From the NCBI GenBank assembly GCA_963804645.1, contig CAWDRG010000006.1:60540-124539 (forward strand): 64,000 nucleotides of DNA, read 5' to 3'. Under the pieces are notes generated by a model. The model ran no database searches and was not told the origin of the DNA. It saw only the letters and a list, made by a program, of their open reading frames with translations. Source of the stretch: an uncultured Bacillota bacterium. Lineage in GTDB: Bacteria > Sysuimicrobiota > Sysuimicrobiia > Sysuimicrobiales > Segetimicrobiaceae. The translations under genes and the position numbers were made by a program. This document shows positions 1 through 64,000 of the stretch, piece after piece; positions within the stretch are counted from its first letter, which is position 1; each line of letters begins with the position of its first letter.

Positions 1-1
1 C

Positions 2-529
2 GAGATCCTCGCGAACATCACGGCGATGCTCGGCGGCCGGGTGTCGGAGGAGATCACGTTCGGGGAGATCACCACCGGCGCAGCCAACGACTTCGAGAAG
101 GCGACCGATCTGGCACGGAAGATGGTGACCGAGTTCGGGATGTCCGACAAGCTGGGCCCCCTGACGCTGGGGAGCAAGCACGGGCCAGTGTTCCTCGGTC
201 GGGATCTCGTCGAGAGCCGGAACTACTCGGACGAGATCGCCTACGAGATCGACAAAGAGGTCCGGCGGATCATCGACGAGTGCTACGGCCGCGCCAGGCA
301 GGTTTTGGTCGAGCACAAAGAGCTGCTGGCGCGGATCGCGAACGCGCTGCTCGAGCGGGAGTCGCTCGACGGTGACGATCTCGATCTGCTGATCGCGGGG
401 CAGCCGCTGCCGCCGGATGTGGTCGTCGCTCCGGCGCCCGCACAGCCCGCGCCGACCCAGGACGTCACGACGTTCCCGCGGCCGGACACGACGCCCTCAC
501 CGGCCTTGTCGCCCAAGGTGACCGGCTGA
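2..529 (+). CDS. ftsH: ATP-dependent zinc metalloprotease FtsH, C-terminal part (5' truncated by window)
   Basis: LGGRVSEE..TTGAANDFEKATDLARKMVTEFGMS, peptidase M41 C-terminus. Confidence 0.95.
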   Translation, partial: EILANITAMLGGRVSEEITFGEITTGAANDFEKATDLARKMVTEFGMSDKLGPLTLGSKHGPVFLGRDLVESRNYSDEIAYEIDKEVRRIIDECYGRARQVLVEHKELLARIANALLERESLDGDDLDLLIAGQPLPPDVVVAPAPAQPAPTQDVTTFPRPDTTPSPALSPKVTG

Positions 530-672
530 CCAGCGTCGCGGTACAAGCGCGGCACGTTGCGTAACCGGCCGAGGGGGGAGCAGACGCTCCTCCCTCGGCG
601 GCACGTTCGGGGGATGCACGGCGCGCATGCGCGTGAGACGGCGGCGCGGCCGGGTGTTCGGGCCCGGGACGG

Positions 673-681
673 TGCTATAAT
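673..681 (+). promoter_or_regulatory. extended -10 promoter element
   Basis: TGCTATAAT upstream of an AGGAGG RBS and the GTG at 727. Confidence 0.6.
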
Positions 682-726
682 GGTGCAGCTCAGGCGGTCC
701 GCCGCCCGCAGCGCAGGAGGACCGGA

Positions 727-1306
727 GTGCTGAAGATCGGCAGATTTGAGTTCGGGAAGTCCGCCGCGCCGTCGACGTCTGGTCCGGGGCACCGTCACCG
801 GCCGCGGAAGACCGCGCGGCTCCTGAGAGACGCAGGGACGGACGATCCCGTGGGGGCACGCCGCGATCTACGCGGGGGTGGTGCTCGCGATCGCCGTCGC
901 GGTCGGGCTGTGGCAGCATTCGTATGACGTCCAGCAGGCCGCGCTCGACGCGCCGCTCCCGCCGCCGACGCCGCAGGTGGCCGCGCAGCGGCTCGTGGAG
1001 TTGGGCGTGGTCGGACCGGGCAACGTCAGCAACGTCACGTGGGACCCAAAGACCGCCGCGCTCGAGATGACCGTACGGGACGTGCTGATCAAGCCGGGCC
1101 AGTCAGTCGCCGAGCAGCGGAAGAACGTGCAGGCCGAGGGGGATCTCGCCGTGCACGCGATCCAGGGTGGATTTGCCGGCAGCAAGCTTGCGCCGCCCAA
1201 GGCGATCACGATCCATCTGACCCGCGGCACGAGCCCAGTCGCCACCACGTCGGTGGCGGCGGGGCAGACCGCGCCGACGACGGTGTTCGCCGGGGCCCTC
1301 CGATAG
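727..1306 (+). pseudogene. single-TM hypothetical protein, apparently frameshifted near 820-840
   Basis: RBS+GTG at 727 opens frame 1; the TM segment and body (TIPWGHAAIYAGVVLAIAVAVGLW...) are in frame 2, open from 827 to 1306. Confidence 0.5.
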
Positions 1307-1323
1307 ACGCGCGGCGGTTCGGG

Positions 1324-1363
1324 CACGACGAAGGCCCGCCTGCGCAGGCGGGCCTTCGTCGTG
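1324..1363. terminator. perfect 40-bp palindrome between convergent genes, probable bidirectional terminator
   Basis: cacgacgaaggcccgcctgc|gcaggcgggccttcgtcgtg. Confidence 0.75.
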
Positions 1364-1385
1364 GATCCGCGCTCCCCGAGCAGCC

Positions 1386-2102
1386 CTAGAAGGCGTAGAC
1401 CGCGCGCACGCTGGCCGTGACCGACACCATACCCGGGAGCACCGGCGTCTCGACGCTCTGCGCCGCGGCAAAGGCGAGGCGCGGGGTCGGGGACGCCTCG
1501 CTGAGGACTTCCAGCCGCACGAGGCGCAGCGGGCCGACGCCCGCGGCCTGGGCGAGGATCGTGGCCGTGTCCTTCGCGTTCTGCACCGCGAGCCGCAGGG
1601 CGCGCGTCTGATCGGCCTTCGCGTCGCGGAGCCCGAAAGAGATGCCCGCCACCTCGTTCGCGCCCGCGCCGACGCCGGCGTCGATCACGCGGCCAGTGAG
1701 CCGCAGGTCGTTCACGGTCACGACGATCCGGTTCGTCGCGGTGTAGCCGGTGATTTGGCCGTTCCCCGGGCCGGGCCGCCGCTGCGGGTTGAGCTCGACG
1801 CCGGTCGTGCGCATCTGGTCGGCCGGAATGCCGACCGCCGCGATCTGCCGGATGATCTCCGTCATCGTAGCACTGTTCGCGTTCTGCGCGTCCTGCGCCG
1901 TGGTCTTGGTCGTTTCCACCCCGAGCGTGACGGAGGCCTGGTCCGGCGTGTCGTCGACGGACCCCTGGCCGGCGACGACGATCGTGTGCGCGGCGTTCGC
2001 GGCGCCGGTCGACAGCGTCTCCTGGGCGTTGGACCACACGGGCATCGCCGTGATGGCCGCCGCCACCGCGAGCATGACCAGGATCCTCGTGTTCGTTCGC
2101 AT
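1386..2102 (-). CDS. SIMPL/DUF541 domain secreted protein
   Basis: Signal peptide MRTNTRILVMLAVAAA; IVVAGQGSV..PDQASVTLGVET..; ends VTASVRAVYAF; RBS GAGGGGG. Confidence 0.85.
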   Translation of the reverse strand: MRTNTRILVMLAVAAAITAMPVWSNAQETLSTGAANAAHTIVVAGQGSVDDTPDQASVTLGVETTKTTAQDAQNANSATMTEIIRQIAAVGIPADQMRTTGVELNPQRRPGPGNGQITGYTATNRIVVTVNDLRLTGRVIDAGVGAGANEVAGISFGLRDAKADQTRALRLAVQNAKDTATILAQAAGVGPLRLVRLEVLSEASPTPRLAFAAAQSVETPVLPGMVSVTASVRAVYAF

Positions 2103-2271
2103 CGATGTCCCCCCTCGGCGCGCCCGTGACTGTGCAGCCGTCCGGCGCCCGTTTCCCTGTTTCCAAACGCCGCCGGGGCGCGAATGGTTCCACGGCAGGG
2201 AAGGGTCGGCACCGGGACGAAACATCTGTCGGTTCGGCGGTCCGCAAGGCGGATCAGCCCCGGGAGGGTGC

Positions 2272-2631
2272 ATGTTCGCGCTCAACTTCTACTCCTCCCT
2301 GTTCGCGCACGCGCTGCGCGACGGGAGCAAGACGCTCACGATCCGGCTCGGCGACAAGCGGGACAAGTATCAGGCGGGCCAGCTGGTCTGGGTGACCGTC
2401 GGGCAGCGCTTCGGAACGCGGCAGCGGATCTTCACCGCGGTGATCGATCGGGTGGAGACGAAATCGGTCCGCGAGGTGTCCCCGCGGGAGATGGAGCGCG
2501 ACAACGCGGCCGTGCGCGACCACGACAGCCTGATCGAGTTCCTCTCGAAGATCTACAGCCGGATGATCATCCCCGAGGACGTCGTCACCGTGATTCACTT
2601 CTCGCACGTCACCGACGCGCGCGACGACTGA
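2272..2631 (+). CDS. ASCH domain protein
   Basis: LRDGSKTLTIRLG (GxKxxTxR motif); RBS GGAGGG. Confidence 0.8.
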   Translation: MFALNFYSSLFAHALRDGSKTLTIRLGDKRDKYQAGQLVWVTVGQRFGTRQRIFTAVIDRVETKSVREVSPREMERDNAAVRDHDSLIEFLSKIYSRMIIPEDVVTVIHFSHVTDARDD

Positions 2632-3500
2632 CTGAGCCGCGGCTCTCGCTGCGCACGCCCCCGCCGCCGCTTCGCGTCGGACCCACGGTCCTTGAGTTCG
2701 GCCGCCGGACGTACGTGTGCGGCATCATCAACATGACGCCCGATTCGTTCGCCGGGGACGGCCTCGCCGGCGACGCCGGCGCCGCGGAGGCGCGGGGGCA
2801 CGCGTGGCGCGCCGAGGGCGCGGACCTGCTCGACGTCGGCGGGCGCTCGACGCGGCCCGGGGCGCCGCCCGTGGACGTCGCGGAAGAGCTGCGTCGCACG
2901 ATTCCCGCGATCCGCCGCCTCGCGTCGGTCGGGCTGCCCCTGAGCGTCGACACCTCGTCCGCCGAGGTCGCGCAGGCGGCGCTGGACGCCGGGGCCGCGA
3001 TGATCAACGATGTGACCGCGCTGCGCGGGGATCCCGCGATGGGCGCTGTCGTCGCGCGCGCGGGCGTCCCGGTCGTGCTAATGGACGGGGACGACCGGAC
3101 CGGCGTGCCGGATCCGGTGTCGGAGACAGTCCGGTTTCTCCGCGAGCGGATCGGCGCGGCCGCCGCGTGCGGGATCGACACGCGCCGCATCATCGTCGAC
3201 CCGGGCTACGGGTTTGGGCTCGCCCTCTGGCAGAACATGGCGCTGCTCCGCCGTCTCGGCGAGCTGGGCGCGCTCGGCCGTCCCATCCTGGTCGGCACCT
3301 CGCGCAAAGGGAGCATCGGGAGAGTGTTGAACCTACCGGTCCATGATCGGGTGGAAGGGACCGCGGCCACGGTCGCCGTGGCGATCGCGCACGGCGCCGA
3401 CATCATCCGGGCGCACGACGTGCGTGCGATGGTGCGGGTCGCCCGCATGACCGACGCGATCGTGCGCGGCCGTGACGCGGCGCCCGGGGGCCCGGCGTGA
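2628..3500 (+). CDS. folP: dihydropteroate synthase (start uncertain: CTG 2628 or GTG 2715)
   Basis: GIINMTPDSF, DVGGRSTRPG, DPGYGF, GTSRK, RAHDV motifs. Confidence 0.93.
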   Translation: MTEPRLSLRTPPPPLRVGPTVLEFGRRTYVCGIINMTPDSFAGDGLAGDAGAAEARGHAWRAEGADLLDVGGRSTRPGAPPVDVAEELRRTIPAIRRLASVGLPLSVDTSSAEVAQAALDAGAAMINDVTALRGDPAMGAVVARAGVPVVLMDGDDRTGVPDPVSETVRFLRERIGAAAACGIDTRRIIVDPGYGFGLALWQNMALLRRLGELGALGRPILVGTSRKGSIGRVLNLPVHDRVEGTAATVAVAIAHGADIIRAHDVRAMVRVARMTDAIVRGRDAAPGGPA

Positions 3501-3862
3501 GCGACCGCATCGTGCTCGCGGAGATGGCCTTCCACGCCCATCACGGGGTGCTGCCCGACGAGCAGGAGGCGGGCCAGGTGTTCGTCGTCGACCTCGAGGT
3601 CGAGGCGGACCTGCACCGCGCCGGCCACACGGACGACCTCGCCGACACCCTGGACTACCGCGACCTCTACGCCCGTGTGCGCGAGGCGGTGACCGGCGAC
3701 CGCTGCCGCCTGCTCGAGGCCGTCGCGGAGGCGGTGGCGCACCGCGTGCTCGAGATCGAGCGCGTCCAGGCGGTGACCGTTCGGGTGCGCAAGCCGCACG
3801 TCCGGCTCGGCGGGCCGCTCGGGCACGCCGCGGTTGAGGTGACACGGCGGCGGCGCGCATGA
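3497..3862 (+). CDS. folB: dihydroneopterin aldolase
   Basis: FHAHHGVLPDEQEAGQVFVVDL..DDLADTLDY..LLEAVAE. Confidence 0.93.
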   Translation: MSDRIVLAEMAFHAHHGVLPDEQEAGQVFVVDLEVEADLHRAGHTDDLADTLDYRDLYARVREAVTGDRCRLLEAVAEAVAHRVLEIERVQAVTVRVRKPHVRLGGPLGHAAVEVTRRRRA

Positions 3863-5007
3863 TCGACGCGGGCGGCCTGCGCGCGGCGCTGCGCCGCGCC
3901 GCGTGGCTGGAGATCGGCTCGCTGTTCTGGCTCCTCGTCATGGGCGCGGCGGCGGTCGCCGCGGGGCTCGCGTCGCGCAGCCTGTCGGTGACGGCGTTCG
4001 GCGTGGTCGGCCTGATCGAGATGCTGTCCGCCTCGGCCGTGTTGTGGCGGCTTTGGATCGAGACCCTGGTCGGCTCCGTGTCCGGGACCGCGGAACTCGT
4101 CGAGCAGGCCGAGCGGGGCGCGGTACGCTTCATCGCCGTGAGCTTCGGCGCGCTCGCGCTCCTCGTGGCCGCCGGCGCCGCCCGCGCGGTGGCGGAGCGC
4201 GCGGTGCCCGCGCCGGGGCTCGGGGACCTCGCGGTCGCGTGCGCGGCCGCGCTCGTCATGCCGGGCCTGTGGGCCCTCAAATCGCGCGCGGGGCGCGCGA
4301 TCGGGAGCGCGGCGCTCGACGCGGACGCCGCCGGCAACCTGGCGTGCGCCGTCATGGCATGGGTGCTCCTCGCCGGCCTGCTGGCGCAGCGGGCGGGGCT
4401 GTGGTGGGCCGATCCCGCGGCGGCGCTCGTGATCGGCGCGCTGGTGGTCCGCGAGGCGTGGGGCACGTGGCAGTCGCGCTCCTGGGCGCCGCGCGATCCG
4501 GTGCGGGCGTTTCTGGGCCTGGGGTCGAACGTCGGCGACCGCGCCTACTGGCTCGCGGACGCGGCGGCGAAGCTTCAGGGGCCGGCGCTGAGCGTCGTCC
4601 GGCGCTCGCGCATCTACGAGACGCCGCCCTGGGGCAAGACCGATCAGCCGGCGTTCCTCAACCAGGTCCTCGAGGTTGAGACGACGCTCGCGCCGAGCGC
4701 GCTGCTCGCGCGCTGCCAGGCGGTCGAGCGGGCCCTCGGCCGCGTGCGCGCGGAGCGGTGGGGCCCCCGGGTGATCGACGTGGACATCCTGCTCTACGGC
4801 GACGCGGTGATCCGGGCGCGCGGCCTCACGGTGCCGCACCCCGATCTGGACCGGCGCGCGTTCGTGCTGGTCCCGCTCCTGGAGCTGCGGCCGTCCCTGA
4901 CGCTCCCGGACGGACGGACCGGGGCGGAGCTCCTGGCCGCGCTGCCGGACCGCACGGCGATCGTGCCGTGGGGCGCGGACACGCGGGGCGGCGCCGCGCG
5001 GGTCTAG
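3859..5007 (+). CDS. folK: HPPK (FolK) fused to an N-terminal multi-TM, cation-efflux-like domain
   Basis: C-terminal AFLGLGSNVGDR..YETPPWGKTDQPAFLN..RWGPRVIDVDIL..VPHP; N-terminal ~210 aa hydrophobic with WWADPAAAL. Confidence 0.88.
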   Translation: MIDAGGLRAALRRAAWLEIGSLFWLLVMGAAAVAAGLASRSLSVTAFGVVGLIEMLSASAVLWRLWIETLVGSVSGTAELVEQAERGAVRFIAVSFGALALLVAAGAARAVAERAVPAPGLGDLAVACAAALVMPGLWALKSRAGRAIGSAALDADAAGNLACAVMAWVLLAGLLAQRAGLWWADPAAALVIGALVVREAWGTWQSRSWAPRDPVRAFLGLGSNVGDRAYWLADAAAKLQGPALSVVRRSRIYETPPWGKTDQPAFLNQVLEVETTLAPSALLARCQAVERALGRVRAERWGPRVIDVDILLYGDAVIRARGLTVPHPDLDRRAFVLVPLLELRPSLTLPDGRTGAELLAALPDRTAIVPWGADTRGGAARV

Positions 5008-5043
5008 GATCCGCGCCGCGGGACGGAAGAAGGGAGACGTCGG

Positions 5044-5832
5044 ATGGAAGCCTACACGCGTGACGGCATCGCGGACCGGCTCGGCACGCGCGTGGTCGGC
5101 CGCCACGTGCGGTGGCACGATGTGCTGCCGTCGACGAACGAGCTGGCGATGCGCCTGGCCGAGATTCACGTGCCCGAGGGCACGGTCGTCGTCGCGGAGG
5201 AGCAGACCGCGGGGCGGGGCCGCCGCGGCCGCACGTGGGTGTCCCCGCGCGGGGGCATCTGGCTGTCCGTGATCCTCCGCCCACGCCTGCCGCTGGCCCA
5301 GCTCCCGCTCGTCGGCCTCGCGGTCGCGGTCGCCGCGGCGCGGGCGATTCGGGTCACTACGCGTCTCGCGGCCCGGGTGAAGTGGCCGAACGATGTCCTC
5401 GTCGACGGCGCCAAGGTCGCCGGCGTGCTGACCGAGGCCGGGCCCGACGGGGAGTGGATCGTCGTGGGGGTGGGCATCAACGCGAACGTGGAGCCCTCCG
5501 AGCTGCCCCACGATCTTCCGCAGCCGGCGCTGTCGCTGGCCGGCCGGTTGGGGGCGCCGGTGGACCGCGGCGAGCTCACGCGCCTCCTGCTGCGCGAGAT
5601 CGACCATGCGTACGGGCAGCTCCAGGAGGCCGCGGGCGCCGCGCACGTCGTGCGGTCGTGGCGGGAGATGGCGGACACCCTCGGCCGCCCGGTGCGCGTG
5701 GAAGGCCAGGGCCGCGCGCTCGACGGGATCGCGGTGGACGTGGACGATCTGGGCGCGCTGCTGGTGCGAACCGCGGACGGCGCGGTCGAGCGCGTGGTGG
5801 CCGGCGAGGTGACGCTGCGGGGGCTCGAATGA
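5044..5832 (+). CDS. birA: biotin--acetyl-CoA-carboxylase ligase (no HTH)
   Basis: STN, EEQTAGRGRRGRTW, KWPND, KVAGVL motifs. Confidence 0.93.
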   Translation: MEAYTRDGIADRLGTRVVGRHVRWHDVLPSTNELAMRLAEIHVPEGTVVVAEEQTAGRGRRGRTWVSPRGGIWLSVILRPRLPLAQLPLVGLAVAVAAARAIRVTTRLAARVKWPNDVLVDGAKVAGVLTEAGPDGEWIVVGVGINANVEPSELPHDLPQPALSLAGRLGAPVDRGELTRLLLREIDHAYGQLQEAAGAAHVVRSWREMADTLGRPVRVEGQGRALDGIAVDVDDLGALLVRTADGAVERVVAGEVTLRGLE

Positions 5833-6821
5833 GGCCGTTCCCCGCGGGGCGCCTCACGGACGTCCCCGGGCTCTCGGTGGGGCACGCGACCGATCTCGAG
5901 CACCTGACCGGGTGCACGGTCGTCCTCTGCGAGCGCGGGGCGGTGTGCGGCGCGGCGTCCCTCGGCGGCGCGCCGGGGACCCGTGAGACGGATCTGCTGC
6001 GGCCCGAGAACGTCGTTGATCGCGTCCACGCGATCGTGCTGGCCGGCGGCAGCGCGTTCGGGCTGGCGGCCGCCGATGGCGTGATGCGCTGGCTTGCGGG
6101 TCGCGGGGTGGGATTCGAGACGGCGGCCGCGCGCGTACCGATCGTGCCCGCCGCGGTCCTCTACGATCTCGGGATCGGCGGCGCTGCGGCGAGACCGGAC
6201 GCCGCGATGGGCGAGCGGGCGTGCCGGGACGCCTCGGCCGGAGACGTGATGGAAGGGTGCGTCGGCGCCGGGACGGGTGCCACCGTCGGCAAGGTCTTCG
6301 GGCTCGCGGGGGCCATGAAGTCGGGGATCGGCACGTGCAGCGTGTCGGTCGCGGGCGGCGCGATCGTCGGGGCGCTGGTCGTGACCAACGCGTTCGGAGA
6401 TGTGGTGGATCCCGCGACCGGCGCGATCGTCGCCGGGGCGCGCGATCCCGCGACGGGGACGATGCCCGGCACGTCGGTGCGTTTGCGGAGCGCCGGCCGA
6501 GGCGCCGGGGCGGGACTCGGACCGGACCGGGCGCAGCACACCACCCTCGGCGTCGTCGCGACCGACGCCGCGCTCACGGTGGCGGAGGCGACGCGGCTCG
6601 CGCTCGCCGCGCACACCGGGCTCGCCCGCGCGGTCCGCCCGTCGCACACGTCCGTCGACGGCGACACGATGTTCGCGCTCAGCACGGGCTCGTCCAGGGC
6701 CGACCTGCTCGTCCTGGAGGCGGCCGCCGCGGACGCCGTGGCCGAGGCGATCCTGCGCTCGGTGCGCGCGGCGCGCACGCTCGGGGGCGTGCCCGGGCTC
6801 GCGGGGGAGGGGTCGGGATGA
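5829..6821 (+). CDS. P1/S58 family peptidase (DmpA-like)
   Basis: LTDVPGLSVGH, GGAPGTRETDLL, GGSAFGL, HTSVDGDTMFALSTG. Confidence 0.88.
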   Translation: MRPFPAGRLTDVPGLSVGHATDLEHLTGCTVVLCERGAVCGAASLGGAPGTRETDLLRPENVVDRVHAIVLAGGSAFGLAAADGVMRWLAGRGVGFETAAARVPIVPAAVLYDLGIGGAAARPDAAMGERACRDASAGDVMEGCVGAGTGATVGKVFGLAGAMKSGIGTCSVSVAGGAIVGALVVTNAFGDVVDPATGAIVAGARDPATGTMPGTSVRLRSAGRGAGAGLGPDRAQHTTLGVVATDAALTVAEATRLALAAHTGLARAVRPSHTSVDGDTMFALSTGSSRADLLVLEAAAADAVAEAILRSVRAARTLGGVPGLAGEGSG

Positions 6822-7120
6822 TCGTAGAGATCGCGATGCTGTCGGTGCGCCGTGGGGAGGAGGAGGCATTCGAAGCCGCCTTCGCCGAGGCGGCGCCGAT
6901 CATCGCGTCGATGGCGGGGTACCTCGGACACGAGCTGCTCCGCTGCGTCGAGGCGCCGCACCGGTACGCACTGCTCGTCCGGTGGCGGACCCTCGAGGAC
7001 CACACGGTCGGGTTTCGCCAAGCCCCGGCGTACCAGGAGTGGCGGCGGCGGCTGCACCACTTCTACGAGCCGGCGCCGGTCGTCGAGCACTTCGCTCCGG
7101 TCTCGCCGACGCCGCGGTAA
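6818..7120 (+). CDS. antibiotic biosynthesis monooxygenase family protein
   Basis: MIVEIA..YALLVRWRTLEDHTVGFR..LHHFY. Confidence 0.85.
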   Translation: MIVEIAMLSVRRGEEEAFEAAFAEAAPIIASMAGYLGHELLRCVEAPHRYALLVRWRTLEDHTVGFRQAPAYQEWRRRLHHFYEPAPVVEHFAPVSPTPR

Positions 7121-7285
7121 GGCGGCGGCCCGGTGTGCGGGCCCTGGCAAGCCATAAGTAAGTGTTACCAGGCCGGTCTTCCCCAATTGGCAGGAGCCCA
7201 GGGTCAAAAACGGAAATCCTGGCTTGCATGACTATCCTCCACTGTCTTGCAAATGAACTGTATCTGGAACTTCTAGGATGAGAAC

Positions 7286-7705
7286 ATGAAAAAGTCGGGC
7301 GCGAACCAAGGCCAGTCGGCATCGGAGCTCATCTCGAAAAGAATCGCCGAACTCGGGGACTGGCGCGGGGAAACCCTCAGCAGAATGCGCAAGCGCATCA
7401 AGGAGGCAGACCCGGACGTTGTCGAGGAGTGGAAGTGGATGGGCACTCCGATTTGGTCGCACGACGGCATCATCTGCACTGGCGAATCCTACAAGAATGT
7501 CGTGAAGCTTACCTTCTCCAAGGGCGCGTCTCTGAAAGATCCGTCCCGTCTCTTCAACTCGAGTCTCGACGGAAACGCACGCCGCGCGATCGACATCCAC
7601 GAAGGAGAAGACGTTGACGAGTCCGCCTTCAAGGCGCTCGTTCGCCAAGCGGTCGCCCTCAACAGTTCTGGCAAGTCGAAACCTTCGAAGAAAGCGAAGT
7701 CGTAA
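7286..7705 (+). CDS. DUF1801 (YdhG-like) protein
   Basis: [42 protein letters not shown]. Confidence 0.88.
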
Positions 7706-7809
7706 GGGATTCCGCCCCTGAACAGGTCCGACATCGGGGTGGCGGAGGTGTCGTTCCGCCCGAGCGTACCCAGGTTGAAGATGGCCCCGACGGTCGCAAG
7801 GAGCGAATA

Positions 7810-8264
7810 GTGGGAATACCGGTTGAGGAGCGTCCCGGGTTTGGTGCGGCCGTAGAGGCGGCGGTTGAGATGCCGTTTCTTCTGGCCCAACCGGCGATCG
7901 ATGGTGCGGGCACTGATGGTGCGGCGGGCCCGTTCCACATGCAGCGGGATGGTGAACCGCCGCTTCGCCCAGGGGAACCACAGCGGCAGCAGGGCCTTGA
8001 GCCGTATCGACCACGGATACCCGGCCGCCTCCCAAATGTGCATGAGGAGCGTCGGGGTCCGGGGCCCATAGGGCGAGGGGCGCCCCGACCGCCGGCGTGG
8101 CGGAGTGGTGCGGGGTGGCCGGGCGAACGCCCGAATGGCAGCCTTGCGATGATACTGCAGGGTGGCACAGGCATCGGTGCGCAATTGCGACTTCACCGCA
8201 CGAGACGCGTGCACGTACCGATGCTGCATCGCCTGAAGGTCCTCGCGCTAGCCTTGGGGGTCAC
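7810..8264 (-). pseudogene. truncated N-terminal part of an integrase-domain transposase
   Basis: [44 protein letters not shown], then similarity stops; frameshift just after the start. Confidence 0.7.
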
Positions 8265-8517
8265 CGGGGTCTCCTGAGTCGCAAGATAGGGGCGTCGCTG
8301 GGTAACACAAATTTTGGCGCGACGATCCAATCCCCGGTAACGCTTTACCTGGCTTGATACGCGGGCTTGCCCCGGGCGGACGGGCCTGCTACGCTACGGA
8401 TGGCCGATATCCCGCGCGGAATCGGACCGGCCGCTCCGGCTCGTCGCCTCCGCTCCCTGATCCCCGAGCGAGACCGTCCGGTCCTGGCGGGCACCCTTGG
8501 AACGGAGGCGTCCTCCG

Positions 8518-9333
8518 ATGCTCCTCGCCGTCGACGTCGGCAACACGCTGATCAAGCTCGCCCTGTACCGCGGGGAGACGCGCGTGGCGCATTGGTCGAT
8601 GGCCACCGATCGCGGGCGCACCGCCGACGAATACGCGATGCTCTGGCGGCAGTTCCTCGAGTTCGGCGGCTACCGGTTCGCGGACGTCTCCGCGGTCGCC
8701 GTCGCATGCGTCGTGCCCCAGCTCGCGGAGACGCTGCGGCGGCTGTGCCGCGACTACCTGGGCCAGACGCCGCTTGAAGTCGGGCCCGGAATCCGCACCG
8801 GGATGCGCATTCTGTACGACAACCCACGGGAAGTCGGCGCCGACCGCATCGCCAACGCGGTCGCGGCGTACGCCCGCTACGGCGGGCCCGTGATCGTCGT
8901 GGCGCTCGGCACCGCGACGGTCTTCACCGTCGTCTCGAAGGACGGGGAGTTCCTGGGGGGTGCCATCGCGCCGGGCATCGGGATCTCGGTCGAGGCGCTC
9001 GTGCAGCACGCCGCGCAGCTGCGCAAGGTCGAGCTCGTCCGTCCGAGCCAGGTGATCGCCCGCAACACGGTGGCCGCGATGCAGTCCGGCGTGCTGTACG
9101 GCGTCATCGGGCAGATCGAAGGCATCATCGCGCGGATGCGCGCGGAGCTGGGCGCGCCGGCGGCGGTGGTGGCGACGGGGGGCTACGCGGAGCTGGTCGG
9201 TGCGGCGTGCCGCTGCGTCGACCACGTGGACCCGCTCCTGTCGCTCGAGGGGCTGCGCCTCCTCCACGATCGTAACAGCGTGGCGCCGGGCGCAGGAGAG
9301 GCCCGCACGGAGGTCCAAGACACGGCGAGATGA
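8518..9333 (+). CDS. coaX: type III pantothenate kinase
   Basis: LLAVDVGNT, NPREVGADRIAN, GTAT, GGAIAPG, VATGG. Confidence 0.93.
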   Translation: MLLAVDVGNTLIKLALYRGETRVAHWSMATDRGRTADEYAMLWRQFLEFGGYRFADVSAVAVACVVPQLAETLRRLCRDYLGQTPLEVGPGIRTGMRILYDNPREVGADRIANAVAAYARYGGPVIVVALGTATVFTVVSKDGEFLGGAIAPGIGISVEALVQHAAQLRKVELVRPSQVIARNTVAAMQSGVLYGVIGQIEGIIARMRAELGAPAAVVATGGYAELVGAACRCVDHVDPLLSLEGLRLLHDRNSVAPGAGEARTEVQDTAR

Positions 9334-10247
9334 AGCGCGTCGTCAGCGTCAGCCTGGGCAGCAGCACGCGCGACAAGCGCGTCGAGACGGAGATCCTCGG
9401 GGAGCCGTTCGTGATCGAGCGGATCGGCACCGACGGGGACATGGGCCGGTTCCGCGACCTCGTCGAGGAGCTGGACGGGCACGTCGACGCGATCGGGATG
9501 GGCGGCATCGACCTGTATCTGCGGGCCGGAAACCGCCGCTATCAGATCCGGGATGCCGCGCGCCTGGTCGCGGGCGTCCACCGGACCCCGGTCGTGGACG
9601 GCGGCGGGATCAAGGGGTCGTGGGAGAAGTACCTGATCGAGACCTACCTGCCCCGGGAGGCCGGCGTATCGTTCCGGGGGCGCAAGGTGCTGCTGGTCAG
9701 CAGCGTGGACCGGTACGGCATGGCCGAGGCGTTCACGCAGGCCGGCGCCGAGACGGTGTTCGGGGACTTCTACTTCGCGCTCGGGCTCCCGATCCCGATG
9801 CGCCGGCTCGGGACCGTGCGCCTGCTCGCCGCGTGCATGCTGCCGGTGCTGACCAAGCTGCCGTTCCAGATGCTGTATCCGACCGGCTCGAAGCAGGAGC
9901 GCACCACCCCGAAGTACACGCACCTGTTCCGGTGGGCGGACGTGATCGCCGGGGACTTTCACTTTATCCGGCGCTACATGCCGGACGACCTGCGGGGGAA
10001 GACGATCTTCACGCAGACGATCACGGAGGAGGACCGCAACGCGCTCGCGCGGCGCGGCGCGGCCATGCTGATCACCGCCGCGCCCGACATGGACGGCCGC
10101 TCGTTCGCGACGAACGTGCTCGAGGGGATCGTGGTGGCGCTCTCGGGGCGGACGAGCGACACGCTCACCCCGGACGAGATCGTCCAGTGGCTGCTGCGCG
10201 CGGGGTTCCGGCCGCGCGTGGAGCGCCTCGCGGAGCCGGCCTCGTGA
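9330..10247 (+). CDS. conserved protein of the family often annotated quinate 5-dehydrogenase (function uncertain)
   Basis: MKRVVSVSLGSSTRD..ERIGTDGD..GRSFATNVLE; start overlaps coaX stop. Confidence 0.7.
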   Translation: MKRVVSVSLGSSTRDKRVETEILGEPFVIERIGTDGDMGRFRDLVEELDGHVDAIGMGGIDLYLRAGNRRYQIRDAARLVAGVHRTPVVDGGGIKGSWEKYLIETYLPREAGVSFRGRKVLLVSSVDRYGMAEAFTQAGAETVFGDFYFALGLPIPMRRLGTVRLLAACMLPVLTKLPFQMLYPTGSKQERTTPKYTHLFRWADVIAGDFHFIRRYMPDDLRGKTIFTQTITEEDRNALARRGAAMLITAAPDMDGRSFATNVLEGIVVALSGRTSDTLTPDEIVQWLLRAGFRPRVERLAEPAS

Positions 10248-11380
10248 GCGACGCGATCGGGCGGTTCGCGATCATCATCCACCCGCAGTCCGTCAGCGAC
10301 TACACCAAGAAGTTTCCGTTCACGCGGCTCCTGCCGGCCGCGTTCGTCGAGCGCGCGTTCACGATGGTCCCGCCGTTCGAGGCGTCGCACATCACCGGCA
10401 TCGTGTCGGCGACCGGCGCCCGAGCCGAGGGGTGGTTCGTCGGACTGCCGTGGACGCCGCGCGTGTTGCTGGCGATGCCGCCCCAGGCGACGACCCGCCG
10501 CCTCGTGCAGGCCGGGCGGATCGCGGAGCGCCTCGGCGCGGGGATCGTCGGGTTGGCCGCGTTCACCAAGGTCGTGGGCGACCGGGGCGTCTCGGTCGCG
10601 CGGGAGCTCACGATCGGCGTGACCACGGGCAACAGCCTGACGGCGGCCACCGCGGTTGAGGGCGCCGCGCTCGCGGCGTCCCGGATGGGCGTGCCGATCG
10701 GCGCCGCACGGGTCGCCGTGGTCGGCGCCACGGGCTCGATCGGCGCCGCGTGCAGCCAGATGCTCGCGCGGCAGGCCGGCGAACTCGTCCTGGTGGCGCG
10801 GAACCGCGAGCGCCTGGAGCGGCTCGCCGAGCGGCTCCGCGCCACCGCGGTCGGGCCCGTCTCGGTCACCTCCGACCTGCGCGCGGCGGTGAGGTCGGCC
10901 GACGTCGTGATCACCGTTAGCTCGGCGATCGACGTGCTGATCGAGCCGGAGGATCTGCGGCCCGGCACCGTCGTGTGCGACGTCGCGCGTCCGCGCAACG
11001 TCTCGCGCCTCGTCTACGAGCGGCGCCGGGACGTGCTCGTGATCGACGGCGGCGTGATCGACGTGCCGGGCCCCGTCCAGTTCGGCTTGGACTTCGGGTT
11101 TCCGCCGGGGTCGTGCGAGGCGTGCATGGCCGAGACGATCCTGCTCGCGCTCGAGCACCGCTACGACGACTACACGGTCGGCGCGGACGTCGACCTCGCG
11201 AAAGTCGAGGAGATCCACGGGCTGATGCGCACGCACGGGTTTCGCCTCTCGGGGTTGCGCCGGTTCGAGCGGCGCATCTCCGACGACGAGGTCGAGGAGA
11301 TTCGGCGCGCGGCGCGCGGCGCGCCGGCGCCGCCCGCGCGCGCCGCCGCGGTGCCACAGGAGTTTCGGAACCCGGGATAG
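10244..11380 (+). CDS. NAD(P)-dependent reductase, acyl-ACP-reductase/shikimate-DH-like
   Basis: FAIIIHP, TTGNSLTA, VAVVGATGSIG, DVARPRNV, ACMAETILLALE. Confidence 0.75.
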   Translation: MSDAIGRFAIIIHPQSVSDYTKKFPFTRLLPAAFVERAFTMVPPFEASHITGIVSATGARAEGWFVGLPWTPRVLLAMPPQATTRRLVQAGRIAERLGAGIVGLAAFTKVVGDRGVSVARELTIGVTTGNSLTAATAVEGAALAASRMGVPIGAARVAVVGATGSIGAACSQMLARQAGELVLVARNRERLERLAERLRATAVGPVSVTSDLRAAVRSADVVITVSSAIDVLIEPEDLRPGTVVCDVARPRNVSRLVYERRRDVLVIDGGVIDVPGPVQFGLDFGFPPGSCEACMAETILLALEHRYDDYTVGADVDLAKVEEIHGLMRTHGFRLSGLRRFERRISDDEVEEIRRAARGAPAPPARAAAVPQEFRNPG

Positions 11381-11522
11381 CTGATCCACCGGGTCGCCCA
11401 TAAAGAGGCCGATAAGGCGGCCGCTGCCAGCATCGTGGCAGGGGCCTCTATTTTCGCATTCGAACGGAGTACTTGCATTCACGAGTATCTTATGCTACTA
11501 ATTACCATAGGATGAGGCGTCG

Positions 11523-11912
11523 ATGACAAAACCGACCCCGAAGTTGCGCGTGGACTTCACGGCGCCGCGCGGCCCGGTGGCGGCGCGGCTGCGGCAGCAG
11601 CAGCATGAGCTGTTGCGACGGTTTCGGTTGCCGGCGGAGTTGCTGGAGCAGTTGCCGGGATCGTTGTCGTTGACTCATTTGCGGTGTGGGAAACCGACGT
11701 GCCACTGTGCGCGCGGTGAAGGACATCCGGCGTGGCATCTGACGTACACCGTCGGGGGGCGGAAACAGGTGCTGCACATTCCGACCGCGCTGGCGGAGGA
11801 GATCGGGCACCGGGTGGAGGCGGGGCATGCGGTGCAGGATGCGGTCCGCGACGTGCTGGCCGCTAACGCGCAGTTGTTGAAGTTGGCGCGTCAGCAGCAG
11901 CGGCGGCGATGA
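11523..11912 (+). CDS. DUF6788-like IS accessory protein
   Basis: GSL...RCGKPTCHCARGEGH motif. Confidence 0.8.
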   Translation: MTKPTPKLRVDFTAPRGPVAARLRQQQHELLRRFRLPAELLEQLPGSLSLTHLRCGKPTCHCARGEGHPAWHLTYTVGGRKQVLHIPTALAEEIGHRVEAGHAVQDAVRDVLAANAQLLKLARQQQRRR

Positions 11913-13108
11913 GAGGGCCGACCCCGCGGCGTCTGTGGAAGTACGTCGTGCAGCGCTTACGCTTGGCCACCTACTTCGCGGCGCCTGGGGATGAGCGGCC
12001 CGCGCCGCAAATTCCGGCGCGGGCGATCTTGTGGGGGCTGGTGATCGGGCACATTCTGCGGGAAGACGCGTTTGCGGGGGTGGATGCCCTGGTCCGGGGC
12101 GCGGCCCGGGCGCTGGGCGTGGGCCGGCGGTTCAGTCACGATACGCTGGCATATGTGACCGCGCGGTTGGATCCGGGGCCGACGCGCGCGGCGTTGAGCG
12201 CGGTGGCACGCCGCGCGAAGCGGAATAAAGCCTTGGTGGGCAGTGGGTGGATTGGCCTCGCGGTGGATGGCACCGCGACCACCTGTCTCAGCAAGCCGGG
12301 GACCGACTGTCCGTACTGTCGACCGTTGCGCAAAGAGGATGGCACCCTGCTAGGGTATCGGCATGAGATGGCCGTGCTGAGCATCGTGAATGCGGGCGTG
12401 ACGTTGCCGTGTGACCTGGAGCTCTACGGGCCGGGCGACAGTGAGTCGGCGGCGGGGCAGCGCGTGCTGCGGCGCGGGGTGGCGGCGTTGGGGCCGCGGT
12501 TCGCCGACTATGTCGTGGGCGACAGCAAATTCGCGACGGCACCCTTCCTGCATACGGCGGGGGACGTCGGCCTGCGGGTGGTGGCGCGCTTAAAGGACAA
12601 TCTCCCGGAGCTCCATGCCGCGGCGCAGGCGCGGTTTGTGGGCCGCATGCCGACCGCGACGTTCACAGACGGTCGCGATCAGCTGGAGGTGTGGGATGCG
12701 AGCGATTTCGATCCGTGGGTGGGGCTGCGGTGGAAGACGGTACGCGTCCTGAAGTATCGGCAGACCAAGCCGAACGGCAAGATCATCGAAGCGTTCTGGT
12801 TGACCGATTGGCCGGTGAGTCTGGTGTCCAGTCACGCCTTGTACCGCATGGCCAAGAGCCGGTGGGAGATCGAGAATCAGATCTTCAATGTGGCGAAAAC
12901 GTACCACGGATTGGAGCACGTCTGCCACCATCAAGGCACGAGCCTTGTGGCGAGTTGGCTCATTACGCTGCTGGCGATCGCCATCGAAACGCTCTACCGT
13001 CTCCGCTTCTTGCATCGCGGCTCGCATCCCGTGCTCGCGGCGATCGACCTCTGCCGGCGCCTGCGGATGCAGCTCGCGTGCCGTCCCGCTAGCGCGGCCC
13101 CCGGCTAA
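11909..13108 (+). CDS. DDE transposase (IS4-like superfamily)
   Basis: LAVDGT, VVGDSKF, SRWEIENQIFN..K catalytic motifs. Confidence 0.85.
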   Translation: MRGPTPRRLWKYVVQRLRLATYFAAPGDERPAPQIPARAILWGLVIGHILREDAFAGVDALVRGAARALGVGRRFSHDTLAYVTARLDPGPTRAALSAVARRAKRNKALVGSGWIGLAVDGTATTCLSKPGTDCPYCRPLRKEDGTLLGYRHEMAVLSIVNAGVTLPCDLELYGPGDSESAAGQRVLRRGVAALGPRFADYVVGDSKFATAPFLHTAGDVGLRVVARLKDNLPELHAAAQARFVGRMPTATFTDGRDQLEVWDASDFDPWVGLRWKTVRVLKYRQTKPNGKIIEAFWLTDWPVSLVSSHALYRMAKSRWEIENQIFNVAKTYHGLEHVCHHQGTSLVASWLITLLAIAIETLYRLRFLHRGSHPVLAAIDLCRRLRMQLACRPASAAPG

Positions 13109-13314
13109 CCCCCAGGCAGCGTGTCGAGGACGCGACCTCTGGCTTGCGGCCTCTCGAAGCCGCCGGCCTCGTCTCCCTCCACCCCCCAACAGCCCTTGCG
13201 TCGATGCCGGTCGGATTGATTCGGGACGCAAACACGCGCTCGGGCCTCTATTTTCGCCTCTCTTGCGTCCCCCCCAACGCAGGTTGCGAAATTGCTGGCG
13301 GTGCCAGAGCGCCT

Positions 13315-13343
13315 TTGACAACCGTGGACCTCTCTTGTATACT
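13315..13343 (+). promoter_or_regulatory. sigma70 promoter of greA
   Basis: TTGACA-17-TATACT. Confidence 0.8.
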
Positions 13344-13430
13344 ACCTGAGAGTTCGAGGCTGAGGGCGGCTCCTCAGTCTCGTCTCCTGTTTCTATCGAC
13401 ATTTTCAATCCCCCAGGTGAGTTGACCGGT

Positions 13431-13904
13431 ATGGACGAGAAGGAAACGTTCCTGACGCCCGAAGGCCTGCGCAAGCTCGAAGAGGAACTGGACCACCTCA
13501 AGGCGGTCAAGCGGAAGGAAGTCGCCGAGCGCATCAAGCAGGCGAAAGACTTCGGCGACCTGTCGGAGAACTCGGAGTACGAGGATGCCAAGAATGAGCA
13601 GGCGTTTGTCGAGGGGCGGATTCTGACCCTCGAGGCGATGCTGCGCAGCGTGCGGGTGATCGACAACCACGACGCCCGCTCGGACGTCGTGACGATCGGC
13701 AGCACGGTCCGGGTGACCGACGAGACCGGCGAGGATGTCACCTACACGATCGTCGGGTCGGCCGAGGCGGACCCGGTCAACGACAAGATCAGCAACGAGT
13801 CTCCGGTCGGCCGGGCGCTGCTCGGCAAACGGAAGGGACAGGCCGTCACCGTGCAGGTGCCGGCGGGCACCATCCGGTACACCGTCAAGGCGATTAAGCG
13901 GTAG
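13431..13904 (+). CDS. greA: transcription elongation factor GreA
   Basis: [26 protein letters not shown]. Confidence 0.97.
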
Positions 13905-14398
13905 CCGCCCGCCGCGGCGGGGTCCCCGCCGCCGGCCCCCCCGCGCCGCCCGGTGAGACGACCCGGCGCCCCGGACGTTTCCTTTTATAGTACCGCTTAT
14001 AGTACCGCTGCACGCACCTCGTGACCGTCCCGTTGACGCACCCCGCCGCGCATGCCGCGGCATCCACACCCCAGGGGCCGCCCAGCCCGAGGCGCGGGCG
14101 TGTGCGCGGCGGCGCCGCGTTCGGAGGCCGGGTTCCGCCCGGCAACGGCAGGAGTCTTGGGACCCGCGAAGAAAGAGCGTGGGGCGGTCATCGTGGGGTG
14201 CCGCGGGAATGTGCCGCGGACGCTGAGCGTAACTCTAGTCGGGAACATGTTTCTCTGCCGGGCTCCGAGAGCCGGAACGAAGGGCTCCGGGCGAGCGAAC
14301 GCGATCACAGCAGGATTCGTACCAACAGGTAGCGGCTGCAGATGCGGTAGCTGGGTTCGTGGCGCAGGTGCCCTGGCAGAGAGGAGGTTACTCTCGAG

Positions 14399-16858
14399 AT
14401 GTTTGAACGATTCACCGAACGTGCCCGCCGCGTGATCATCCTCGCCCAAGAGGAGGCGAAGCGACTCAACCACAGCGCGGTGGGGACCGAGCACATCCTC
14501 CTCGGGATCATTCGCGAAGGCGAAGGGGTCGCCAGCAAGGTGCTGGAGTCTTTGAACATCAACCCCGAGCGCGTCCGGGCGGAGATCGAGAGTGCGATCG
14601 GCCGCGGGGAACGGACGCCGTACGAGGAAGTGGCGTTCACGCCTCGGGCGAAGAAGGTGCTGGAACTCGCGCTGGATGAGGCGCGGCGGCTTGGGCACAA
14701 CTACATCGGCACCGAGCACCTCCTGCTCGGCCTGATCCGCGAGGGGGAGGGGGTCGCCGCCCGCGTGCTGGAAGCGATGGGCGCGGATCTCGAGCGCGTC
14801 CGCTCGCAGGTCGTGTACCTGCTCGGCGAAGAGGGGACGACGTCCTACACCAAGCAGGCGAGCAAGACCCCCACGCTCGACGAGTTCGGGCGCGACCTGA
14901 CGAAGCACGCGCGCGACGGCAAGCTCGACCCCGTGATCGGGCGCGACCGTGAGATCGAGCGCGTGATCCAGGTGCTTTCCCGCCGCACCAAGAACAACCC
15001 GGCCCTGATCGGGGAGCCGGGCGTCGGCAAGACCGCGATCACCGAGGGCCTCGCGCAGCGGATCGTCCGCGGCGACGTCCCCGAGGTGCTGCGGTCGAAG
15101 CGCGTGGTGCAGCTGGATCTGGCCGCGCTGGTCGCCGGCACGAAGTACCGCGGCGAGTTCGAAGAGCGCATGAAGAAAGTGATGGAGGAGATCCGCAAGG
15201 CGCAGGGCGAGGTCATCCTCTTCGTCGATGAGCTGCACACGCTCGTCGGCGCCGGCGCGGCGGAGGGCGCGATCGACGCGAGCAACATCCTCAAGCCGTC
15301 GCTGTCCCGCGGCGAGCTGCAGTGCATCGGCGCGACCACGCTCGACGAGTACCGGAAGTATGTGGAGCGGGACGCCGCGCTCGAGCGGCGGTTTGCCCCG
15401 ATCCTCGTCGCGGAGCCGACGGTGGAGCAGAGCATCGAGATTCTGCGCGGGCTCCGGGAGCGGTACGAGGCGCACCACGGCGTCAAGATCAGCGACGAGG
15501 CGCTCGTCGCGGCGGCGACGCTGGCCGACAAGTACATCTCGGACCGGTTCCTGCCGGACAAGGCGATCGACCTGATGGACGAGGCGTCGAGCAAGATCCG
15601 GCTGCAGGCGAGCTTCCTGCCGCAGGAAGTGCGTCAGGCGCTCGAAAAGGCCGACCGCGTCCGCCGCGAAAAGGAAGAGGCGATCAAGGGCCAGGACTTC
15701 GAGAAGGCCGCCAACCTCCGCGACAAGGAGAAGGTGCTGCGGCAGAAGCTCGAGGAGCTGGAGAGCTCCTGGAAGACGGACAAGGGACGCGACATCACGA
15801 CCGTCACGGCCGACGACATCGCCGACATCGTGTCGAGCTGGACCGGCATTCCGGTGATGCGCCTCGTCGAGGAAGAGACCGAGAAGCTCCTCCGCATGGA
15901 AGATTCGCTCCACGGGCGGATCGTCGGGCAGGAGGAGGCGGTGCGGGCGGTGTCCCGCGCGGTGCGCCGGGCGCGGGCCGGGCTCAAAGACGCGCGCCGT
16001 CCGATCGGGTCGTTCATCTTCCTCGGACCGACGGGCGTCGGGAAGACGGAGCTGACGCTCGCGCTCGCGGAGTTCCTGTTCGGGGACGAGGGCGCGGTGA
16101 TCCGGATCGACATGTCGGAGTACACCGAGCGGCACACGGTGTCGCGGCTCGTCGGCGCGCCCCCGGGGTACGTCGGGTACGAGGAGGGCGGCCAGCTCAC
16201 CGAGCAGGTCCGCCGCCGTCCGTATTCGGTGGTGCTGCTGGACGAGATCGAGAAGGCGCACCCGGAGATCTTCAACGTGCTCCTCCAGATCCTGGAGGAC
16301 GGCCGGCTCACGGACGCCCAGGGCCGGACCGTCGACTTCAAGAACTGTGTCGTGATCATGACCAGCAACGTCGGCGCGCCGCAGATCCAGCGGGACAGCG
16401 GGTTCGGGTTCCGCGGCCCTGACAACGAGGCGGCCGAGGCGCAGCGGACGTACGACCGGATGAAGTCGCACGTGATGGACGAGCTGCGCCGGACGTTCCG
16501 GCCGGAGTTCCTGAACCGCGTGGACGAGATCATCGTGTTCCGGTCGCTCACGCGCGAGCAGATCTCCGCGATCGTCGACATTCTGATGGAGCGGGTGCGC
16601 CGCGAGATCCGCGGGCAGGGCATGGGGCTCGTGCTGACCCAGGCCGCGCGCGACCTGCTCGCGGTCGAAGGCTTCGATCCGCAGTACGGGGCACGCCCCC
16701 TGCGGCGCGCGATCCAACGGCTCGTCGAGGATCCGCTGTCGGACGACATGCTGCGCGGGAAGTTCAGTGCCGGCGACGAGATCATCCTGGACGCGCGCGA
16801 CGGACGCGTGGTGTTCGAGAAGAAGCGGGAGCCCGTGCCCGCCGATACGGTGTCGTAG
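14399..16858 (+). CDS. clpC: ATP-dependent Clp protease ATPase subunit ClpC
   Basis: [12 protein letters not shown]; two Walker A motifs ([16 protein letters not shown]); UVR-like middle domain. Confidence 0.97.
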
Positions 16859-16949
16859 CGAGACGGACGCACGCAGCAGCGTGGCGACGGCCCGGGCGAT
16901 CCGCCCGGGCCGTCGCCCGTACTCGGGACGGACGCGGAGGGAGCGCGCA

Positions 16950-18347
16950 GTGGCGAAGACCGGAAGCGAGGCGGGATCGCGGCGGGTCGTCTACGTGTGC
17001 CAGGCGTGCGGGTACGAGTCGTCCAAGTGGCTCGGCCGCTGTCCAAACTGTGCGGGATGGAACACGCTCGTGGAAGAGGTCCTCGCCGGCGCCCCTCGGG
17101 GCGGCGGCGCCCGGGCGCGCCCCGCGGCCGCCGGGCGGACGGCGCCGGCGACCCCGATTACCGAGGTCGCGCTCGGGGACGAGCCGCGCGTGCCGGTGGA
17201 GATCGGCGAGGTGGACCGCGTGCTCGGGGGCGGGCTCGTGCCCGGCTCGCTGGTGCTGATCGGCGGCGATCCCGGCGTCGGGAAGTCCACGCTCGCGCTG
17301 GCGATCGCCCACCGGATCGCCGAGTCGCGTACCGTGCTGTACATCTCGGGCGAGGAGTCGGCGCGTCAGACGAAGATGCGGGCGGCGCGCCTCGGGGTCG
17401 ACGCGCCGCGCCTGCTGGTGCTCGCCGAGACCGATCTCGCGCAGATGATCGCCCAGATCGACGCGGCGCAGCCCGCGCTCGTCGTGGTCGATTCGATCCA
17501 GACGATGTACCGCCCGGACCTGCCCGGTGCGCCCGGCAGCGTCGGGCAGATCCGGGAGTGCACCGGCGACCTGCTGCGCGTCGCGAAGGCCGAGGGCGGT
17601 CCGGCGATCCTGATCGTCGGGCACGTCACCAAGGACGGAGCGATCGCGGGGCCGCGCGTGCTGGAGCACATGGTGGACACGGTGCTGTACTTCGAGGGGG
17701 AGCGGCACCACGCGTACCGCGTGCTGCGCGCGACGAAGAACCGGTTCGGCTCGACGAACGAGATCGGCGTGTTCTCGATGGGCGGGCGCGGCCTCGTGCC
17801 CGTCCCGGATCCGTCGGCGCTGTTTCTGGCCGAGCGGCCGGCGGACGCCTCGGGCTCCGCGGTCGTGTGTGCGATCGAGGGCACCCGGCCGATCTTGCTC
17901 GAGGTGCAGGCGCTCGTCACGCGCACGCCGTTCGGGATGCCGCGCCGCACCGCCTCGGGCGTGGACTACAACCGCGTGCTGCTGCTGCTCGCGGTGCTCG
18001 AGAAGCGCGCCGGGCTCCACCTCGGCGCGTGCGACGTGTACGTCAGCGTGGCCGGAGGCGTGCGGGCCGACGAGCCCGCGGTCGACCTGGGCGTGGCGTG
18101 CGCCGTCGCCGGCAGCCACCGGGACCGTCCCGTCGATGCGCAGACCGCGGTCGTCGGAGAGGTCGGGCTCGGCGGCGAGGTGCGCGCGGTGAGCCAGATC
18201 GGGCGGCGCGTCGCCGAGGCGGCGAAGCTCGGGTTCCGGCGGGTCGTGGTGCCGCGGGCGAATCTCGGGGGGCTGGACGAGACGTCCGGGATCGAGCTGG
18301 TGGGCGTGGAGCGCATCGGCGAGGCCCTCGACCTGCTCCTCGCCTGA
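16950..18347 (+). CDS. radA: DNA repair protein RadA/Sms
   Basis: CQACG..WLGRCPNC zinc finger, GDPGVGKST, KNRFG. Confidence 0.97.
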   Translation: MAKTGSEAGSRRVVYVCQACGYESSKWLGRCPNCAGWNTLVEEVLAGAPRGGGARARPAAAGRTAPATPITEVALGDEPRVPVEIGEVDRVLGGGLVPGSLVLIGGDPGVGKSTLALAIAHRIAESRTVLYISGEESARQTKMRAARLGVDAPRLLVLAETDLAQMIAQIDAAQPALVVVDSIQTMYRPDLPGAPGSVGQIRECTGDLLRVAKAEGGPAILIVGHVTKDGAIAGPRVLEHMVDTVLYFEGERHHAYRVLRATKNRFGSTNEIGVFSMGGRGLVPVPDPSALFLAERPADASGSAVVCAIEGTRPILLEVQALVTRTPFGMPRRTASGVDYNRVLLLLAVLEKRAGLHLGACDVYVSVAGGVRADEPAVDLGVACAVAGSHRDRPVDAQTAVVGEVGLGGEVRAVSQIGRRVAEAAKLGFRRVVVPRANLGGLDETSGIELVGVERIGEALDLLLA

Positions 18348-18363
18348 GCCGGGCGGCCGAACG

Positions 18364-18756
18364 CTACTTCAGGTTGAAGATGCCGAGGCTCTTGATCCGG
18401 CTGTGCTCCTTCTTTTGGATCGTGTCGAGATCGAGGTTGAGGACGCTGCACAGCGCGGCGGTGTAGAACAGCGCGGAGCCGATCTCGGTCTCGACCGCCT
18501 CGCGGCAGCGCTCGCACAGGGTCCCCCCGACATGGTTGTCGAGATGGGCGCGGATCTCGGCGAGGCTGATCTCGGTCGGAAACTGCTGCTTCGCGGCGGT
18601 CACCGTGACGCAGCCGCAGCTGGTGACGGCCTTGCTGAAGGCGCGGTTGGTGCGGGCGGTGGCTTCCTGCAACTTGCTGAGGACGTCGAGGACGCTGCGG
18701 TGGCGGATCAGATACTCATCGACTTGGTCCTGAAAGCGCGCCCTGGTCTCTTTCAT
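18364..18756 (-). CDS. conserved hypothetical protein of the radA neighbourhood
   Basis: LIRHRSVLDVLSKLQE..KAVTSCGC..LCERCRE; has its own promoter. Confidence 0.75.
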   Translation of the reverse strand: MKETRARFQDQVDEYLIRHRSVLDVLSKLQEATARTNRAFSKAVTSCGCVTVTAAKQQFPTEISLAEIRAHLDNHVGGTLCERCREAVETEIGSALFYTAALCSVLNLDLDTIQKKEHSRIKSLGIFNLK

Positions 18757-18787
18757 CGGTCACGTCCCTTCTCGGATGAACGGCCCC

Positions 18788-18817
18788 ATTATAGAAATGC
18801 CGCCGCATCAGTGTCAA
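18788..18817 (-). promoter_or_regulatory. sigma70 promoter
   Basis: TTGACA-18-TATAAT on the minus strand. Confidence 0.75.
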
Positions 18818-18943
18818 GGTGAGGATCGACGCCTTCCGGCGCGCGCGCGCGTGCGGTATGCTGAGGGCAGGCGTAGGCCGGCGCGGCGTCACGCCCCGCG
18901 CGACTCGGCGGGGCGGCGCGTTCGGCCGTGGAGGTGATCGCTC

Positions 18944-19690
18944 GTGAGCCAGCAGGAAGAGGGCCGCGCTCGTTCGGAGACGGCGGTGCTGCCGGCATTT
19001 CGCGGAGATCCCGACGATCTCGCGGCACGGATCGAGCACACGCTCCTGCGTCCGGAGAGTACGTTGCAGGACGTCGACGCCGCAGCGCAGCAGGCCCGCG
19101 CGTGGAGGGTGCGCGCGCTCGTGGTGAAGCCGTGTTACGTGGGTGCCGCCGCGGCCCTGCTCCGGGGGACCGAGATTCGTCCCGTGACCGTCATCGGATT
19201 CCCGCACGGCGGACAGACGCCGGAGGTGAAGGCCTACGAGGCCCGCGACGCCGTCGCGCGCGGGGCGGCGGAGGTCGACATGGTCATCAACGTCGGGGCT
19301 CTGCGCGCGGGGCGCGCCGATCTCGTCTCGGACGAGATGCGCGCGGTGGCCGAGGCGGCGGCCGGGCATCCGCTGAAGGTGATCATCGAGACGGCGTACT
19401 TGACCGACGCCGAGAAGGCGCTCGCCGCGGAACTCGCGGCGCGCGCGGGCGCGGCGTACGTCAAGACGAGCACGGGGTTCGCCCCGACGGGCGCCGCGGT
19501 CGCGGACATCGTCCTCATCCGCCGGGTCGTCGGTCGCGCGCTCGGGATCAAGGCGTCGGGCGGGATTCGCACCTACGCCGAGGCCCGGGCCCTGCTCGAG
19601 GCCGGGGCGGATCTCCTCGGGGTGAGCCAGACCGCCGCGATCCTCGCGGGGGCCGCGGGCGACGGCCCGACGGCTCGAGTTCGGGGGTAG
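18944..19690 (+). CDS. deoC: deoxyribose-phosphate aldolase
   Basis: IEHTLL, VIGFPHG, EVDMVINVG, LKVIIET, YVKTSTGF, IKASGGIRT. Confidence 0.95.
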   Translation: MSQQEEGRARSETAVLPAFRGDPDDLAARIEHTLLRPESTLQDVDAAAQQARAWRVRALVVKPCYVGAAAALLRGTEIRPVTVIGFPHGGQTPEVKAYEARDAVARGAAEVDMVINVGALRAGRADLVSDEMRAVAEAAAGHPLKVIIETAYLTDAEKALAAELAARAGAAYVKTSTGFAPTGAAVADIVLIRRVVGRALGIKASGGIRTYAEARALLEAGADLLGVSQTAAILAGAAGDGPTARVRG

Positions 19691-19725
19691 CGCGGTCCCG
19701 GGCGCGGCGTCGATCACGACCCGCG

Positions 19726-19734
19726 TGTTATAAT
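19726..19734 (+). promoter_or_regulatory. extended -10 element upstream of ispDF
   Basis: TGTTATAAT. Confidence 0.55.
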
Positions 19735-19855
19735 TGGGGTCGTGCAGCTCATCCTCGCGGTGGTACTGGCCTCAGATCTCGCAGGATTCCGTTGATATGA
19801 TCGAACGGCGCAAGTGCGTCGGCGGGTCGACGCCGGGGCGGTGGGGGTGCGGGCC

Positions 19856-21052
19856 GTGACGATTCCCCACGGTCCCGTCGGGGTCATCGTGCCGGCCGCC
19901 GGCCGCGGTGAGCGCCTGCGGGGCGAGCTCCCGAAGTCCCTCGCGCCGCTCGACGGCCGCCCCCTCGTACAGTACGCTCTCGAGACGCTCGCCGGGGTCG
20001 ACGAGGTGCAGACGATCGTGGTGGTCGCGCCCGCCGACTATCTGGAGTCGGTGCGCGAGCTCACCGTCCGCGCGCGGCTCGAGAAGATCGCGGCCGTCGT
20101 CCCGGGCGGCGCCGACCGCCAGGCGTCGGTCGCGCTCGGCCTCGCGGTGCTGCCGCCGGCCGTCCAGCTGGTGCTGGTGCACGACGGTGCTCGTCCGTGC
20201 GTGAGCGCGTCGCTGATCCGGGCGGTCGCGGCCGCCGCGGCGCGAGACGGCGCCGCCACCGCGGCGGTGCCGGTCGAAGAGACGATCAAGGCGGGCCGGG
20301 ACGGGTGGGTTGCGCGCACGCTCGATCGCTCCGAACTTTACCGCATTCAGACGCCGCAGGGATTTCACCGGGCCCTCCTGGCGCGCGCGCACCGCGACGC
20401 CGAGCGCACCGGCTTTCACGGGACGGACGACGCGGCGCTCGTGGAGCGCCTCGGGCATCCGGTCCGGCTTGTGCCCGGGGAGGCGTCAAATTTGAAGGTG
20501 ACCGTGCCCGCGGATCTTGAGGTGGCGGAGGCCCTGCTGCGGCGCCCGGGTCCGCCGCTCCGCGTGGGGCTCGGGTTTGACACGCACCGGTTTGTCGACG
20601 GGCGCCCGCTGATCCTTGGGGGCGTCGAGATCCCGCACCCGCGCGGGCTCGCCGGCTGGTCGGACGCCGACGTCGTGCTGCACGCGATCATGGACGCGCT
20701 GCTCGGCGCGGCCGGCTGCGCCGACATCGGCCATCAGTTTCCGCCGGGCGATCCGGCGTACGCGGGGGCGCGCAGCCTCGACCTGCTCGCGCGGGTCCGC
20801 GCGCTCTTGACCGAGCATCGGTGGCGGGCCGCGCAGGTCGACGCCGTCGTCATGGCCGAGGCGCCTCGGCTCGCGCCGTACATCGGGGCGATGCGCGACG
20901 CGATCGCGGGCGTGCTGGGCCTGCCGTCTGACGCGGTCAACGTCAAGGCGACGACGCTGGAGGGGATGGGCGCGTTGGGCCGCGAAGAGGGGATCGCCGC
21001 GCAGGCGGTCGCGACGCTCGAGGCGCTGCGTCCGGGCGGGGCCTCCCGGTGA
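19856..21052 (+). CDS. ispDF: bifunctional IspD/IspF (start approximate)
   Basis: PAAGRGER, LVHDGARP, QTPQGF, TDD; then VGLGFDTHRF, SDADV, DIGHQFP, NVKATT. Confidence 0.93.
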   Translation: MTIPHGPVGVIVPAAGRGERLRGELPKSLAPLDGRPLVQYALETLAGVDEVQTIVVVAPADYLESVRELTVRARLEKIAAVVPGGADRQASVALGLAVLPPAVQLVLVHDGARPCVSASLIRAVAAAAARDGAATAAVPVEETIKAGRDGWVARTLDRSELYRIQTPQGFHRALLARAHRDAERTGFHGTDDAALVERLGHPVRLVPGEASNLKVTVPADLEVAEALLRRPGPPLRVGLGFDTHRFVDGRPLILGGVEIPHPRGLAGWSDADVVLHAIMDALLGAAGCADIGHQFPPGDPAYAGARSLDLLARVRALLTEHRWRAAQVDAVVMAEAPRLAPYIGAMRDAIAGVLGLPSDAVNVKATTLEGMGALGREEGIAAQAVATLEALRPGGASR

Positions 21053-21423
21053 CGCCCGAGGCACGGTCCGACCGCGGCGCGTCCGCGCGCGCGGGCGTCC
21101 CGCGCGGGCGGGCCGCGCGGGACGCGTATCTGCTGCTCATCGAGCGCCGGGTGGTGTGCGAACCCGTGGCGGTCGAGCTCGAGGCGGGCGGCGGGCGGCC
21201 GCGCCCGGTCGGATTCTGGCGCGGGACCACGTTTCACCGGGTGATCCGCGTGCTGGAGCGGCGGACGGAGATCGGCACGGCGTACATGCGGTTGCTGACG
21301 GACCGCGGCTGCTGCGACCTGCGGCGCGTGACCACCGTGGACCCCTGGACGTGGCGGTCCGAGAGCCGGTGGGAGCTGATCGCCGAGCTCACCGCGATGC
21401 CGCTCGCCCGGCACGCGCAGTAA
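21049..21423 (+). CDS. hypothetical protein (DUF6504-like)
   Basis: Overlaps the ispDF stop; EPVAVE..P..FWRGTTFHRVIRVLER. Confidence 0.55.
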   Translation: MTPEARSDRGASARAGVPRGRAARDAYLLLIERRVVCEPVAVELEAGGGRPRPVGFWRGTTFHRVIRVLERRTEIGTAYMRLLTDRGCCDLRRVTTVDPWTWRSESRWELIAELTAMPLARHAQ

Positions 21424-21437
21424 GCGGGGAGGCTGCG

Positions 21438-23057
21438 ATGGCGCTTCGGGTCCACAACACGCTGAGCCGCCGGACCGAGGAGTTCGTCCCCCTGGTGCCC
21501 GGCCGGGTCACGATGTACGTCTGCGGGCCGAACCTCTACGGCCCGTCGCACGTCGGGCACGCGATGTCGTACCTGACCTTCGACATCATCCACCGCTACC
21601 TCGAATACCGCGGGTACCGCGTGACCCACGTCCAGAACTTCACCGACATCGAGGACCGCATCATCGAGACCGCGCGGGCGGAAGGCACGACGATCCAGGC
21701 GCTCGCGGCGCGCTACGCCGAGCGGTTCCTCCGCGAGATGGACGGGCTCGGGGTGCGGCGGGCGGACCACTATCCCCGCGCGACCGAGACGATCCCGAAG
21801 ATGATCGAGATCATCCAGGGGCTCGAGCGGAAGGGGCTCGCGTACGCCGTGGACGGAGATGTGTTCTTCCGCGTCACGGCGTTCCCGACGTACGGGCAAC
21901 TGTCCGGCCGGACGCTCGACGAGATGCAGGCGGGTGCGCGGATCGAGGTCGATCCGCGCAAGGAGCATCCGATGGACTTCGTGCTGTGGAAGGCCGCGAA
22001 GCCCGACGAGCCGCAGTGGGACAGCCCCTGGGGCCGGGGCCGGCCGGGCTGGCACATCGAGTGCTCGGCGATGTCGATCTCGCTGCTCGGCGAGCAACTC
22101 GACATCCACGGCGGCGGCCAGGACGTGGTGTTCCCGCACCACGAGAACGAGGTGGCCCAGTCGGAGGGCTACACCGGGAAGCGGCCGTTCGTCCGCTACT
22201 GGGTGCACAACGGTCTCCTGCGGCTCACCGCGGGCGAAGAGAAGATGACCCGCCACCTGGGCAACATCGTGACGATCCGGGAGGCGCTCGCGCGGTTTCA
22301 TCCCGACACGATCCGCGTCTTCGTCTTGTCCTCGCAGTATCGCAGTCCCGCCACCTGGAGCGACGACGCGCTCGACGCGGCGGCGCGCGGCGCCGAGCGC
22401 CTCCGGACCGCCCTCGAGAACCTCGACGCGCTACTGGCCGCCGCGCCCGGCGAGACGCGCCGCGGCGGCGCCCCCGAACTGGAGCGGGCGACCGCGGACC
22501 TCGAGCCGCTGCTCGGGGCCGGTCCCGCGGGGATCCGGACGCGGTTCGACGCGTCGATGGACGACGACTTCGGCGGTCCGGGGGCGCTCGCGGCGCTGTT
22601 CGATCTCGCGAGTGCGCTCAACCGCGTCGTCGACGCCGCCTCGAAGCGCCGCGGGGCGCTCGCCGGCGAGCGCCGGGAGGTCCTGGCGCGCGGGGCGGTG
22701 CTCCTGCGGGAGCTCGGCGGCGTGCTCGGCCTCAAGCTCGTCGCGGTGATCACGCCGGCGCAGGTGGCGGGGCTCCGCCGGCTGGCGCGCGAGCTGGCCG
22801 CCGAGCGGCCGGATCTGTTCGATCCCGCGCGGCTCCCCGCGGACGCGGCGGCGGCCGACGACGGCGCCGCGCGCGAGGACGGGGCGCCGCCCGACGCGTC
22901 GTCGCTGGCGCCGCTCGTGGAGCTGATCGCGGACGGCCGGGCGCAGGCCCGGCGCGCGAAGGATTGGGCCACCGGCGACCGCGTGCGCGCGCGCCTGGCG
23001 GAGCTCGGCGTGCTGCTCGAGGACTCGCCGAGCGGCGTCACCTGGAGGCTGCGCTGA
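21438..23057 (+). CDS. cysS: cysteine--tRNA ligase
   Basis: MYVCGP..HVGH, DFVLWK, GRPGWHIECSAM, FPHHENE; KMSKS loop reads KMTRH. Confidence 0.96.
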   Translation: MALRVHNTLSRRTEEFVPLVPGRVTMYVCGPNLYGPSHVGHAMSYLTFDIIHRYLEYRGYRVTHVQNFTDIEDRIIETARAEGTTIQALAARYAERFLREMDGLGVRRADHYPRATETIPKMIEIIQGLERKGLAYAVDGDVFFRVTAFPTYGQLSGRTLDEMQAGARIEVDPRKEHPMDFVLWKAAKPDEPQWDSPWGRGRPGWHIECSAMSISLLGEQLDIHGGGQDVVFPHHENEVAQSEGYTGKRPFVRYWVHNGLLRLTAGEEKMTRHLGNIVTIREALARFHPDTIRVFVLSSQYRSPATWSDDALDAAARGAERLRTALENLDALLAAAPGETRRGGAPELERATADLEPLLGAGPAGIRTRFDASMDDDFGGPGALAALFDLASALNRVVDAASKRRGALAGERREVLARGAVLLRELGGVLGLKLVAVITPAQVAGLRRLARELAAERPDLFDPARLPADAAAADDGAAREDGAPPDASSLAPLVELIADGRAQARRAKDWATGDRVRARLAELGVLLEDSPSGVTWRLR

Positions 23058-23875
23058 CGCGCGAGCCGGACGACCGCACCGTGGTGCTCGGCCGCCGGGC
23101 CGTGCTCGAGGCGGTGCGGGCGGGACAGCGGATCGCCCGTGTGCTCCTCTCCCGGGGTGCGCACGTGCACGGGCCGCTGGAAGAGATCGCGCGCGAGGCG
23201 CGGGTGCGCGGGATCCCGGTCGAGACGGTCGACCCGCGCCGGCTCGACGCGCTCGGCGGGGGCGTCCCGCACCAGGGCGTCGTCGCGATCGCCCAGGCCC
23301 AACCCCTCGTCACGCTCGATGCGCTGCGCAGCATGCTGCGCGCGCGCCGCGAGGCGCCGTTTCTGATCGCGCTCGACGGGGTCGAGGATCCGCGCAACCT
23401 CGGCGCGGTGATCCGGACGGCCGAGGCCGCGGGCGCGCACGGGGTGATCATCCCGCACCGCCGCGCCGCAGGGCTCGGGCCCACGGTCGTGCGTGCGGCG
23501 GCCGGCGCGACGGCGTACCTGCCGATCGTGGGCGTCACGAATCTCGTCGCGGCGCTCGAGCGGCTCAAGTCCGACGGCGTGTGGGTGATCGGCGCGGACG
23601 CGGGCGCCTCCGAGCGGTACGACGCGGGCGCGCTCGTCCCGCCGGTCGCGCTGGTCGTGGGCGGCGAGGGCCGCGGACTGCACCGCCTCGTGCGGGAGCG
23701 CTGTGATCGGATCGTGAGCATTCCGCTGTGGGGCCGCGTGGCATCGCTCAACGTGTCCGTCGCCGCAGCACTCCTCTTGTACGAGGTGGCGCGGCGCCGC
23801 GAGGCGGCCGGCGCGGCGGGCCCGACGCCCGTGCGCGCTCCCGGCGCGCGCAAAGCCAGTATTGACTTGGCCTAG
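23054..23875 (+). CDS. rlmB: 23S rRNA Gm2251 2'-O-methyltransferase (start CTG 23054 or GTG 23081)
   Basis: HQGVVA, LDGVEDPRNLGAVIRTA, GGEGRG, SLNVSVA; follows cysS. Confidence 0.93.
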   Translation: MTREPDDRTVVLGRRAVLEAVRAGQRIARVLLSRGAHVHGPLEEIAREARVRGIPVETVDPRRLDALGGGVPHQGVVAIAQAQPLVTLDALRSMLRARREAPFLIALDGVEDPRNLGAVIRTAEAAGAHGVIIPHRRAAGLGPTVVRAAAGATAYLPIVGVTNLVAALERLKSDGVWVIGADAGASERYDAGALVPPVALVVGGEGRGLHRLVRERCDRIVSIPLWGRVASLNVSVAAALLLYEVARRREAAGAAGPTPVRAPGARKASIDLA

Positions 23876-23890
23876 AGGCGTTCGTATAAT
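23862..23890 (+). promoter_or_regulatory. sigma70 promoter of sigH
   Basis: TTGACT-17-TATAAT. Confidence 0.8.
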
Positions 23891-24030
23891 ACGCATGACG
23901 CGAAGACAGCCGCAAGCGGCGCCTAGAGGGCGGTCCAGGTTTCCGCAACCAAGTTCGAGCGATCCGAGCAGGGCGTGGTGGGTCGCGGTACGACATCGAC
24001 AGGGCGAGCCCCGGGGCGGAGGCGACAGGC

Positions 24031-24675
24031 GTGGTAGTTGCGCGTAGGCCGGTGGTGGTTCAATCGTACCAGGAAATGGGTGACGAACAGATCGTCGACT
24101 GCGCCAAGAGTGGAGATGAGTTCGCCGCAGAGTTCTTGATCAACAAATACAGGAATTTCGTCCGCGTCAAAGCCAAGGCGTACTTCCTCATCGGGGCCGA
24201 CCGCGAAGATATCATTCAAGAAGGGATGATCGGCCTCTACAAGGCGATCCGCGACTTCCGGCGGGAGAAGCTGTCGTCCTTCCGCGCGTTCGCCGAGCTG
24301 TGTATCACCCGCCAGATCATCACCGCGATCAAGACCGCCACCCGACAGAAGCACATCCCGCTCAACTCGTACATCTCGCTCAACAAGCCGATCTATGACG
24401 AGGACTCCGACCGGACGCTGCTCGATGTGATCAGCAGCATCAAGGTGTCGGACCCCGAGGAGCTGGTGATCAATCAGGAAGCCTCCCAGACCATGCGGGA
24501 GCGCATCCGGAAGAACCTGAGCGACCTCGAATGCCGCGTGCTGACCGCCTACCTGGAGGGGAAGTCGTACCAGGAGATGGCGACCGAGCTGCACCGCCAC
24601 GTGAAGTCGATCGACAACGCACTGCAGCGCGTGAAGCGGAAGCTCGAGCGGAACCTCGAGGGCGAGGAAGAGTAG
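24031..24675 (+). CDS. sigH: RNA polymerase sigma factor SigH (Spo0H-like)
   Basis: YFLIGADREDIIQEGMIGLYKAIRDF..TATRQKHIPLNSY..KSIDNALQRVKRK. Confidence 0.95.
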   Translation: MVVARRPVVVQSYQEMGDEQIVDCAKSGDEFAAEFLINKYRNFVRVKAKAYFLIGADREDIIQEGMIGLYKAIRDFRREKLSSFRAFAELCITRQIITAIKTATRQKHIPLNSYISLNKPIYDEDSDRTLLDVISSIKVSDPEELVINQEASQTMRERIRKNLSDLECRVLTAYLEGKSYQEMATELHRHVKSIDNALQRVKRKLERNLEGEEE

Positions 24676-24700
24676 CGCCACTCGCGCGAAGACCACAGAC

Positions 24701-24727
24701 CCGGGGGGCCGCGACGCGGCCCCCCGG
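24701..24727. terminator. hairpin between convergent sigH and esterase genes
   Basis: ccggggggccgcg-a-cgcggccccccgg. Confidence 0.7.
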
Positions 24728-24747
24728 CGCGTTTCACGCGGATCGCG

Positions 24748-25686
24748 TCAGGGCCGCGCGTCCTGCCGAAACGCCTCGCGCAGGGCGCGCGCCGAGTCGT
24801 CAATGATCTCCCACGCCTTCGCCGTGATGCTCGGCATGCGGTGCGCGCCGTGGATCATCCCCTCGTAGTGGCGGTGCGCCGTGGGGACGCCGGCCTCCGC
24901 GAGGCGCCGGGCATAGTCGGCCGCCTCGTCGAGGAGCGGATCGTACTCGTAGGTCAGGACTGCGGCCGGCGCCACCCCCCGGAGATCCTTGGCGCGCAGC
25001 GGGGAGGCGTCGGGGTGGCTGCGCTGCGCGACGTCGGGGACGTACTGGTCCCAGTACCACCGCATCCCCTCACGGGTGAGGCCGTACCCCTGCGCGAGGC
25101 GCTCGTAGGAGGGGCGCGTAAAGTCGTGGTCGAGGACCGGGCAGATCAGCAGCTGCAGGCGGAGCGGCGGTCCCCCGCGGTCGCGCGCCCGCAGGCCCAT
25201 GACCGCCGCGAGGTTGCCGCCCGCGCTGTCGCCGCCCACGGCGAGGCGACCGTCTCCGCCGATCTCGCGCGCGTGCGCCGCAGCCCACGTGGTCACGGCC
25301 CACGCGTCGTCCACGGCGGCGGGGAAGGGGTGCTCCGGGGCCGAGCGAAAATCGACCGCCGCCACCACGCACGGCGTCCGCTTGGCGAAGGACCGGCACA
25401 GGCCGTCGTGGGTGTCCAGATTTCCGGTGACCCAGCCGCCGCCGTGGAAGAAGACGAGCACCGGCTGCGGGCCCGCGGCCGCGGGGGTGTAGACGCGGGT
25501 GCGAACCGGTCCGGCCGGCCCAGGGACGGTGAGATCCCGCACCGCTGCGACGTCCTCGACGGCCGCGTACTGGAGCGGCGCGCGCTCGACCGCGAGGCGT
25601 CTCGCCTCTTCGGCCGACATCTCGTAAATTGGTGTGGCGCCGGCCTGCGCGTCCAGATAGGTGCGGAGGTCACGATCGAGGGGCAT
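24748..25686 (-). CDS. alpha/beta hydrolase, HSL-family esterase
   Basis: HGGGW, GDSAGG, YDPL.D, HG motifs. Confidence 0.92.
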   Translation of the reverse strand: MPLDRDLRTYLDAQAGATPIYEMSAEEARRLAVERAPLQYAAVEDVAAVRDLTVPGPAGPVRTRVYTPAAAGPQPVLVFFHGGGWVTGNLDTHDGLCRSFAKRTPCVVAAVDFRSAPEHPFPAAVDDAWAVTTWAAAHAREIGGDGRLAVGGDSAGGNLAAVMGLRARDRGGPPLRLQLLICPVLDHDFTRPSYERLAQGYGLTREGMRWYWDQYVPDVAQRSHPDASPLRAKDLRGVAPAAVLTYEYDPLLDEAADYARRLAEAGVPTAHRHYEGMIHGAHRMPSITAKAWEIIDDSARALREAFRQDARP

Positions 25687-25902
25687 CCGCGTTCCTCCCG
25701 TGTCTAGAAGATCGGCCGCGGGGACCGGCGGCCTCTGCTTATCAATCCAGGTTCGCGTCGGGACGCCCGGGTCCCCGTCGCCGCCGTCATGCGCTGACGG
25801 CCGGGCGCGCGGCACACGCAGGGGAGTCTCGCGGGTCGTCTCAGGTACGGCGGGTGGAACTGGCAGACTCGGGCGGAACGGTGAGGGGGACGCTCGCGAG
25901 AC

Positions 25903-26877
25903 TCAGCCGCCGATCTGGGACATGATGCGCTGGACGGGAATCACGTTTTGGGCGAGGCCGTGGCCCCAGGGCTTCTTGAAGGCCGCGGCGCGGAACCGTT
26001 CCCGGATCTCCTCGTATGTGGCGCCCGACCGCAGCGGCGTCCTGAGATCGGCCTCGTCGTCGCGCAGGAGGCACAGGCGCAGCCGGCCCTCCGCGGTGAG
26101 CCGCAGCCGCCCGCACTGCGCGCAGAACGGCTCGCTCACCGAGCTGATGAAGCCCAGCGTGCCGGGCGCGCCCTCGAAGCGGTAGGTGCGCGCCGGGTCA
26201 TAGCCGCTGATATCGAGCGGGACCAGCGGCCCGATCGCCGCCTCGATCTTCGCCATCGTCTCGGCGCTCGGGACGTACGCGCTGGTCTGGAATCCCGCGA
26301 CGCTGCCGAACGGCATCATCTCGATAAACCGGACGGTCCAGTCGCGGGTCGTGGTCAGGCGCGCGAGCTCGACGACGTCATCCTCGTTGAAGCCGCGCAC
26401 GACGACGGCGTTCAGTTTGATCGGCTTGAGGCCCGCCGCGCGCGCGGCGTCGAGGCCGTTCAGCACTTGGTCGAGGTCGCCCCACCGGGTGATCCTGCGG
26501 AACTTGTCGCGGTCGAGGCTGTCGAGGCTGACGTTGACGCGGCGGAGGCCGGCCTCCGCGAGCCCCTGCGCGAGCCCCGCCAAGCGGATCCCGTTAGTCG
26601 TCATGCCGAGGTCGATGATCCCGGGCACCGCGGCGATCCGCCGGGTCAGCTCGACCAGGCCGGGCCGCACTGTGGGCTCGCCCCCGGTCAGCCGGATCTT
26701 CCGCACGCCGAGTTCGGCCGCCGCGCGCACGACCGTGAGGATCTCGTCGTCGGTCAGCATCTCCGCGCGCGGCTTGAAGACCATCTCCTCCGGCATGCAG
26801 TACACGCACCGGAGGTTGCAGCGGTCCGTGAGCGAGATGCGGAGGTCCCTGATCTCCCGACCATACTGATCTTGCAC
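25903..26877 (-). CDS. moaA: GTP 3',8-cyclase MoaA
   Basis: CNLRCVYC radical SAM motif, FCAQCGRLRL..CL, C-terminal MSQIGG. Confidence 0.96.
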   Translation of the reverse strand: MQDQYGREIRDLRISLTDRCNLRCVYCMPEEMVFKPRAEMLTDDEILTVVRAAAELGVRKIRLTGGEPTVRPGLVELTRRIAAVPGIIDLGMTTNGIRLAGLAQGLAEAGLRRVNVSLDSLDRDKFRRITRWGDLDQVLNGLDAARAAGLKPIKLNAVVVRGFNEDDVVELARLTTTRDWTVRFIEMMPFGSVAGFQTSAYVPSAETMAKIEAAIGPLVPLDISGYDPARTYRFEGAPGTLGFISSVSEPFCAQCGRLRLTAEGRLRLCLLRDDEADLRTPLRSGATYEEIRERFRAAAFKKPWGHGLAQNVIPVQRIMSQIGG

Positions 26878-27007
26878 GTGGTCACTCCCGACGCCGAGCG
26901 GTCCAAGCGGCGCTCAAGTAAAGTATAGCACGTGTAAAGTATAACACCCGGGGGAAGCGCGAATTCCTGACTTTTCCGCGTGGAGGAGCCAGCGTGCGGG
27001 GCCCGCC

Positions 27008-27037
27008 TTGCTGGGCGGTTTCGGGCTCTGCTAGACT
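27008..27037 (+). promoter_or_regulatory. promoter of tRNA-Thr
   Basis: TTGCTG-18-TAGACT with TG extension, 18 nt before the tRNA. Confidence 0.6.
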
Positions 27038-27055
27038 ACAGGGGAACCGTCGCGG

Positions 27056-27132
27056 GCCCTCGTAGCTCAATTCGGCAGAGCACCTCACTTGTAATGAGGT
27101 GGTTACCGGTTCAAGTCCGGTCGAGGGCTCCA
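27056..27132 (+). tRNA. tRNA-Thr(UGU)
   Basis: Acceptor GCCCTCG/CGAGGGC, anticodon arm CCTCA-CTTGTAA-TGAGG, T-loop TTCAAGT, encoded CCA. Confidence 0.97.
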
Positions 27133-27440
27133 GTCACGTCCTCCAGGCTGCAGCCGAGTGCGCCGATGCAGGCTGTCGCGGGCTGCGGCACGTTCGTGGA
27201 GCCGGAGCCAGTAGGACCCGACGTGCTAGGGACGGACGTTGACCGTGACACGCCTCGGGCGCGTGGTGCACGTCGTGGCGACCCAAAGGCTCAGCATCGC
27301 GCGCGGTCGTCGCGACCGTGGTACGCAGGTAGTGAGAGACGTGACCGTTGCCGTGTCGGCGCTCACAAACGATGACGAGTTGTGCGCGCTGCGCGGCCGG
27401 ATCAGCCGGCCGCGCAGCGAGATCGAAGGAGACGGTCAAC

Positions 27441-30400
27441 ATGGCGTTCGTGGCCTGGCACAACCAAACCCTGACCGACCACCTCGGCCTTACGAAGCAA
27501 TACGAGGCCCAGGGTTACGGCTTCATCTCGCTGAGCGTCTATGGATCAACATCGTCGCCGTACTATGCCGCCGTGATGGTGCAACCATCGCCGGCCGCGC
27601 AGCATCACTATCCCGCCGTACCGGTGAATCAGTGGCAGCAGCTGTTCAATCAGGAAGCCGGACAAGGCTATGGGCCGACGATGGTCGCCGCCACCGGCTC
27701 GGCGGTGAGCCCACTGTACGCTGCAGTCTTCGAACCGCAAGACCCAATTCCGCTGACGATCAACGGCATCGGCCTGCCCATCCAAGGCTGGCAGGCGCAG
27801 ACACTCAACAACAACGGAAAGACCGGCGGCCCGTCCGCCGCGGGCGGCCTCTTCGTCAGCGTCTACAACGATCAGCAGCACTTTGCGTATCTCGACGGGA
27901 GCGGCAACATCCAGGATGCGTGGTACAGCGGCGACGAGTGGCAGCTCCAGCAGATCAATAACGGCGGAAAGACCAAAGGGCCGGCCGCTGCCGGCAGTCT
28001 CTTCGTCAGCGTCTACAACAATCAGCAGCATTTCACCTACGTCGATACCGGGGGCAACATTCACGACGCCTGGTACGGTAACGGCGGCTGGCAGATCCAG
28101 CAGCTCAACAACGGCGGAACGGTCGATGGCCCGGCCGCCGTCGGCGGTCTCTTCGTCAGCGTCTACAACGACCAGCAACACTTCACCTATCTCGACGGCC
28201 TCGGCAACATCCAGGACGCCTGGTACGGCAACGACGGCTGGCACACCCAGCGGCTCAACAACGGCCACGGCGGACAAACCGACGGCCCGGACGCGGTCGG
28301 CGGCCTCTTCGTCAGCGTCTACAATGATCAGCAGCACTTCACTTACCTCGATGACGGCGATAACCTCCAGGACATTTGGTATGGCAGCGACGGCTGGCAC
28401 GTCCAGCGGCTTAACAACGGCCACGGCGGCAAGACCGACGGCCCGGCCGCGGCCGGCGGTCCGTTCGTCAGTGTCTACAACGACCAGCAGCACTTTGCGT
28501 ATCTCGACGGACTCGGTAACCTCCAGGACATCTGGTACGGCAACGACGGCTGGCACGTCCAGCAGCTCAACAACGGGCACGGCGGCAAGACCGACGGCCC
28601 GGCCGCGGTCGGCGGCCCGTTCGTCTGCGTGTATGACGATCAGCAGCACTTCGCCTACCTCGACGGCCAGGGCAACCTCCAGGACGCCTGGTACGGTAAC
28701 GGAGGCTGGCACGTCCAGCAGCTCAACAACGGCCACGGCGGCAAGACCGACGCCCCGGCCGCGGTCGGCGGCCCATTCGTCTGCGTGTATGGCGATCAGC
28801 AGCACTTCGCCTACCTCGACGGCGGCGGTAACGTCCAGGACGTCTGGTACAGCACGTACGTCCAGACCCTTGCGGTACTGAATGCGCTGGCGAAGAGCCA
28901 GGGGCTGATCCTGCGGTGGGCCGCGTCGTATGGTGATTCGATGGGTCGGGCCTTTGTCGCGATCTGGATCCCCAATTCCGGCCAGACACTTTGGAATAAC
29001 GACGGGGTCTCCGATAGCGCCAGCGGCTATCAGGCCCGCTTTGACGCGGAGGCCTCCGGGTGGTGCCGACCCGCGTTCGTCACCCTGAATACGAATTTGG
29101 AATATCTCTCAATCTTCGTGGATAACCAGATCGGTCCGTTGTGGGCGAACCACGAACTGACATCGGCCCAGTACCAGTCCGCGTCCGACACGTTGGTGCA
29201 ACAAGGCTTTTTCCCCATCTGCGTACAGGCCGCCGGACCGGATCCGGATTTCGCGACGTTTTCCGCGATCTTCGCGAAGAGCCAGCAGGTCGTCGGGAAG
29301 CAGTTCAGCGCGACGGGGCCGGTGGCCAATGCCCAGATCGACGCGGTCATCGCACCGTTGATGCAGACCTATGGCGTACGTCATGCCGCACTGGCCATCG
29401 TGCACGACCGGCAGCTCGTGTATGCGCGGGCGTACACGCTGGCCGAGCCCGACTGGCCGGTCGCGCAGCCGACCACCTGCTTCCGCCTGGCGAGCGTGTC
29501 CAAGGTGCCGACCGCCGTGGCCATTTATCAACTGATCCAGGCGGGGACGCTCAAGCTGGGGGACTCGCTCCAGGGCATTCTGCAGCTCACGACACCCTCC
29601 GGCGGACCGCCCGTGGATTTACGGTTCAACCAAATTACCATCCAACAGCTGCTCGAACACAAGAGCGGACTGATTCCCGACGGGCCCACTTCCGGCGCGT
29701 TCGATGATGGTGTGGCTGTGGCGAAAGCGTTTCCGACGGCGACGCTGCCCGTGAGCGCCCCGATGACGGACTCGTACATTGCCAGCCTTCGCCTCCAGAG
29801 CAACCCGGGCGCCACGCAAGTGTACAACAACTGCGGCTACTATCTGTTGGCGCGTGTCGTCGCAAAGCTGCGCGGTCAAAGCCGTCCGATCGACGCGTAC
29901 CAGCAGTATTTGTTCAATCCGCTGTCGATCACGCGCATCCGCCGCGCGGTGAGCTTGGTCGCCGACCAGCCGCCGGACGAAGCGCGGTACCAGGACTACG
30001 ATCTCATCGTGGATGCGAGTCAAATGTCCGAGCCACAACCGCTGGTCCCCGACATGTACGGCGACCTCCAACTCGAGATCATGGAAGGGTCGGGCGGGCT
30101 GACCGGGGCCGTTCCCGACGTGGCGCGGCTGATCGCGATCCTCATTTCGCAGCAGGACAATCCCGCCAGCACGCGGGCGACGCTGGTGAATATGCTGTCG
30201 GCTGGAGCGGCGCTGAGCACCGCTGGCTTCGCGCGCGCGGGGTATGGGTTTGACTTCGTCAGCAGCTTGGGCGGCGGCCAGTTCGACGCCCAGAAAGGCG
30301 GCTTGTGGGACAGCTCGTCCAGCATCCTATCACTCAACGGGGAGTGGGGATTTACGATGCTGTGGGGTAGTGGACGGCCTGGTCAACTCCCGAACCAGCC

Positions 30401-30497
30401 GTGGGCGTCAAATTTCCCCGCGGTCATGAACATCGCTACGAGTACCAACTGGGGCTCCGACGATCTCTTCCCGCAATTCGGCATGCCGTCGCTGTGA
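27441..30497 (+). CDS. serine hydrolase (beta-lactamase fold) with polyglycine-hydrolase-like repeats and an inserted 7-repeat propeller
   Basis: RBS AAGGAG; FRLASVSK (SxxK), YNN (YxN); seven 50-52 aa repeats. Confidence 0.8.
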   Translation: MAFVAWHNQTLTDHLGLTKQYEAQGYGFISLSVYGSTSSPYYAAVMVQPSPAAQHHYPAVPVNQWQQLFNQEAGQGYGPTMVAATGSAVSPLYAAVFEPQDPIPLTINGIGLPIQGWQAQTLNNNGKTGGPSAAGGLFVSVYNDQQHFAYLDGSGNIQDAWYSGDEWQLQQINNGGKTKGPAAAGSLFVSVYNNQQHFTYVDTGGNIHDAWYGNGGWQIQQLNNGGTVDGPAAVGGLFVSVYNDQQHFTYLDGLGNIQDAWYGNDGWHTQRLNNGHGGQTDGPDAVGGLFVSVYNDQQHFTYLDDGDNLQDIWYGSDGWHVQRLNNGHGGKTDGPAAAGGPFVSVYNDQQHFAYLDGLGNLQDIWYGNDGWHVQQLNNGHGGKTDGPAAVGGPFVCVYDDQQHFAYLDGQGNLQDAWYGNGGWHVQQLNNGHGGKTDAPAAVGGPFVCVYGDQQHFAYLDGGGNVQDVWYSTYVQTLAVLNALAKSQGLILRWAASYGDSMGRAFVAIWIPNSGQTLWNNDGVSDSASGYQARFDAEASGWCRPAFVTLNTNLEYLSIFVDNQIGPLWANHELTSAQYQSASDTLVQQGFFPICVQAAGPDPDFATFSAIFAKSQQVVGKQFSATGPVANAQIDAVIAPLMQTYGVRHAALAIVHDRQLVYARAYTLAEPDWPVAQPTTCFRLASVSKVPTAVAIYQLIQAGTLKLGDSLQGILQLTTPSGGPPVDLRFNQITIQQLLEHKSGLIPDGPTSGAFDDGVAVAKAFPTATLPVSAPMTDSYIASLRLQSNPGATQVYNNCGYYLLARVVAKLRGQSRPIDAYQQYLFNPLSITRIRRAVSLVADQPPDEARYQDYDLIVDASQMSEPQPLVPDMYGDLQLEIMEGSGGLTGAVPDVARLIAILISQQDNPASTRATLVNMLSAGAALSTAGFARAGYGFDFVSSLGGGQFDAQKGGLWDSSSSILSLNGEWGFTMLWGSGRPGQLPNQPWASNFPAVMNIATSTNWGSDDLFPQFGMPSL
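27789..28853 (+). repeat. seven intragenic tandem repeats of 150-156 bp
   Basis: W..Q.LNN..G.T.GP.A.GG.FV.VY.DQQHF.YLD..GN.QD.WY repeated 7 times. Confidence 0.92.
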
Positions 30498-30570
30498 CGG
30501 CGGCGCGGCCCGTGGGCGCGGCGCGCCGTTCCGCAAGGCGCGCTGATAGACTCCCGATGGCTCGCCGTGG

Positions 30571-30648
30571 ACCCTCGCAGCCTAGTTCGACCGGACATCT
30601 CACTTGTAATGAGGGTGGTTACCGGTTCAAGTCCGGTCGAGGGCTCCA
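30571..30648 (+). repeat. tRNA-Thr copy 2: full-length pseudo-tRNA
   Basis: 3' 49 nt identical except one inserted G; 5' 28 nt 18/28 identical. Confidence 0.9.
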
Positions 30649-30941
30649 GATTTTGCTAGGGGTTGCGGTCGTCTGCGTGATCATCGGGGAGATACTGCGC
30701 GCGCGAGTCGCCGACGGTCGTGATTTTGAGAAGGACCGCATGCGCGAGCGGCAGATACACTCGCCGGCGGTCGAGTTCGACAGGCGCGGCGGCCTCAAGG
30801 GAGACGAAGACGAGGGCCGCTGAACGGTGAGCGGCGGAGCGGAAACCACTCGCCAGAACGACCGCATCGCGCAGGTGGGCGTGCACACGCCCAGGAACTG
30901 GGCAGAACCAGCGCTCACGGCTCGACATGGAGGAGACGGCC

Positions 30942-32204
30942 ATGAAGCGACGCGTGTTCGCGCTCGTCCTCGGCATCCTCGTCGCAGGGTTGCTGGCGGG
31001 ACCCAGGCCCGCGACGGGAGACACCGCCGACGCTGGCTTGGTGCTCGCGGCGTTGAACGTCTTGGAGCAGCGGTACGCGAAGCCCGTCCAGCCGGTGGCG
31101 TTGTTAAACGCCGCAATTGAATCTCTTGGACAAGCGGGCAATGTGGACCTCACGGCCATTCCCGATGGTACGCTCGAGGCACAGGCACAGGGGGCGTTCC
31201 GCCAAGACTTCGCCAAAGCTGTGCAGACGGGCGCGGCGAAGGAGGAGGACCTCGCCTATCAAGCCACGCGGGCGATGCTGGCGTCGCTTCATGACAGCCA
31301 CACCCTCTACATTGATCCGGCGCACTGGGCGGCCCGGCAGGTTCAGGTAGGCGGGAAGCCCGGTTTTGTCGGCATAGGATTCATCAGCGTGTCCATCAAG
31401 GACGACGCAGGCCAGTCCGTGCTGTATGCTGCGGTAGTATTTCCTGGCGCGCCCGCGGCCGCAGCAGGTCTCTAGGTGCTCGACCAGTTCACCGGAGGCG
31501 CGCCTGCCGCAGGCCCCGCCGGATCGACCGTTACATTTACCGTGCAGCGCAAGGGGCAGCCGGTCACTCTCACGGCGACGAGGCAAGCCATCCAAACGCC
31601 TATCGTTGTTGCGGTACCGATGGTCCGTCCCGGGATTGCGTACATTAACTTCCTGGGGTTCGCCCAGGGTGCCAATGACGCGGTCCGGACCGCGTTGAAG
31701 ACAGCCCAGGCCCAGGGTCCGCTTCGCGGCGTGATTCTTGACCTGCGACAAAATGGCGGAGGTCAAATTGACGAGTTGGAGGGCATCGCCGGAGCGCTGC
31801 TGCCCCCGCGGACGCTCCTTGCGCATACGGTCAGCCGACAGCAGGGATCGTCTGAGTTTCTGGTGACCGGGGCACCGCTTCTGCCTCAAACTCCGCTTGT
31901 CGTCCTGACGAGTGGGCGCAGCGAGTCAGCCGCTGAAATACTGAGCCTTGCGCTCCACGACGCGCATCGAGCGACCCTGATTGGTGAGAAGACGGCCGGT
32001 GCGTATCAGAACAACAACGTGGTCCCGCTGCCCGCCGGGGGGATGTCCGTCACCGTGCGTGAGATCTCCGGCCCTCAATATGAGCAAGTGGAGGGGATCG
32101 GGATCACGCCTGACCAGGTAGTCCCGCTGACCGTCGACGACGTGTTGAACGGGACGGATAGTCAGCTCGATGCGGCGCTCAAAGCACTCGGCGCCGGGAA
32201 CTAG
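30942..32204 (+). pseudogene. S41 carboxyl-terminal peptidase with an in-frame TAG at 31473-31475 and a shortened PDZ domain
   Basis: ILDLRQNGGG, SESAAEI, GEKTAG; colinear with the intact paralog at 54692. Confidence 0.8.
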
Positions 32205-32397
32205 GAGATGCGCCCTAAACGGTATCCCTTGCCGGTGGGTAAGCCACGGGAACTTGCGATTCCTTTGCAATTGCGCGGAGCCGGGATCTGAGGGATTGGG
32301 CCGTGGTAGGAAAGGAAGTCGAAGGCGGACAGCCTGTTGAAATAGTGCTCAAAGAAGCTGAGACGTGCGAAGCATCGAACTGCAAAGGGAGTAGGTT

Positions 32398-33505
<1,108 letters not shown>

Positions 33506-33567
33506 TCAGCTTTGTTGGGTGGCAGATGGAACCCTGGCCAGTGTGACCGACTCAAGACTGCCAGAAT

Positions 33568-33616
33568 CTCACTGGTAATGAGGTGGTTACCGGTTCAAGT
33601 CCGGTCGAGGGCGCCA
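33568..33616 (+). repeat. tRNA-Thr copy 4 (3' part)
   Basis: 47/49 identical; anticodon reads GGT, discriminator G. Confidence 0.93.
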
Positions 33617-33877
33617 GATCGTACTAGGGGTGCGGTTCTCCCTTCCGCCACGCGGTGCTCGAGATGGAGGCGATTGGATTCCAACTCGCTCGTGGGGCGT
33701 CAGCCCGTCGCTCCCCCGGCGGGCGCGGCGCTCGGCCGTGGCGGGCCATACGCGACGCGTCTGTCTGCTTGTTCTGGCGACCCTCGTTTCCTGGCGCACG
33801 AGGAGAGATCATCGCTGAGCCCGGTGCGACGCAGTCATCTCCCCGCTGTCTCCGTCCCTCGGGGTGTCCGAGCGATA

Positions 33878-34831
33878 CTAGCGTTCAAGCGAGATCTCCA
33901 GCCGGAACGTCGTCGACGTGTCTCCCACGGGGACATTCGGGATGGCGAGCACCAACGTTTTCGTACCCACGGGTACCGGATCGAACGCGATCTGCCCGGT
34001 CTGTGACGACTTGCCGGGGACGGCGTCCGGCAGTTGAGTCTGCATGAACCGCACGTTGTAGGTGTGGCTCAGGTCATCGGTGAGCGTGGCAGCGGACGCC
34101 GCCAGCACGAGGTTGACGGGCGCATCGTTGCTGTTGTCGGCGGTGATTCGCACGGTGGTGTAGTCCTTCTCGAACGTCACTTCGGATATACGAAGCGTCA
34201 GTCCGTTTTCGGACGCTTCGGCGTTTGCCGCGAGGCGCGTTCCCGACTCCTGAGTGGGCAACTTCGCCATCGCCGCGACCATGTCGTCGGGGAGGGCGAG
34301 CCTCCACACGGCTCCGTCTCTGACGGCCACGAACGTCATGAGATTTTCGGCGACGGCGTGTCCACCGATCGGCATTGGGGCACAATACGTTGCGGTCGCC
34401 AAGCACGCAACGGTGACCAGCGTCGTCAGGATCGAGAATCCGGCGTTTTCTGTGGTCGTTGTCGTGACGTCTGCGGTGACGACGGCCTGATCCTGTGTCT
34501 CATTGTAGGCGGGCTCGCCGATCGTGTAGGTGATCGTTCTGGAGAATCCGACCCGTGTGCCTTGCGATCCAACCTGTTTCCAGTACGCAATGAATTGATC
34601 TGCAGCGACCCGCACCCGCGTGCGGTTGAGCAGATTCTCGTCGTAGAAACTCCGCAGCACGCCGTCCGCAGGCGGCTGTCCCCTCTCCGCGGGGACGGCG
34701 ATCGTGTTGAGAAAGAGCGCGACGAGGTCTTGCGGGGCGGCGGTGCCGGACGACGACTGGGCCGAGCCCGGCGTCGCCAATGACAGACTCAGCACCGTGA
34801 CAGTTGCCGCGAGCGCTACGAACTTCACCAT
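33878..34831 (-). CDS. secreted hypothetical protein with a C-terminal DUF4352-like Ig fold
   Basis: Signal peptide MVKFVALAATV..SA; RBS GGAGGG; C-terminal V.PGKSSQTGQIAF. Confidence 0.65.
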   Translation of the reverse strand: MVKFVALAATVTVLSLSLATPGSAQSSSGTAAPQDLVALFLNTIAVPAERGQPPADGVLRSFYDENLLNRTRVRVAADQFIAYWKQVGSQGTRVGFSRTITYTIGEPAYNETQDQAVVTADVTTTTTENAGFSILTTLVTVACLATATYCAPMPIGGHAVAENLMTFVAVRDGAVWRLALPDDMVAAMAKLPTQESGTRLAANAEASENGLTLRISEVTFEKDYTTVRITADNSNDAPVNLVLAASAATLTDDLSHTYNVRFMQTQLPDAVPGKSSQTGQIAFDPVPVGTKTLVLAIPNVPVGDTSTTFRLEISLER

Positions 34832-35368
34832 ATGCCCCCCTCCATTCTGGGTGAACGCGCTAGTAGACCTGGATCCAGAAGCACAGGATTCGCTCCACGC
34901 CGTCCTCAGAGGTGCGATCCCCGACGATGCCCCTTGCGGGGCTGCCACCCGTACTCGCCCACAAGACATCTCGCATGGCCACCACACCCCTGGCTCGCGG
35001 GCTGACCCGAACCTCGAGTGGGCCCTTGCCCCCGTACGCAGTCTTCCGATCTCCGCATCGCATCCGCTCATATCATGCACGACGCGTAGGTTGTCCGAAT
35101 CGGTCGAAGGGCCCAGGGAACGGGGGTGTGGCGCGGATAAGGGGCTGAAACCAGTCTGGCGCGCTCGGCTCGCTTTACACGTTCTGAGAAGACTGTCTCC
35201 TCAGAAGGCCGAGGCGTGTTGCGCGTTGTGAACTTCAGCGGCGGCACGTCCTCACTCCTGGTGTCCATCGTGCCGCAGGACTCGTTACGGCAGCCCCAAA
35301 GATACGTTCGCAGGTCATCAGCGGTTACTCGCGAACCCGCAAATGGCATAGGCTAGTGAGCGTGCCGC

Positions 35369-35417
35369 CCCACTTGTAATGAGGGGGTTACCGGTTCAAG
35401 TCCGGCCGAGGGCTCCA
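35369..35417 (+). repeat. tRNA-Thr copy 5 (3' part)
   Basis: 46/49 identical. Confidence 0.93.
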
Positions 35418-35668
35418 GATTTTGCGTGGGTTGGGGTTAGTTCGGTCCCCTCGTTCGTTGTTCTGATGCCACTCGATCGTCGCCTCATTCCCCAAATCTC
35501 ATACGCGTCAAGGTCCCGTACGCGAAGAGCCAGATGGACTGTTTCAACCGAAGGTGTTCAAACACAGATCATGGAAATCCCGGGTGTTACGTGCACGGGG
35601 GAGGGCCGGTCATTCCGGACGCGGGATGGATCTCGCGTTTCGGACAGGCACACGAGGAGGGATGGTCC

Positions 35669-37280
35669 ATGGCAACGCGCGAGGGCACGCAACCGAGACG
35701 GGCGACACGCCGCGCATTCCTCAAAACGGTCACCGCGGCCGGCGTCGGCGCGGCCGCGTCCAGGTGGTACGCGGTCGCGGGATCGCGTGAAGATTCCGCG
35801 GTGCTCGCGGCGACACCGCTCCGGCGAGGCGGGACGCTCAAGATCGCCGAGATCGGCGAGCCGCTGACCCTGGACGCCCCCGCCACGACAGCGACGCTGA
35901 CGGCGGTGATCACGCTGCCGATCTTCGAGGGGCTGTTCGCGTTCGACGCGGGGTGGCGCATCCGGCCGGACCTGGCGGCGGGGTACTCGGTCAGCAAGGA
36001 CGGTCTCATGTACACGATCACCCTGCGCAGCAACGTGTCGTTCCACAACGGCAAGATGCTCACGGCCGACGACGTGGTGGCGTCCGTGAACCGCTGGGGC
36101 AAGGTGAACCCCCAGGCCGCGGCGCCCTACGGCGCGGTGGACACGGTTCAGGCGGCTGCGAGCGACACCGTGGTGATCAAGATGAAGACGCCGTTTGCGC
36201 CGTTCCTCGGGTTTCTGGCGCTCGCGGGCGCGTGCGGGATCATGCCGAAGGAGGTCATCGACGGGATCGGCCCCGGAGGGCTCAAGCAGTACGTCGGCAC
36301 GGGGCCCTACAAGTTCGTGGAGTGGGCGCCGGACCGCTACGTGCACTTGACGCGGTTCGATCAGTACGCCGCGCGCACCGACCCCGCCAGCCTGTTCGCC
36401 GGGCGGAAGGAGGCGCTCGCGGACGATATCTTCTACTATCCGGTGACGCAGGTCGCCACGCGGGTCGCCGGGGTGCAGAGCGGCGACTACGACATCGCCG
36501 ACGGGATCAACCAGGACGCGTACGTGCCGCTGAAGGCCGACCCCCGCGTGACGGTCGGACTCCTCCCCGGGTATTACCTCATCTTCTTCCTGAACAAGAA
36601 GCAGGGCCTCATGACGAACCAGAAGCTGCGCCAGGCGGTGGAGGTCGCGCTCGACATGCAGCCGATTATGCAGGCGACCTTCGGCGACCCGCAGTTGTAC
36701 AGCCTCGACGCGAGCCTGTATCCTAAAGGCACGCCGTGGTACACGACCGCCGGCGCGACACTGGTACAACGTCCACAACATGGACCAGGCGAAGGCCCTC
36801 GCGAGGGAGGCCGGGTACTCTGGGCAGACCATCCGGTGGCTCACGACCCAGGACTACGACTACATGTTCAAGAGCACGGTGGTCGCATCGACGCAGCTCC
36901 AGCAGGCCGGGTTCAAGGTGGACCTGCAGGTCCTGGACTGGGCGACGGTCCTGGATCGGCGCACCAAGCCGACCGAATGGGAGATATTTGTGACGTCGGG
37001 CGTCTTCGTGCCGGACCCCTCGCTGCTCACGCTCTTCAGCTCGACCTACCCGGGGTGGTGGGACACGCCTGAGAAGAACGCGCTGTACGCGGAATTCAAC
37101 GCGGAGGCGAACCAGGGGAAGCGCGTCCAGGAGTGGGCTAAGCTCCAGGCGATGATGTACGAGGAGGCGCCGTCGATCCGTCCCGGCAGCTTCAACAACC
37201 TGATCATCTCGCGGAAGGGCCTGGCGGGCTTCACGCCGTCGTACGTCATCATTCCGTGGAACGTCCAGGCGGCGCGGTGA
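35669..37280 (+). pseudogene. ABC transporter substrate-binding protein family 5 with Tat signal, frameshift near 36760
   Basis: TRRAFLK; EPLTLD, FHNGKMLTADDV, GTGPYKF; continues as WYNVHNMDQAKAL in the next frame. Confidence 0.8.
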
Positions 37281-37456
37281 TCGGACGGTCGGGCCGCACG
37301 TGATGACGGATCGGTGACACGCCCGGCGGGAACGGTCGTCGGGAGCCGAGAACGCGTCGGCCACCGACGGGGCGGGTGTGCGGGTCGATGCCACTCATGA
37401 ATTGAGACGGCCTAGAAGACTCACTAGGTGTGCGGCCAGGCGGCGAACGGCGCTGG

Positions 37457-38842
37457 CTACGGGTGCCGGTCGATCGTGAAGGGTCGTGCCTTGAAGAGCC
37501 TCGGGATGCCCCCGTTGCATCCCTCCATGTAGAACGCGTAGCCGTGCACGGACGTGTGTCCGGCCGGAGCGGCGGCGGACATGAACGACGGGTACCACCC
37601 GTTGAACGCCGCGCCACCCCCGCTCTTCGGCCCGCAGCTGTCGACGCCGGACCCCGTTCCCTTCAGATACACCGGCCCCAGCGTGCCCGGAATCATGACG
37701 GGCGCGCTCCAATCCTCCAGCGCCAGGCTGGTCGCCGTCGAGTAAAACCAGGCCGCGGCAACCTGCTGGTAGGTCGAATTCAACGAGATGCACGTGAACG
37801 TCATGACGTACAGCTTGAGTGGGTCGTTGTACGTGATCTGGCCCTGGACTTGGAACCCGGACTGGAACCCGGGGCATCCGCCGAGCGGCGGGGTGGACGG
37901 CGAGATGACGGCGGTCTCCAGGCCCGCGATGCCCGGCTGCGTGAACCCTCCGTGATACCACTTCATGAAGGTGAGTGTGTTATTCCCGTTGAGCAGGGCG
38001 CGGGCGACGCGGACCTTGCCGTCTCCCCTGGGATTGGTGACGCCGCCCGGTCCCTGCAGGCCGGCCGGGCCGGCGTAGTACGAGTACGCGACATAGACGT
38101 AGGTGCCGCCGCTCGTGTTGACATCGTCAACGAACGCGCTCGGGATCCCGTCGCCCATGGCTTGGGTCAGCGGCTGCGTGGCCGGTTCGGGCACCGGGAC
38201 CTTGAGGACGGGATACCGCGTAGCGCTGCCGAACTCGTCGTCGACCGGCGCCGGCCACGTTTTCCCAAAATTCGATGATCGAACGAGCCCGACGGTGACG
38301 TAGAAGGGGAATCCATACGTGGCACCGGCGCAGTGGTTTTCGGCCTCGTACAGCATGAGGAGGTTGCCCGGCGGCAGCGTCGGATCGCGCAGCACTGATC
38401 CGGGCGCCGCGTAGTTGAAGTCGAACGTGGGGTCAAAGGTCGTGTTGCACTTCGTGAACGGGTTGAGGGAGAACAGCACCTCCTTCGTCCCGTAGCCGGC
38501 GGCGAACAGCAGCGTCCACACGCTGCTCGCGGCAGGCGTCGATTGCAGCACGACCGCGCCGGTGGACGTGGCCTGCGTGGTCCGGCTGGCCGCGAAGAAG
38601 ACGTACTCCGAGTTCGAGTCGAGCGCGCCCGGCGGGAAGATCGTCGTATGTTCGTCGGCCAGGGTGTCGAGGCCGGGTGGGTGAGCCACGATGATCTCGG
38701 GTCCGACCGTGAAGGCGATGCCGGCCGCGGGCGTGGGGCTCGAGAACCCGTCGGTGAGCGCGTAGGCAGCGATGGCCGCCGCCGCCATGAGCACGCTCAG
38801 GATCCGTGTGACGCTCAGACGTCCCCGTGTGAGATGACGCAC
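37457..38842 (-). CDS. secreted/anchored hypothetical protein, Asp-box glycosidase-like propeller
   Basis: RBS AAGGAGG + GTG; hydrophobic N-terminus; YEAENH, SSNFGKTW; paralog at 43668-45057. Confidence 0.7.
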   Translation of the reverse strand: MRHLTRGRLSVTRILSVLMAAAAIAAYALTDGFSSPTPAAGIAFTVGPEIIVAHPPGLDTLADEHTTIFPPGALDSNSEYVFFAASRTTQATSTGAVVLQSTPAASSVWTLLFAAGYGTKEVLFSLNPFTKCNTTFDPTFDFNYAAPGSVLRDPTLPPGNLLMLYEAENHCAGATYGFPFYVTVGLVRSSNFGKTWPAPVDDEFGSATRYPVLKVPVPEPATQPLTQAMGDGIPSAFVDDVNTSGGTYVYVAYSYYAGPAGLQGPGGVTNPRGDGKVRVARALLNGNNTLTFMKWYHGGFTQPGIAGLETAVISPSTPPLGGCPGFQSGFQVQGQITYNDPLKLYVMTFTCISLNSTYQQVAAAWFYSTATSLALEDWSAPVMIPGTLGPVYLKGTGSGVDSCGPKSGGGAAFNGWYPSFMSAAAPAGHTSVHGYAFYMEGCNGGIPRLFKARPFTIDRHP

Positions 38843-38983
38843 CGCACTTGCCTCCTTGTGACGGGTTGTCGGCCCCGCTTCCGTGGGCTTCTCGTCCGCT
38901 CGATTGACCGTCGCACCGCCGCGATCCTGCCGCGGCGCCGTGGCCCGCCGAAACCGGCTCTGCTTGACGGGTCGCCGGGCAGA

Positions 38984-39060
38984 GGCCTCGCAGCTCAATG
39001 CGGTCAAGCGCCTCACGTGTAACGGGGTGGGTACCGCTTCAAGTTCGGTCGAGGGCTCCA
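38984..39060 (+). repeat. tRNA-Thr copy 6: full-length 77-nt pseudo-tRNA
   Basis: 64/77 identical, ungapped. Confidence 0.9.
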
Positions 39061-39268
39061 GATTGTACGTGATTGCTCGGGGGGCCGACATCGATGGCCC
39101 GTCGGTCGGTTCGTCTCGCAATTCGTTACGCGCCTGCGTGAGCGGGGGATGCTGAGGGCAGGGGCGGTCGCGACTTCCGTCGAACCGACAGGCAACTGCG
39201 ACAGTGCTGGCGGCCACCAATTCCGGGACGTATTCGCGGTCAAGGCGTGCTTGGCGAGGTAGCCGCGC

Positions 39269-41635
39269 GTGACGGCACGACGAAAGGCCGCAACTCACAA
39301 CAACCTGCCCGTGCAGCTCACCAGCTTCGTCGGGAGAGAGCGCGAAAAGGCGGAGATCAAGCGGCTGCTTGCGGCCACCCGGCTCGTCACCCTGACGGGG
39401 TCGGGCGGCGCGGGGAAGACTCGCCTCGCCATGGAGGCGGGGCGGGAGATGATCGACCAATTCCCCGACGGCGTATGGGTCGCGGAACTCGCCCCGCTGT
39501 CGGATCCGGCCCTCGTCCCCAAAGTGGTGGCTGCGGCTGCGGGCCTCCGGGACGAGTCCGGACGGCCCGTCCTGGACGCTCTGGCGGGGCATCTCCGCGG
39601 GAAACGCGTGCTCCTCATCCTCGACAACTGCGAGCATCTGGTCGAGGCGTGCGCGCGCCTCGTGGATCTGTTACTGCGCTCGTGCCCGCAGTTGCGGATT
39701 CTCGCCACCAGCCGGGAGCCTCTCGGAAACGCGGGTGAGACCACGTTTCGGGTCCCGTCACTCTCCCTGCCCGAGCCCGGCGAGGTGCTCGCCCTCGAGC
39801 GCCTCCGCGACTATGAAGCCCCACTGCTGTTTGTGCAGCGCGCCGAGGCCGTCTCGCCACACTTCGCGATCACGCACCGCAGCGCCCCTGCCCTCGCGGA
39901 GGTGTGCCGACGGCTGGATGGGATCCCACTCGCGATCGAACTCGCGGCCGCCAGAGTCAAGGGACTGACGGTCGGGCAGATTGCGGCGCGGCTCGACGAT
40001 CGGTTCCGGCTGCTCGTCGGTGGCAACCGCATGGCGCTGCCGAGGCAGCAAACGCTGCTCGCGACGATGGACTGGAGTTACCAGCTGCTCTCGGAACCGG
40101 AGCGTGTGCTGCTGCGGCGTCTGTCGGTGTTCGCCGGCGGCTTCTCGTTGGAGGCGGCGGAGGCGGTGAGCGCCGGGGGCATCATCGAGTCTCCCCACAT
40201 CCTCGACATGCTGCTCCAGTTGGTCGACAAATCCTTAGTCGTCGCTGACGATCGAGGAGACGAGGCGCGCTATCGGATGCTGGAGACGGTCCGGCGGTAC
40301 GGGCGGGATCGTCTGCAGGAAGCGGGGGAGGCCGCGGGGGCGCAGCGGCGGCACCGTGACTGGTACCTCGCGCTGGCCGAACAAGCAGATCCGCGGTTAC
40401 GAGGGCCTGAACAGGCGAGCTGGTTGGGACGGTTAGCGCTTGACCACGATAACTTTCGGGCGGCGCTTGAGTGGAGTCGGGCTGACGACGCCGGCGCCGA
40501 GGCCGCGCTGCGGCTTGCGACCGCGCTGTGGTGGTTTAGTTTCGTGCGTGGTCACTGGAGCGAGGCGAGAACGCTGCTCGAGGCCACGCTGATCCGGGCG
40601 CACGAGGCGCCCCGGCGCCTCGTGCCCAAGGCCCTCCACGCCGCAACGTTTTTCGCGCTGCGACAGGGTGATCTCGATCGTGCGACGGCGCTCGGGGAGC
40701 AGGGACTCGAACTCTGTCGCGAACTGGGCGATCGGGAGAACAGCGTCTGGCTCCTGACATGGCTCGGTCTCGTCGGGCTCCGGCGCGGACAGTACGAGGC
40801 GGCGGCGCGCCTCCTTGAACAAGGCGTCACGCTGTCGCGGGAACTACGGAACGATTGGTTCCTGAGCTTGGTCCTGGCCCAACTGGGAATCCTCGCACGC
40901 GGTGCCGGCGCATCTCAGCGCGCGGTCGCGCTGCATACCCAGTGCCTGTCGCTTGCGAAAGGAACGGGAGATCCACTGATGATCGCCTATCAGCTTCGTA
41001 ACCTTGGCGTCGACAGCCTCACCGATCGAGCGCCCGCGCAGGCGGCCGAGTACTACTCGGAGGCCCTGCGTTTGTGCCGGGAACTTGGGGATCGATGGGT
41101 CTCTGAGGGATGTCTTGAAGGTCTCGCGGCCGTCGCCAGCGCCCGCGGAGATCACCACCGGGCGGCCCGACTCTTTGGCGCCGGCGAGGCATTGCGAGCC
41201 CTGACAGGCGATTCCCGGTCGTTGGTCGGCGATCACTCGTATGACCACCAGTTGGCCGCGACCCGGGCGGCCCTCGGCGACACCGAGTTCAGCGCGGCGT
41301 GGGCGACGGGGGAAGCGATGACATTCGATGATGCGATCGACTACGCGCTGGCGTCACCCGATGCGTCGGCGGCCCAGGAGGCGGTCGGGAAGCCGGACCG
41401 GGGACGGGGTGGTGCCCCCGCGGCGCACGCGGATCCGCTCACCCCGCGCGAACGCGAAGTCGCCGCGCTGGTGGCCGACGGCGTGTCCAACCGCGGGATC
41501 GCCTCCCGGTTGTTCATTACGGAGCGCACGGCGCAGACGCACGTCCAGCACATCCTCGATAAATTGGGGTTCACCTCGCGGACGCAGATCGCAGTGTGGA
41601 CTGCCCAGCGTGGCCTCGTACCGCCGACGAGCTGA
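39269..41635 (+). CDS. STAND ATPase-TPR-LuxR transcriptional regulator
   Basis: NLP..TSFVGRE, GSGGAGKT, LDNCEH, LDGIPLAIELAA; C-terminal LTPREREVA HTH. Confidence 0.92.
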   Translation: MTARRKAATHNNLPVQLTSFVGREREKAEIKRLLAATRLVTLTGSGGAGKTRLAMEAGREMIDQFPDGVWVAELAPLSDPALVPKVVAAAAGLRDESGRPVLDALAGHLRGKRVLLILDNCEHLVEACARLVDLLLRSCPQLRILATSREPLGNAGETTFRVPSLSLPEPGEVLALERLRDYEAPLLFVQRAEAVSPHFAITHRSAPALAEVCRRLDGIPLAIELAAARVKGLTVGQIAARLDDRFRLLVGGNRMALPRQQTLLATMDWSYQLLSEPERVLLRRLSVFAGGFSLEAAEAVSAGGIIESPHILDMLLQLVDKSLVVADDRGDEARYRMLETVRRYGRDRLQEAGEAAGAQRRHRDWYLALAEQADPRLRGPEQASWLGRLALDHDNFRAALEWSRADDAGAEAALRLATALWWFSFVRGHWSEARTLLEATLIRAHEAPRRLVPKALHAATFFALRQGDLDRATALGEQGLELCRELGDRENSVWLLTWLGLVGLRRGQYEAAARLLEQGVTLSRELRNDWFLSLVLAQLGILARGAGASQRAVALHTQCLSLAKGTGDPLMIAYQLRNLGVDSLTDRAPAQAAEYYSEALRLCRELGDRWVSEGCLEGLAAVASARGDHHRAARLFGAGEALRALTGDSRSLVGDHSYDHQLAATRAALGDTEFSAAWATGEAMTFDDAIDYALASPDASAAQEAVGKPDRGRGGAPAAHADPLTPREREVAALVADGVSNRGIASRLFITERTAQTHVQHILDKLGFTSRTQIAVWTAQRGLVPPTS

Positions 41636-41877
41636 TCTCCCACGCGTGTCGCCGAGCCACGGTGCGTGCGACGCCGGGGTCCCTGTGCGGGACCGCCGGC
41701 ACAGGAGGTGTTGGCGGTCCCTTGCGCCCGGCATACGTACTCGTGTCATGTGAAAGATACGTATCGCCGTACCGAATTCGCACGATGGCAGCGGGGATCC
41801 GCCGGCGCACACTCAGGGCACGAGGAGCGCGCACTGCGATGGGCCACTCTGCGCTTGCCGTGAGGGGAGGGAGCTCC

Positions 41878-42414
41878 ATGCCATCGTGTCCGAATTGTGG
41901 TGCCCAGCTTGCCTCCGAGGCCGCAATCTGTGAGGCGTGTGAAGCCAGACGCAGGTCGTCCCGCACGGCCCCGCCCAGCGCTTCGGCGCTCGGGATCGTC
42001 CATTCGTGGTCTACCGCCGCGCCGCCGCTGCAAAAGCTGACGCTCGTCGGGGGCGCGCTGGCCGTGATCGGTTCGTTCCTCCCGTTCTACGCGGTGAACC
42101 TGCCAGAGGGCATGGGGTCCGCGGCATCGATGTCATTTCTGAACACAGGATTTCCTGGTGTGCTCACACTGGTGGCCGCCGTGGCGCTGGCTCTGATCGC
42201 CTTCATGCCCGCGCCGTCACGCCAGGTGACGCTCGCGGGCTTTGGGATCGCGACGCTGGTGCTCGGGATGTTCGTCTACGCGTTCACCGGCGCGGGGCTC
42301 GAAGGGGCGAATCCCGCCGCGGCCGGGCTCGTCAGCCACGGGATTGGTGCCTACGTGCTTGGGATCGGCGCTCTCCTCCTGGAGTACGCCTACGTTCAGC
42401 AGGTCGCGAAATAG
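41878..42414 (+). CDS. zinc-ribbon membrane protein
   Basis: MPSCPNCG..ICEAC followed by about four TM helices; RBS GGAGG. Confidence 0.7.
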   Translation: MPSCPNCGAQLASEAAICEACEARRRSSRTAPPSASALGIVHSWSTAAPPLQKLTLVGGALAVIGSFLPFYAVNLPEGMGSAASMSFLNTGFPGVLTLVAAVALALIAFMPAPSRQVTLAGFGIATLVLGMFVYAFTGAGLEGANPAAAGLVSHGIGAYVLGIGALLLEYAYVQQVAK

Positions 42415-42509
42415 GCCGCAACGGCCTGGCACAGCCGCACGAGACGATTGATATACTCATCCGGTACGCAGGACGGTGCGCTGGCACCGTCGAGAGGGGG
42501 AGTTGGCAG

Positions 42510-42863
42510 ATGAGACGCTTTCTCGCGGGTGTGATCACGGGGGTCGTCGTGGGGGTCATTTCCATCGGCTCGATGCCGTCGGCACGGGCCGACGTCGGGT
42601 CGTTCTTCATGAGCGTCTCGGACTTGTATGGCGAGAACGCCAGTTTTCAGCGAGGGTATGTTGCTGGCGTGTACGATGCGGTCCAAGTCCTTGCGCCCAT
42701 CGCCGGGCAGGGGAGCGCCCTGTATGGTGTCGCAGATTGCCTGGACAGGCAGGGCGACACGATCTCGCAATTCATCATCTATGCGGACAACGCGCTGAAA
42801 CGAGCTCCGTCGCAACGCAATGCCGCAGCCGACCCGATCATGGCGGCGTGCGTACGACGCTAA
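42510..42863 (+). CDS. small secreted hypothetical protein
   Basis: Signal peptide MRRFLAGV..ARA; RBS GAGGGGG. Confidence 0.65.
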   Translation: MRRFLAGVITGVVVGVISIGSMPSARADVGSFFMSVSDLYGENASFQRGYVAGVYDAVQVLAPIAGQGSALYGVADCLDRQGDTISQFIIYADNALKRAPSQRNAAADPIMAACVRR

Positions 42864-42882
42864 ACGAATCGCCGGGCCGGCC

Positions 42883-43425
42883 ATGATGGGACTGCTACAG
42901 GTCGAGCCGTTACCGAGATACCAGCCGGAGATCGGGCGCGCGTTCTGGGCGCTCGAGGCGGCGCGCCGCCGCACGCTCAACTTGGTCGAGGGCATGGACG
43001 ACGTGACGCTCGACTGGGAGGGGCCGGACCGCCGAGAGAACGCCATCGCGTCGCTCCTGTACCACATCGCCTTCACAGAGATGTGGTGGCTGTTTCAGGG
43101 CATCTTGCAGCGCGACTTCCCGCCTTCGGTCGATGCCGGCGCTCAGTATCGGAGTCGCCAGGGCAGATTGACGCGTGTGCTCGGTGTCCCGATGGCGGAC
43201 CATCTGGCCTGTCTGCATCAGAGCCGCGAGTTTCTGCGGGAGGCGTGTCGGCCGATGTCGCTCGCAGAATGGCGCCGTGCCCGTCGCCCTCCCCACCGGC
43301 AGGACTGCATGGTCACCCCGGAATGGATCATCTTTCACCTCGTGGAACACGAAGCCGGTCACGCGTTTCAGATCAGCGCCCTGAGGGCGCGAGCGACGCG
43401 ATTCTTTGCGTCCCGGACGAGATGA
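42883..43425 (+). CDS. DinB family protein
   Basis: IASLLYHIA..E..W; HLVEHEAGH..QI. Confidence 0.85.
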   Translation: MMGLLQVEPLPRYQPEIGRAFWALEAARRRTLNLVEGMDDVTLDWEGPDRRENAIASLLYHIAFTEMWWLFQGILQRDFPPSVDAGAQYRSRQGRLTRVLGVPMADHLACLHQSREFLREACRPMSLAEWRRARRPPHRQDCMVTPEWIIFHLVEHEAGHAFQISALRARATRFFASRTR

Positions 43426-43667
43426 GATCGACCTGGAGAGGCCCGCTGGTGAGGTTCGAGTGCGGCGCGCCGCGGGGTACCGCGTGCAATAGTTGACGGC
43501 AATAATTGAACGGAACCCGTGGTGATCGGAGTCAGAAGTGCTGAGGCACGTCGTGCGACAGGCGCGGGTCCTCACGACGTGTCTCGGATGCCCGCCGCCT
43601 GCTCCGTCCCCGTGTTTTGTATGGACGTCCTCGAACTCAACGATGCTGGAGGACGGCGAGAGGCGCG

Positions 43668-45057
43668 CTACCGGTTTCGGTCGATCTCGAAGGGTCGTGC
43701 CTTGAAGAGCCGCGGGATGCCCCCGTCGCATCCGTCCATGAAGAACGCGTAGCCGTACTTCGACGTGTGGCCAGCCGCCGTGCCGGTGGACATGAACGAT
43801 GGGTACCACCCGTTGTACGCCGAGCCGCCTCCGCTCTGCGGCCCACAGCTGTCGACGCCGGCCGTCTGTCCCTTCTGATGCACCGGAGCAAGCGTGCCCG
43901 GAATCCTGTGGGGCGTGCTCCCAATCCTCCAGCGCCAGGCTGGTCGCCGTCGCGTAATACCAGGCCGCGGCGACCTGCTGGCCGCTCGAAGTCAGTGAGA
44001 TGCACACGAACGTCATGACGTACCGCTTGAGCGGTTCGTTGTAGCTGATCTGGCTTTGCAGCTGGGCCCCGGATTGAAACCCGGGGCATCCGCCGAGCGG
44101 CGGGGTGGTCGGGGAGACGGCCGCGGTGTCCAGGCCCCCGATGCCCGGCTGCGTGAATCCGCCCTGATACCACTTCATGAAGGTCAGGGTGTTGTTCCCG
44201 TTCAGCAGGGCGCGGGCGACGCGGACCTTGCCGTCGCCCCTCGGATCGGTGACGCCGCCCGGCCCCTGCAGGCCGACCGGGCCGGCCGCGTAGAGGTACG
44301 TGACGTAGACGTAGGTCCCGCCGCTCGTGCTGACGTCGTCGACGAAGGCGCTCGGGATGGCATCTCCCATGCCCTGCGTCAGCGGCTGCGTGGTCGGTTG
44401 GGGGACGGGGACCTTGAGGACGGGGTATCGGGTCGAGTTGCCGAGCTCGCCGTCGACCGGCGCCGGCCACGTCTTCCCGTAGTCCGACGACCGCACGAAC
44501 CCGATCGTGGCGTAGAAGGGGAACTCGTACGTGGCGCCGGCGCAGTGGTTTTCGGCCTCGTACAGCATGAGGAGGTTGCCCCGCGGCAGCGTCGGGTCGC
44601 GCAGCACTGATCCGGGCGCCGCGTAGTTGAGGTCGAACGTGGGGTCATAGGTCGAGTTGCACTTGGTGAACGGGTTGAGGGAGAACAGCACCTCCTTCGT
44701 CCCGTAGCCGTCGGCGAACCGCAGCGGGTTCCAGATGACGTTCGGGGCGGTGGATGATTGCAGCACCACCGCGCCGGTCGACGTGGCCTGCGTGGTCCGA
44801 CTGGCCGCGAAGAAGACGAACTCCGAGTTCGAGTCGAGCGCGTGCGGCGGGAAGATCGTCGTGTGCTCGTCGGCCAGTGTGTCGAGGCCGTGCGGGTGCC
44901 CAAGGATCAGTTCGCGTCCGACCGTGAAGGCGATCCCGGCCGCGGGCGTGGGGCTCGACACCCCGTTGGTGAGCGCGTACGCAGAGATGGCCGCGGCTGC
45001 CATGAGCACGATCAGGATCCAACTGAAGCTGAGACGTCTCCCCGTGAGATGACGCAT
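43668..45057 (-). pseudogene. frameshifted paralog of 37457-38842
   Basis: Colinear protein; one extra G after the EDW codons near 43921 shifts the frame; C-terminus in ORF 43668-43883. Confidence 0.75.
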
Positions 45058-45173
45058 CGCACTCACCTCGCTCGTGATGGATCGTCGGCCGCACGTCCGT
45101 GAAGCGCGCTGCTCATCCGCTTGATTGACCGTGCGGCCTCCGCGATCCTCTCGCGGCGCGCGTCCCGTTGTCA

Positions 45174-45206
45174 GAGGGGACCGGGTCCAGTCGGGTCGAG
45201 GGCGCA
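45174..45206 (+). repeat. tRNA-Thr copy 7 (heavily degenerate T-arm/acceptor remnant)
   Basis: accgggtccagtcgggtcgagggc is 21/24 identical; same position relative to the paralogous gene as copy 6. Confidence 0.7.
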
Positions 45207-45266
45207 GACTGTGCTGGGATTCGGGGTCGCCGGCCTGGCCGACCACCGGGCACTCCCGGTCCGGCC

Positions 45267-45527
45267 TTACGCGCGCGGATCGCGGGGGTACGGCCGATTC
45301 GGCAGCGCCGTGTTCCACTCTCTCGCCGTCTGCTCGATGACCTCGCGCACAATCTCATGCGGGAGCTTTCGCGTGATCCCCGCGAACCGCCGAATGCACT
45401 CGATCGCCTCCGGCGACAATCCCAGCGCGCGCACGAGATCGAGGGATTTCTGGAATTTGGCGCGGCTCAGCATGCCGTCGAAGCTGGTATCTCGATGTTC
45501 CGGATGCGCCCGTCGACCGTTAGACAT
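45267..45527 (-). CDS. small hypothetical protein
   Basis: 86-aa ORF with a G-rich RBS; no recognised motif. Confidence 0.35.
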   Translation of the reverse strand: MSNGRRAHPEHRDTSFDGMLSRAKFQKSLDLVRALGLSPEAIECIRRFAGITRKLPHEIVREVIEQTAREWNTALPNRPYPRDPRA

Positions 45528-45603
45528 CTCACACCCCCGAGTTCTCCATGCCCGAGGCGCCTCGGTGCTAGATAAGATGAACGAGCCGGCGACCCGCGTA
45601 ATA

Positions 45604-45837
45604 CCTGAATCCGGCGGGGAATGTCCAGATTTAGAGCCAGCCGATCTGCTCCGAGCTTGCCAATGGCGCACCGGCGGGCCAATGGACCACGAAATTTGCT
45701 CTGCCAGGATAATTACACTGGAGTGAAGATATCCTGAAAGGGCACAATTTCTCCCTCGGATCGCACCGGCCCAAGTAATTCGCGGCTTCCGCGACAGGCG
45801 TGCTCTTCAAAGTTGCACAGATGCCGCCGGATTCAGG
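45604..45837. mobile_element. 234-bp MITE
   Basis: 14-bp perfect TIR CCTGAATCCGGCGG; 5-bp TSD TAATA at 45599-45603 and 45838-45842. Confidence 0.8.
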
Positions 45838-45893
45838 TAATACGTGGGTTGCCACCAGGACGGAGGCCTATCCACATACGGGGGTGCCGGCTC

Positions 45894-47003
45894 ATGGATC
45901 AGCATAGCATAGTGGTTGGTCTGGATGTCCACAAAGGGAGCATCACGGCCGCGGTCCTGCCGCCAAACGTTGCGCGGCCTCAGGAGACGTGCACGATCGA
46001 GAACGACGCGCGGGCCGTCGAGCGCTTGGTGAAACGGATCATGAAGAACGGGAATGCGGTGTTTGTGTACGAGGCGGGGCCGTGTGGATATACGCTGCAC
46101 CGGCAGTTGTATCGTCTGGGCTGCCAGGCGGCGGTGATCGCCCCGGGCCTGACGCCCGTGCGTCCCGGCGATCGGGTCAAAACGGATCGGCGTGACGCGG
46201 AGAACTTGGCCCAACTCTATCGCGCGGGGCAACTCACGGAAATTCGGGTGCCCACCGGGGAAGAGGAAGCGGCCAGAGACCTCGTCCGTGCGCGCGAAGA
46301 CGCCGTGGCCGACCGGCTGCGCGCCCGACATCGGCTGAGCAAATTTCTCCTTCGTCAAGGACGGCTGTACGATGGCAAGCAAGCGTGGAGTCAGAAGCAT
46401 TACGCGTGGCTCCGTCAGCAACGGTTTGAGTTGACGTTGGCCCAGCAGACGTTTGATGCGTATCTCCGCGGGGTCGAAGAAGCCGACGCCCGGTTGGCGA
46501 GTTTGACCACCCAGGTGCTCGAACTGGCGCAACGGCCGAGCTATGCGGCGCTTGTGCAAGGCCTGCGCTGTCTGAAAGGCGTCGACACGCTGACCGCGAT
46601 CACACTGATTGTCGAAACACAGGACTTCCGGCGCTTTGGGCACGCCCGCGCGTACATGGACTTCACCGGCTTGGTGTGCTCCGAGAACAGCAGCGGAGAC
46701 AGGACCCGCCGCGGCTCTATTACGAAAGTCGGCAACGCGCATCTCCGCCGTGTCCTGGTCGAAGCGGCCTGGAGCTACTCGCATCACAACAGCAGCGGCG
46801 CGACGATCACCAAACGACGCCACGGCTGTCCGGCGGCAGTGGTGCAGATCGCCCGCCGTGCGCAGGACCGGCTTCACCGCCGCTACTGGCGCCTGACCCA
46901 GCGCAATAAGCCACGGCCAGTCGCGATCGTCGCCGTCGCGCGGGAGTTGGCAGGATTCGTCTGGGCAATCGCGCATAGCGTGTCGAGCACCACCGCGGCG
47001 TAG
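45894..47003 (+). CDS. IS110 family transposase (DEDD recombinase)
   Basis: VGLDVHK, YEAGPCG, KTDRRDA, SENSSG, ITKVGN, VAVARELAGF. Confidence 0.95.
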   Translation: MDQHSIVVGLDVHKGSITAAVLPPNVARPQETCTIENDARAVERLVKRIMKNGNAVFVYEAGPCGYTLHRQLYRLGCQAAVIAPGLTPVRPGDRVKTDRRDAENLAQLYRAGQLTEIRVPTGEEEAARDLVRAREDAVADRLRARHRLSKFLLRQGRLYDGKQAWSQKHYAWLRQQRFELTLAQQTFDAYLRGVEEADARLASLTTQVLELAQRPSYAALVQGLRCLKGVDTLTAITLIVETQDFRRFGHARAYMDFTGLVCSENSSGDRTRRGSITKVGNAHLRRVLVEAAWSYSHHNSSGATITKRRHGCPAAVVQIARRAQDRLHRRYWRLTQRNKPRPVAIVAVARELAGFVWAIAHSVSSTTAA

Positions 47004-47068
47004 AGTACCAGGAACAGATTCCGAGGATCGACGGACGTGTTCTGGACCTGGAGGCGAAGCAGCGGTCA

Positions 47069-47200
47069 GGAGCATCCTCGAGGGGTCTATGTGGCGGACA
47101 GGCTGACGTCTGTGCCGACCCACGTTCCTAGATTGAGGCAGCTCCCGACGAATCACAATCATGTGCGCTCTGCCCGCTTCGTGCGGGTAACCGCCGAATA
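47069..47200 (+). ncRNA. bridge/seek RNA of the outer IS110, 5' part (remainder at 48633-48650)
   Basis: Stem-flanked loop with GGGGTCTA and CGTTCCTAGA matching the element's own flanks; stem AATCAC/GTGATT spans the nested IS. Confidence 0.7.
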
Positions 47201-47212
47201 CGCATGAAAATG

Positions 47213-48418
47213 TCAAGGCTTTTCTCGCTGCCTCGTGCCGTGGCGGGTAGCGACGAAGGCTCGGTAGTGTCCCTCCGCATCTTGTAAGACCTGCCGTTCT
47301 TCAGCCGGCGTCAACGTTTGCTCGTTGGTCTTGTCCGGCTTGCGTGGACGGCCCCGTCGGCTGGGTGCGCCTGCGGTCAGCTCCACTCGACGTAGCTTGT
47401 GCGCCGTAAGACTCGGAGGCGTCCATTTGTAGTCGGTCCTATCCGCGAGCAGGTGCCAGGCCACCACCGCTAGCTTGCGCGCCACGGCGACGATCGCGAT
47501 GGCGCGCCCGCGGCGAGCGCGCACACGATCGTAGAAGGCATGCAGAGGACCGGGCACACGGATTGCGGACTGGGCCGCTTCGACCAACAGCCCACGCGCA
47601 TGCGCCTGTCCCTGTCGGCTGATGTGGCCTGTATGAGCGGGTCGCTCACCGGATTGGCGCACCCGTGGATCCAGGCCCAAATAGCCGACCAACTGCGTCG
47701 GCCGCTGAAACCGTGCGACGTCTCCGATGACAGCGAGGAGAGCGACCGACGTGATCAACCCCACACCAGGGATCGTCATCAATCGCGTCGCCTGCGGATC
47801 CGCGAGAGCGGCCTGCGCGATCCGTTGTTCGGCTAACTTGATCTCCGCGTCGACGGCGGTGAGCAGGCGGAGCGCACTATCGACTTGGTCCTTCTCTTCG
47901 CGCGGAAGCGGCACACTCGCGAGCCAGCGACAGCCGGCCTTCCCGAACAGGTCCGTGAAGGAGTGTCCAATGAGATTGCGGTGCAGCACCCCGTGAATCC
48001 GATTCCGAAGACGCGTCCGCTGCTGAACCAGCGACTGATGATGGGCGACCTGATGGCGGAGCGCTCGTGTCACCGGATCTGGTGTCCACACAGGCGGGAT
48101 AAAATCCGCCGCGAGCAATTGTGCCAAAATTGCGCTGTCCACTCGGTCAGTCTTGACCTTGGCACTCGCGATGGCCCGCGTGCGCATTGGATTGGACACA
48201 ATGACTTCACCGGCATGCTCACTCAGCAATTCGGCGATCGCCCATGTATTCACGCTCGCCTCGAGGACGACGCGATCCGTCGAGTGCAGCGTGCGCGCAA
48301 AAGCTCGCAATGCGGCGGGCGTCGTCTCAATGCGTTGCCGTTGCTGAACCTTGCGTCCGTGTTCAAGTACGGCGACTTCAGCAAAGCGTTTGTGGACGTC
48401 CAGCCCTATCGATCGCAT
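47213..48418 (-). CDS. IS110 family transposase
   Basis: IGLDVHK, VLEAS, KTDRVDS, IPGVG, QSG, VAVARKL. Confidence 0.95.
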   Translation of the reverse strand: MRSIGLDVHKRFAEVAVLEHGRKVQQRQRIETTPAALRAFARTLHSTDRVVLEASVNTWAIAELLSEHAGEVIVSNPMRTRAIASAKVKTDRVDSAILAQLLAADFIPPVWTPDPVTRALRHQVAHHQSLVQQRTRLRNRIHGVLHRNLIGHSFTDLFGKAGCRWLASVPLPREEKDQVDSALRLLTAVDAEIKLAEQRIAQAALADPQATRLMTIPGVGLITSVALLAVIGDVARFQRPTQLVGYLGLDPRVRQSGERPAHTGHISRQGQAHARGLLVEAAQSAIRVPGPLHAFYDRVRARRGRAIAIVAVARKLAVVAWHLLADRTDYKWTPPSLTAHKLRRVELTAGAPSRRGRPRKPDKTNEQTLTPAEERQVLQDAEGHYRAFVATRHGTRQREKP

Positions 48419-48434
48419 GCAGACCCCCTTGGGA

Positions 48435-48600
48435 CCCAGCCGGGCACCACAACACCTACGCATCCGCGCTCGCAGCGCAACCGGGTCAGTCGCAGGGGCG
48501 GCCAGATATCAGATCGGACTCGTGGTCCATATTCGCGACGGCCTGCCCGTTGCTGGTGGTCCCTTGTGCCCCATGGCCCGGCTCCGCTACGATAAGTCGG
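48435..48600 (-). ncRNA. bridge RNA of the nested IS110 (boundaries approximate)
   Basis: Target loop CGAATAT-hairpin-TCTGATAT; donor loop ACCCGGT-hairpin-ATGCGTA. Confidence 0.75.
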
Positions 48601-48824
48601 AACCGGGTGGGACACCTCTTTCATAACCGATATCAGAGTGATTCACCGTCGCGAACGCTTCGCTTCCAGGACCCGAATACGCCGTCCATCCTCTGGGACG
48701 ACGGAGGGCCGTTCGTGGCTTGACCTACACGGTACTTGACAGGCTCGTTCATATCAGACCCCGCGGGAGTGGCACCCTGCCGGAGCCGCTGAGCCGCGCG
48801 CTGACCCGTCTGCTGTCCTCGCCG

Positions 48825-49901
48825 TCACGCGAAGAACGATGTCAGATGCTGGATGATCATGATCGTCGAGATCGTCACGGACACCATCGCGTAGACCACA
48901 GCGACGGCCGGACGCCGCATCACTAAGTTTCCGATCGCGGCGATCGCGGGGAATCCCGCGAGCAGCAACCGGATGCCGGACACCGTGCCGACGGTGCACA
49001 GGACGGCGGCCACCGTCGCCGCGCTGAACACGGCGAGATCACGCGCCCCGTCGCGCCACAGCACCCAGCACCCGAACGCCGAGATCGCGACGAACACGTA
49101 GTGGCGAAGCAGCCAGATCCACCGATGTGCGTCCCCCCGGAGCATCCAGAATCCGCTGGCCGGGCCGTACAGAAACCACATCGGCTGCTGCCACGGCCAC
49201 GTCAAGGACACGTTCCAGCCTGCGCGCTCGTCCCTGAAATAGGCGAACGGGGTTCCCGCCGCGATCCACTGCCAGGCGACGATGCCGACGGCTGCCGCGA
49301 CCAAGGGCACCAGAAACAGCAGCCGCGGCTGCCATGGGGACTTTGCCGCCGCCGTCATCGCCAGCACGGCCGGTCCGGCGACGTACCGGCCGGTGACGGC
49401 CGCGGCGACCAACGCGCCCGCGGCCAGCGGCGTGACGCGCCCGAGCGCCGCACTGCGATACAGCCAGAGCCCGCCGGCCATGCAGAGGACGTACACGCTC
49501 TCGCTGTACCCGAACGTGCTGACGCTCACCCAGGTCGGGAACAGCGCGAAGAACATCGCCGCGCGCCACCCCATGAGCGGCACGAGCACGGCCACCGCCG
49601 CGAGCGCCGCCGCATTGCTGACGATCAACGGCGACCACCATCCTGCTCCCACCAGCCGCAGCATCGCCGGGAACAGCGGCGAGAACGCGTAGACGTTCGC
49701 GTACACGTGGTAGCCGAACCGTGCCAGCATCAAGTAGATCACGGCGTCCCACCGGTGCGCCAGCGGACCCAGGAACGACGGCAGGGCCGGGGCGCCCATC
49801 AGCTCGTAGGCCGCCGTGCACGCCGCGACTTTGACCGCGATCGCGGCGCCGACCACCCAGATGATGTGGGTCCACGTCCGGCCGAGCGCCGCGCAGGTCA
49901 T
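48825..49901 (-). CDS. GT-C membrane glycosyltransferase (mannosyltransferase-like)
   Basis: RWDA..Y..LA..GY, AFSPLFP, GYSES; multiple TM helices. Confidence 0.75.
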   Translation of the reverse strand: MTCAALGRTWTHIIWVVGAAIAVKVAACTAAYELMGAPALPSFLGPLAHRWDAVIYLMLARFGYHVYANVYAFSPLFPAMLRLVGAGWWSPLIVSNAAALAAVAVLVPLMGWRAAMFFALFPTWVSVSTFGYSESVYVLCMAGGLWLYRSAALGRVTPLAAGALVAAAVTGRYVAGPAVLAMTAAAKSPWQPRLLFLVPLVAAAVGIVAWQWIAAGTPFAYFRDERAGWNVSLTWPWQQPMWFLYGPASGFWMLRGDAHRWIWLLRHYVFVAISAFGCWVLWRDGARDLAVFSAATVAAVLCTVGTVSGIRLLLAGFPAIAAIGNLVMRRPAVAVVYAMVSVTISTIMIIQHLTSFFA

Positions 49902-50136
49902 CGGCGTGCCTCCAGGTGACACGGGGTTTCGGCCGCCTCGATGGCGTCGGGTGTCTCACGTCCGCGACGTCGGCGGTGCTCTCCGAGGCTCCGCGATTCG
50001 CTTGTTCGGCGAGGTCCTCCTGCCGAACGGCGGCGGCCCGCCCCGCGTTCGCGTGGTCGATGTTCCTGCGGGGGAATCCGGACGGACGACGATGAAGGCG
50101 AGAGCACAGGCACGGCGGGTGACGGGGAGGATGACG

Positions 50137-51054
50137 ATGGCGGTGGCACGGGTCGCGATCATCGCGCCGGGATCGATGGGCGCAGGCGTCGGGGCGCATC
50201 TCCGCGCGCACGGGGCGGAGGTGTACACGTGTCTTGCAGGCCGCGGCACGTGGTCGGGAGAGCGCGCGCGCAGGGCCGGCATGACCGCGGTGCCTGATGA
50301 CGTCGAACTGGTGCGGTCCGTGGACGTGTTCTTGTCGATCGTGCCGCCGGGTGCCGCGGTGGGGACGGCGGAGCGCATCGCGGCGGCGATGACACGCGGC
50401 GGTGTGACCCCCGTGTACGCCGAGTGCAATGCGATCGCCCCGGAGACCGCGCGGGCGATCGACCGGACGGTCGCGGCCGCCGGCGCCACGTGCGTCGACG
50501 CCGGCATCATCGGGGGACCGCCGCGGCCCGGGGGCGCGGGGCCGAGATTCTACGCGTCCGGCGCGGACACGTCCGGGTTGGTGCGCCTGCGTGATCACGG
50601 GCTCGACGTCCGGCCAATCGGGCCGGAGATCGGGCAGGCGTCGGCGCTGAAGATGTGCTACGCGATGTGGTCGAAGGGCTCGCAGGCGCTCGCCGTGGGC
50701 TTGCTGGTGACGGCGGCGCTGGCCGGCGTGTCGGATCCGCTGCTGGCGCAGTTTCGCGAGTCGGAGCCGGAGCTACTCACGTCGATAGAGCGCCGGCTGC
50801 CCGGGATGCCTCCGAAGGCGTACCGCTGGGTCGCCGAGATGGAGGAGATGGCCAAGACGCTCCGGGACAGCGGGCTGCCCGACGAGACGTTCATGGGGGC
50901 GGCGCGAGTGTATCAGATGATTGCCGACTCCCCGCTCGGCCGCGAGACCACCGAGCGGCGGGAGCGGGGCCAGACGGTCCAAGATATCGTCGAGACGCTC
51001 GCCGCGTGGTGCGCTGCGCCGGCGGCGCAGGGCGGAGGCGGCGCCTCGGGGTAG
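50137..51054 (+). CDS. NAD(P)-dependent oxidoreductase with DUF1932 domain
   Basis: IIAPGSMG, ECNAIAP, DAGIIGGPP, ASALKMCYA, RWVAEMEE. Confidence 0.85.
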   Translation: MAVARVAIIAPGSMGAGVGAHLRAHGAEVYTCLAGRGTWSGERARRAGMTAVPDDVELVRSVDVFLSIVPPGAAVGTAERIAAAMTRGGVTPVYAECNAIAPETARAIDRTVAAAGATCVDAGIIGGPPRPGGAGPRFYASGADTSGLVRLRDHGLDVRPIGPEIGQASALKMCYAMWSKGSQALAVGLLVTAALAGVSDPLLAQFRESEPELLTSIERRLPGMPPKAYRWVAEMEEMAKTLRDSGLPDETFMGAARVYQMIADSPLGRETTERRERGQTVQDIVETLAAWCAAPAAQGGGGASG

Positions 51055-51258
51055 GCGGCGTGCGGGCTGTGGCTCGGAGCGACGCGGGCATGCGGTCGTT
51101 GTGCCGGACCGGACATCCTCGTTGGGTGTGGGGATCGGCGATGCGGTGACCGGATGAGTGGCAGGGGGTCGCGCACGCGTCAGCAGGGAGGAGGATCGGA
51201 CCCCCGGAGCGGTGCAAGACACGTCGCGACCAAATGCGACACGAAAGGCGGTGGATCC

Positions 51259-51651
51259 GTGGCGCAGAAACCCGATCCCATTCCTTGCGGTAGTTCGGGG
51301 ACCATTTCCTCCGACAGTGATGAGACCTCGGAGAGCTTGCACTATGGTGATTCGCTCCAAGCGGCAACACTCCAAGATGAGGCCATCAGCTCAGCGTTCG
51401 ACCATGCGTGGCATGGAGCCAGAAAAGCCCGGTGCGGCTCCGGCTGCTTCCCCTACGTCGACTCTGTGACGATCCAAATTCACGACGTCTCCTATTCGCA
51501 GCAAATCTTGGCGACGGCGCTGTACATGAAGGGCCAGTTTACGTGTAAGGTCAGGTATTCGTGGACCGCTCAGGTCACGTGTACCTCGACGCCTCCTACC
51601 ACGGGATGGACGCTGCCGCCGTTCGGAAAGAAAATCGACGCGAAGTTCTAA
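51259..51651 (+). CDS. small Cys-containing hypothetical protein
   Basis: RBS AAGGCGG + GTG; 130 aa; less GC-biased composition than shadow ORFs. Confidence 0.45.
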   Translation: MAQKPDPIPCGSSGTISSDSDETSESLHYGDSLQAATLQDEAISSAFDHAWHGARKARCGSGCFPYVDSVTIQIHDVSYSQQILATALYMKGQFTCKVRYSWTAQVTCTSTPPTTGWTLPPFGKKIDAKF

Positions 51652-51693
51652 CAGACCGCGACGAGGAGTGCCGGCGGAACCGGACCGGCCAGC

Positions 51694-52824
51694 TTAGCGG
51701 CGGCGCGCGTGCTCTTGCGGATCGATGTGCGTGGTGCCGATGCTGCGCCACGCGGTCCGCTGCCAGTTGTCGAGGACGCCGTCCGCGCCGAGCCAGGTCG
51801 GCAGCGGCATGTGCAGGCGGCGGCTGAGCGCGTTCACGTACGGTTCGTACATCTCACGCAGTTCACGGAACTGCGCCGCGGACGCGGCGTCGTCGCGTAC
51901 GCCGATGCCTTCGGCCCGCAGCTGCTGCCACAGGCGGGCGAGATCGGCCGGGGGCAGCCGGTCGGGCTCGGGCCATTCCGGCGCGGCGTTGAGGATCTGG
52001 CACAGGTCGACCACCGCATGGCGCGCCATCGCGAACGTGAGCTTCGGGATCCGCTTCGGGGCCTCGTCCACGCTCGACATCAGGATCGCGCACGCGTCCA
52101 GGATCATCGTCAGCGCGGCGACCCAGGACTGGTTGTCGTGCTGCGACCGGAAGTAACCGAGGATCGGATACGAGATCATCGACTCGAGCAGCTCGGCCGA
52201 CCACCGCTCCCACTCCTGCAGGAACGGCCCGAGCAGCCCCTCGCCGTCGCGGCCGAGCCGCCGGAGCAGCTCGCCGGCCGCGGGCGGCGAGCCGGCCCAC
52301 GCGTCCAGCATCGAGATGCGCGCCTCCCGCCGGGAGAACGTCCCGTACAGCACCGGCAGATACGAGATGACCGAGGCGAGAAACCCGAACCCGATCCCGG
52401 CCTCGATCACGGTGAGGATGCGCGCCGCATCCGAGCGCGGCACGACGTCGCCGAGCCCCAGCGTGAAGAACGTCGTGCCGCTCATGTAGAGGATGCCGCG
52501 GAACCCGAGGCCACCCGCCGTCGCGACGAGCTGGCTCCCGAACGCCAGCTGCAGCAGCGCGAAGCCGAGGATCAGCCCGGCCGCCCACATGACGAACAGC
52601 ATGAGGACGGTCAGCGGCCCGTAGTAGCCGAGAAACTGGACCCGCCTGCCGCGGTTGGGGATCCTGCGGACCCATTGGGAATACAGCTTCCACGTGGTGA
52701 TGATCAGCAGGCGCGCGAGGCGGAGGCGCCGCGTCACGCGCCGGGGAAGGATGATGACCTCGAACGCGTCCCACAGCACGATGAGGACGATGAGCAGGCC
52801 CGCCACGCCTTCGAGGATCGGCAT
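51694..52824 (-). CDS. potassium channel family (Ion_trans_2) protein
   Basis: LYMSGTTFFTLGLGDVVP pore-like motif; YPILGYFRSQH. Confidence 0.85.
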   Translation of the reverse strand: MPILEGVAGLLIVLIVLWDAFEVIILPRRVTRRLRLARLLIITTWKLYSQWVRRIPNRGRRVQFLGYYGPLTVLMLFVMWAAGLILGFALLQLAFGSQLVATAGGLGFRGILYMSGTTFFTLGLGDVVPRSDAARILTVIEAGIGFGFLASVISYLPVLYGTFSRREARISMLDAWAGSPPAAGELLRRLGRDGEGLLGPFLQEWERWSAELLESMISYPILGYFRSQHDNQSWVAALTMILDACAILMSSVDEAPKRIPKLTFAMARHAVVDLCQILNAAPEWPEPDRLPPADLARLWQQLRAEGIGVRDDAASAAQFRELREMYEPYVNALSRRLHMPLPTWLGADGVLDNWQRTAWRSIGTTHIDPQEHARRR

Positions 52825-53042
52825 CGGCCTCGCCGGGCGGGCGCCCTAGCGACGCTCCTCAGGGCGCTGGGGGGTGGTCGGCGGCACGCGCCGCGGTTCG
52901 CTCACGGGACCCTCCAAGTGTGGCTCGCTGTTTCGTTGTACTGAACGTCGGCGCCGTCCCGCCACTTCCCCTACGCGCGCCGTTTCTCCTCGGGACCGGC
53001 GCCCCAGCCGGTCCCGCACTGCGTGGTATGATGGTGGGCGCG

Positions 53043-54695
53043 ATGACCACGCGCAACTGGACGCTCGTCGCCGCGGTGCTGGGGTCCAGCATGTCCTACC
53101 TCGACTCCACCGTGGTGACGGTGGCCCTCCCGACGATCGGCCGGGAGCTGCCCCACGGCTTCCTCGGCGTCCTCGAGGGGCAGGCGTACGTCTACAACGG
53201 CTACCTCCTCAGCCTGAGCTCGCTGCTCATTCTGGCGGGCGGGCTCACCGATCGATACGGCCGCAAGAAGATGTTTTCGATCGGGGTGCTGGGATTTGGG
53301 GTCGCGTCCGCGCTCTGCGCCGCCGCGCCCACGCTGGAGCTGCTGGTCGCCTGCCGGATTCTCCAGGGGGCCGCGGGGGCGCTGCTCGTGCCGGGGGCGC
53401 TGTCGCTGATCACGGCCGCGTTCACCGGGGAGGAGCAGGGGCGCGCGTTCGGGATCTGGTCCGGGGCCTCCGCGGCGGTGGGCATTCTCGGGCCGTTCGT
53501 CGGCGGCGTGTTCGTCGACACGCTGTCGTGGCGGGCCGCGTTTCTGCTGAACGTCCCCGTCGCGGCCGTGACGCTGTGGGTCGTCACGCGGCACGTGCCC
53601 GAGAGCCGCGACGACGCGGCCCCGGCCGGGTTCGATGTGGTCGGCACGATCGCGACGATGCTCGCGATCGGGGGCCTATCGTTCGGGACGATCTACGGCC
53701 AGGAGCGCGACTGGCACGATCCGCTCGCCTTTGTCGCGCTCGCGATCGGCGCGCTCGCCACCGCGGCGCTGCCGTTCCTCATGACCCGGCGGGCGAACCC
53801 GCTCGTGCCCCCCGAGCTCTTCCGGTCGCGCAACTTCACGGTCACGAACCTGTCGACGTTCGTCATCTACGGCGCGCTCGCCGTCACGTTCTACTACCTG
53901 CCGCTGTTCATGCAGGGGACGCTCGGCTACACTGCGTCGGCGGTCGGGCTGGCGACGCTCCCGGTCGGCGTGCTGCTCGCGCTCTTCTCGCCGCGGTTCG
54001 GCGCGCTCGCCGGGCGGTACGGCCCGCGGTGGTTCATGGCGGTCGGCCCCGCGCTCGCGGCGTGCGCCGTGTGCTGGCTGGCGCGGGTGCCCGCGGGCAG
54101 CGCGGCGTGGGTGCTCCGCCCCGGCGACGCGGCGTCGTACCTGCCGCCCGCGGGGTATCTCGTCGATTTCTTTCCCGGCCTGCTGCTGTTCGGCGCGGGC
54201 CTGATGGTGATGGTCGCGCCGCTGACGACGGCGCTGATGACGTCGGTCCCGGAGCGTCACGCGGGGTTGGCGTCGGCGATCAATAACGCGGTGTCCGAGG
54301 TCGGCCCGCAGATCACGGGCGCGCTGACGTTTGTGGTCATCACCGCGCTCTTTTACGCGTCACTCGCGGCCCGGGTGCCGGGGCTGGACGTCGGCTCACC
54401 GGCGCTGCGGCTCGCGGTCGCGCCGCTGAACCCTCCGGCGCCGACGATCTCGGCGGCGGTGGCGGCCGCGGCGCGCGCGGCGTCCGCGGGCAGCTTCCAC
54501 GCGGCGATGTGGGTGAGCGCCGCGCTGCTCTTCTGCGGGGCGGTGATCAACGGGGTCGGTATCGAGGCCAAGGCGCCGGCTGCGCCGCGGGCGGCCATGT
54601 CCACCGGGCTCCTGGGGCACACGTGCCATGTGGCCTCGGAGTGTGCCCCGCTTCCGGGCGCGGCGGTCCCGGCGGGCGCCGAGGAGGCGCCGTGA
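53043..54695 (+). CDS. MFS transporter, DHA2 type (start approximate)
   Basis: LDSTVVTVALP, GGLTDRYGRKK, WRAAFLLNVP. Confidence 0.9.
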   Translation: MTTRNWTLVAAVLGSSMSYLDSTVVTVALPTIGRELPHGFLGVLEGQAYVYNGYLLSLSSLLILAGGLTDRYGRKKMFSIGVLGFGVASALCAAAPTLELLVACRILQGAAGALLVPGALSLITAAFTGEEQGRAFGIWSGASAAVGILGPFVGGVFVDTLSWRAAFLLNVPVAAVTLWVVTRHVPESRDDAAPAGFDVVGTIATMLAIGGLSFGTIYGQERDWHDPLAFVALAIGALATAALPFLMTRRANPLVPPELFRSRNFTVTNLSTFVIYGALAVTFYYLPLFMQGTLGYTASAVGLATLPVGVLLALFSPRFGALAGRYGPRWFMAVGPALAACAVCWLARVPAGSAAWVLRPGDAASYLPPAGYLVDFFPGLLLFGAGLMVMVAPLTTALMTSVPERHAGLASAINNAVSEVGPQITGALTFVVITALFYASLAARVPGLDVGSPALRLAVAPLNPPAPTISAAVAAAARAASAGSFHAAMWVSAALLFCGAVINGVGIEAKAPAAPRAAMSTGLLGHTCHVASECAPLPGAAVPAGAEEAP

Positions 54696-55996
54696 AGTGG
54701 CGGGCCGCGGCGGGCGTCCTCGCCGTCCTGGTCGCCTGCGCCCTCGTTCCGTCCGCCCCCGCGGCCCCGGCCGGCGGCGCGACCGCCGATGCCGGCCTCG
54801 TGATCGCGGCGATCCAGGTCCTCGAGCAGCATTATGTGCGGCCCGTCCAGCCGGTGGCGCTGGTGAACGCGGCGATCGACTCGCTGCGCAGCACCGGTCC
54901 CGCCGATCTCGCGGAGGTGTCTGACGGCACGCCGGAGGCCTCGGCCGAGCGCACGCTGCGCCAGGACTTCCTGCTCGCGCTGAGGGGCGGCGCAGGCCGC
55001 GCGAACGCGCTTGCCTACCGCACCACGAGAGACATGCTGGGGTCGCTCCGCGACTCGCATACGTACTACCTCGACCCGGCGGAATTCAAAGAGCGGCTGG
55101 ACCAGATCGCGAACAAGCCCAGCTATGCCGGCGTCGGCACCGTGACGGACACCGTCGCGAATCCCGCCGGCGGCTCGCGGCTGTACGTCGCCGTCGTATT
55201 TCCGGGATCGCCGGCCGAGGCGAGCGGGCTCCGCCTGTTCGACGTGCTGACGCGCATCGGCCCCGCGCCCGTCGCCCCGGGCGCCACGCCGCTCGACGTG
55301 GCCGGGCTGCTGCGGGGTCCCGCCGGCTCGTCGCTGACCGTCACCGTGGAGCGGCAGGGGCGGTTGGTGGAGATCACCCCGACGCGCCAGGCAATTCGGC
55401 TGCCCGTCATCGCCGCGCGGGTGATCCGGCCGGGCATCGGGTACCTTCGCCTGTTTCAGTTTTCCAAGGGGGCGGGGGCGCAGTTCGAGGGGGCGCTCCG
55501 CTCGCTGGACGCGCAGGGGCCGCTGCGGGGCATGATCCTCGACCTGCGCTACGATGGGGGCGGATACTTCGCCGAGGTGCAGCCGATTGCGGGCGCGTTT
55601 GTCCCGCCGCGGACACTCCTCGCCCACCTGTACAGCCGCGGGGGCACATCCCGCTATGAGACGGTGGCGACGCCGACCGTGTCGACGCCGCTCGTGGTGC
55701 TCACGAACGGCGAGACCGCGTCGTCCGCCGAGGTGCTCAGCGTCGCGCTGCGCGACGCCCATCGGGCGACGCTCGTCGGCGAGACGACCGCCGGCGCGCT
55801 GGGCAGCGCGCTGTTTTTCCCCCTGCCCGCCGGCGGGATGGGCGTGACCGTCGAGGAGGTCGACGGGCCGCAGTATGAGCCGGTGGAGGGGGTGGGGGTG
55901 GCGCCGGACCGCCGCGTCCCGATCACCTACCAGAACGTGTCGACCGGCGAGGATGCGCAGCTGAGCGCCGCGCTGCGCGTCCTCGGGGGGCCGTAG
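54692..55996 (+). CDS. S41 carboxyl-terminal processing peptidase with PDZ domain
   Basis: Signal peptide, ILDLRYDGGG, TASSAE, GETTAG. Confidence 0.88.
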   Translation: MKWRAAAGVLAVLVACALVPSAPAAPAGGATADAGLVIAAIQVLEQHYVRPVQPVALVNAAIDSLRSTGPADLAEVSDGTPEASAERTLRQDFLLALRGGAGRANALAYRTTRDMLGSLRDSHTYYLDPAEFKERLDQIANKPSYAGVGTVTDTVANPAGGSRLYVAVVFPGSPAEASGLRLFDVLTRIGPAPVAPGATPLDVAGLLRGPAGSSLTVTVERQGRLVEITPTRQAIRLPVIAARVIRPGIGYLRLFQFSKGAGAQFEGALRSLDAQGPLRGMILDLRYDGGGYFAEVQPIAGAFVPPRTLLAHLYSRGGTSRYETVATPTVSTPLVVLTNGETASSAEVLSVALRDAHRATLVGETTAGALGSALFFPLPAGGMGVTVEEVDGPQYEPVEGVGVAPDRRVPITYQNVSTGEDAQLSAALRVLGGP

Positions 55997-55999
55997 CGG

Positions 56000-56710
56000 T
56001 CAGCCCGCGGGGGACGCGCCGTCCGGGAGGACGCCGCGCACGTATGCCGCGGCGATGCCGCCCAGTTCCTGCCCGATGTCGTGATCGGACCGCTTGCGTC
56101 CCGGTACGCGGAACGAGTGATCGGCGCCGGGGATCACCTGCAGGCGGGCGCGCGGCCCCAATTTTGCGACCACCTGTTCGACCAGGTCGAGCCGCGCCAG
56201 CGCATCCCTGGTCCCTTGGAGGAAGAGCATCCGCGCGCGCACGCCCGCGAGATGCGCGTCGCGGAGCCGCTCGACCTTGCCTGCGGGATGTAGGGGGTAT
56301 CCGAAGAACACCAGCGCCGCGGCGGGGAACGCGGGGCCCTCCGCCGCCGCGAGCATGGACGCCGTCCGCCCGCCGAGCGATTTGCCGCCGACGACGAGCG
56401 GGAGCCCGGGTCCGAGGCTCCGGACGCGCTGCACCGCGGCGCGCCATGTCCCGAGCAACACGGGGGCCGGATCGGGCACGCGCCGGTGGGCGTCGACGTA
56501 GGGAAAGTTGAACCGCAGGACCGAAATACCGCCGCCCGCGAGTCCCCGGGCGACGCCTTCCATGAACGGGTGCGTCATGCCGGCACCGGCGCCGTGCGCG
56601 ATGGCCGATACGGCCGCCGGCGCCGCGGCGGGCGTCCACAGCGCGGCGACCGCGCGGCCGGGGGCGTCCAGCGACAGCGTGTGCGCCGCCGCGCTGGGAT
56701 CGAGCGTGAT
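56000..56710 (-). CDS. alpha/beta hydrolase (KANL3/dienelactone-hydrolase-like), start uncertain
   Basis: AHGAGAGM, GGKSLGGR, GYPLHP, QGTRD, DHSF; conserved sequence extends upstream of the ATG at 56578. Confidence 0.82.
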   Translation of the reverse strand: MTLDPSAAAHTLSLDAPGRAVAALWTPAAAPAAVSAIAHGAGAGMTHPFMEGVARGLAGGGISVLRFNFPYVDAHRRVPDPAPVLLGTWRAAVQRVRSLGPGLPLVVGGKSLGGRTASMLAAAEGPAFPAAALVFFGYPLHPAGKVERLRDAHLAGVRARMLFLQGTRDALARLDLVEQVVAKLGPRARLQVIPGADHSFRVPGRKRSDHDIGQELGGIAAAYVRGVLPDGASPAG

Positions 56711-56731
56711 GTCAGTCCTCGATCGATGCCG

Positions 56732-57106
56732 TCATGAGCCGGCGCGCGCGCCGGCATGGCGCGTCTTCGCCGGAGGCTCGGGCGCGAGGTGCTTCCTGGC
56801 CCATCGATCGATCGCCTGCACGACGCTGTCGAGTTCGACGCCGACCGAGGTCAGTTCGTAGCTCGTCTTCGGCGGCATGACCGAGCACACGGTTTTCGTG
56901 ATGATCCGCAGCGTCTCGAGGCGATCGAGCCGCTGCGCGAGGGTCGCGGTGTTGCACCCTCCGATCGCGCGGCTCAACTCGTTGAACCCGCGGGGACCGT
57001 CCAGCAGGGCGCGGACGATATGCAGCACCCACTTCTCCTGCAGGAGATTGATCGCGTTGTACGCCGGACACATGACCGCGTCGTGTGCCGCTGCTTTGTC
57101 CGCCAT
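56732..57106 (-). CDS. HxlR family winged-helix regulator
   Basis: CP..A..LLQEKW.L.I, RGFNEL, P.PKTSYELT..G. Confidence 0.88.
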   Translation of the reverse strand: MADKAAAHDAVMCPAYNAINLLQEKWVLHIVRALLDGPRGFNELSRAIGGCNTATLAQRLDRLETLRIITKTVCSVMPPKTSYELTSVGVELDSVVQAIDRWARKHLAPEPPAKTRHAGARAGS

Positions 57107-57145
57107 GGCTAGAGTGTACCATCTGCCGATCTTTTATTCAAGTAC

Positions 57146-57174
57146 TTGACATTTCGAAGCACTGTGTGTATTAT
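57146..57174 (+). promoter_or_regulatory. sigma70 promoter of the yceI-doxX unit
   Basis: TTGACA-17-TATTAT. Confidence 0.75.
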
Positions 57175-57225
57175 GAGTAACGGACAGGGTAGACATCCGC
57201 TACAACCAGAACGGGGAGGACCGCC

Positions 57226-57759
57226 ATGCAGTGGACCACCGATCCCAGCCATTCGCACCTTGATTTCGCGGTCAAGCACATGGGCATTTCCACGGTACGA
57301 GGCCGGTTCAAGACGTTCACCGGCACGTTCGAGACCAACGACCAGCAGGCGCTGACCCGCGTCACGGTCACCGCCGACGCGGCGAGCGTCGATACGGGGG
57401 AGCCGAAGCGCGACGACCACCTCCGGTCGGCCGATTTTCTCGACGCCGCGAAGTACCCCCAGATCAAGTTCGAGAGCGACGCGATCACGGCGAACGGCAC
57501 GGGGTACGTGGTCTCGGGCACGCTGACGATCCACGGCCAGACGAAGCCGCTGAGCTTCGACGTCGAGGTCACCAAGGCGATCAAGGATCCGTACGGCAAG
57601 ACGCGGGCCGCGGCGTCCGGCCGGGGCAAGCTGAACCGGAAGGACTGGGGCCTGAACTGGAACAAGGCCATGGAGCTCGGCGGCTGGATGGTGGGGGAGG
57701 AAGTGCAGTTTTCGTTCGACCTCGAGGCGATCGCGGCGGAGCCGGCCAAGGTGGGATAG
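57226..57759 (+). CDS. YceI family protein
   Basis: DPSHS..F.VKHMG.STVRGRF, RDDHLRSADF, GTLTIHG. Confidence 0.93.
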   Translation: MQWTTDPSHSHLDFAVKHMGISTVRGRFKTFTGTFETNDQQALTRVTVTADAASVDTGEPKRDDHLRSADFLDAAKYPQIKFESDAITANGTGYVVSGTLTIHGQTKPLSFDVEVTKAIKDPYGKTRAAASGRGKLNRKDWGLNWNKAMELGGWMVGEEVQFSFDLEAIAAEPAKVG

Positions 57760-57813
57760 CGCGGCCGCCCGCCTCGCCGCCCGAGACTTTCTACGAGTGG
57801 AGTGTGATCTGAG

Positions 57814-58326
57814 ATGGATGCGGCACTGCTGGTACTGCGCGTGACGATCGGCCTGCTCGTCGCCGCCCACGGCGCGCAGAAACTCTTCGGATGGTTCGGC
57901 GGGGGCGGCCTGGGAGGGACGAGCAAGTTCATGGCGTCGCTCGGGTTCCGTCCCGCGGTTGGGTGGACGGTGATCGGCGCGCTCTCGGAGTTTGTCGGCG
58001 GGCTCCTGCTCGCGCTCGGCCTGTTCTCGCCGCTCGGGAGCTTGGGTGTCGGCGCGGCGATGGCGATCGCGGTCACGCGGATCCACTGGCCGAAGCTGTG
58101 GGCGCAGCAGCACGGGTTTGAGTACGCGCTCGTGCTCTTGGCGGTCGCCGTGGCGGTCGGACTGACGGGCCCCGGTGCGTATTCGCTGGACGCGGTGTGG
58201 GGGACGGCGCTGCCGGTCCAGCTGCGCGAGGTCGCGCTGGCGATCACCGCGGTCGGGTACCTTGCCGCGATGGTCTCCTCGATGTCCCCGGCGGCGGCGC
58301 CGTCGAAGGCGACGCCGGCGAGCTAG
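57814..58326 (+). CDS. DoxX family membrane protein
   Basis: HGAQKLFGWFGG, GFEY, GPGAYSLD. Confidence 0.9.
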   Translation: MDAALLVLRVTIGLLVAAHGAQKLFGWFGGGGLGGTSKFMASLGFRPAVGWTVIGALSEFVGGLLLALGLFSPLGSLGVGAAMAIAVTRIHWPKLWAQQHGFEYALVLLAVAVAVGLTGPGAYSLDAVWGTALPVQLREVALAITAVGYLAAMVSSMSPAAAPSKATPAS

Positions 58327-58470
58327 TCCGGCCGGAGGATCGGCGAACGACGTGGAAGGATGGGCGGAGCGCGTGAGCGCTCCGCCCGTTTACGTTGCGC
58401 GCCGGGGATCAAGGGAACCCCAGGCTGCCGGTGAAGTGGTGTCCGAGACTCGCAGGGGAGGGATGCGGCG

Positions 58471-59481
58471 GTGAAGGCGATCGTGTTGCACCAGGTCGGC
58501 GATCCTGAGGCGCTGCGCCTCGAAGACGCCCCGGCGCCCGCCACGGCGCCTGGCCAGGTCCTCGTGCGGCTGCGGGCAGCGGCGCTCAACCACCGGGACC
58601 TCTACATCTGCCGCGGGCAGTACGCCGGCATCAAGTTTCCGATCATCCCGGGTTCGGACGGCGTCGGCGAGGTCGCGTCGGTGGCGGAAGGGGTGCGGGG
58701 ACTGCGCCCCGGCGATCCCGTGATCATCAACCCCAGCCTGTCCTGGGGCACGGATTCGGCGGTGGCCGGCCCGCAGTGGCGCATTCTCGGCCTGCCCGAT
58801 CACGGGACGTTCGCGGAGCTGGTGGCGGTGCCCGTGGACAACGTGCTCCCCCGGCCTGCGGGGCTGTCGGACGAGGAAGCGGCGGTGCTGCCGCTCGCCG
58901 GGTTGACGGCATACCGCGCCCTGATCACCAGGGGCCGCGTGCGGCCGGGCGAGACGGTCCTCGTGCTCGGGGTCGGCGGGGGGGTGGCGACGATGGTGCT
59001 CGTGATCGCGAAGCACGCCGGCGCGCGGGTGCTGGTGACCTCCAGCAGCGACGACAAGCTCGAGCGCGCGCGCGCGCTCGGGGCCGATGCCGGCTTCAAC
59101 TATAAGACGGGGGATTGGGTGAAGGCCGCGAAGGAGGCGACCGGCGGCGCCGGGCCCGATCTCGTAGTGGACGGGACCGGCGGCGCGCCGTTCGACCAGG
59201 CGCTCGACGCGGTGCGCCCCGGCGGCCGCGTCGTCACGTACGGGGCGACGCTTGGCAACGCGCCGCAGGTCACCGTCCGGCGGATCTTTTGGAAGCAGCT
59301 GAACGTGCTCGGGTCGACGATGGGGTCGCCGGAGGACTTCCGCGGGATGCTCGCGCTGTTCGGCGGCGGCGGATTGCGTCCGGTGGTGGACCGGGTGTTT
59401 CCGCTGGCCGAGGCCGGGCGCGCGCTCGCCCACATGGAGCAGGCGGCACAGTTCGGGAAGATCGCGCTGCGGATCGCTTAG
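58471..59481 (+). CDS. MDR-family (quinone) oxidoreductase
   Basis: AALNHRD, PGSDGVG, LTAYRAL, FGKIAL. Confidence 0.9.
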   Translation: MKAIVLHQVGDPEALRLEDAPAPATAPGQVLVRLRAAALNHRDLYICRGQYAGIKFPIIPGSDGVGEVASVAEGVRGLRPGDPVIINPSLSWGTDSAVAGPQWRILGLPDHGTFAELVAVPVDNVLPRPAGLSDEEAAVLPLAGLTAYRALITRGRVRPGETVLVLGVGGGVATMVLVIAKHAGARVLVTSSSDDKLERARALGADAGFNYKTGDWVKAAKEATGGAGPDLVVDGTGGAPFDQALDAVRPGGRVVTYGATLGNAPQVTVRRIFWKQLNVLGSTMGSPEDFRGMLALFGGGGLRPVVDRVFPLAEAGRALAHMEQAAQFGKIALRIA

Positions 59482-59843
59482 TAGACGCTATCCTTCGCGA
59501 TGCGGCGGTCCTCGAGGACTTCCCGTCCCTTGGCCGCGGAGTACACCATCACGAACGGCAACAGCACGCCGCCCGAGAGGACCGCGAGCAGGATCAGAAT
59601 GAGCGCGTGGGTCCAGATGCCTTCGGCGAGAAACCAGATCGGTCCCAGAAAGAACGCCCACCAGTCCCAGCCGACCTTCGGGGGGTTCACGTGCTGGGCG
59701 AGGTCGCGCGCCACGAACTCCTTCGGCGGGACGACCCCGACTTTGAACGCCTGGTAGTGCGTGAGGGCCTGCGTCAGCCAGATGAACAAGACGAGCAGGC
59801 CGAACAGCATCAGGGTCAACACGACATGGGTCATCAGGTCCAC
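59478..59843 (-). CDS. small membrane protein (DUF2628-like)
   Basis: GWDWWAFFLGPIWFL motif; TM helices. Confidence 0.6.
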   Translation of the reverse strand: MDLMTHVVLTLMLFGLLVLFIWLTQALTHYQAFKVGVVPPKEFVARDLAQHVNPPKVGWDWWAFFLGPIWFLAEGIWTHALILILLAVLSGGVLLPFVMVYSAAKGREVLEDRRIAKDSVY

Positions 59844-59979
59844 GCTGACACCTCGCCGATCGTCGGATCGCGGCGGCGGGTTCGCCGCCGGCCGGTATTT
59901 CGCCGCGCGGCGGCGAATCTCCTTATCGGGCGCCTGGGATCCGGCGCGCGCCCTGGCGGACGCGGAGGAGCGTGAATCG

Positions 59980-60762
59980 ATGGCGGGGACGGGTGTCGCG
60001 GGACAACGGGTGCTGGTGACCGGGGCGGGCGCGGGTATCGGGCGGGGGATCGCGGCCGCGTTCGTCCGGGAGGGCGCGCGCGTGGTCGCGGTGGACATCA
60101 ACGCGGACGCGGTGGCGGAGACCGCCGCGGCCCTGCAGGCGGGACCGGGCCAGGTGGTGGCGGTCGCGGGGGACGTCAGCACCGCGCGCGGGGTCGAGCA
60201 GATCGTCGCCGATGCGGTGGGGTACGTGGGCAGCATCGACACGCTCGTTAACGACGCGGGGGTGTACCCCAACTGTCCGGTGGTCGAGATGCCCGAGGAG
60301 CAGTGGGACCGCGTGCTCGACACGAACCTGAAGGGGACGTTTCTCATGTGCCGCGCGGTCGCGCGCCACATGATCGAGCGCCGCACGGCCGGCTATATCG
60401 TCAACATCGCGTCGGGCGCGTACCGGTCGGCCCGCCGCGGCGCATCCCACTACTGCGCCAGCAAAGCGGGCATCGTGATGTTCAGCAAGGTGCTCGCACA
60501 GGAGCTCGCCGAGCACCAGATCCACGTCAACGTGGTGTCGCCGGGGCTGATCGACGTCGGCCGCCGCGGCGACGTGAACCCGGCGTACAAGGACACGCTC
60601 GTCGGGAACATCCCGTGGGGGCGCATGGGCCAGCCGCTCGAGGTGGCCGAGGCGGTGCTGTTCCTCGCGTCCCCGGGAGCCTCATACGTGACCGGCACGG
60701 TGATCGATGTGGACGGCGGGTCGAGCGCCGGGCGTTTCTTCCTGCCGTACAGCCGCGGATAG
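59980..60762 (+). CDS. SDR family oxidoreductase
   Basis: TGAGAGIG, YCASK, VNVVSPG, VDGG. Confidence 0.93.
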   Translation: MAGTGVAGQRVLVTGAGAGIGRGIAAAFVREGARVVAVDINADAVAETAAALQAGPGQVVAVAGDVSTARGVEQIVADAVGYVGSIDTLVNDAGVYPNCPVVEMPEEQWDRVLDTNLKGTFLMCRAVARHMIERRTAGYIVNIASGAYRSARRGASHYCASKAGIVMFSKVLAQELAEHQIHVNVVSPGLIDVGRRGDVNPAYKDTLVGNIPWGRMGQPLEVAEAVLFLASPGASYVTGTVIDVDGGSSAGRFFLPYSRG

Positions 60763-60808
60763 TGGGAGACGACGGGAGCCGACGCGCTCGCCGGAGAAGG
60801 CACCTCGC

Positions 60809-61867
60809 ATGACACCCACTCCGCCTGGACGCATGGAGTTCGATGCCGCGGCGTTCCTGCCGCGGGCCTGGTACGAGGCGCTCGTCGAGCTTCGCCTCCG
60901 GCGCCCGCACGCGATTTTCGAAGAGGCGGAGGCTCGGCGGCGCCGGGTGTCCATCGCGCCCAACGGGCGCCTGTTGATCCTCGCCGCCGACCACCCGGCG
61001 CGCATGGTCACGCGCGCGGGCCCCGACCCGGTCGGCATGGGAGACCGCTGGCGTCTGTTGAGCCGCGTCCTGCGAGTGCTGACCGCGCCGGACGTGGATG
61101 GGGTGATGGCGACGCCCGACGTCGTCGACGAGTTGCTGCTGCTGAGCTACCTGGCGCGGCAGCGATCCGGGCACGGCTGGCTCGACGAGAAGGTGGTGCT
61201 CGGCTGCATGAACCGCGGCGGGCTCTCGGGGACCGTGTTCGAGATCGACGACCGCATGACGGCCTTCTCCGTGGAGGGAATGACGCGCCTCAGGTGCGAC
61301 GGCGCGAAGATGATGGTGCGGATCGATCCGCAGGATCCCGCGACGGCGGTGACCCTCGAGACGTGCGCGCGCGAAATCGACCGCTGCCACGCCGCGGGGC
61401 TCGAGGTGTTTCTTGAGGCGTTCCTCGTCGATCGGTCGCCGGCCGGGCCGCGGCCGCGCAGCGACACGGAGAGCCTGATCAAAGCCACGGGGGTCGCGGC
61501 CGGGCTCGGCACGTCGACCGCCGGCACCTGGCTGAAGCTGCCGTACGGTCCCGGGTACGACCGTGTCGCCGCGGCGACGACCATGCCGATCCTGATGCTC
61601 GGCGGCGAGGTGCGCGACGATCCCCTCAGCGTCCTCGACGAATTCGCGATCGGGATGGCGGCGGGGCCGACCGTCCGAGGCGCCCTCGTGGGCCGCAATA
61701 TCTCGTTTGCGCCGCGCGAGGATCCGCGTGCGCTCGCGGTTGCGGCCGGCGCCATCGTGCACCGCGGCGCGTCCGGGTCGGCGGCGCGCGCCGCGATCGC
61801 CGGGGAACGCGGCCGCGAGATGGACGGGGTCACCCGCCTCGGTCCGCCGCCCGGGTCAGCGGCGTGA
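60809..61867 (+). CDS. class I aldolase-like TIM barrel (Cgl0159-like)
   Basis: AADHPAR, MNRGGL.G..FE.DD, WLKLP, LGG, G..VGR. Confidence 0.75.
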   Translation: MTPTPPGRMEFDAAAFLPRAWYEALVELRLRRPHAIFEEAEARRRRVSIAPNGRLLILAADHPARMVTRAGPDPVGMGDRWRLLSRVLRVLTAPDVDGVMATPDVVDELLLLSYLARQRSGHGWLDEKVVLGCMNRGGLSGTVFEIDDRMTAFSVEGMTRLRCDGAKMMVRIDPQDPATAVTLETCAREIDRCHAAGLEVFLEAFLVDRSPAGPRPRSDTESLIKATGVAAGLGTSTAGTWLKLPYGPGYDRVAAATTMPILMLGGEVRDDPLSVLDEFAIGMAAGPTVRGALVGRNISFAPREDPRALAVAAGAIVHRGASGSAARAAIAGERGREMDGVTRLGPPPGSAA

Positions 61868-61902
61868 GTGGCGGAGGGACATACGTGCGGCGGGGGTGAG
61901 CC

Positions 61903-62889
61903 ATGGTCCGATGCGGCATCATGATCGAGGCGCAGGAGGGGCTGACCTGGGCCCGGTGGCGGCGGCTCGCCGAGACGGTCGACGCGCTCGCGTTCGATGC
62001 GCTGTGGCGCTCCGATCATCTGTTTTCGCTGATGGGCATCCCGACGCGCCCCGGCCTCGACGCCTGGACCTCGTTGACCGCGCTCGCGCTCATGACGCGG
62101 CGCATCCGGTTCGGGCCGCTCGTCTGCCCGATCACGTTTCACCACCCCGCGATGATGGCGCGCCAGGCGGCCGCGATCGATGAGCTGTCCGGCGGACGGT
62201 TCGAGCTCGGCATCGGCACCGGCTGGAACGACCGCGAGCACGAGGCGTTCGGCGTGCCGTACCCGCGGGTCGGGGAGCGCGTGCGGCGGCTCGACGAGGC
62301 CGCGCACGTGATCCGAGCGCTGTGGGGCGATCAGCCGGCGACGTTTGAGGGGCGGTACTACTCGCTCGACGGGGCGATGGGGTGGCCGAAGCCGCTGCAG
62401 CGCCCGGCGCCGCTTCTGATCGCAGGCAAAGGGCCGAAGGTCCTGGAGATCGTCGCGAAGTACGCCGACGAGTGGAACACCAACGGGACGTCGCCGGACC
62501 AACTCCGGGCGCGGCGCGCGCTGCTCGAGTCCGCGTGCGGCGCCGTCGGCCGCGACCCCGCGGGCATCGAATACTCGATGATGTGCGGCCTGCTGATCGG
62601 CGAGCACGGCGCCGCCCTCGAACGGCGCGCGCGGAAGATTCAGGAGTACGTGCCGTCGCGCGCGTCGATCCGGGCGGCCGACCTGCCGGCGGCGCTGCGC
62701 GCGGCCCACTGGCTGGTCGGGACGCCGGCCGAGATCGTCGCGCAGATCCGCGCCCTGGCCGCGGAGGGCATCGAGCGCGTCATGCTGCAGCTGTTCGACC
62801 AGGAGGATCTGGACGCCATCCACCTCGTGGACGAGCAGGTCCTGCCGCGCCTCCGCGACGTGGTCGCGACGCGGCCGCCGCTCGCGTAG
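61903..62889 (+). CDS. LLM-class (probably F420-dependent) oxidoreductase
   Basis: IEAQEGLTW, RSDH, DAWT.L, SGGRFELGIGTGW..EH. Confidence 0.9.
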   Translation: MVRCGIMIEAQEGLTWARWRRLAETVDALAFDALWRSDHLFSLMGIPTRPGLDAWTSLTALALMTRRIRFGPLVCPITFHHPAMMARQAAAIDELSGGRFELGIGTGWNDREHEAFGVPYPRVGERVRRLDEAAHVIRALWGDQPATFEGRYYSLDGAMGWPKPLQRPAPLLIAGKGPKVLEIVAKYADEWNTNGTSPDQLRARRALLESACGAVGRDPAGIEYSMMCGLLIGEHGAALERRARKIQEYVPSRASIRAADLPAALRAAHWLVGTPAEIVAQIRALAAEGIERVMLQLFDQEDLDAIHLVDEQVLPRLRDVVATRPPLA

Positions 62890-62901
62890 CGCGCGCCGCG
62901 A

Positions 62902-62931
62902 TTGACAGGCGCGGGCATGGCCCTCTACAAT
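62902..62931 (+). promoter_or_regulatory. promoter of tRNA-Tyr
   Basis: TTGACA-18-TACAAT. Confidence 0.75.
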
Positions 62932-62943
62932 CACACATGCGAC

Positions 62944-63030
62944 GGGGAGGTACCTAAGCGGTCAACGGGGGCTGACTGTAGATCAGCTGGCGGAATGCCT
63001 TCGGAGGTTCGAATCCTTCCCTCCCCACCA
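62944..63030 (+). tRNA. tRNA-Tyr(GUA)
   Basis: GGGGAGG/CCTCCCC acceptor, GCTGA-CTGTAGA-TCAGC, long variable arm, TTCGAAT, CCA. Confidence 0.97.
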
Positions 63031-63049
63031 ATCAGACCAGCCGTGCCAG

Positions 63050-63077
63050 GGGCGCCCGGGGTTTCGCCGGGCGCCCG
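63050..63077 (+). terminator. GC hairpin after tRNA-Tyr
   Basis: gggcgcccgg...ccgggcgccc; no U-tract. Confidence 0.5.
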
Positions 63078-63530
63078 ACTCGTCCCATCGACTCCGCGCG
63101 CGGTCGGTCGTCGCAGGTATCTGGGGGATCGCGAGTCTGCGCCGGACATTAAATCGCCACGGCCCGAGGCGTCACGACTTGGGGGGGAGGACCGTCGATG
63201 ACGCCAGGGGCCGCGGCGTACTGCCGTGTTCAACAGGGTCCGCGGGTCGCTCATGCCCACCGCCATCGTGGGGCGTCCAGCATCACCCTGTGCTAGCGTT
63301 AACGTAATTCGATCACCGATTTGTTCCCGCAGCACGCAAATCCCTCGGCCTCGCACACCGCGCGCCCGCAGGCCGGCGTGCCCCCGACCCCGCCCGGATC
63401 GGCGCGTCATGGTCTATACTGGCGTCCCGCGGGGCATGATCGTAGCGACGAACGGTGCGGCGGGCGGTGAGGGCCGATTCCGGCGCGGGAAGGGGCAGCA
63501 CGGAGCTTGGGCGCGTCCGATCTACCGGTT

Positions 63531-63815
63531 ATGGAGCCGCAGGGGGTCCCGCGCTGCTGCAAATGCCCCCAAGAGCGCCGATCCCGCGAGCCCGGCTGGT
63601 ATTGGATGGATCTGCACCCCGACCGGCGATACCGAGTGTACGTCTGCCCCAGGCACTATCAGCAGTTTGCCGCGGCGGAGCGGGGGCGGTGGTCACCCGT
63701 GCACGAGAGCCCGCCGCGGACCGTCGAGCCCGCCGTGCCGTCCACGGCCGCTCCCGTCTTGGTTCCCTTTGTGATCGGCGCGGTACCCGGACACGACGGC
63801 TCCTGGGTGATCTGA
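63531..63815 (+). CDS. possible small Cys/His-rich protein
   Basis: CCKC..CPRH pattern between two tRNAs; no recognised family. Confidence 0.3.
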   Translation: MEPQGVPRCCKCPQERRSREPGWYWMDLHPDRRYRVYVCPRHYQQFAAAERGRWSPVHESPPRTVEPAVPSTAAPVLVPFVIGAVPGHDGSWVI

Positions 63816-63922
63816 GACATCCGCGGCCGCGCCGCGTCGTTCACATCGCGACGCCGGCGTACGGATCGGTCGGCGCTCCTCGTGGCACACGCCCGCCTTG
63901 GTCTGCTATAGTAGACCGAGAC

Positions 63923-63996
<74 letters not shown>

Positions 63997-64000
63997 CTGT

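Follow-up and report, generated by a model that had tools for sequence, protein, structure and literature searches.

CIMEs (cis-mobilizable elements) have been described for the ICESt1 family of Streptococcus thermophilus, as has the stacking of ICE/IME-type islands, in tandem, at a target gene's 3' end, and the part of that report concerned with accretion presents a model in which integration is followed by decay to a CIME and then by a new integration (PMC5704250). A preprint on the tycheposons of Prochlorococcus describes, in its account of their layout, elements that are separated only by partial tRNAs, with newer elements pushing older ones inward and with fragmented integrases (bioRxiv 10.1101/2020.12.28.424599). 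Islands integrated into tRNA and tmRNA genes have been mapped by Islander (PMC4383910), and tandems of islands at ssrA have been reported for Dehalococcoides (PMC3146451). Here we analyze a window of 64,000 nucleotides from an uncultured high-GC bacterium of soil or peat, in which a tRNA-Thr(UGU) gene is followed by an array of tRNA-bounded units. The array appears to be of a kind already known, the footprint of repeated mobile-element insertions with later loss of the genes for insertion. We consider it rather probable that integrative elements accreted in tandem at tRNA-Thr(UGU) and then lost their mobility genes, leaving CIME-like remnants.

A repeat search of the window reveals six copies of the 3' part of the tRNA beyond the intact gene, all in direct orientation (c1 to c6, Table). 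Their start-to-start spacings are 3516, 1798, 1170, 1801, 3643, and 6147, and they split approximately 18 kb of low-GC DNA (60-69% in the array versus 69-79% in the upstream flank) into units of 3.5, 1.8, 1.2, 1.8, 3.6, and 6.1 kb, in agreement with a preliminary description of this DNA. By blastn against the tRNA, the copies begin within the anticodon stem (tRNA positions 29-31). For c2, c3, c4, and, as far as it is readable, c6, this start is sharp and the sequence upstream is unrelated. The preliminary description had missed that c1 and c5 are full-length pseudo-tRNAs, each including about 35-45 nt of promoter-like upstream sequence. Identity to the tRNA drops with distance from it, although c1 and c2 (about 98-100%) are not strictly ordered; c6 is lowest, giving no blastn match to the tRNA and being recognized as a 26-nt copy that is 88% identical to c3, the reference copy. 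That the repeats are att-type duplications of the 3' part of the tRNA, as had been proposed, is supported.

Table. Features of the tRNA-Thr(UGU) array (positions in the window)
Feature	Position	Strand	Evidence or remark
Intact tRNA-Thr(UGU), integration target (attL side)	27056..27132	+	ARAGORN call tRNA-Thr(tgt)
Unit 1, youngest unit	27133..30598	+	single gene 27438-30497
Repeat c1, full-length pseudo-tRNA	30574..30649	+	5' half decayed; 3' part 30599-30649 equals tRNA apart from one inserted G (98% of 50 positions)
P' motif GATTTTGCTAGGGGTTGCGGTCGTCTGCG, putative fossil last codons of an integrase gene	30650..30678	-	minus-strand reading ADDRNP, then stop
Unit 2 gene, secreted S41 peptidase	30927..32204	+	Pfam; one in-frame stop at 31473-31475
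Unit 2 conserved non-coding P arm	32252..32397	+	alignment A2; blastn, 79-88% identity
Repeat c2	32398..32447	+	49/49 identical to tRNA 3' part (100%)
Unit 3 gene, aldo/keto reductase	32469..33473	+	Pfam, E 3.9e-75
Repeat c3	33568..33617	+	repeat search, blastn; 97.8% of 45 identical to tRNA
Unit 4 gene, secreted protein, 317 aa from start codon ahead of signal peptide	33878..34831	-	
Repeat c4	35369..35418	+	repeat search, blastn; 95.7% of 47 identical to tRNA
Unit 5 first gene, family-5 solute-binding protein	35534..37280	+	Pfam; read in two frames
Unit 5 second gene, secreted protein, no Pfam family	37457..38830	-	paralogue of 43637-45060 (D4-D6)
Repeat c5, full-length pseudo-tRNA	38986..39061	+	84% identical to tRNA over 75 nt
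Unit 6 gene, LuxR/STAND-TPR regulator	39269-41635	+	Pfam
Unit 6 gene, zinc-ribbon membrane protein	41596-42414	+	Pfam
Unit 6 gene, small secreted protein, weak Rap1a-like match	42480-42863	+	Pfam
Unit 6 gene, DinB/MST-family protein	42820-43425	+	Pfam
Unit 6 last gene, paralogue of unit 5 protein 37457..38830	43637..45060	-	frame disturbed near 43920
Repeat c6, most decayed	45180..45207	+	end approximate; repeat search (D7, D10); placed relative to neighboring gene as c5
IS110-family transposase gene pair past c6	45813-47003, 47213-48463	+, -	Pfam

Units 1 to 4 hold one gene each, and Pfam bears out the original naming of their products; the secreted protein of unit 4 has no Pfam family match, and its gene is present at 94.7% identity in a metagenome contig, L056. 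The product of unit 1 has 1019 aa, with BTRD1 (polyglycine-hydrolase-like) repeats and a beta-lactamase-family serine hydrolase domain (Pfam; repeats D1/D2). In unit 3, the reductase gene is complete, starting 21 nt past c2 and ending 94 nt ahead of c3. The non-coding margins around the cargo are of similar size on the two sides (P' side, 21-305 nt; P side, 94-537 nt), which looks like general trimming with neither end specially retained. In contigs from all four peat runs, the frameshift near 36759 is missing (a one-base 'left out', X1-X4), and a one-base 'left out' at 43920 is seen in two of the four. One of the three apparent gene defects, and perhaps a second, looks like an assembly or strain indel, and evidence for decay of the cargo is weak. 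Past c6 lie two IS110 transposase genes that the preliminary description did not mention; the pair is found again on contig C19, and a PF01548 search of the own genome gives 23 matches.

No recombinase gene was detected in any unit of the array by Pfam, the PF00589 profile, or tblastn, as had been claimed. A profile search of this contig gave no match to PF00589, even at E<=10, and none to PF00239, and tblastn of the family integrases against the window likewise gave none. What does follow c1 and c4, and more weakly c3, c5, and c6, is a tail motif of about 28 nt. The same motif follows the intact tRNA-Thr of a same-genus genome, G004, and two of the fragments there (f2 and f3). At the G004 tRNA-Thr, it runs on into an integrase C-terminus (...LGHSTPTFTLAIYNHV...ADDRKSLQN; tblastn E 4e-6 to 1e-5), and the integrase remnant adjoining this tRNA is 60-76 aa long. 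On these comparisons, the motif behind most repeats is best read as a putative gene end, the last 3' codons of a tyrosine integrase encoded convergently with the tRNA. The preliminary description had stated that integrase remnants inside the units would speak against it, and putative remnants of this kind are largely what we find, in the window as only the last 10 or so codons (at most about 10 per unit). Reverse-strand translations reveal neither an integrase trace nor the tail motif in unit 1 after the intact tRNA. The motif is conserved at the DNA level and not as a peptide, with a stop codon whose position varies, and it may instead be a recombination site that integrase-less elements must keep, rather than the sign of a lost gene.

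In the reverse-strand translations downstream of tRNAs, we read a graded series of remnants, all anchored at the tRNA side. The tRNA of the window has none, c1 is followed by about 10 codons, and longer stretches adjoin tRNA-Arg(ccg) (about 20 aa), tRNA-Ile (about 35 aa), tRNA-Ala(ggc) (about 45 aa), the tRNA-Thr of G004 (60-76 aa), and tRNA-Pro(tgg) (about 100 aa, in a 155-aa open frame). The integrase family has matches in 72 of the 94 genomes of the order, a tally that takes in the unpublished genomes G030 and G058. A tRNA lies directly beside the integrase 3' end in eight of the 11 relatives' loci returned, and in one locus (L079) a family integrase stands beside tRNA-Thr(tgt). Full-length relatives of the same order abut tRNAs within elements of 7-10 kb, and complete elements (L072, 9.7 kb; L075, 6.8 kb) combine the integrase with HTH_17 and AAA_25. 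One autonomous relative also has a terminase, and the autonomous relatives look non-conjugative. The own genome, which is 97% complete, contains no intact integrase of the family and three remnants only. It contains 40 tRNA fragments, and recombinase matches occur in two of its 27 tRNA-bounded units.

We compared the tRNA-Thr loci of 13 relatives, with downstream flank in four same-genus genomes. MoaA lies upstream of tRNA-Thr in conserved synteny in these 13 loci; fragments of tRNA-Thr occur among them in G004 only. The same-genus genomes G001, G002, and G003 have no array fragments, and the distance from tRNA-Thr to tRNA-Tyr is 14.3 kb in G002, which has no fragment, versus 35.8 kb in the window. 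G004 holds about 64 kb at this site, with three clear fragments and purely metabolic cargo. The G004 island has, at its distal end, a homologue of the second protein of unit 5 (85% nucleotide identity), and the only gene common to island and window is the most distal one, as expected if units are older the further they stand from the tRNA. Contig L056 carries an extra unit of 1133 bp at exactly the position of c4, an internal repeat. This unit has neither an integrase nor the tail motif. Its left repeat is a perfect match to the tRNA along 50 nt, and the placement of its sequence variants is that expected of a crossover around the anticodon loop. The lack of the array in three same-genus genomes, the other cargo in G004, and the extra unit in L056 support a gain of DNA in steps at one tRNA, the iterative capture proposed earlier. 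Both this lack of the inserted DNA at the site in relatives and its deviating composition are as expected of tRNA-integrated islands in tandem.

We infer that elements of a tRNA-targeting tyrosine-integrase family inserted one after another, with crossover in or near the anticodon loop. At each insertion, the tRNA would be rebuilt from element sequence, and the older unit, together with the displaced 3' part of the tRNA, would be shifted downstream. The integrase gene of such an element would be convergent with the tRNA, its last codons abutting the att core. Deletion would then have removed the integrase and the other mobility genes, which in relatives are the excisionase-type HTH_17 and an AAA_25 replication gene, and would have left each unit with its selected cargo between a short integrase tail motif and, on the other side, a P arm with a tRNA fragment. 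Deletion of a fragment would merge neighboring units, and this would account for the larger number of genes in the older, distal units; whole units could also be lost or gained through recombination between direct repeats. As outlined in PMC5704250, the model for ICESt1-type accretion matches the array. Several observations count against such a loss of integrase genes. Among these are the small extent of integrase sequence in the window, no more than about 10 codons in any unit, the weak evidence for cargo decay, and the possible role of the tail motif as a recombination site. Unit 1 has no integrase trace even though c1 differs from the tRNA by a single inserted base, the fit of the unit 3 gene between c2 and c3 is unusually neat for random deletion, and the extra L056 unit combines a perfect left repeat with the lack of integrase and tail motif.

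An origin of the repeats in assembly error or chance has a negligible probability, even though the genome is a draft of 22 contigs with likely indel errors and short-read contigs break at repeats. The anticodon-arm 15-mer occurs five times at <=2 mismatches versus 0.02 expected from shuffles, and G004 has a homologous array. Three independent metagenome contigs are colinear across repeats (L053 over c1, 99%; L050 over c5, 97.6%; L056 over c4, 94.7%), and one peat-run contig bridges c5 with zero differences. The repeats, for which the preliminary description had raised this concern, are not an assembly artefact. In the run contigs, which are short and break at repeats, no att-to-att joints are seen. 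We also think it very improbable that the segment was duplicated by homologous (Campbell-type) recombination, without a site-specific recombinase, of circular or transferred DNA carrying a copy of the tRNA-Thr locus. Such an event would suit the full-length pseudo-tRNAs c1 and c5 with their upstream sequences, the match of c1 to the G004 tRNA-Thr locus along its whole length, from -34 to +28 (140 nt, 82% identity), which is longer than an ordinary att core, and the lack of an integrase trace in unit 1. However, four of the six repeats (c6 among them as far as it is readable) start sharply at the anticodon stem, a pattern that site-specific recombination typically leaves. The tail motif and the remnant in turn indicate integrase-borne elements, and the 5' half of an element-borne attP would also be expected to decay because it is never under selection.

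A possible but doubtful alternative is that the units are non-autonomous, cargo-only mini-islands, CIME- or MITE-like, which a family integrase from a passing or neighboring autonomous element would move in trans, also at internal repeats; this is the idea of the preliminary description without the integron label. The kept cis sites would be the P arm, the 49-nt core, and the P' motif. The P arm of unit 2 also precedes two repeats in G004 and one in L056, so that beside four units in three genomes it accompanies four different cargoes (79-88% identity over 150-250 nt). One P arm on four cargoes is what the cis-acting ends of non-autonomous elements would look like, and it too counts against the loss of integrase genes. 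The P' motif likewise stands beside differing cargo in the window, G004, and L056, and is conserved as DNA and not as peptide. The compactness of the units (1.2-1.8 kb, a single complete gene apiece), the existence of gene-less mini-units of 0.4-0.9 kb, the L056 unit at an internal repeat with variants that fit anticodon-loop crossover, and the 25 of 27 units genome-wide without a recombinase match also favor trans mobilization. Against it stand the lack of an intact family integrase in a nearly complete genome, the failure to find an identical unit in two contexts, and the graded integrase remnants, which fit erosion better than a discrete integrase-less class; the L056 difference is explained equally well by loss of a unit through flanking-repeat recombination. 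It is unlikely, in our estimation, that the tRNA genes of this lineage more broadly are docking sites for integrase-less single-gene mini-islands, forming an integron-like store over about 15 tRNA genes in which the integrases of small satellite-like elements would act in trans, also at internal repeats, on the P arm (about 150-250 nt), the 49-nt core, and the P' motif. If trans mobilization is true, tRNA att sites would here underlie a cassette system. The tail motif and the graded remnants favor an origin by deletion from an autonomous element, and the motif could equally be a retained cis site.

Tandem accretion followed by loss of mobility genes would carry consequences for how such DNA is found. 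Foreign cargo genes (serine hydrolase, peptidase, reductase, and regulators) can persist after the traces of their vehicle have vanished, and island finders anchored on an integrase would miss most of this DNA, since 25 of the 27 tRNA-bounded units in this genome have no recombinase match. In annotation, the DNA past each tRNA gene deserves a search for displaced 3' fragments, and a short conserved motif after a tRNA may be readable as the fossil end of an integrase gene.

The array resembles an integron, the label under which it was first described, in being a row of compact, mostly single-gene and mostly co-oriented units, each ended by a repeated recombination site, with one gene starting 21 nt after the site. 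Stepwise capture at one tRNA upholds that description in part, but the tail motif and the G004 remnant speak against cassettes without an integrase origin. Unlike in an integron, no IntI gene, attI, or Pc was found next to the array, whose upstream neighbors encode MoaA and an alpha/beta hydrolase. Its repeats copy the target tRNA directly and are not attC hairpins, and the motif behind them would stem from the integrase gene with which each element arrived. With the islands mapped by Islander and the ssrA tandems, as characterized in those reports, the array shares a regenerated target with a displaced fragment at island ends and several islands per gene; those islands are by definition found via an integrase gene, and an integrase-anchored search would miss the present units. 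The tycheposons, in the layout given by the preprint, also adjoin tRNA genes, with scattered partial tRNAs and a tyrosine recombinase, replication genes, and cargo. They differ in phylum and habitat, and the likeness to the present units, most of which lack a recombinase match, is one seen in layout; the autonomous relatives here carry an integrase with HTH_17 and AAA_25 beside tRNAs. Compared with the CIME/ICESt1-type islands, as portrayed in the account of their accretion, the present host is an uncultured high-GC bacterium, the autonomous relatives look like small integrase/HTH_17/AAA_25 elements rather than conjugative ones, at least six units stand in a row, several of them with a single gene, and cis-mobilization is putative. 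The likeness to this system lies in attL- and attR-type sites that flank units devoid of integration and transfer genes, as in CIMEs, in the tandem arrangement of these units at one target, and in the position of the newest integration next to the intact target, so that the three-step model of that account fits the tRNA-Thr(UGU) array as well.

We confirmed that an intact tRNA-Thr(tgt) gene is followed by six co-oriented copies of its 3' part (c1 to c6), as the preliminary description had stated, with start-to-start distances in a repeat search of 3516, 1798, 1170, 1801, 3643 and 6147 nt. Comparison by blastn, a check suggested in that description, placed the starts of the repeats at tRNA positions 29-31, in the 5' strand of the anticodon stem, with identities to the tRNA of 98% (c1, with one inserted G), 100% (c2), 97.8% (c3), 95.7% (c4) and 84% (c5); c6 was detected solely as a 26-nt match in the repeat search. 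The 15-mer of the anticodon arm occurs five further times at no more than two mismatches, against 0.02 expected from shuffles. Two of the copies, c1 and c5, are pseudo-tRNAs of full length preceded by promoter-like sequence, and the GC content of the array is 60-69%, compared with 69-79% in the upstream flank. An assembly artefact, raised as a possibility at the outset, was ruled out: metagenome contigs L053 (99% identical), L050 (97.6%) and L056 (94.7%) run colinearly across c1, c5 and c4, respectively, and one contig from a peat-metagenome run spans c5 with zero differences.

Features of the tRNA-Thr array, of other sites in the window's genome (G000) and of two integrase-bearing loci in relatives; bare coordinates refer to the window, and units 1 to 6 are numbered outwards from the tRNA
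Feature	Location	Description
tRNA-Thr(tgt)	27056-27132	Intact gene (ARAGORN)
Unit 1		1019-aa protein, BTRD1 repeats and beta-lactamase-family domain (Pfam)
Tandem repeats, unit 1 gene	27786-28889	Seven repeats of 150-156 nt, identity 63-79%
Unit 2		S41 peptidase (Pfam), one in-frame stop at 31473-31475
Unit 3		Aldo/keto reductase (Pfam), begins 21 nt downstream of c2, stops 94 nt short of c3
Reductase-unit depth excess	32503-33836	Summed contig depth several-fold above neighbours, four of four peat runs
Unit 4		Secreted protein, no known family (Pfam)
Unit 5		Family-5 solute-binding protein; secreted protein of no assigned family (Pfam)
Frameshift, solute-binding gene	36759	Removed by a one-base difference in contigs of four of four peat runs
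Unit 6		LuxR/STAND regulator, zinc-ribbon membrane protein, small secreted protein, DinB-family protein, paralogue of second unit 5 protein (Pfam)
Frameshift, unit 6 paralogue	43920	Removed by a single-base difference in two of four peat runs
IS110-family transposase genes	45813-48463	Two, beyond c6, one per strand (Pfam)
IS110 pair, recurrence	G000:C19:113188-115681	Same pair of different genes, identical scores
tRNA-??? call	G000:C22:22618-22715	98 nt, four-base anticodon ggcg (ARAGORN)
tRNA-Val(tac) 5' copy	G000:C17:309394-312867	Positions 1-58, 98% identical, 3.4 kb upstream
tRNA-Arg(cct) genes	G000:C9:6376-7591	73 and 76 nt, 1.1 kb apart, heading a fragment array
tRNA-Met(cat) array	G000:C15:176605-244729	Two alternating types of hairpin-forming sequence downstream of repeats
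L072	G011:C83:6277-16133	9.7 kb at tRNA-Pro(tgg); integrase, large terminase, AAA_25, HTH_17; bounded by tRNA and its fragment
L075		6.8 kb; integrase, two HTH_17 genes, 929-aa AAA_25 protein; bounded by tRNA and its fragment

Gene content of the island was taken from Pfam-supported ORFs, a simple GC3-based picker having mis-called genes inside it. The first four units each hold the one gene originally described (serine hydrolase, S41 peptidase, aldo/keto reductase and secreted protein). The tandem repeats of unit 1 encode WY/GG-rich modules ahead of the BTRD1 (polyglycine-hydrolase-like) and beta-lactamase-family domains, and the product has an unusual architecture for a secreted hydrolase. 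At the two frameshift positions the assembly probably carries indel errors. Because these frameshifts are missing from peat runs, they are poor evidence of decay, and pseudogenes as proof of the array's old age are correspondingly weakened. The depth excess over the reductase unit may reflect similar genes of other organisms summed in, and it is not interpretable because contigs of other organisms enter the sum.

No tyrosine recombinase domain was found on the window's contig by Pfam profile search, even at E<=10, nor was any serine recombinase, four of which are present elsewhere in the genome; the initial remark that no integrase is visible in the array holds. When the island was compared by tblastn with integrases from the same genome and with full-length or partial frames of the integrase family from nine relatives, the best E was 0.067. 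The IS110 transposases were rejected as the array's recombinase, given that the family has 23 matches scattered over the genome, that the window's pair is also present on contig C19 and that IS110 elements are not known to duplicate targets of 49 nt.

Directly after c1 and c4 lies a motif, GATTTTGC.AGGGGTTGCGGTCGTCTGC (the P' motif), with weaker forms after c3, c5 and c6. The same motif follows the intact tRNA-Thr of G004, a genome of the same genus, as well as the G004 repeats f2 and f3, and it is absent after the tRNA-Thr of island-free relatives. Read on the complementary strand, the motif closes an open frame, which behind the G004 tRNA runs on as ...LGHSTPTFTLAIYNHV...ADDRKSLQN, the C-terminus of a tyrosine integrase (tblastn E 4e-6 to 1e-5); the tail after c1 reads ADDRNP, then a stop. 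The motif is conserved as DNA, the stop codon falling before, inside or after it depending on the element. Elsewhere in the window's genome, an integrase C-terminal remnant reaches within 10 nt of tRNA-Pro(tgg), and shorter remnants follow tRNA-Ala(ggc) and tRNA-Ile; no intact family integrase was found in this genome (97% complete), only three remnants. Upstream of c2 lies a non-coding stretch of 150-250 nt (the P arm), which is also present ahead of two repeats in G004 and one in L056 (79-88% identity). Its copies adjoin four different cargoes, and within the family it was found in 2 of 23 genomes, the window's own and G004.

A scan of genome contigs for the P' motif in an autonomous element returned solely G004's own contig (two loci), and a 45-nt tRNA pattern had zero matches among viral contigs. 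The metagenome scan gave ten loci: three belong to the array's own lineage (L050, L053 and L056); three others (L049, L051 and L055) are the native tRNA-Thr loci of a different genus, where a BNR-like gene is present and an integrase absent; and L052, L054, L057 and L058, in which the anticodon arm is missing, were dismissed as chance matches.

Using the tRNA-Pro integrase remnant as the query, we found family matches in 72 of the 94 genomes of the order (a tally that includes the unpublished G030 and G058), with full-length frames of 380-420 aa. In 8 of the 11 loci obtained from relatives, a tRNA (Pro, His, Val, Ala or Met) stands directly beside the integrase 3' end, and at a further locus, L079, a family integrase adjoins tRNA-Thr(tgt). 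L072 and L075 are complete elements; L072, in which no recognisable capsid genes were found, may be a phage satellite.

When all 51 tRNA genes were blasted against the window's genome and fragments of at least 25 nt outside tRNA genes were counted, 40 fragments were obtained. Fifteen tRNA genes have fragments on the same contig, giving 27 units (median 4.0 kb), only two of which contain a tyrosine or serine recombinase match. The tRNA-??? call may be spurious, or it may represent a tRNA resembling a frameshift suppressor. The copied 5' part of tRNA-Val suggests an element integrating with opposite polarity, and one tRNA-Arg(cct) gene is apparently a displaced copy still scored as a tRNA. The alternating hairpins of the tRNA-Met array point to a putative origin from an element family other than that of the tRNA-Thr array.

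The conserved order in relatives' loci is MoaA, tRNA-Thr(tgt), then tRNA-Tyr and tRNA-Gly. Fragments of tRNA-Thr occur in 1 of the 13 loci fetched, that of G004 (core about 84-87% nucleotide identity), and the distance from tRNA-Thr to tRNA-Tyr is 14.3 kb in the same-genus genome G002 versus 35.8 kb in the window. The G004 site spans about 64 kb, in which three fragments are clear and the units measure 21.6, 0.9 and 13.7 kb; apart from one rve remnant the cargo is entirely metabolic, and PF00589 had no match on that contig. The only gene common to this island and the window is that adjoining the distal end, as expected if the distal units are the oldest. Across relatives, the array is absent from 12 of 13 loci and G004 carries other cargo, which supports the stepwise capture at one tRNA proposed in the preliminary description; the integron-like nature is not supported.

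L056, whose identity to the window is about 95%, carries an extra unit of 1133 bp exactly at c4, with one small secreted protein, a c2-type P arm and no integrase. The left repeat of this unit shares the GGTGG variant with the tRNA and is followed by new sequence, whereas the right repeat shares GGGGG with c4 of the window and is followed by the sequence that lies downstream of c4 there. This pattern fits a crossover in or near the anticodon loop, to the left of the variable position. The difference can be read either as insertion at an internal repeat or as unit loss in the window lineage through recombination between flanking repeats.

The simplest account of the array is that an element would integrate, would decay to an integrase-less, att-flanked remnant and would be followed by renewed integration at the regenerated tRNA target. 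PMC5704250 describes such a three-step model, and the tycheposon preprint (bioRxiv 10.1101/2020.12.28.424599) gives the same account. We favor it because the P' motif reads as an integrase tail, G004 retains an integrase remnant at the same tRNA, the integrase remnants form a graded series, every one anchored at the tRNA side, and the non-coding margins around the cargo are alike on both sides (21-305 and 94-537 nt). We infer that deletions would be barred from the tRNA, a single-copy gene, for as long as a unit lies next to it, so that integrase remnants would shrink towards the tRNA end. Deletion of a fragment would merge neighboring units, which would account for the two genes of unit 5 and the five of unit 6, the older units.

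It is unlikely, in our judgment, that the units are instead non-autonomous elements moved in trans. Four features fit the decay account poorly and would suit such movement: the youngest unit (unit 1) has no integrase trace, some units are very neat, the reductase unit in particular, units with different cargo share one P arm, and the extra unit of L056 is integrase-free. Searches of the 23 family genomes, genome contigs, metagenome and viral contigs brought up no autonomous element carrying exactly these arms. The peat data (Logan contigs of four runs) are silent on excision or circles because the contigs are short, shallow (about 3-10x) and broken at repeats; in the joints listed, the shorter side matches over 21-44 letters, and no joint is at an att site.

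The cassette array akin to that of an integron that had been proposed is not supported, given the integrase gene end in the P' motif and the G004 remnant. We conclude that the analogy with integrons is superficial only, and that the array is a large new example of an already known footprint.

Follow-up and report, generated by a model that had tools for sequence, protein, structure and literature searches.

Bridge and seek RNA recombinases were first described in 2024, and to our knowledge little is known about how they behave in nature. In the bridge-RNA model as outlined in PMC11208160, the loops of the RNA pair with both strands of the DNA and these pairings overlap at the core. The account in PMC11187229 gives the guides of IS1111 members in the order top-strand match 5' of bottom-strand match, and reports assays in which short IS1111 seekRNAs with target matches alone supported transposition. 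The same account has ISEc21, a member of the IS110 family, targeting IS3-family transposase genes at their DDE codons. To judge from titles cited in PMC11208160, IS4321 and IS5075 target the inverted repeats of Tn21, and IS1383 targets those of IS1384; the targeting of other mobile elements is a known habit of the family. In our literature searches we came across no account of an element inserted into the gene for a seekRNA or bridge RNA.

The window studied here, a 64,000-nucleotide stretch of DNA from an uncultured bacterium, contains one insertion sequence of this kind (the inner element) inside the 3' region of another (the outer element). The inner element is very probably a bridge-RNA-guided insertion sequence of the IS110 group that targets the donor-guide DNA of an IS1111-group element and thereby splits the guide-RNA gene of the latter. 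One element's programmable RNA would thus home into the gene for another's, and the guide that is hit would be the one by which the victim recognizes its own end, an RNA-guided competition between mobile elements.

Variant A of the inner element occupies positions 47201-48630 on the minus strand (1430 bp), as delimited by comparison of an empty outer copy, C16, with five filled copies. The core TA borders it at 47199-47200 and 48631-48632; the boundaries carry a 3-nt ATA/TAT ambiguity, and 47201-48630 is equivalent to 47201-48632. An identical second copy of variant A is present on contig C19. The transposase gene (P0001, 401 aa; 47213-48418, minus strand) matches the Pfam profiles PF01548 (E = 2e-21) and PF02371 (E = 6e-25) and scores 244 bits against NCBIfam NF033542, for which the cut-off is 140. 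The Pfam profiles describe a DEDD/RuvC-like N-terminal domain and a Transposase_20 C-terminal domain, which assigns the protein to the IS110 family. About 211-212 non-coding nucleotides precede the gene (48419-48630) and 12 nt follow the stop codon (47201-47212), which is the IS110-group layout of a long upstream non-coding region and a short downstream end. Reading of the end sequences revealed no long inverted repeat. Joining of the two ends would create a predicted promoter, TTGACA and TATGAA separated by 17 nt that span the junction; as we read the sequence, the -35 box comes from the right end and the -10 box from the left end, as in IS621. The contigs of the sequencing runs contained no circle junction.

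Further similarities to IS621, as far as the description in PMC11208160 extends, are the DEDD recombinase, an upstream non-coding RNA whose two internal loops serve the target and the joined ends of the element itself, respectively, a 2-nt core where the pairings overlap, and no target duplication beyond this core. The inner element differs from IS621 in its core (TA, not CT), in its transposase of 401 aa and in its guide order: PMC11208160 describes a 5' loop side that pairs with the bottom strand, and this order is reversed here. It also differs in that its target is the guide-RNA gene of another element. With ISEc21, as portrayed in PMC11187229, the inner element shares an upstream guide RNA and a natural target inside another insertion sequence. 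However, ISEc21 hits the protein-coding region of an unrelated DDE family (PMC11187229), whereas the inner element hits a non-coding gene, that for the guide RNA of a sister group with the same RNA-guided mechanism; the order of the guides described for ISEc21 in that source is also unlike that of the inner element.

The outer IS1111-group element extends from about 45572 to 48755 on the plus strand, with a left end and subterminal repeats common to homologues at 64-66% aa, and has the core AG on either side (45570-45571 and 48756-48757). Two insertions break it up, a MITE in its left end (45605-45836, 232 bp) and the inner element. The first-pass annotation had assumed a shorter element, and this part had to be revised: the left end lies at about 45570, beyond the MITE. 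A left end near 45837, which we considered at first, was dropped since homologues place the 33 nt at 45567-45599 within the element. Reading these 33 nt as a repeated outer target was likewise abandoned, as the right flanks share nothing. The outer transposase gene (P0002, 369 aa; 45894-47003, plus strand) matches PF01548 and PF02371 and exceeds the cut-off of NF033542. Sequence reading identified an 11-bp left subterminal inverted repeat, ATGAACGAGCC (45577-45587, plus strand), and its reverse complement GGCTCGTTCAT on the right (48742-48752, plus strand). These repeats are common to the homologues and fall within the 7-17 bp typical of the IS1111 group.

The 3' non-coding region of the outer element measures about 320 nt in the empty copy, and its consensus fold predicts two arms. 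The predicted target-binding arm (47070-47145, plus strand) has GGGGUCU on its 5' side (47082-47088) and CCUAGAU on its 3' side (47127-47133). The reverse complement of GGGGUCU, AGACCCC, corresponds to the outer right junction AG+ACC(c/t)c, and this right target guide covaries in L052, L053 and L054, and with the right flank in all four close family members. The long 3' region and the order of the target matches, top strand and then bottom strand, are those of the IS1111 group. In these features and in its subterminal repeats the outer element resembles ISEc11, ISKpn4 and ISPa11 as they are presented in PMC11187229. The difference from IS1111-type seekRNA elements is that here the IS1111-type element is the victim and not the invader.

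The predicted donor-binding arm of the outer RNA is encoded in two parts that the inner element separates. Part one (47146-47200, plus strand) would comprise closing stem, 5' side and a hairpin (47172-47187), and the 3' side (..CCGCCGAAUA) would begin in it; what remains of the left donor guide, UAUCAGA, and the 3' strand that completes the closing stem, GUGAUUCacCGUCG, would come from part two (48631-48655, plus strand). All 12 outer family members compared retain this closing stem. RNAalifold, applied to 12 diverse outer donor arms, recovered the closing stem alone, because the interior of the arm is too variable in length. For the right donor guide of the outer element, neither complementarity nor identity provided a simple pairing across clades. 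Rfam 15 has no family for the inner or the outer RNA, either in the window or in the empty copy.

The predicted core of the inner bridge RNA (48440-48560, minus strand) contains two internal loops with a hairpin within each. In a 25-sequence alignment (A1), 97.3% of the cells are paired, compared to 35-46% when the partners are slid, and six pairs show compensatory changes on both sides. The target loop is closed by GGCC/GGCC and encloses a GGAC/GTCC hairpin (48516-48528). Its 5' side carries the right target guide CGAAUAU (48529-48535, minus strand), which would pair with top-strand ATATTCG. The left target guide on its 3' side, UCUGAUAU (48506-48513, minus strand; TCTGATAT as DNA), equals top-strand TCTGA-TA-T and would pair with the bottom strand. 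Jointly the two guides cover 11 nt of the site, TCTGA-TA-TTCG, with a match to each strand, and TA would serve as the exchange core. Among 20,000 dinucleotide-preserving shuffles of the 211-nt inner leader, two yielded core-spanning matches of 8 nt to the top strand and 7 nt to the bottom strand, and 20 reached a summed match length of 15. All coordinates in the first-pass annotation hold, including those of the guide motifs and of the right end at 48751-48758, and its proposal that this loop matches both strands of the site is corroborated by the empty site, the shuffles, the compensatory changes in the scaffold and the covariation in relatives.

The donor loop of the inner RNA surrounds a hairpin at 48466-48478 (minus strand). 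The left donor guide on its 3' side, AUGCGUA (48457-48463, minus strand), equals the inner right end CATGCG plus TA and follows the right end through three states across the inner family (ATGCG, ATCCG and ATCGG). On the 5' side, ACCCGGU (48480-48486, minus strand) shares only a 5-nt identity (CGGTT) with the left end, and neither complementarity nor identity to the left end is consistent across clades. The earlier claim that this loop matches the element's own junction stands for its 3' side; for the 5' side the first-pass annotation had itself called the match imperfect. As would be expected for a bridge RNA, three of the guides, the two for the target and the left one for the donor, fit their sequences and covary with them. 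The top-strand match lies 5' and the bottom-strand match 3', which is not the order of IS621 and ISEc21 (bottom-strand match 5') and is the order reported for IS1111 members. Guide order is a subgroup trait and does not define the family. The locus and its relatives offer a natural data set of guide/target pairs for an IS110 clade with a guide order unlike that of IS621.

What does the insertion site represent for the outer element? In the predicted fold of the outer 3' RNA, the conserved stem closes an internal loop whose 3' side holds the site. The outer right end consists of CATATC and the core AG (48750-48757, plus strand), a sequence that the donor guide repeats. Specifically, ATATCAGA occurs both in the donor loop and at the right end (48751-48758), as is characteristic of IS1111 donor loops. 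Guide on the 3' side and right end have at least 7 nt in common in seven of the nine outer elements with an identified right end; this count omits two loci from an unpublished genome (L058 and L064, G025), which agree. Guide and right end also covary among outer relatives (TACCAGG in L059, ATAAGAG in L062), and at nested loci the site covaries with the right end (CTCATAT in L085 and L091, CTGAGAT in L078, gCTGATAT in L094). Since the site repeats the outer right end and covaries with it across the outer family, it is the left donor guide of the outer element. These comparisons of sequences, together with the conserved closing stem, support the identification of the site as the outer donor guide more strongly than was possible for the first-pass annotation, which had suggested it.

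The source genome contains six outer copies. One of them (C16, 28-1519) is empty and presents the uninterrupted site ...GTAACCGCCGAATATCAGAGTGATTC..., which confirms the proposed nesting in an IS1111-type 3' region. The intact 11-mer has a single occurrence in the 5.3-Mb genome, namely in C16. The other five copies (C6, C19, C17, C21a and C21b) are filled; the inner element enters all of them at one and the same base, and its orientation does not vary. This uniformity would follow from the match between the inner guides and the outer donor-guide site, which should allow one insertion position and one orientation. Both forms, the filled junctions as well as the empty joint 47197>48630, are present in peat-metagenome contigs from two studies. 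Contigs from RNA libraries are limited to 47405-47659 and 46953-47142; since they reveal neither the strand nor the ends, they do not prove transcription.

The joint presence of both transposases in five of six copies here, and in relatives, could suggest a single two-transposase composite of which the inner element is an integral module. We give this idea hardly any credence: an empty outer copy and empty joints in metagenome contigs exist naturally, 12 outer-family homologues are without any insert, the inner element is equipped with ends and an RNA of its own as well as the signature of a junction promoter, and other clades of the inner family reside in unrelated genes. Of the 12 longest frames adjoining the insertions of these other clades, six have a Pfam match; longest flanking frames are unreliable because the DNA is GC-rich.

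The sequences of the filled copies also bear on whether one ancestral insertion was spread by homologous recombination, gene conversion or copying of the composite, with no repeated RNA-guided insertion. With an identity of at least 99.9%, the outer parts provide long flanking homology, although assembly or polishing could account for part of this near-identity in a 22-contig assembly. Identical inner elements occur in two pairs of composites (A in C6 and C19; C = D on C21), which would fit continued copying of filled composites. However, the inner elements within these near-identical outer copies belong to three diverged lineages (74-91% nt). The same junction is also found in outer-like elements of only 37-54% aa identity, with low flanking homology, and the inner loop sequences both fit the site and change along with it. 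Spread of one ancestral insertion is therefore very unlikely. Inner elements have occupied the outer site repeatedly and independently.

The relatives of the inner element show the same preference. The nesting is identical in L073 of genome G070 (71% aa by tblastn, 72% by genome search). In a clade at 57-60% aa from Actinomycetota MAGs, all 10 assessable loci are nested alike in outer-like elements, whose identity to the outer element is the 37-54% aa mentioned above. These 10 of 11 loci have an outer-like transposase on the opposite strand, some 150-370 nt downstream, or else a right end of the outer type upstream; the 11th locus, a 1.4-kb contig without flanks, was left out of the assessable set. 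Insertion sites of homologues are thus enriched in IS1111-type 3' ends, as had been anticipated (5/5 in this genome, one congener and 10/10 in this clade). Since distant relatives nest likewise, the inner element looks like a parasite of a parasite.

Relatives that share the inner RNA scaffold have loop guides that shift along with their own flanks. The left target guide follows the left flank (for example GCCTTTAT in L041), and the right target guide follows the right flank in the L074 clade (GCGCAAA, GTCCAA and GATCAAA). In the 57-60% clade the guide CGAAUAU has become CGCAUAU, matching a change of the site from TTCG to TGCG (sites TATGCG). Inner-like elements are also found in sites with one mismatch to the left guide (CTCATAT, CTGAGAT), and specificity is therefore not absolute. 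At several loci the core is GA at the right junction and TA at the left junction, a difference that we infer to reflect a mismatched target core.

How these insertions may affect the outer element follows from the position of the site. It lies within the DNA for the outer bridge (seek) RNA, on the 3' side of the donor-binding loop, where the targeted guide repeats the element's own right end (ATATC-AG). Insertion cuts the guide-RNA gene in two. The inner RNA is presumably made and guides recombination in this organism. A filled outer copy probably has no working guide RNA of its own, in which case it would either depend on the empty copy or be immobile, and insertion would probably entail a loss of outer mobility. 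The site may appeal to the inner element as multi-copy, harmless to the host and doubly constrained, and would be a stable address because it must keep matching the outer right end.

These same properties might describe a safe haven, a conserved, multi-copy and host-neutral site to which the inner element is guided with no meaningful harm to the outer element, whose donor loop could be dispensable or whose RNA could be supplied in trans. Repeats and other mobile elements are common targets of IS110/IS1111 members, short seekRNAs were sufficient in the assays presented in PMC11187229, composites with identical inner elements occur twice, and an empty copy that could provide RNA exists. Yet the insertion parts the halves of the conserved closing stems and cuts the guide, and an intact RNA gene remains in one of the six outer copies of the genome. 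We consider harmless residence possible though doubtful. This alternative bears on the consequence of insertion and not on targeting.

Guided insertion into a guide-RNA gene, our preferred reading, could be part of a longer history in which these RNA-guided recombinases co-evolve, the inner element as a parasite of the parasitic outer one. The inner lineage would have long specialized in a single IS1111 lineage and its donor guide, and judging by record labels this would span two bacterial phyla or more. A change in the outer guide would require a matching change in the right end, and the variants CTCATAT and CTGAGAT could represent attempts to escape that the inner element followed by its tolerance of mismatches. 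Because the left target guide is an exact complement of the outer donor guide, the inner RNA or RNP might also bind the outer RNA and interfere with it in trans. We regard such co-evolution as a speculative extension and rather improbable at present.

In our preferred reading, evolution would have pinned the target, which has to co-vary with the end of the victim. The matched pairs of recombinase and RNA coexist in one cell and are therefore presumably orthogonal. For annotation, a nested relative can split IS1111-type elements into apparent fragments in such genomes.

Two IS110-family transposase genes lie on opposite strands within positions 45500-48800 of the window: P0002 (45894-47003, plus strand), which belongs to an outer element, and P0001 (48418-47213, minus strand), which belongs to an inner one. 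Both proteins contain the DEDD_Tnp_IS110 and Transposase_20 domains and pass the NCBIfam cut-off for 'IS110 family RNA-guided transposase'. No Rfam family matched the non-coding region of either element. A BLAST search with 45500-48900 against the whole source genome (G000; 22 contigs, 5.3 Mb, the window lying on contig C6) showed the outer element to be present six times. On C16 (28-1519) it carries no insert and reads ...GTAACCGCCGAATATCAGAGTGATTC... across the site. Comparison with this empty copy confirms the nesting claimed by the first-pass annotation and places the insert at 47201-48630 (minus strand) with TA at each side; the span of 47201-48632 proposed there is equivalent, given an ambiguity of 3 nt.

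The other five outer copies (C6, C19, C17 and two on C21, C21a and C21b) contain an inner-type element. Their left junctions are all the same, as are the right junctions of the four copies that show one (C21b ends at a contig edge). Across all six copies, the outer parts show an identity of at least 99.9%. The inner elements fall into variants: A is 100% identical in nucleotide sequence between C6 and C19, and shares 82% with B (C17) and 74% with C (C21a); B and C share 91%, and C and D (C21b) are 100% identical across the 563 nt available. Since these diverged variants reside in near-identical outer elements, at least three inner lineages occupy one and the same base. In the whole genome, the intact 11-mer CGAATATCAGA is found a single time, within the empty copy on C16. 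All five copies of the inner clade sit in outer copies, and the only further relative in the genome (C19:49233, 54% aa) belongs to a separate clade with other guides. Peat-metagenome contigs from two DNA runs of two studies contain both the filled junctions and the joint 47197>48630 of the empty form, although one run may be the source sample, making this evidence not fully independent. MAG assemblies may smooth repeat copies.

The 5' leader of inner variants A, B and C keeps a near-invariant stretch, while the remainder diverges; variant D is outside this comparison because its contig ends before that region. The scaffold recurs in relatives with 46-72% aa identity, which come from the same order and from other MAGs. 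In a 25-sequence alignment, a four-helix model places 97.3% of cells in standard pairs, compared to 35-46% when the partners are slid by 1-3 columns. Six pairs changed on both sides, and none of 500 shuffles reached the observed covariation score. In this model the inner RNA forms two internal loops with a hairpin inside each. The 5' side of loop 1, CGAAUAU (48529-48535, minus strand), is complementary to top-strand ATATTCG of the site, and the 3' side, UCUGAUAU (48506-48513, minus strand), is identical to top-strand TCTGATAT. Jointly they span TCTGA-TA-TTCG, overlapping at the core. When the leader was shuffled 20,000 times with dinucleotides preserved, both match lengths were reached in 2 cases. 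This guide order, with the top-strand match on the 5' side, is the reverse of that of IS621 (available text of PMC11208160) and ISEc21 (available text of PMC11187229), and the same as the order which the latter text reports for IS1111 members.

Covariation in relatives argues that the inner loops are indeed guides. In loop 1, the 3' side changes along with the left flank (RNA GCCUUUAU with flank GCCTTTAT at loci L041 and L048; ACCUUUAU with ACCCTTAT at L008; GCCUUUA with GCCCTTA at L027 and L028). In the clade of locus L074, the 5' side tracks the right flank: the reverse complement of the guide is TCGCGCAAA at L079, where the junction reads TC-GCGCAAA, TCGTCCAA at L095 and L096, and TCGATCAAA at L100; at L087 and L093 of this clade, the right guide does not fit the right flank. 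In the clade closest to the window element, CGCAUAU stands in place of CGAAUAU, and the sites have TATGCG in place of TATTCG, except at L080 and L081, where they read TATTCG. The 3' side of loop 2 follows the element's own right end in three states, AUGCG-UA with CATGCG (end plus core), AUCCG with CATCCG, and AUCGG-UC with CATCGG-TC (again end plus core). The 5' side of loop 2 has only five nucleotides (CGGTT) in common with the left end, in agreement with the first-pass description of this second donor-loop match as imperfect, and no rule valid across clades was found for it.

The outer element was delimited by aligning homologues of P0002 (L052, L053 and L054, 64-66% aa). The conserved left end begins with CT-AG-ATAAGATGAACGAGCC at about 45568, which rules out a left end at 45837. 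Subterminal inverted repeats (ATGAACGAGCC, 45577-45587, and GGCTCGTTCAT, 48742-48752) and a 3' non-coding region of about 320 nt identify it as an IS1111-group element. A consensus fold of four sequences gives the intact 3' region a long closing stem and two arms. The 5' side of arm 1 is GGGGUCU; read as its reverse complement, AGACCCC, it agrees with the right junction AG+ACC(c/t)c in the five outer copies where this junction is visible. Arm 1 segment and right flank covary in the homologues (AGAAACC with AGAAGCC in L052, AGTGTCG with AGTGTCC in L053, AGAACCG with AGAACCG in L054); arm 1 is therefore the target loop, with AG as the core. The closing stem of arm 2 is CGACGAAUCAC/GUGAUUCacCGUCG, and its GACG/CGUC part (about 4 bp) was recovered by RNAalifold in each of 12 family members.

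The inner element is inserted in arm 2, the 3' side of which carries ..CCGCCGAAUAUCAGA, exactly between AAUA and UCAGA. The outer right end, CATATC-AG-A, is repeated in this segment. Among ten intact family members, the right end was identified in nine, and in seven of these it shares at least 7 nt with the loop segment (5 nt in L053, 6 nt in L060). In two members both sequences are altered together, to TACCAGG (L059) and ATAAGAG (L062). Two members left out of this count, L058 and L064 (ATATCAGT; ATATCA), concur; they come from an unpublished genome (G025), publication of which needs permission. Since the segment repeats the right end and covaries with it, the invaded site is, on this comparative evidence, the left donor guide of the outer element, as the first-pass annotation had surmised. 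The L053 member (G068:C62) has AACATCAG at this position where its own right end is ATATCAG. The segment mismatches both this end and the guide of the inner family, and could represent decay or an escape variant.

Nesting of this kind recurs elsewhere. A congener (L022, the same locus as L073, on G070:C11; labeled 'uncultured Firmicutes bacterium') with 71% aa identity by tblastn and 72% by genome search occupies the same position, nested in an outer-like element. Eleven loci from MAGs labeled Solirubrobacterales, Solirubrobacteraceae, Gaiellales or Actinomycetota form a clade with 57-60% aa identity, in which the loop 1 guides are CGCAUAU and CUGAUAU. At seven of them (L076, L080, L081, L082, L084, L091, L097), the opposite strand encodes a P0002-like protein (37-54% aa) with its C-terminus about 150-370 nt past the inner right end, and at eight (L076, L078, L082, L084, L085, L091, L094, L097), an outer-like right end lies upstream at a distance of 130-200 nt. 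Insertion into IS1111-type 3' ends, a tendency which the first-pass annotation proposed to look for among homologues, is thus seen in five of five copies in the genome, in the congener and, by either sign, at 10 of the 11 clade loci, the eleventh (L090) being a contig of 1361 nt that includes no flanks.

Within this clade, invaded site and outer-like right end vary together (CTCATAT in L085 and L091, CTGAGAT in L078, gCTGATAT in L094). The inner-like left guide is CUGAUAU in all these nested loci, so one mismatch is tolerated. L076, L082 and L097 have TA at the left junction and GA at the right; their outer-like right ends read CTGAGAT (L082, L097) and CTGATAT (L076). We infer that a GA target core recombined here with a TA donor core. 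L078 shows GA at both junctions. Recombination of a TA donor with a GA target, either outcome being kept, would fit all four loci, a pattern that may help to explain the resolution of mismatched cores.

Loop guides differ in the remaining clades of the inner family, at whose loci no outer-like neighbor was found. L023 lies inside an asparaginase gene, L024 adjoins a DUF998 gene, and L048 interrupts a gene encoding an HTH_21 domain of the transposase type; this may be another IS, a situation reminiscent of ISEc21. That IS110/IS1111 members aim at other mobile elements is already known: ISEc21 targets an IS3-family tnp (available text of PMC11187229), and titles of works cited in PMC11208160 name the inverted repeats of Tn21 as targets of IS4321 and IS5075, and those of IS1384 as the target of IS1383. 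In the main texts of openly accessible articles, we found no report of an element inserted into the gene for a bridge or seek RNA, nor of an IS110 element nested in an IS1111 element.

By analogy to IS621 and seekRNA elements (as described in the available text of PMC11208160 and PMC11187229), the inner element would leave as a circle, the joined ends of which read TTGACA, 17 nt, TATGAA, and would transcribe the leader RNA. The site in the outer DNA would be held by loop 1 and the junction of the inner element by loop 2, with strand exchange at TA. No circle junction was seen in contigs of the sequencing runs. Insertion splits the outer RNA gene in two. Left in 47004-47200 are the target arm and, of the donor arm, the hairpin and the 5' half; 48631-48757 contains what remains of the donor guide, along with the 3' strand of each closing stem. 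With its RNA gene divided in this way, a filled outer copy is unable to encode the intact two-arm RNA. Insertion may stop the outer element, although short IS1111 seekRNAs with target matches only worked in published assays (available text of PMC11187229), an empty copy exists, and composites with an identical inner element occur in two cases. RNA-library contigs cover 47405-47659 and 46953-47142 only and are no proof of transcription. The contigs at 46953-47142, from one metatranscriptome library, comprise the end of the outer transposase gene and the target-binding arm, stopping near the arm end; they are a weak hint at best, since strand and ends are not visible in contigs.

Variant B on C17 (853084-853863) has three in-frame stops in its transposase gene and a still intact bridge-RNA region. 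The outer transposase gene on C19 (113167-114045) contains a 1-bp indel and matches residues 1-293 only. C21:1-4897 holds a tandem pair of outer copies, 53 bp apart and both with the same inner variant (C = D), the second of which lacks the first ~30 nt of the left end (window 45572-45597, including the left subterminal repeat). Finally, the outer left end is itself invaded at a single site, GTAATAC, which is found on both sides of the insert (window 45598-45843). In the window this insert is a MITE of 232 bp whose inverted repeats are CTGAATCCGGCGG; at C19:112857-113123 it is a related MITE (88%) in opposite orientation, and at C21:4898-7862 (L071) it is an IS with a DDE transposase (Pfam DDE_Tnp_1_4), present in two tandem copies of 1.5 kb that carry the repeats of the MITE. 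These inserts represent a second, unrelated parasite of the outer element, present in three of its six copies.
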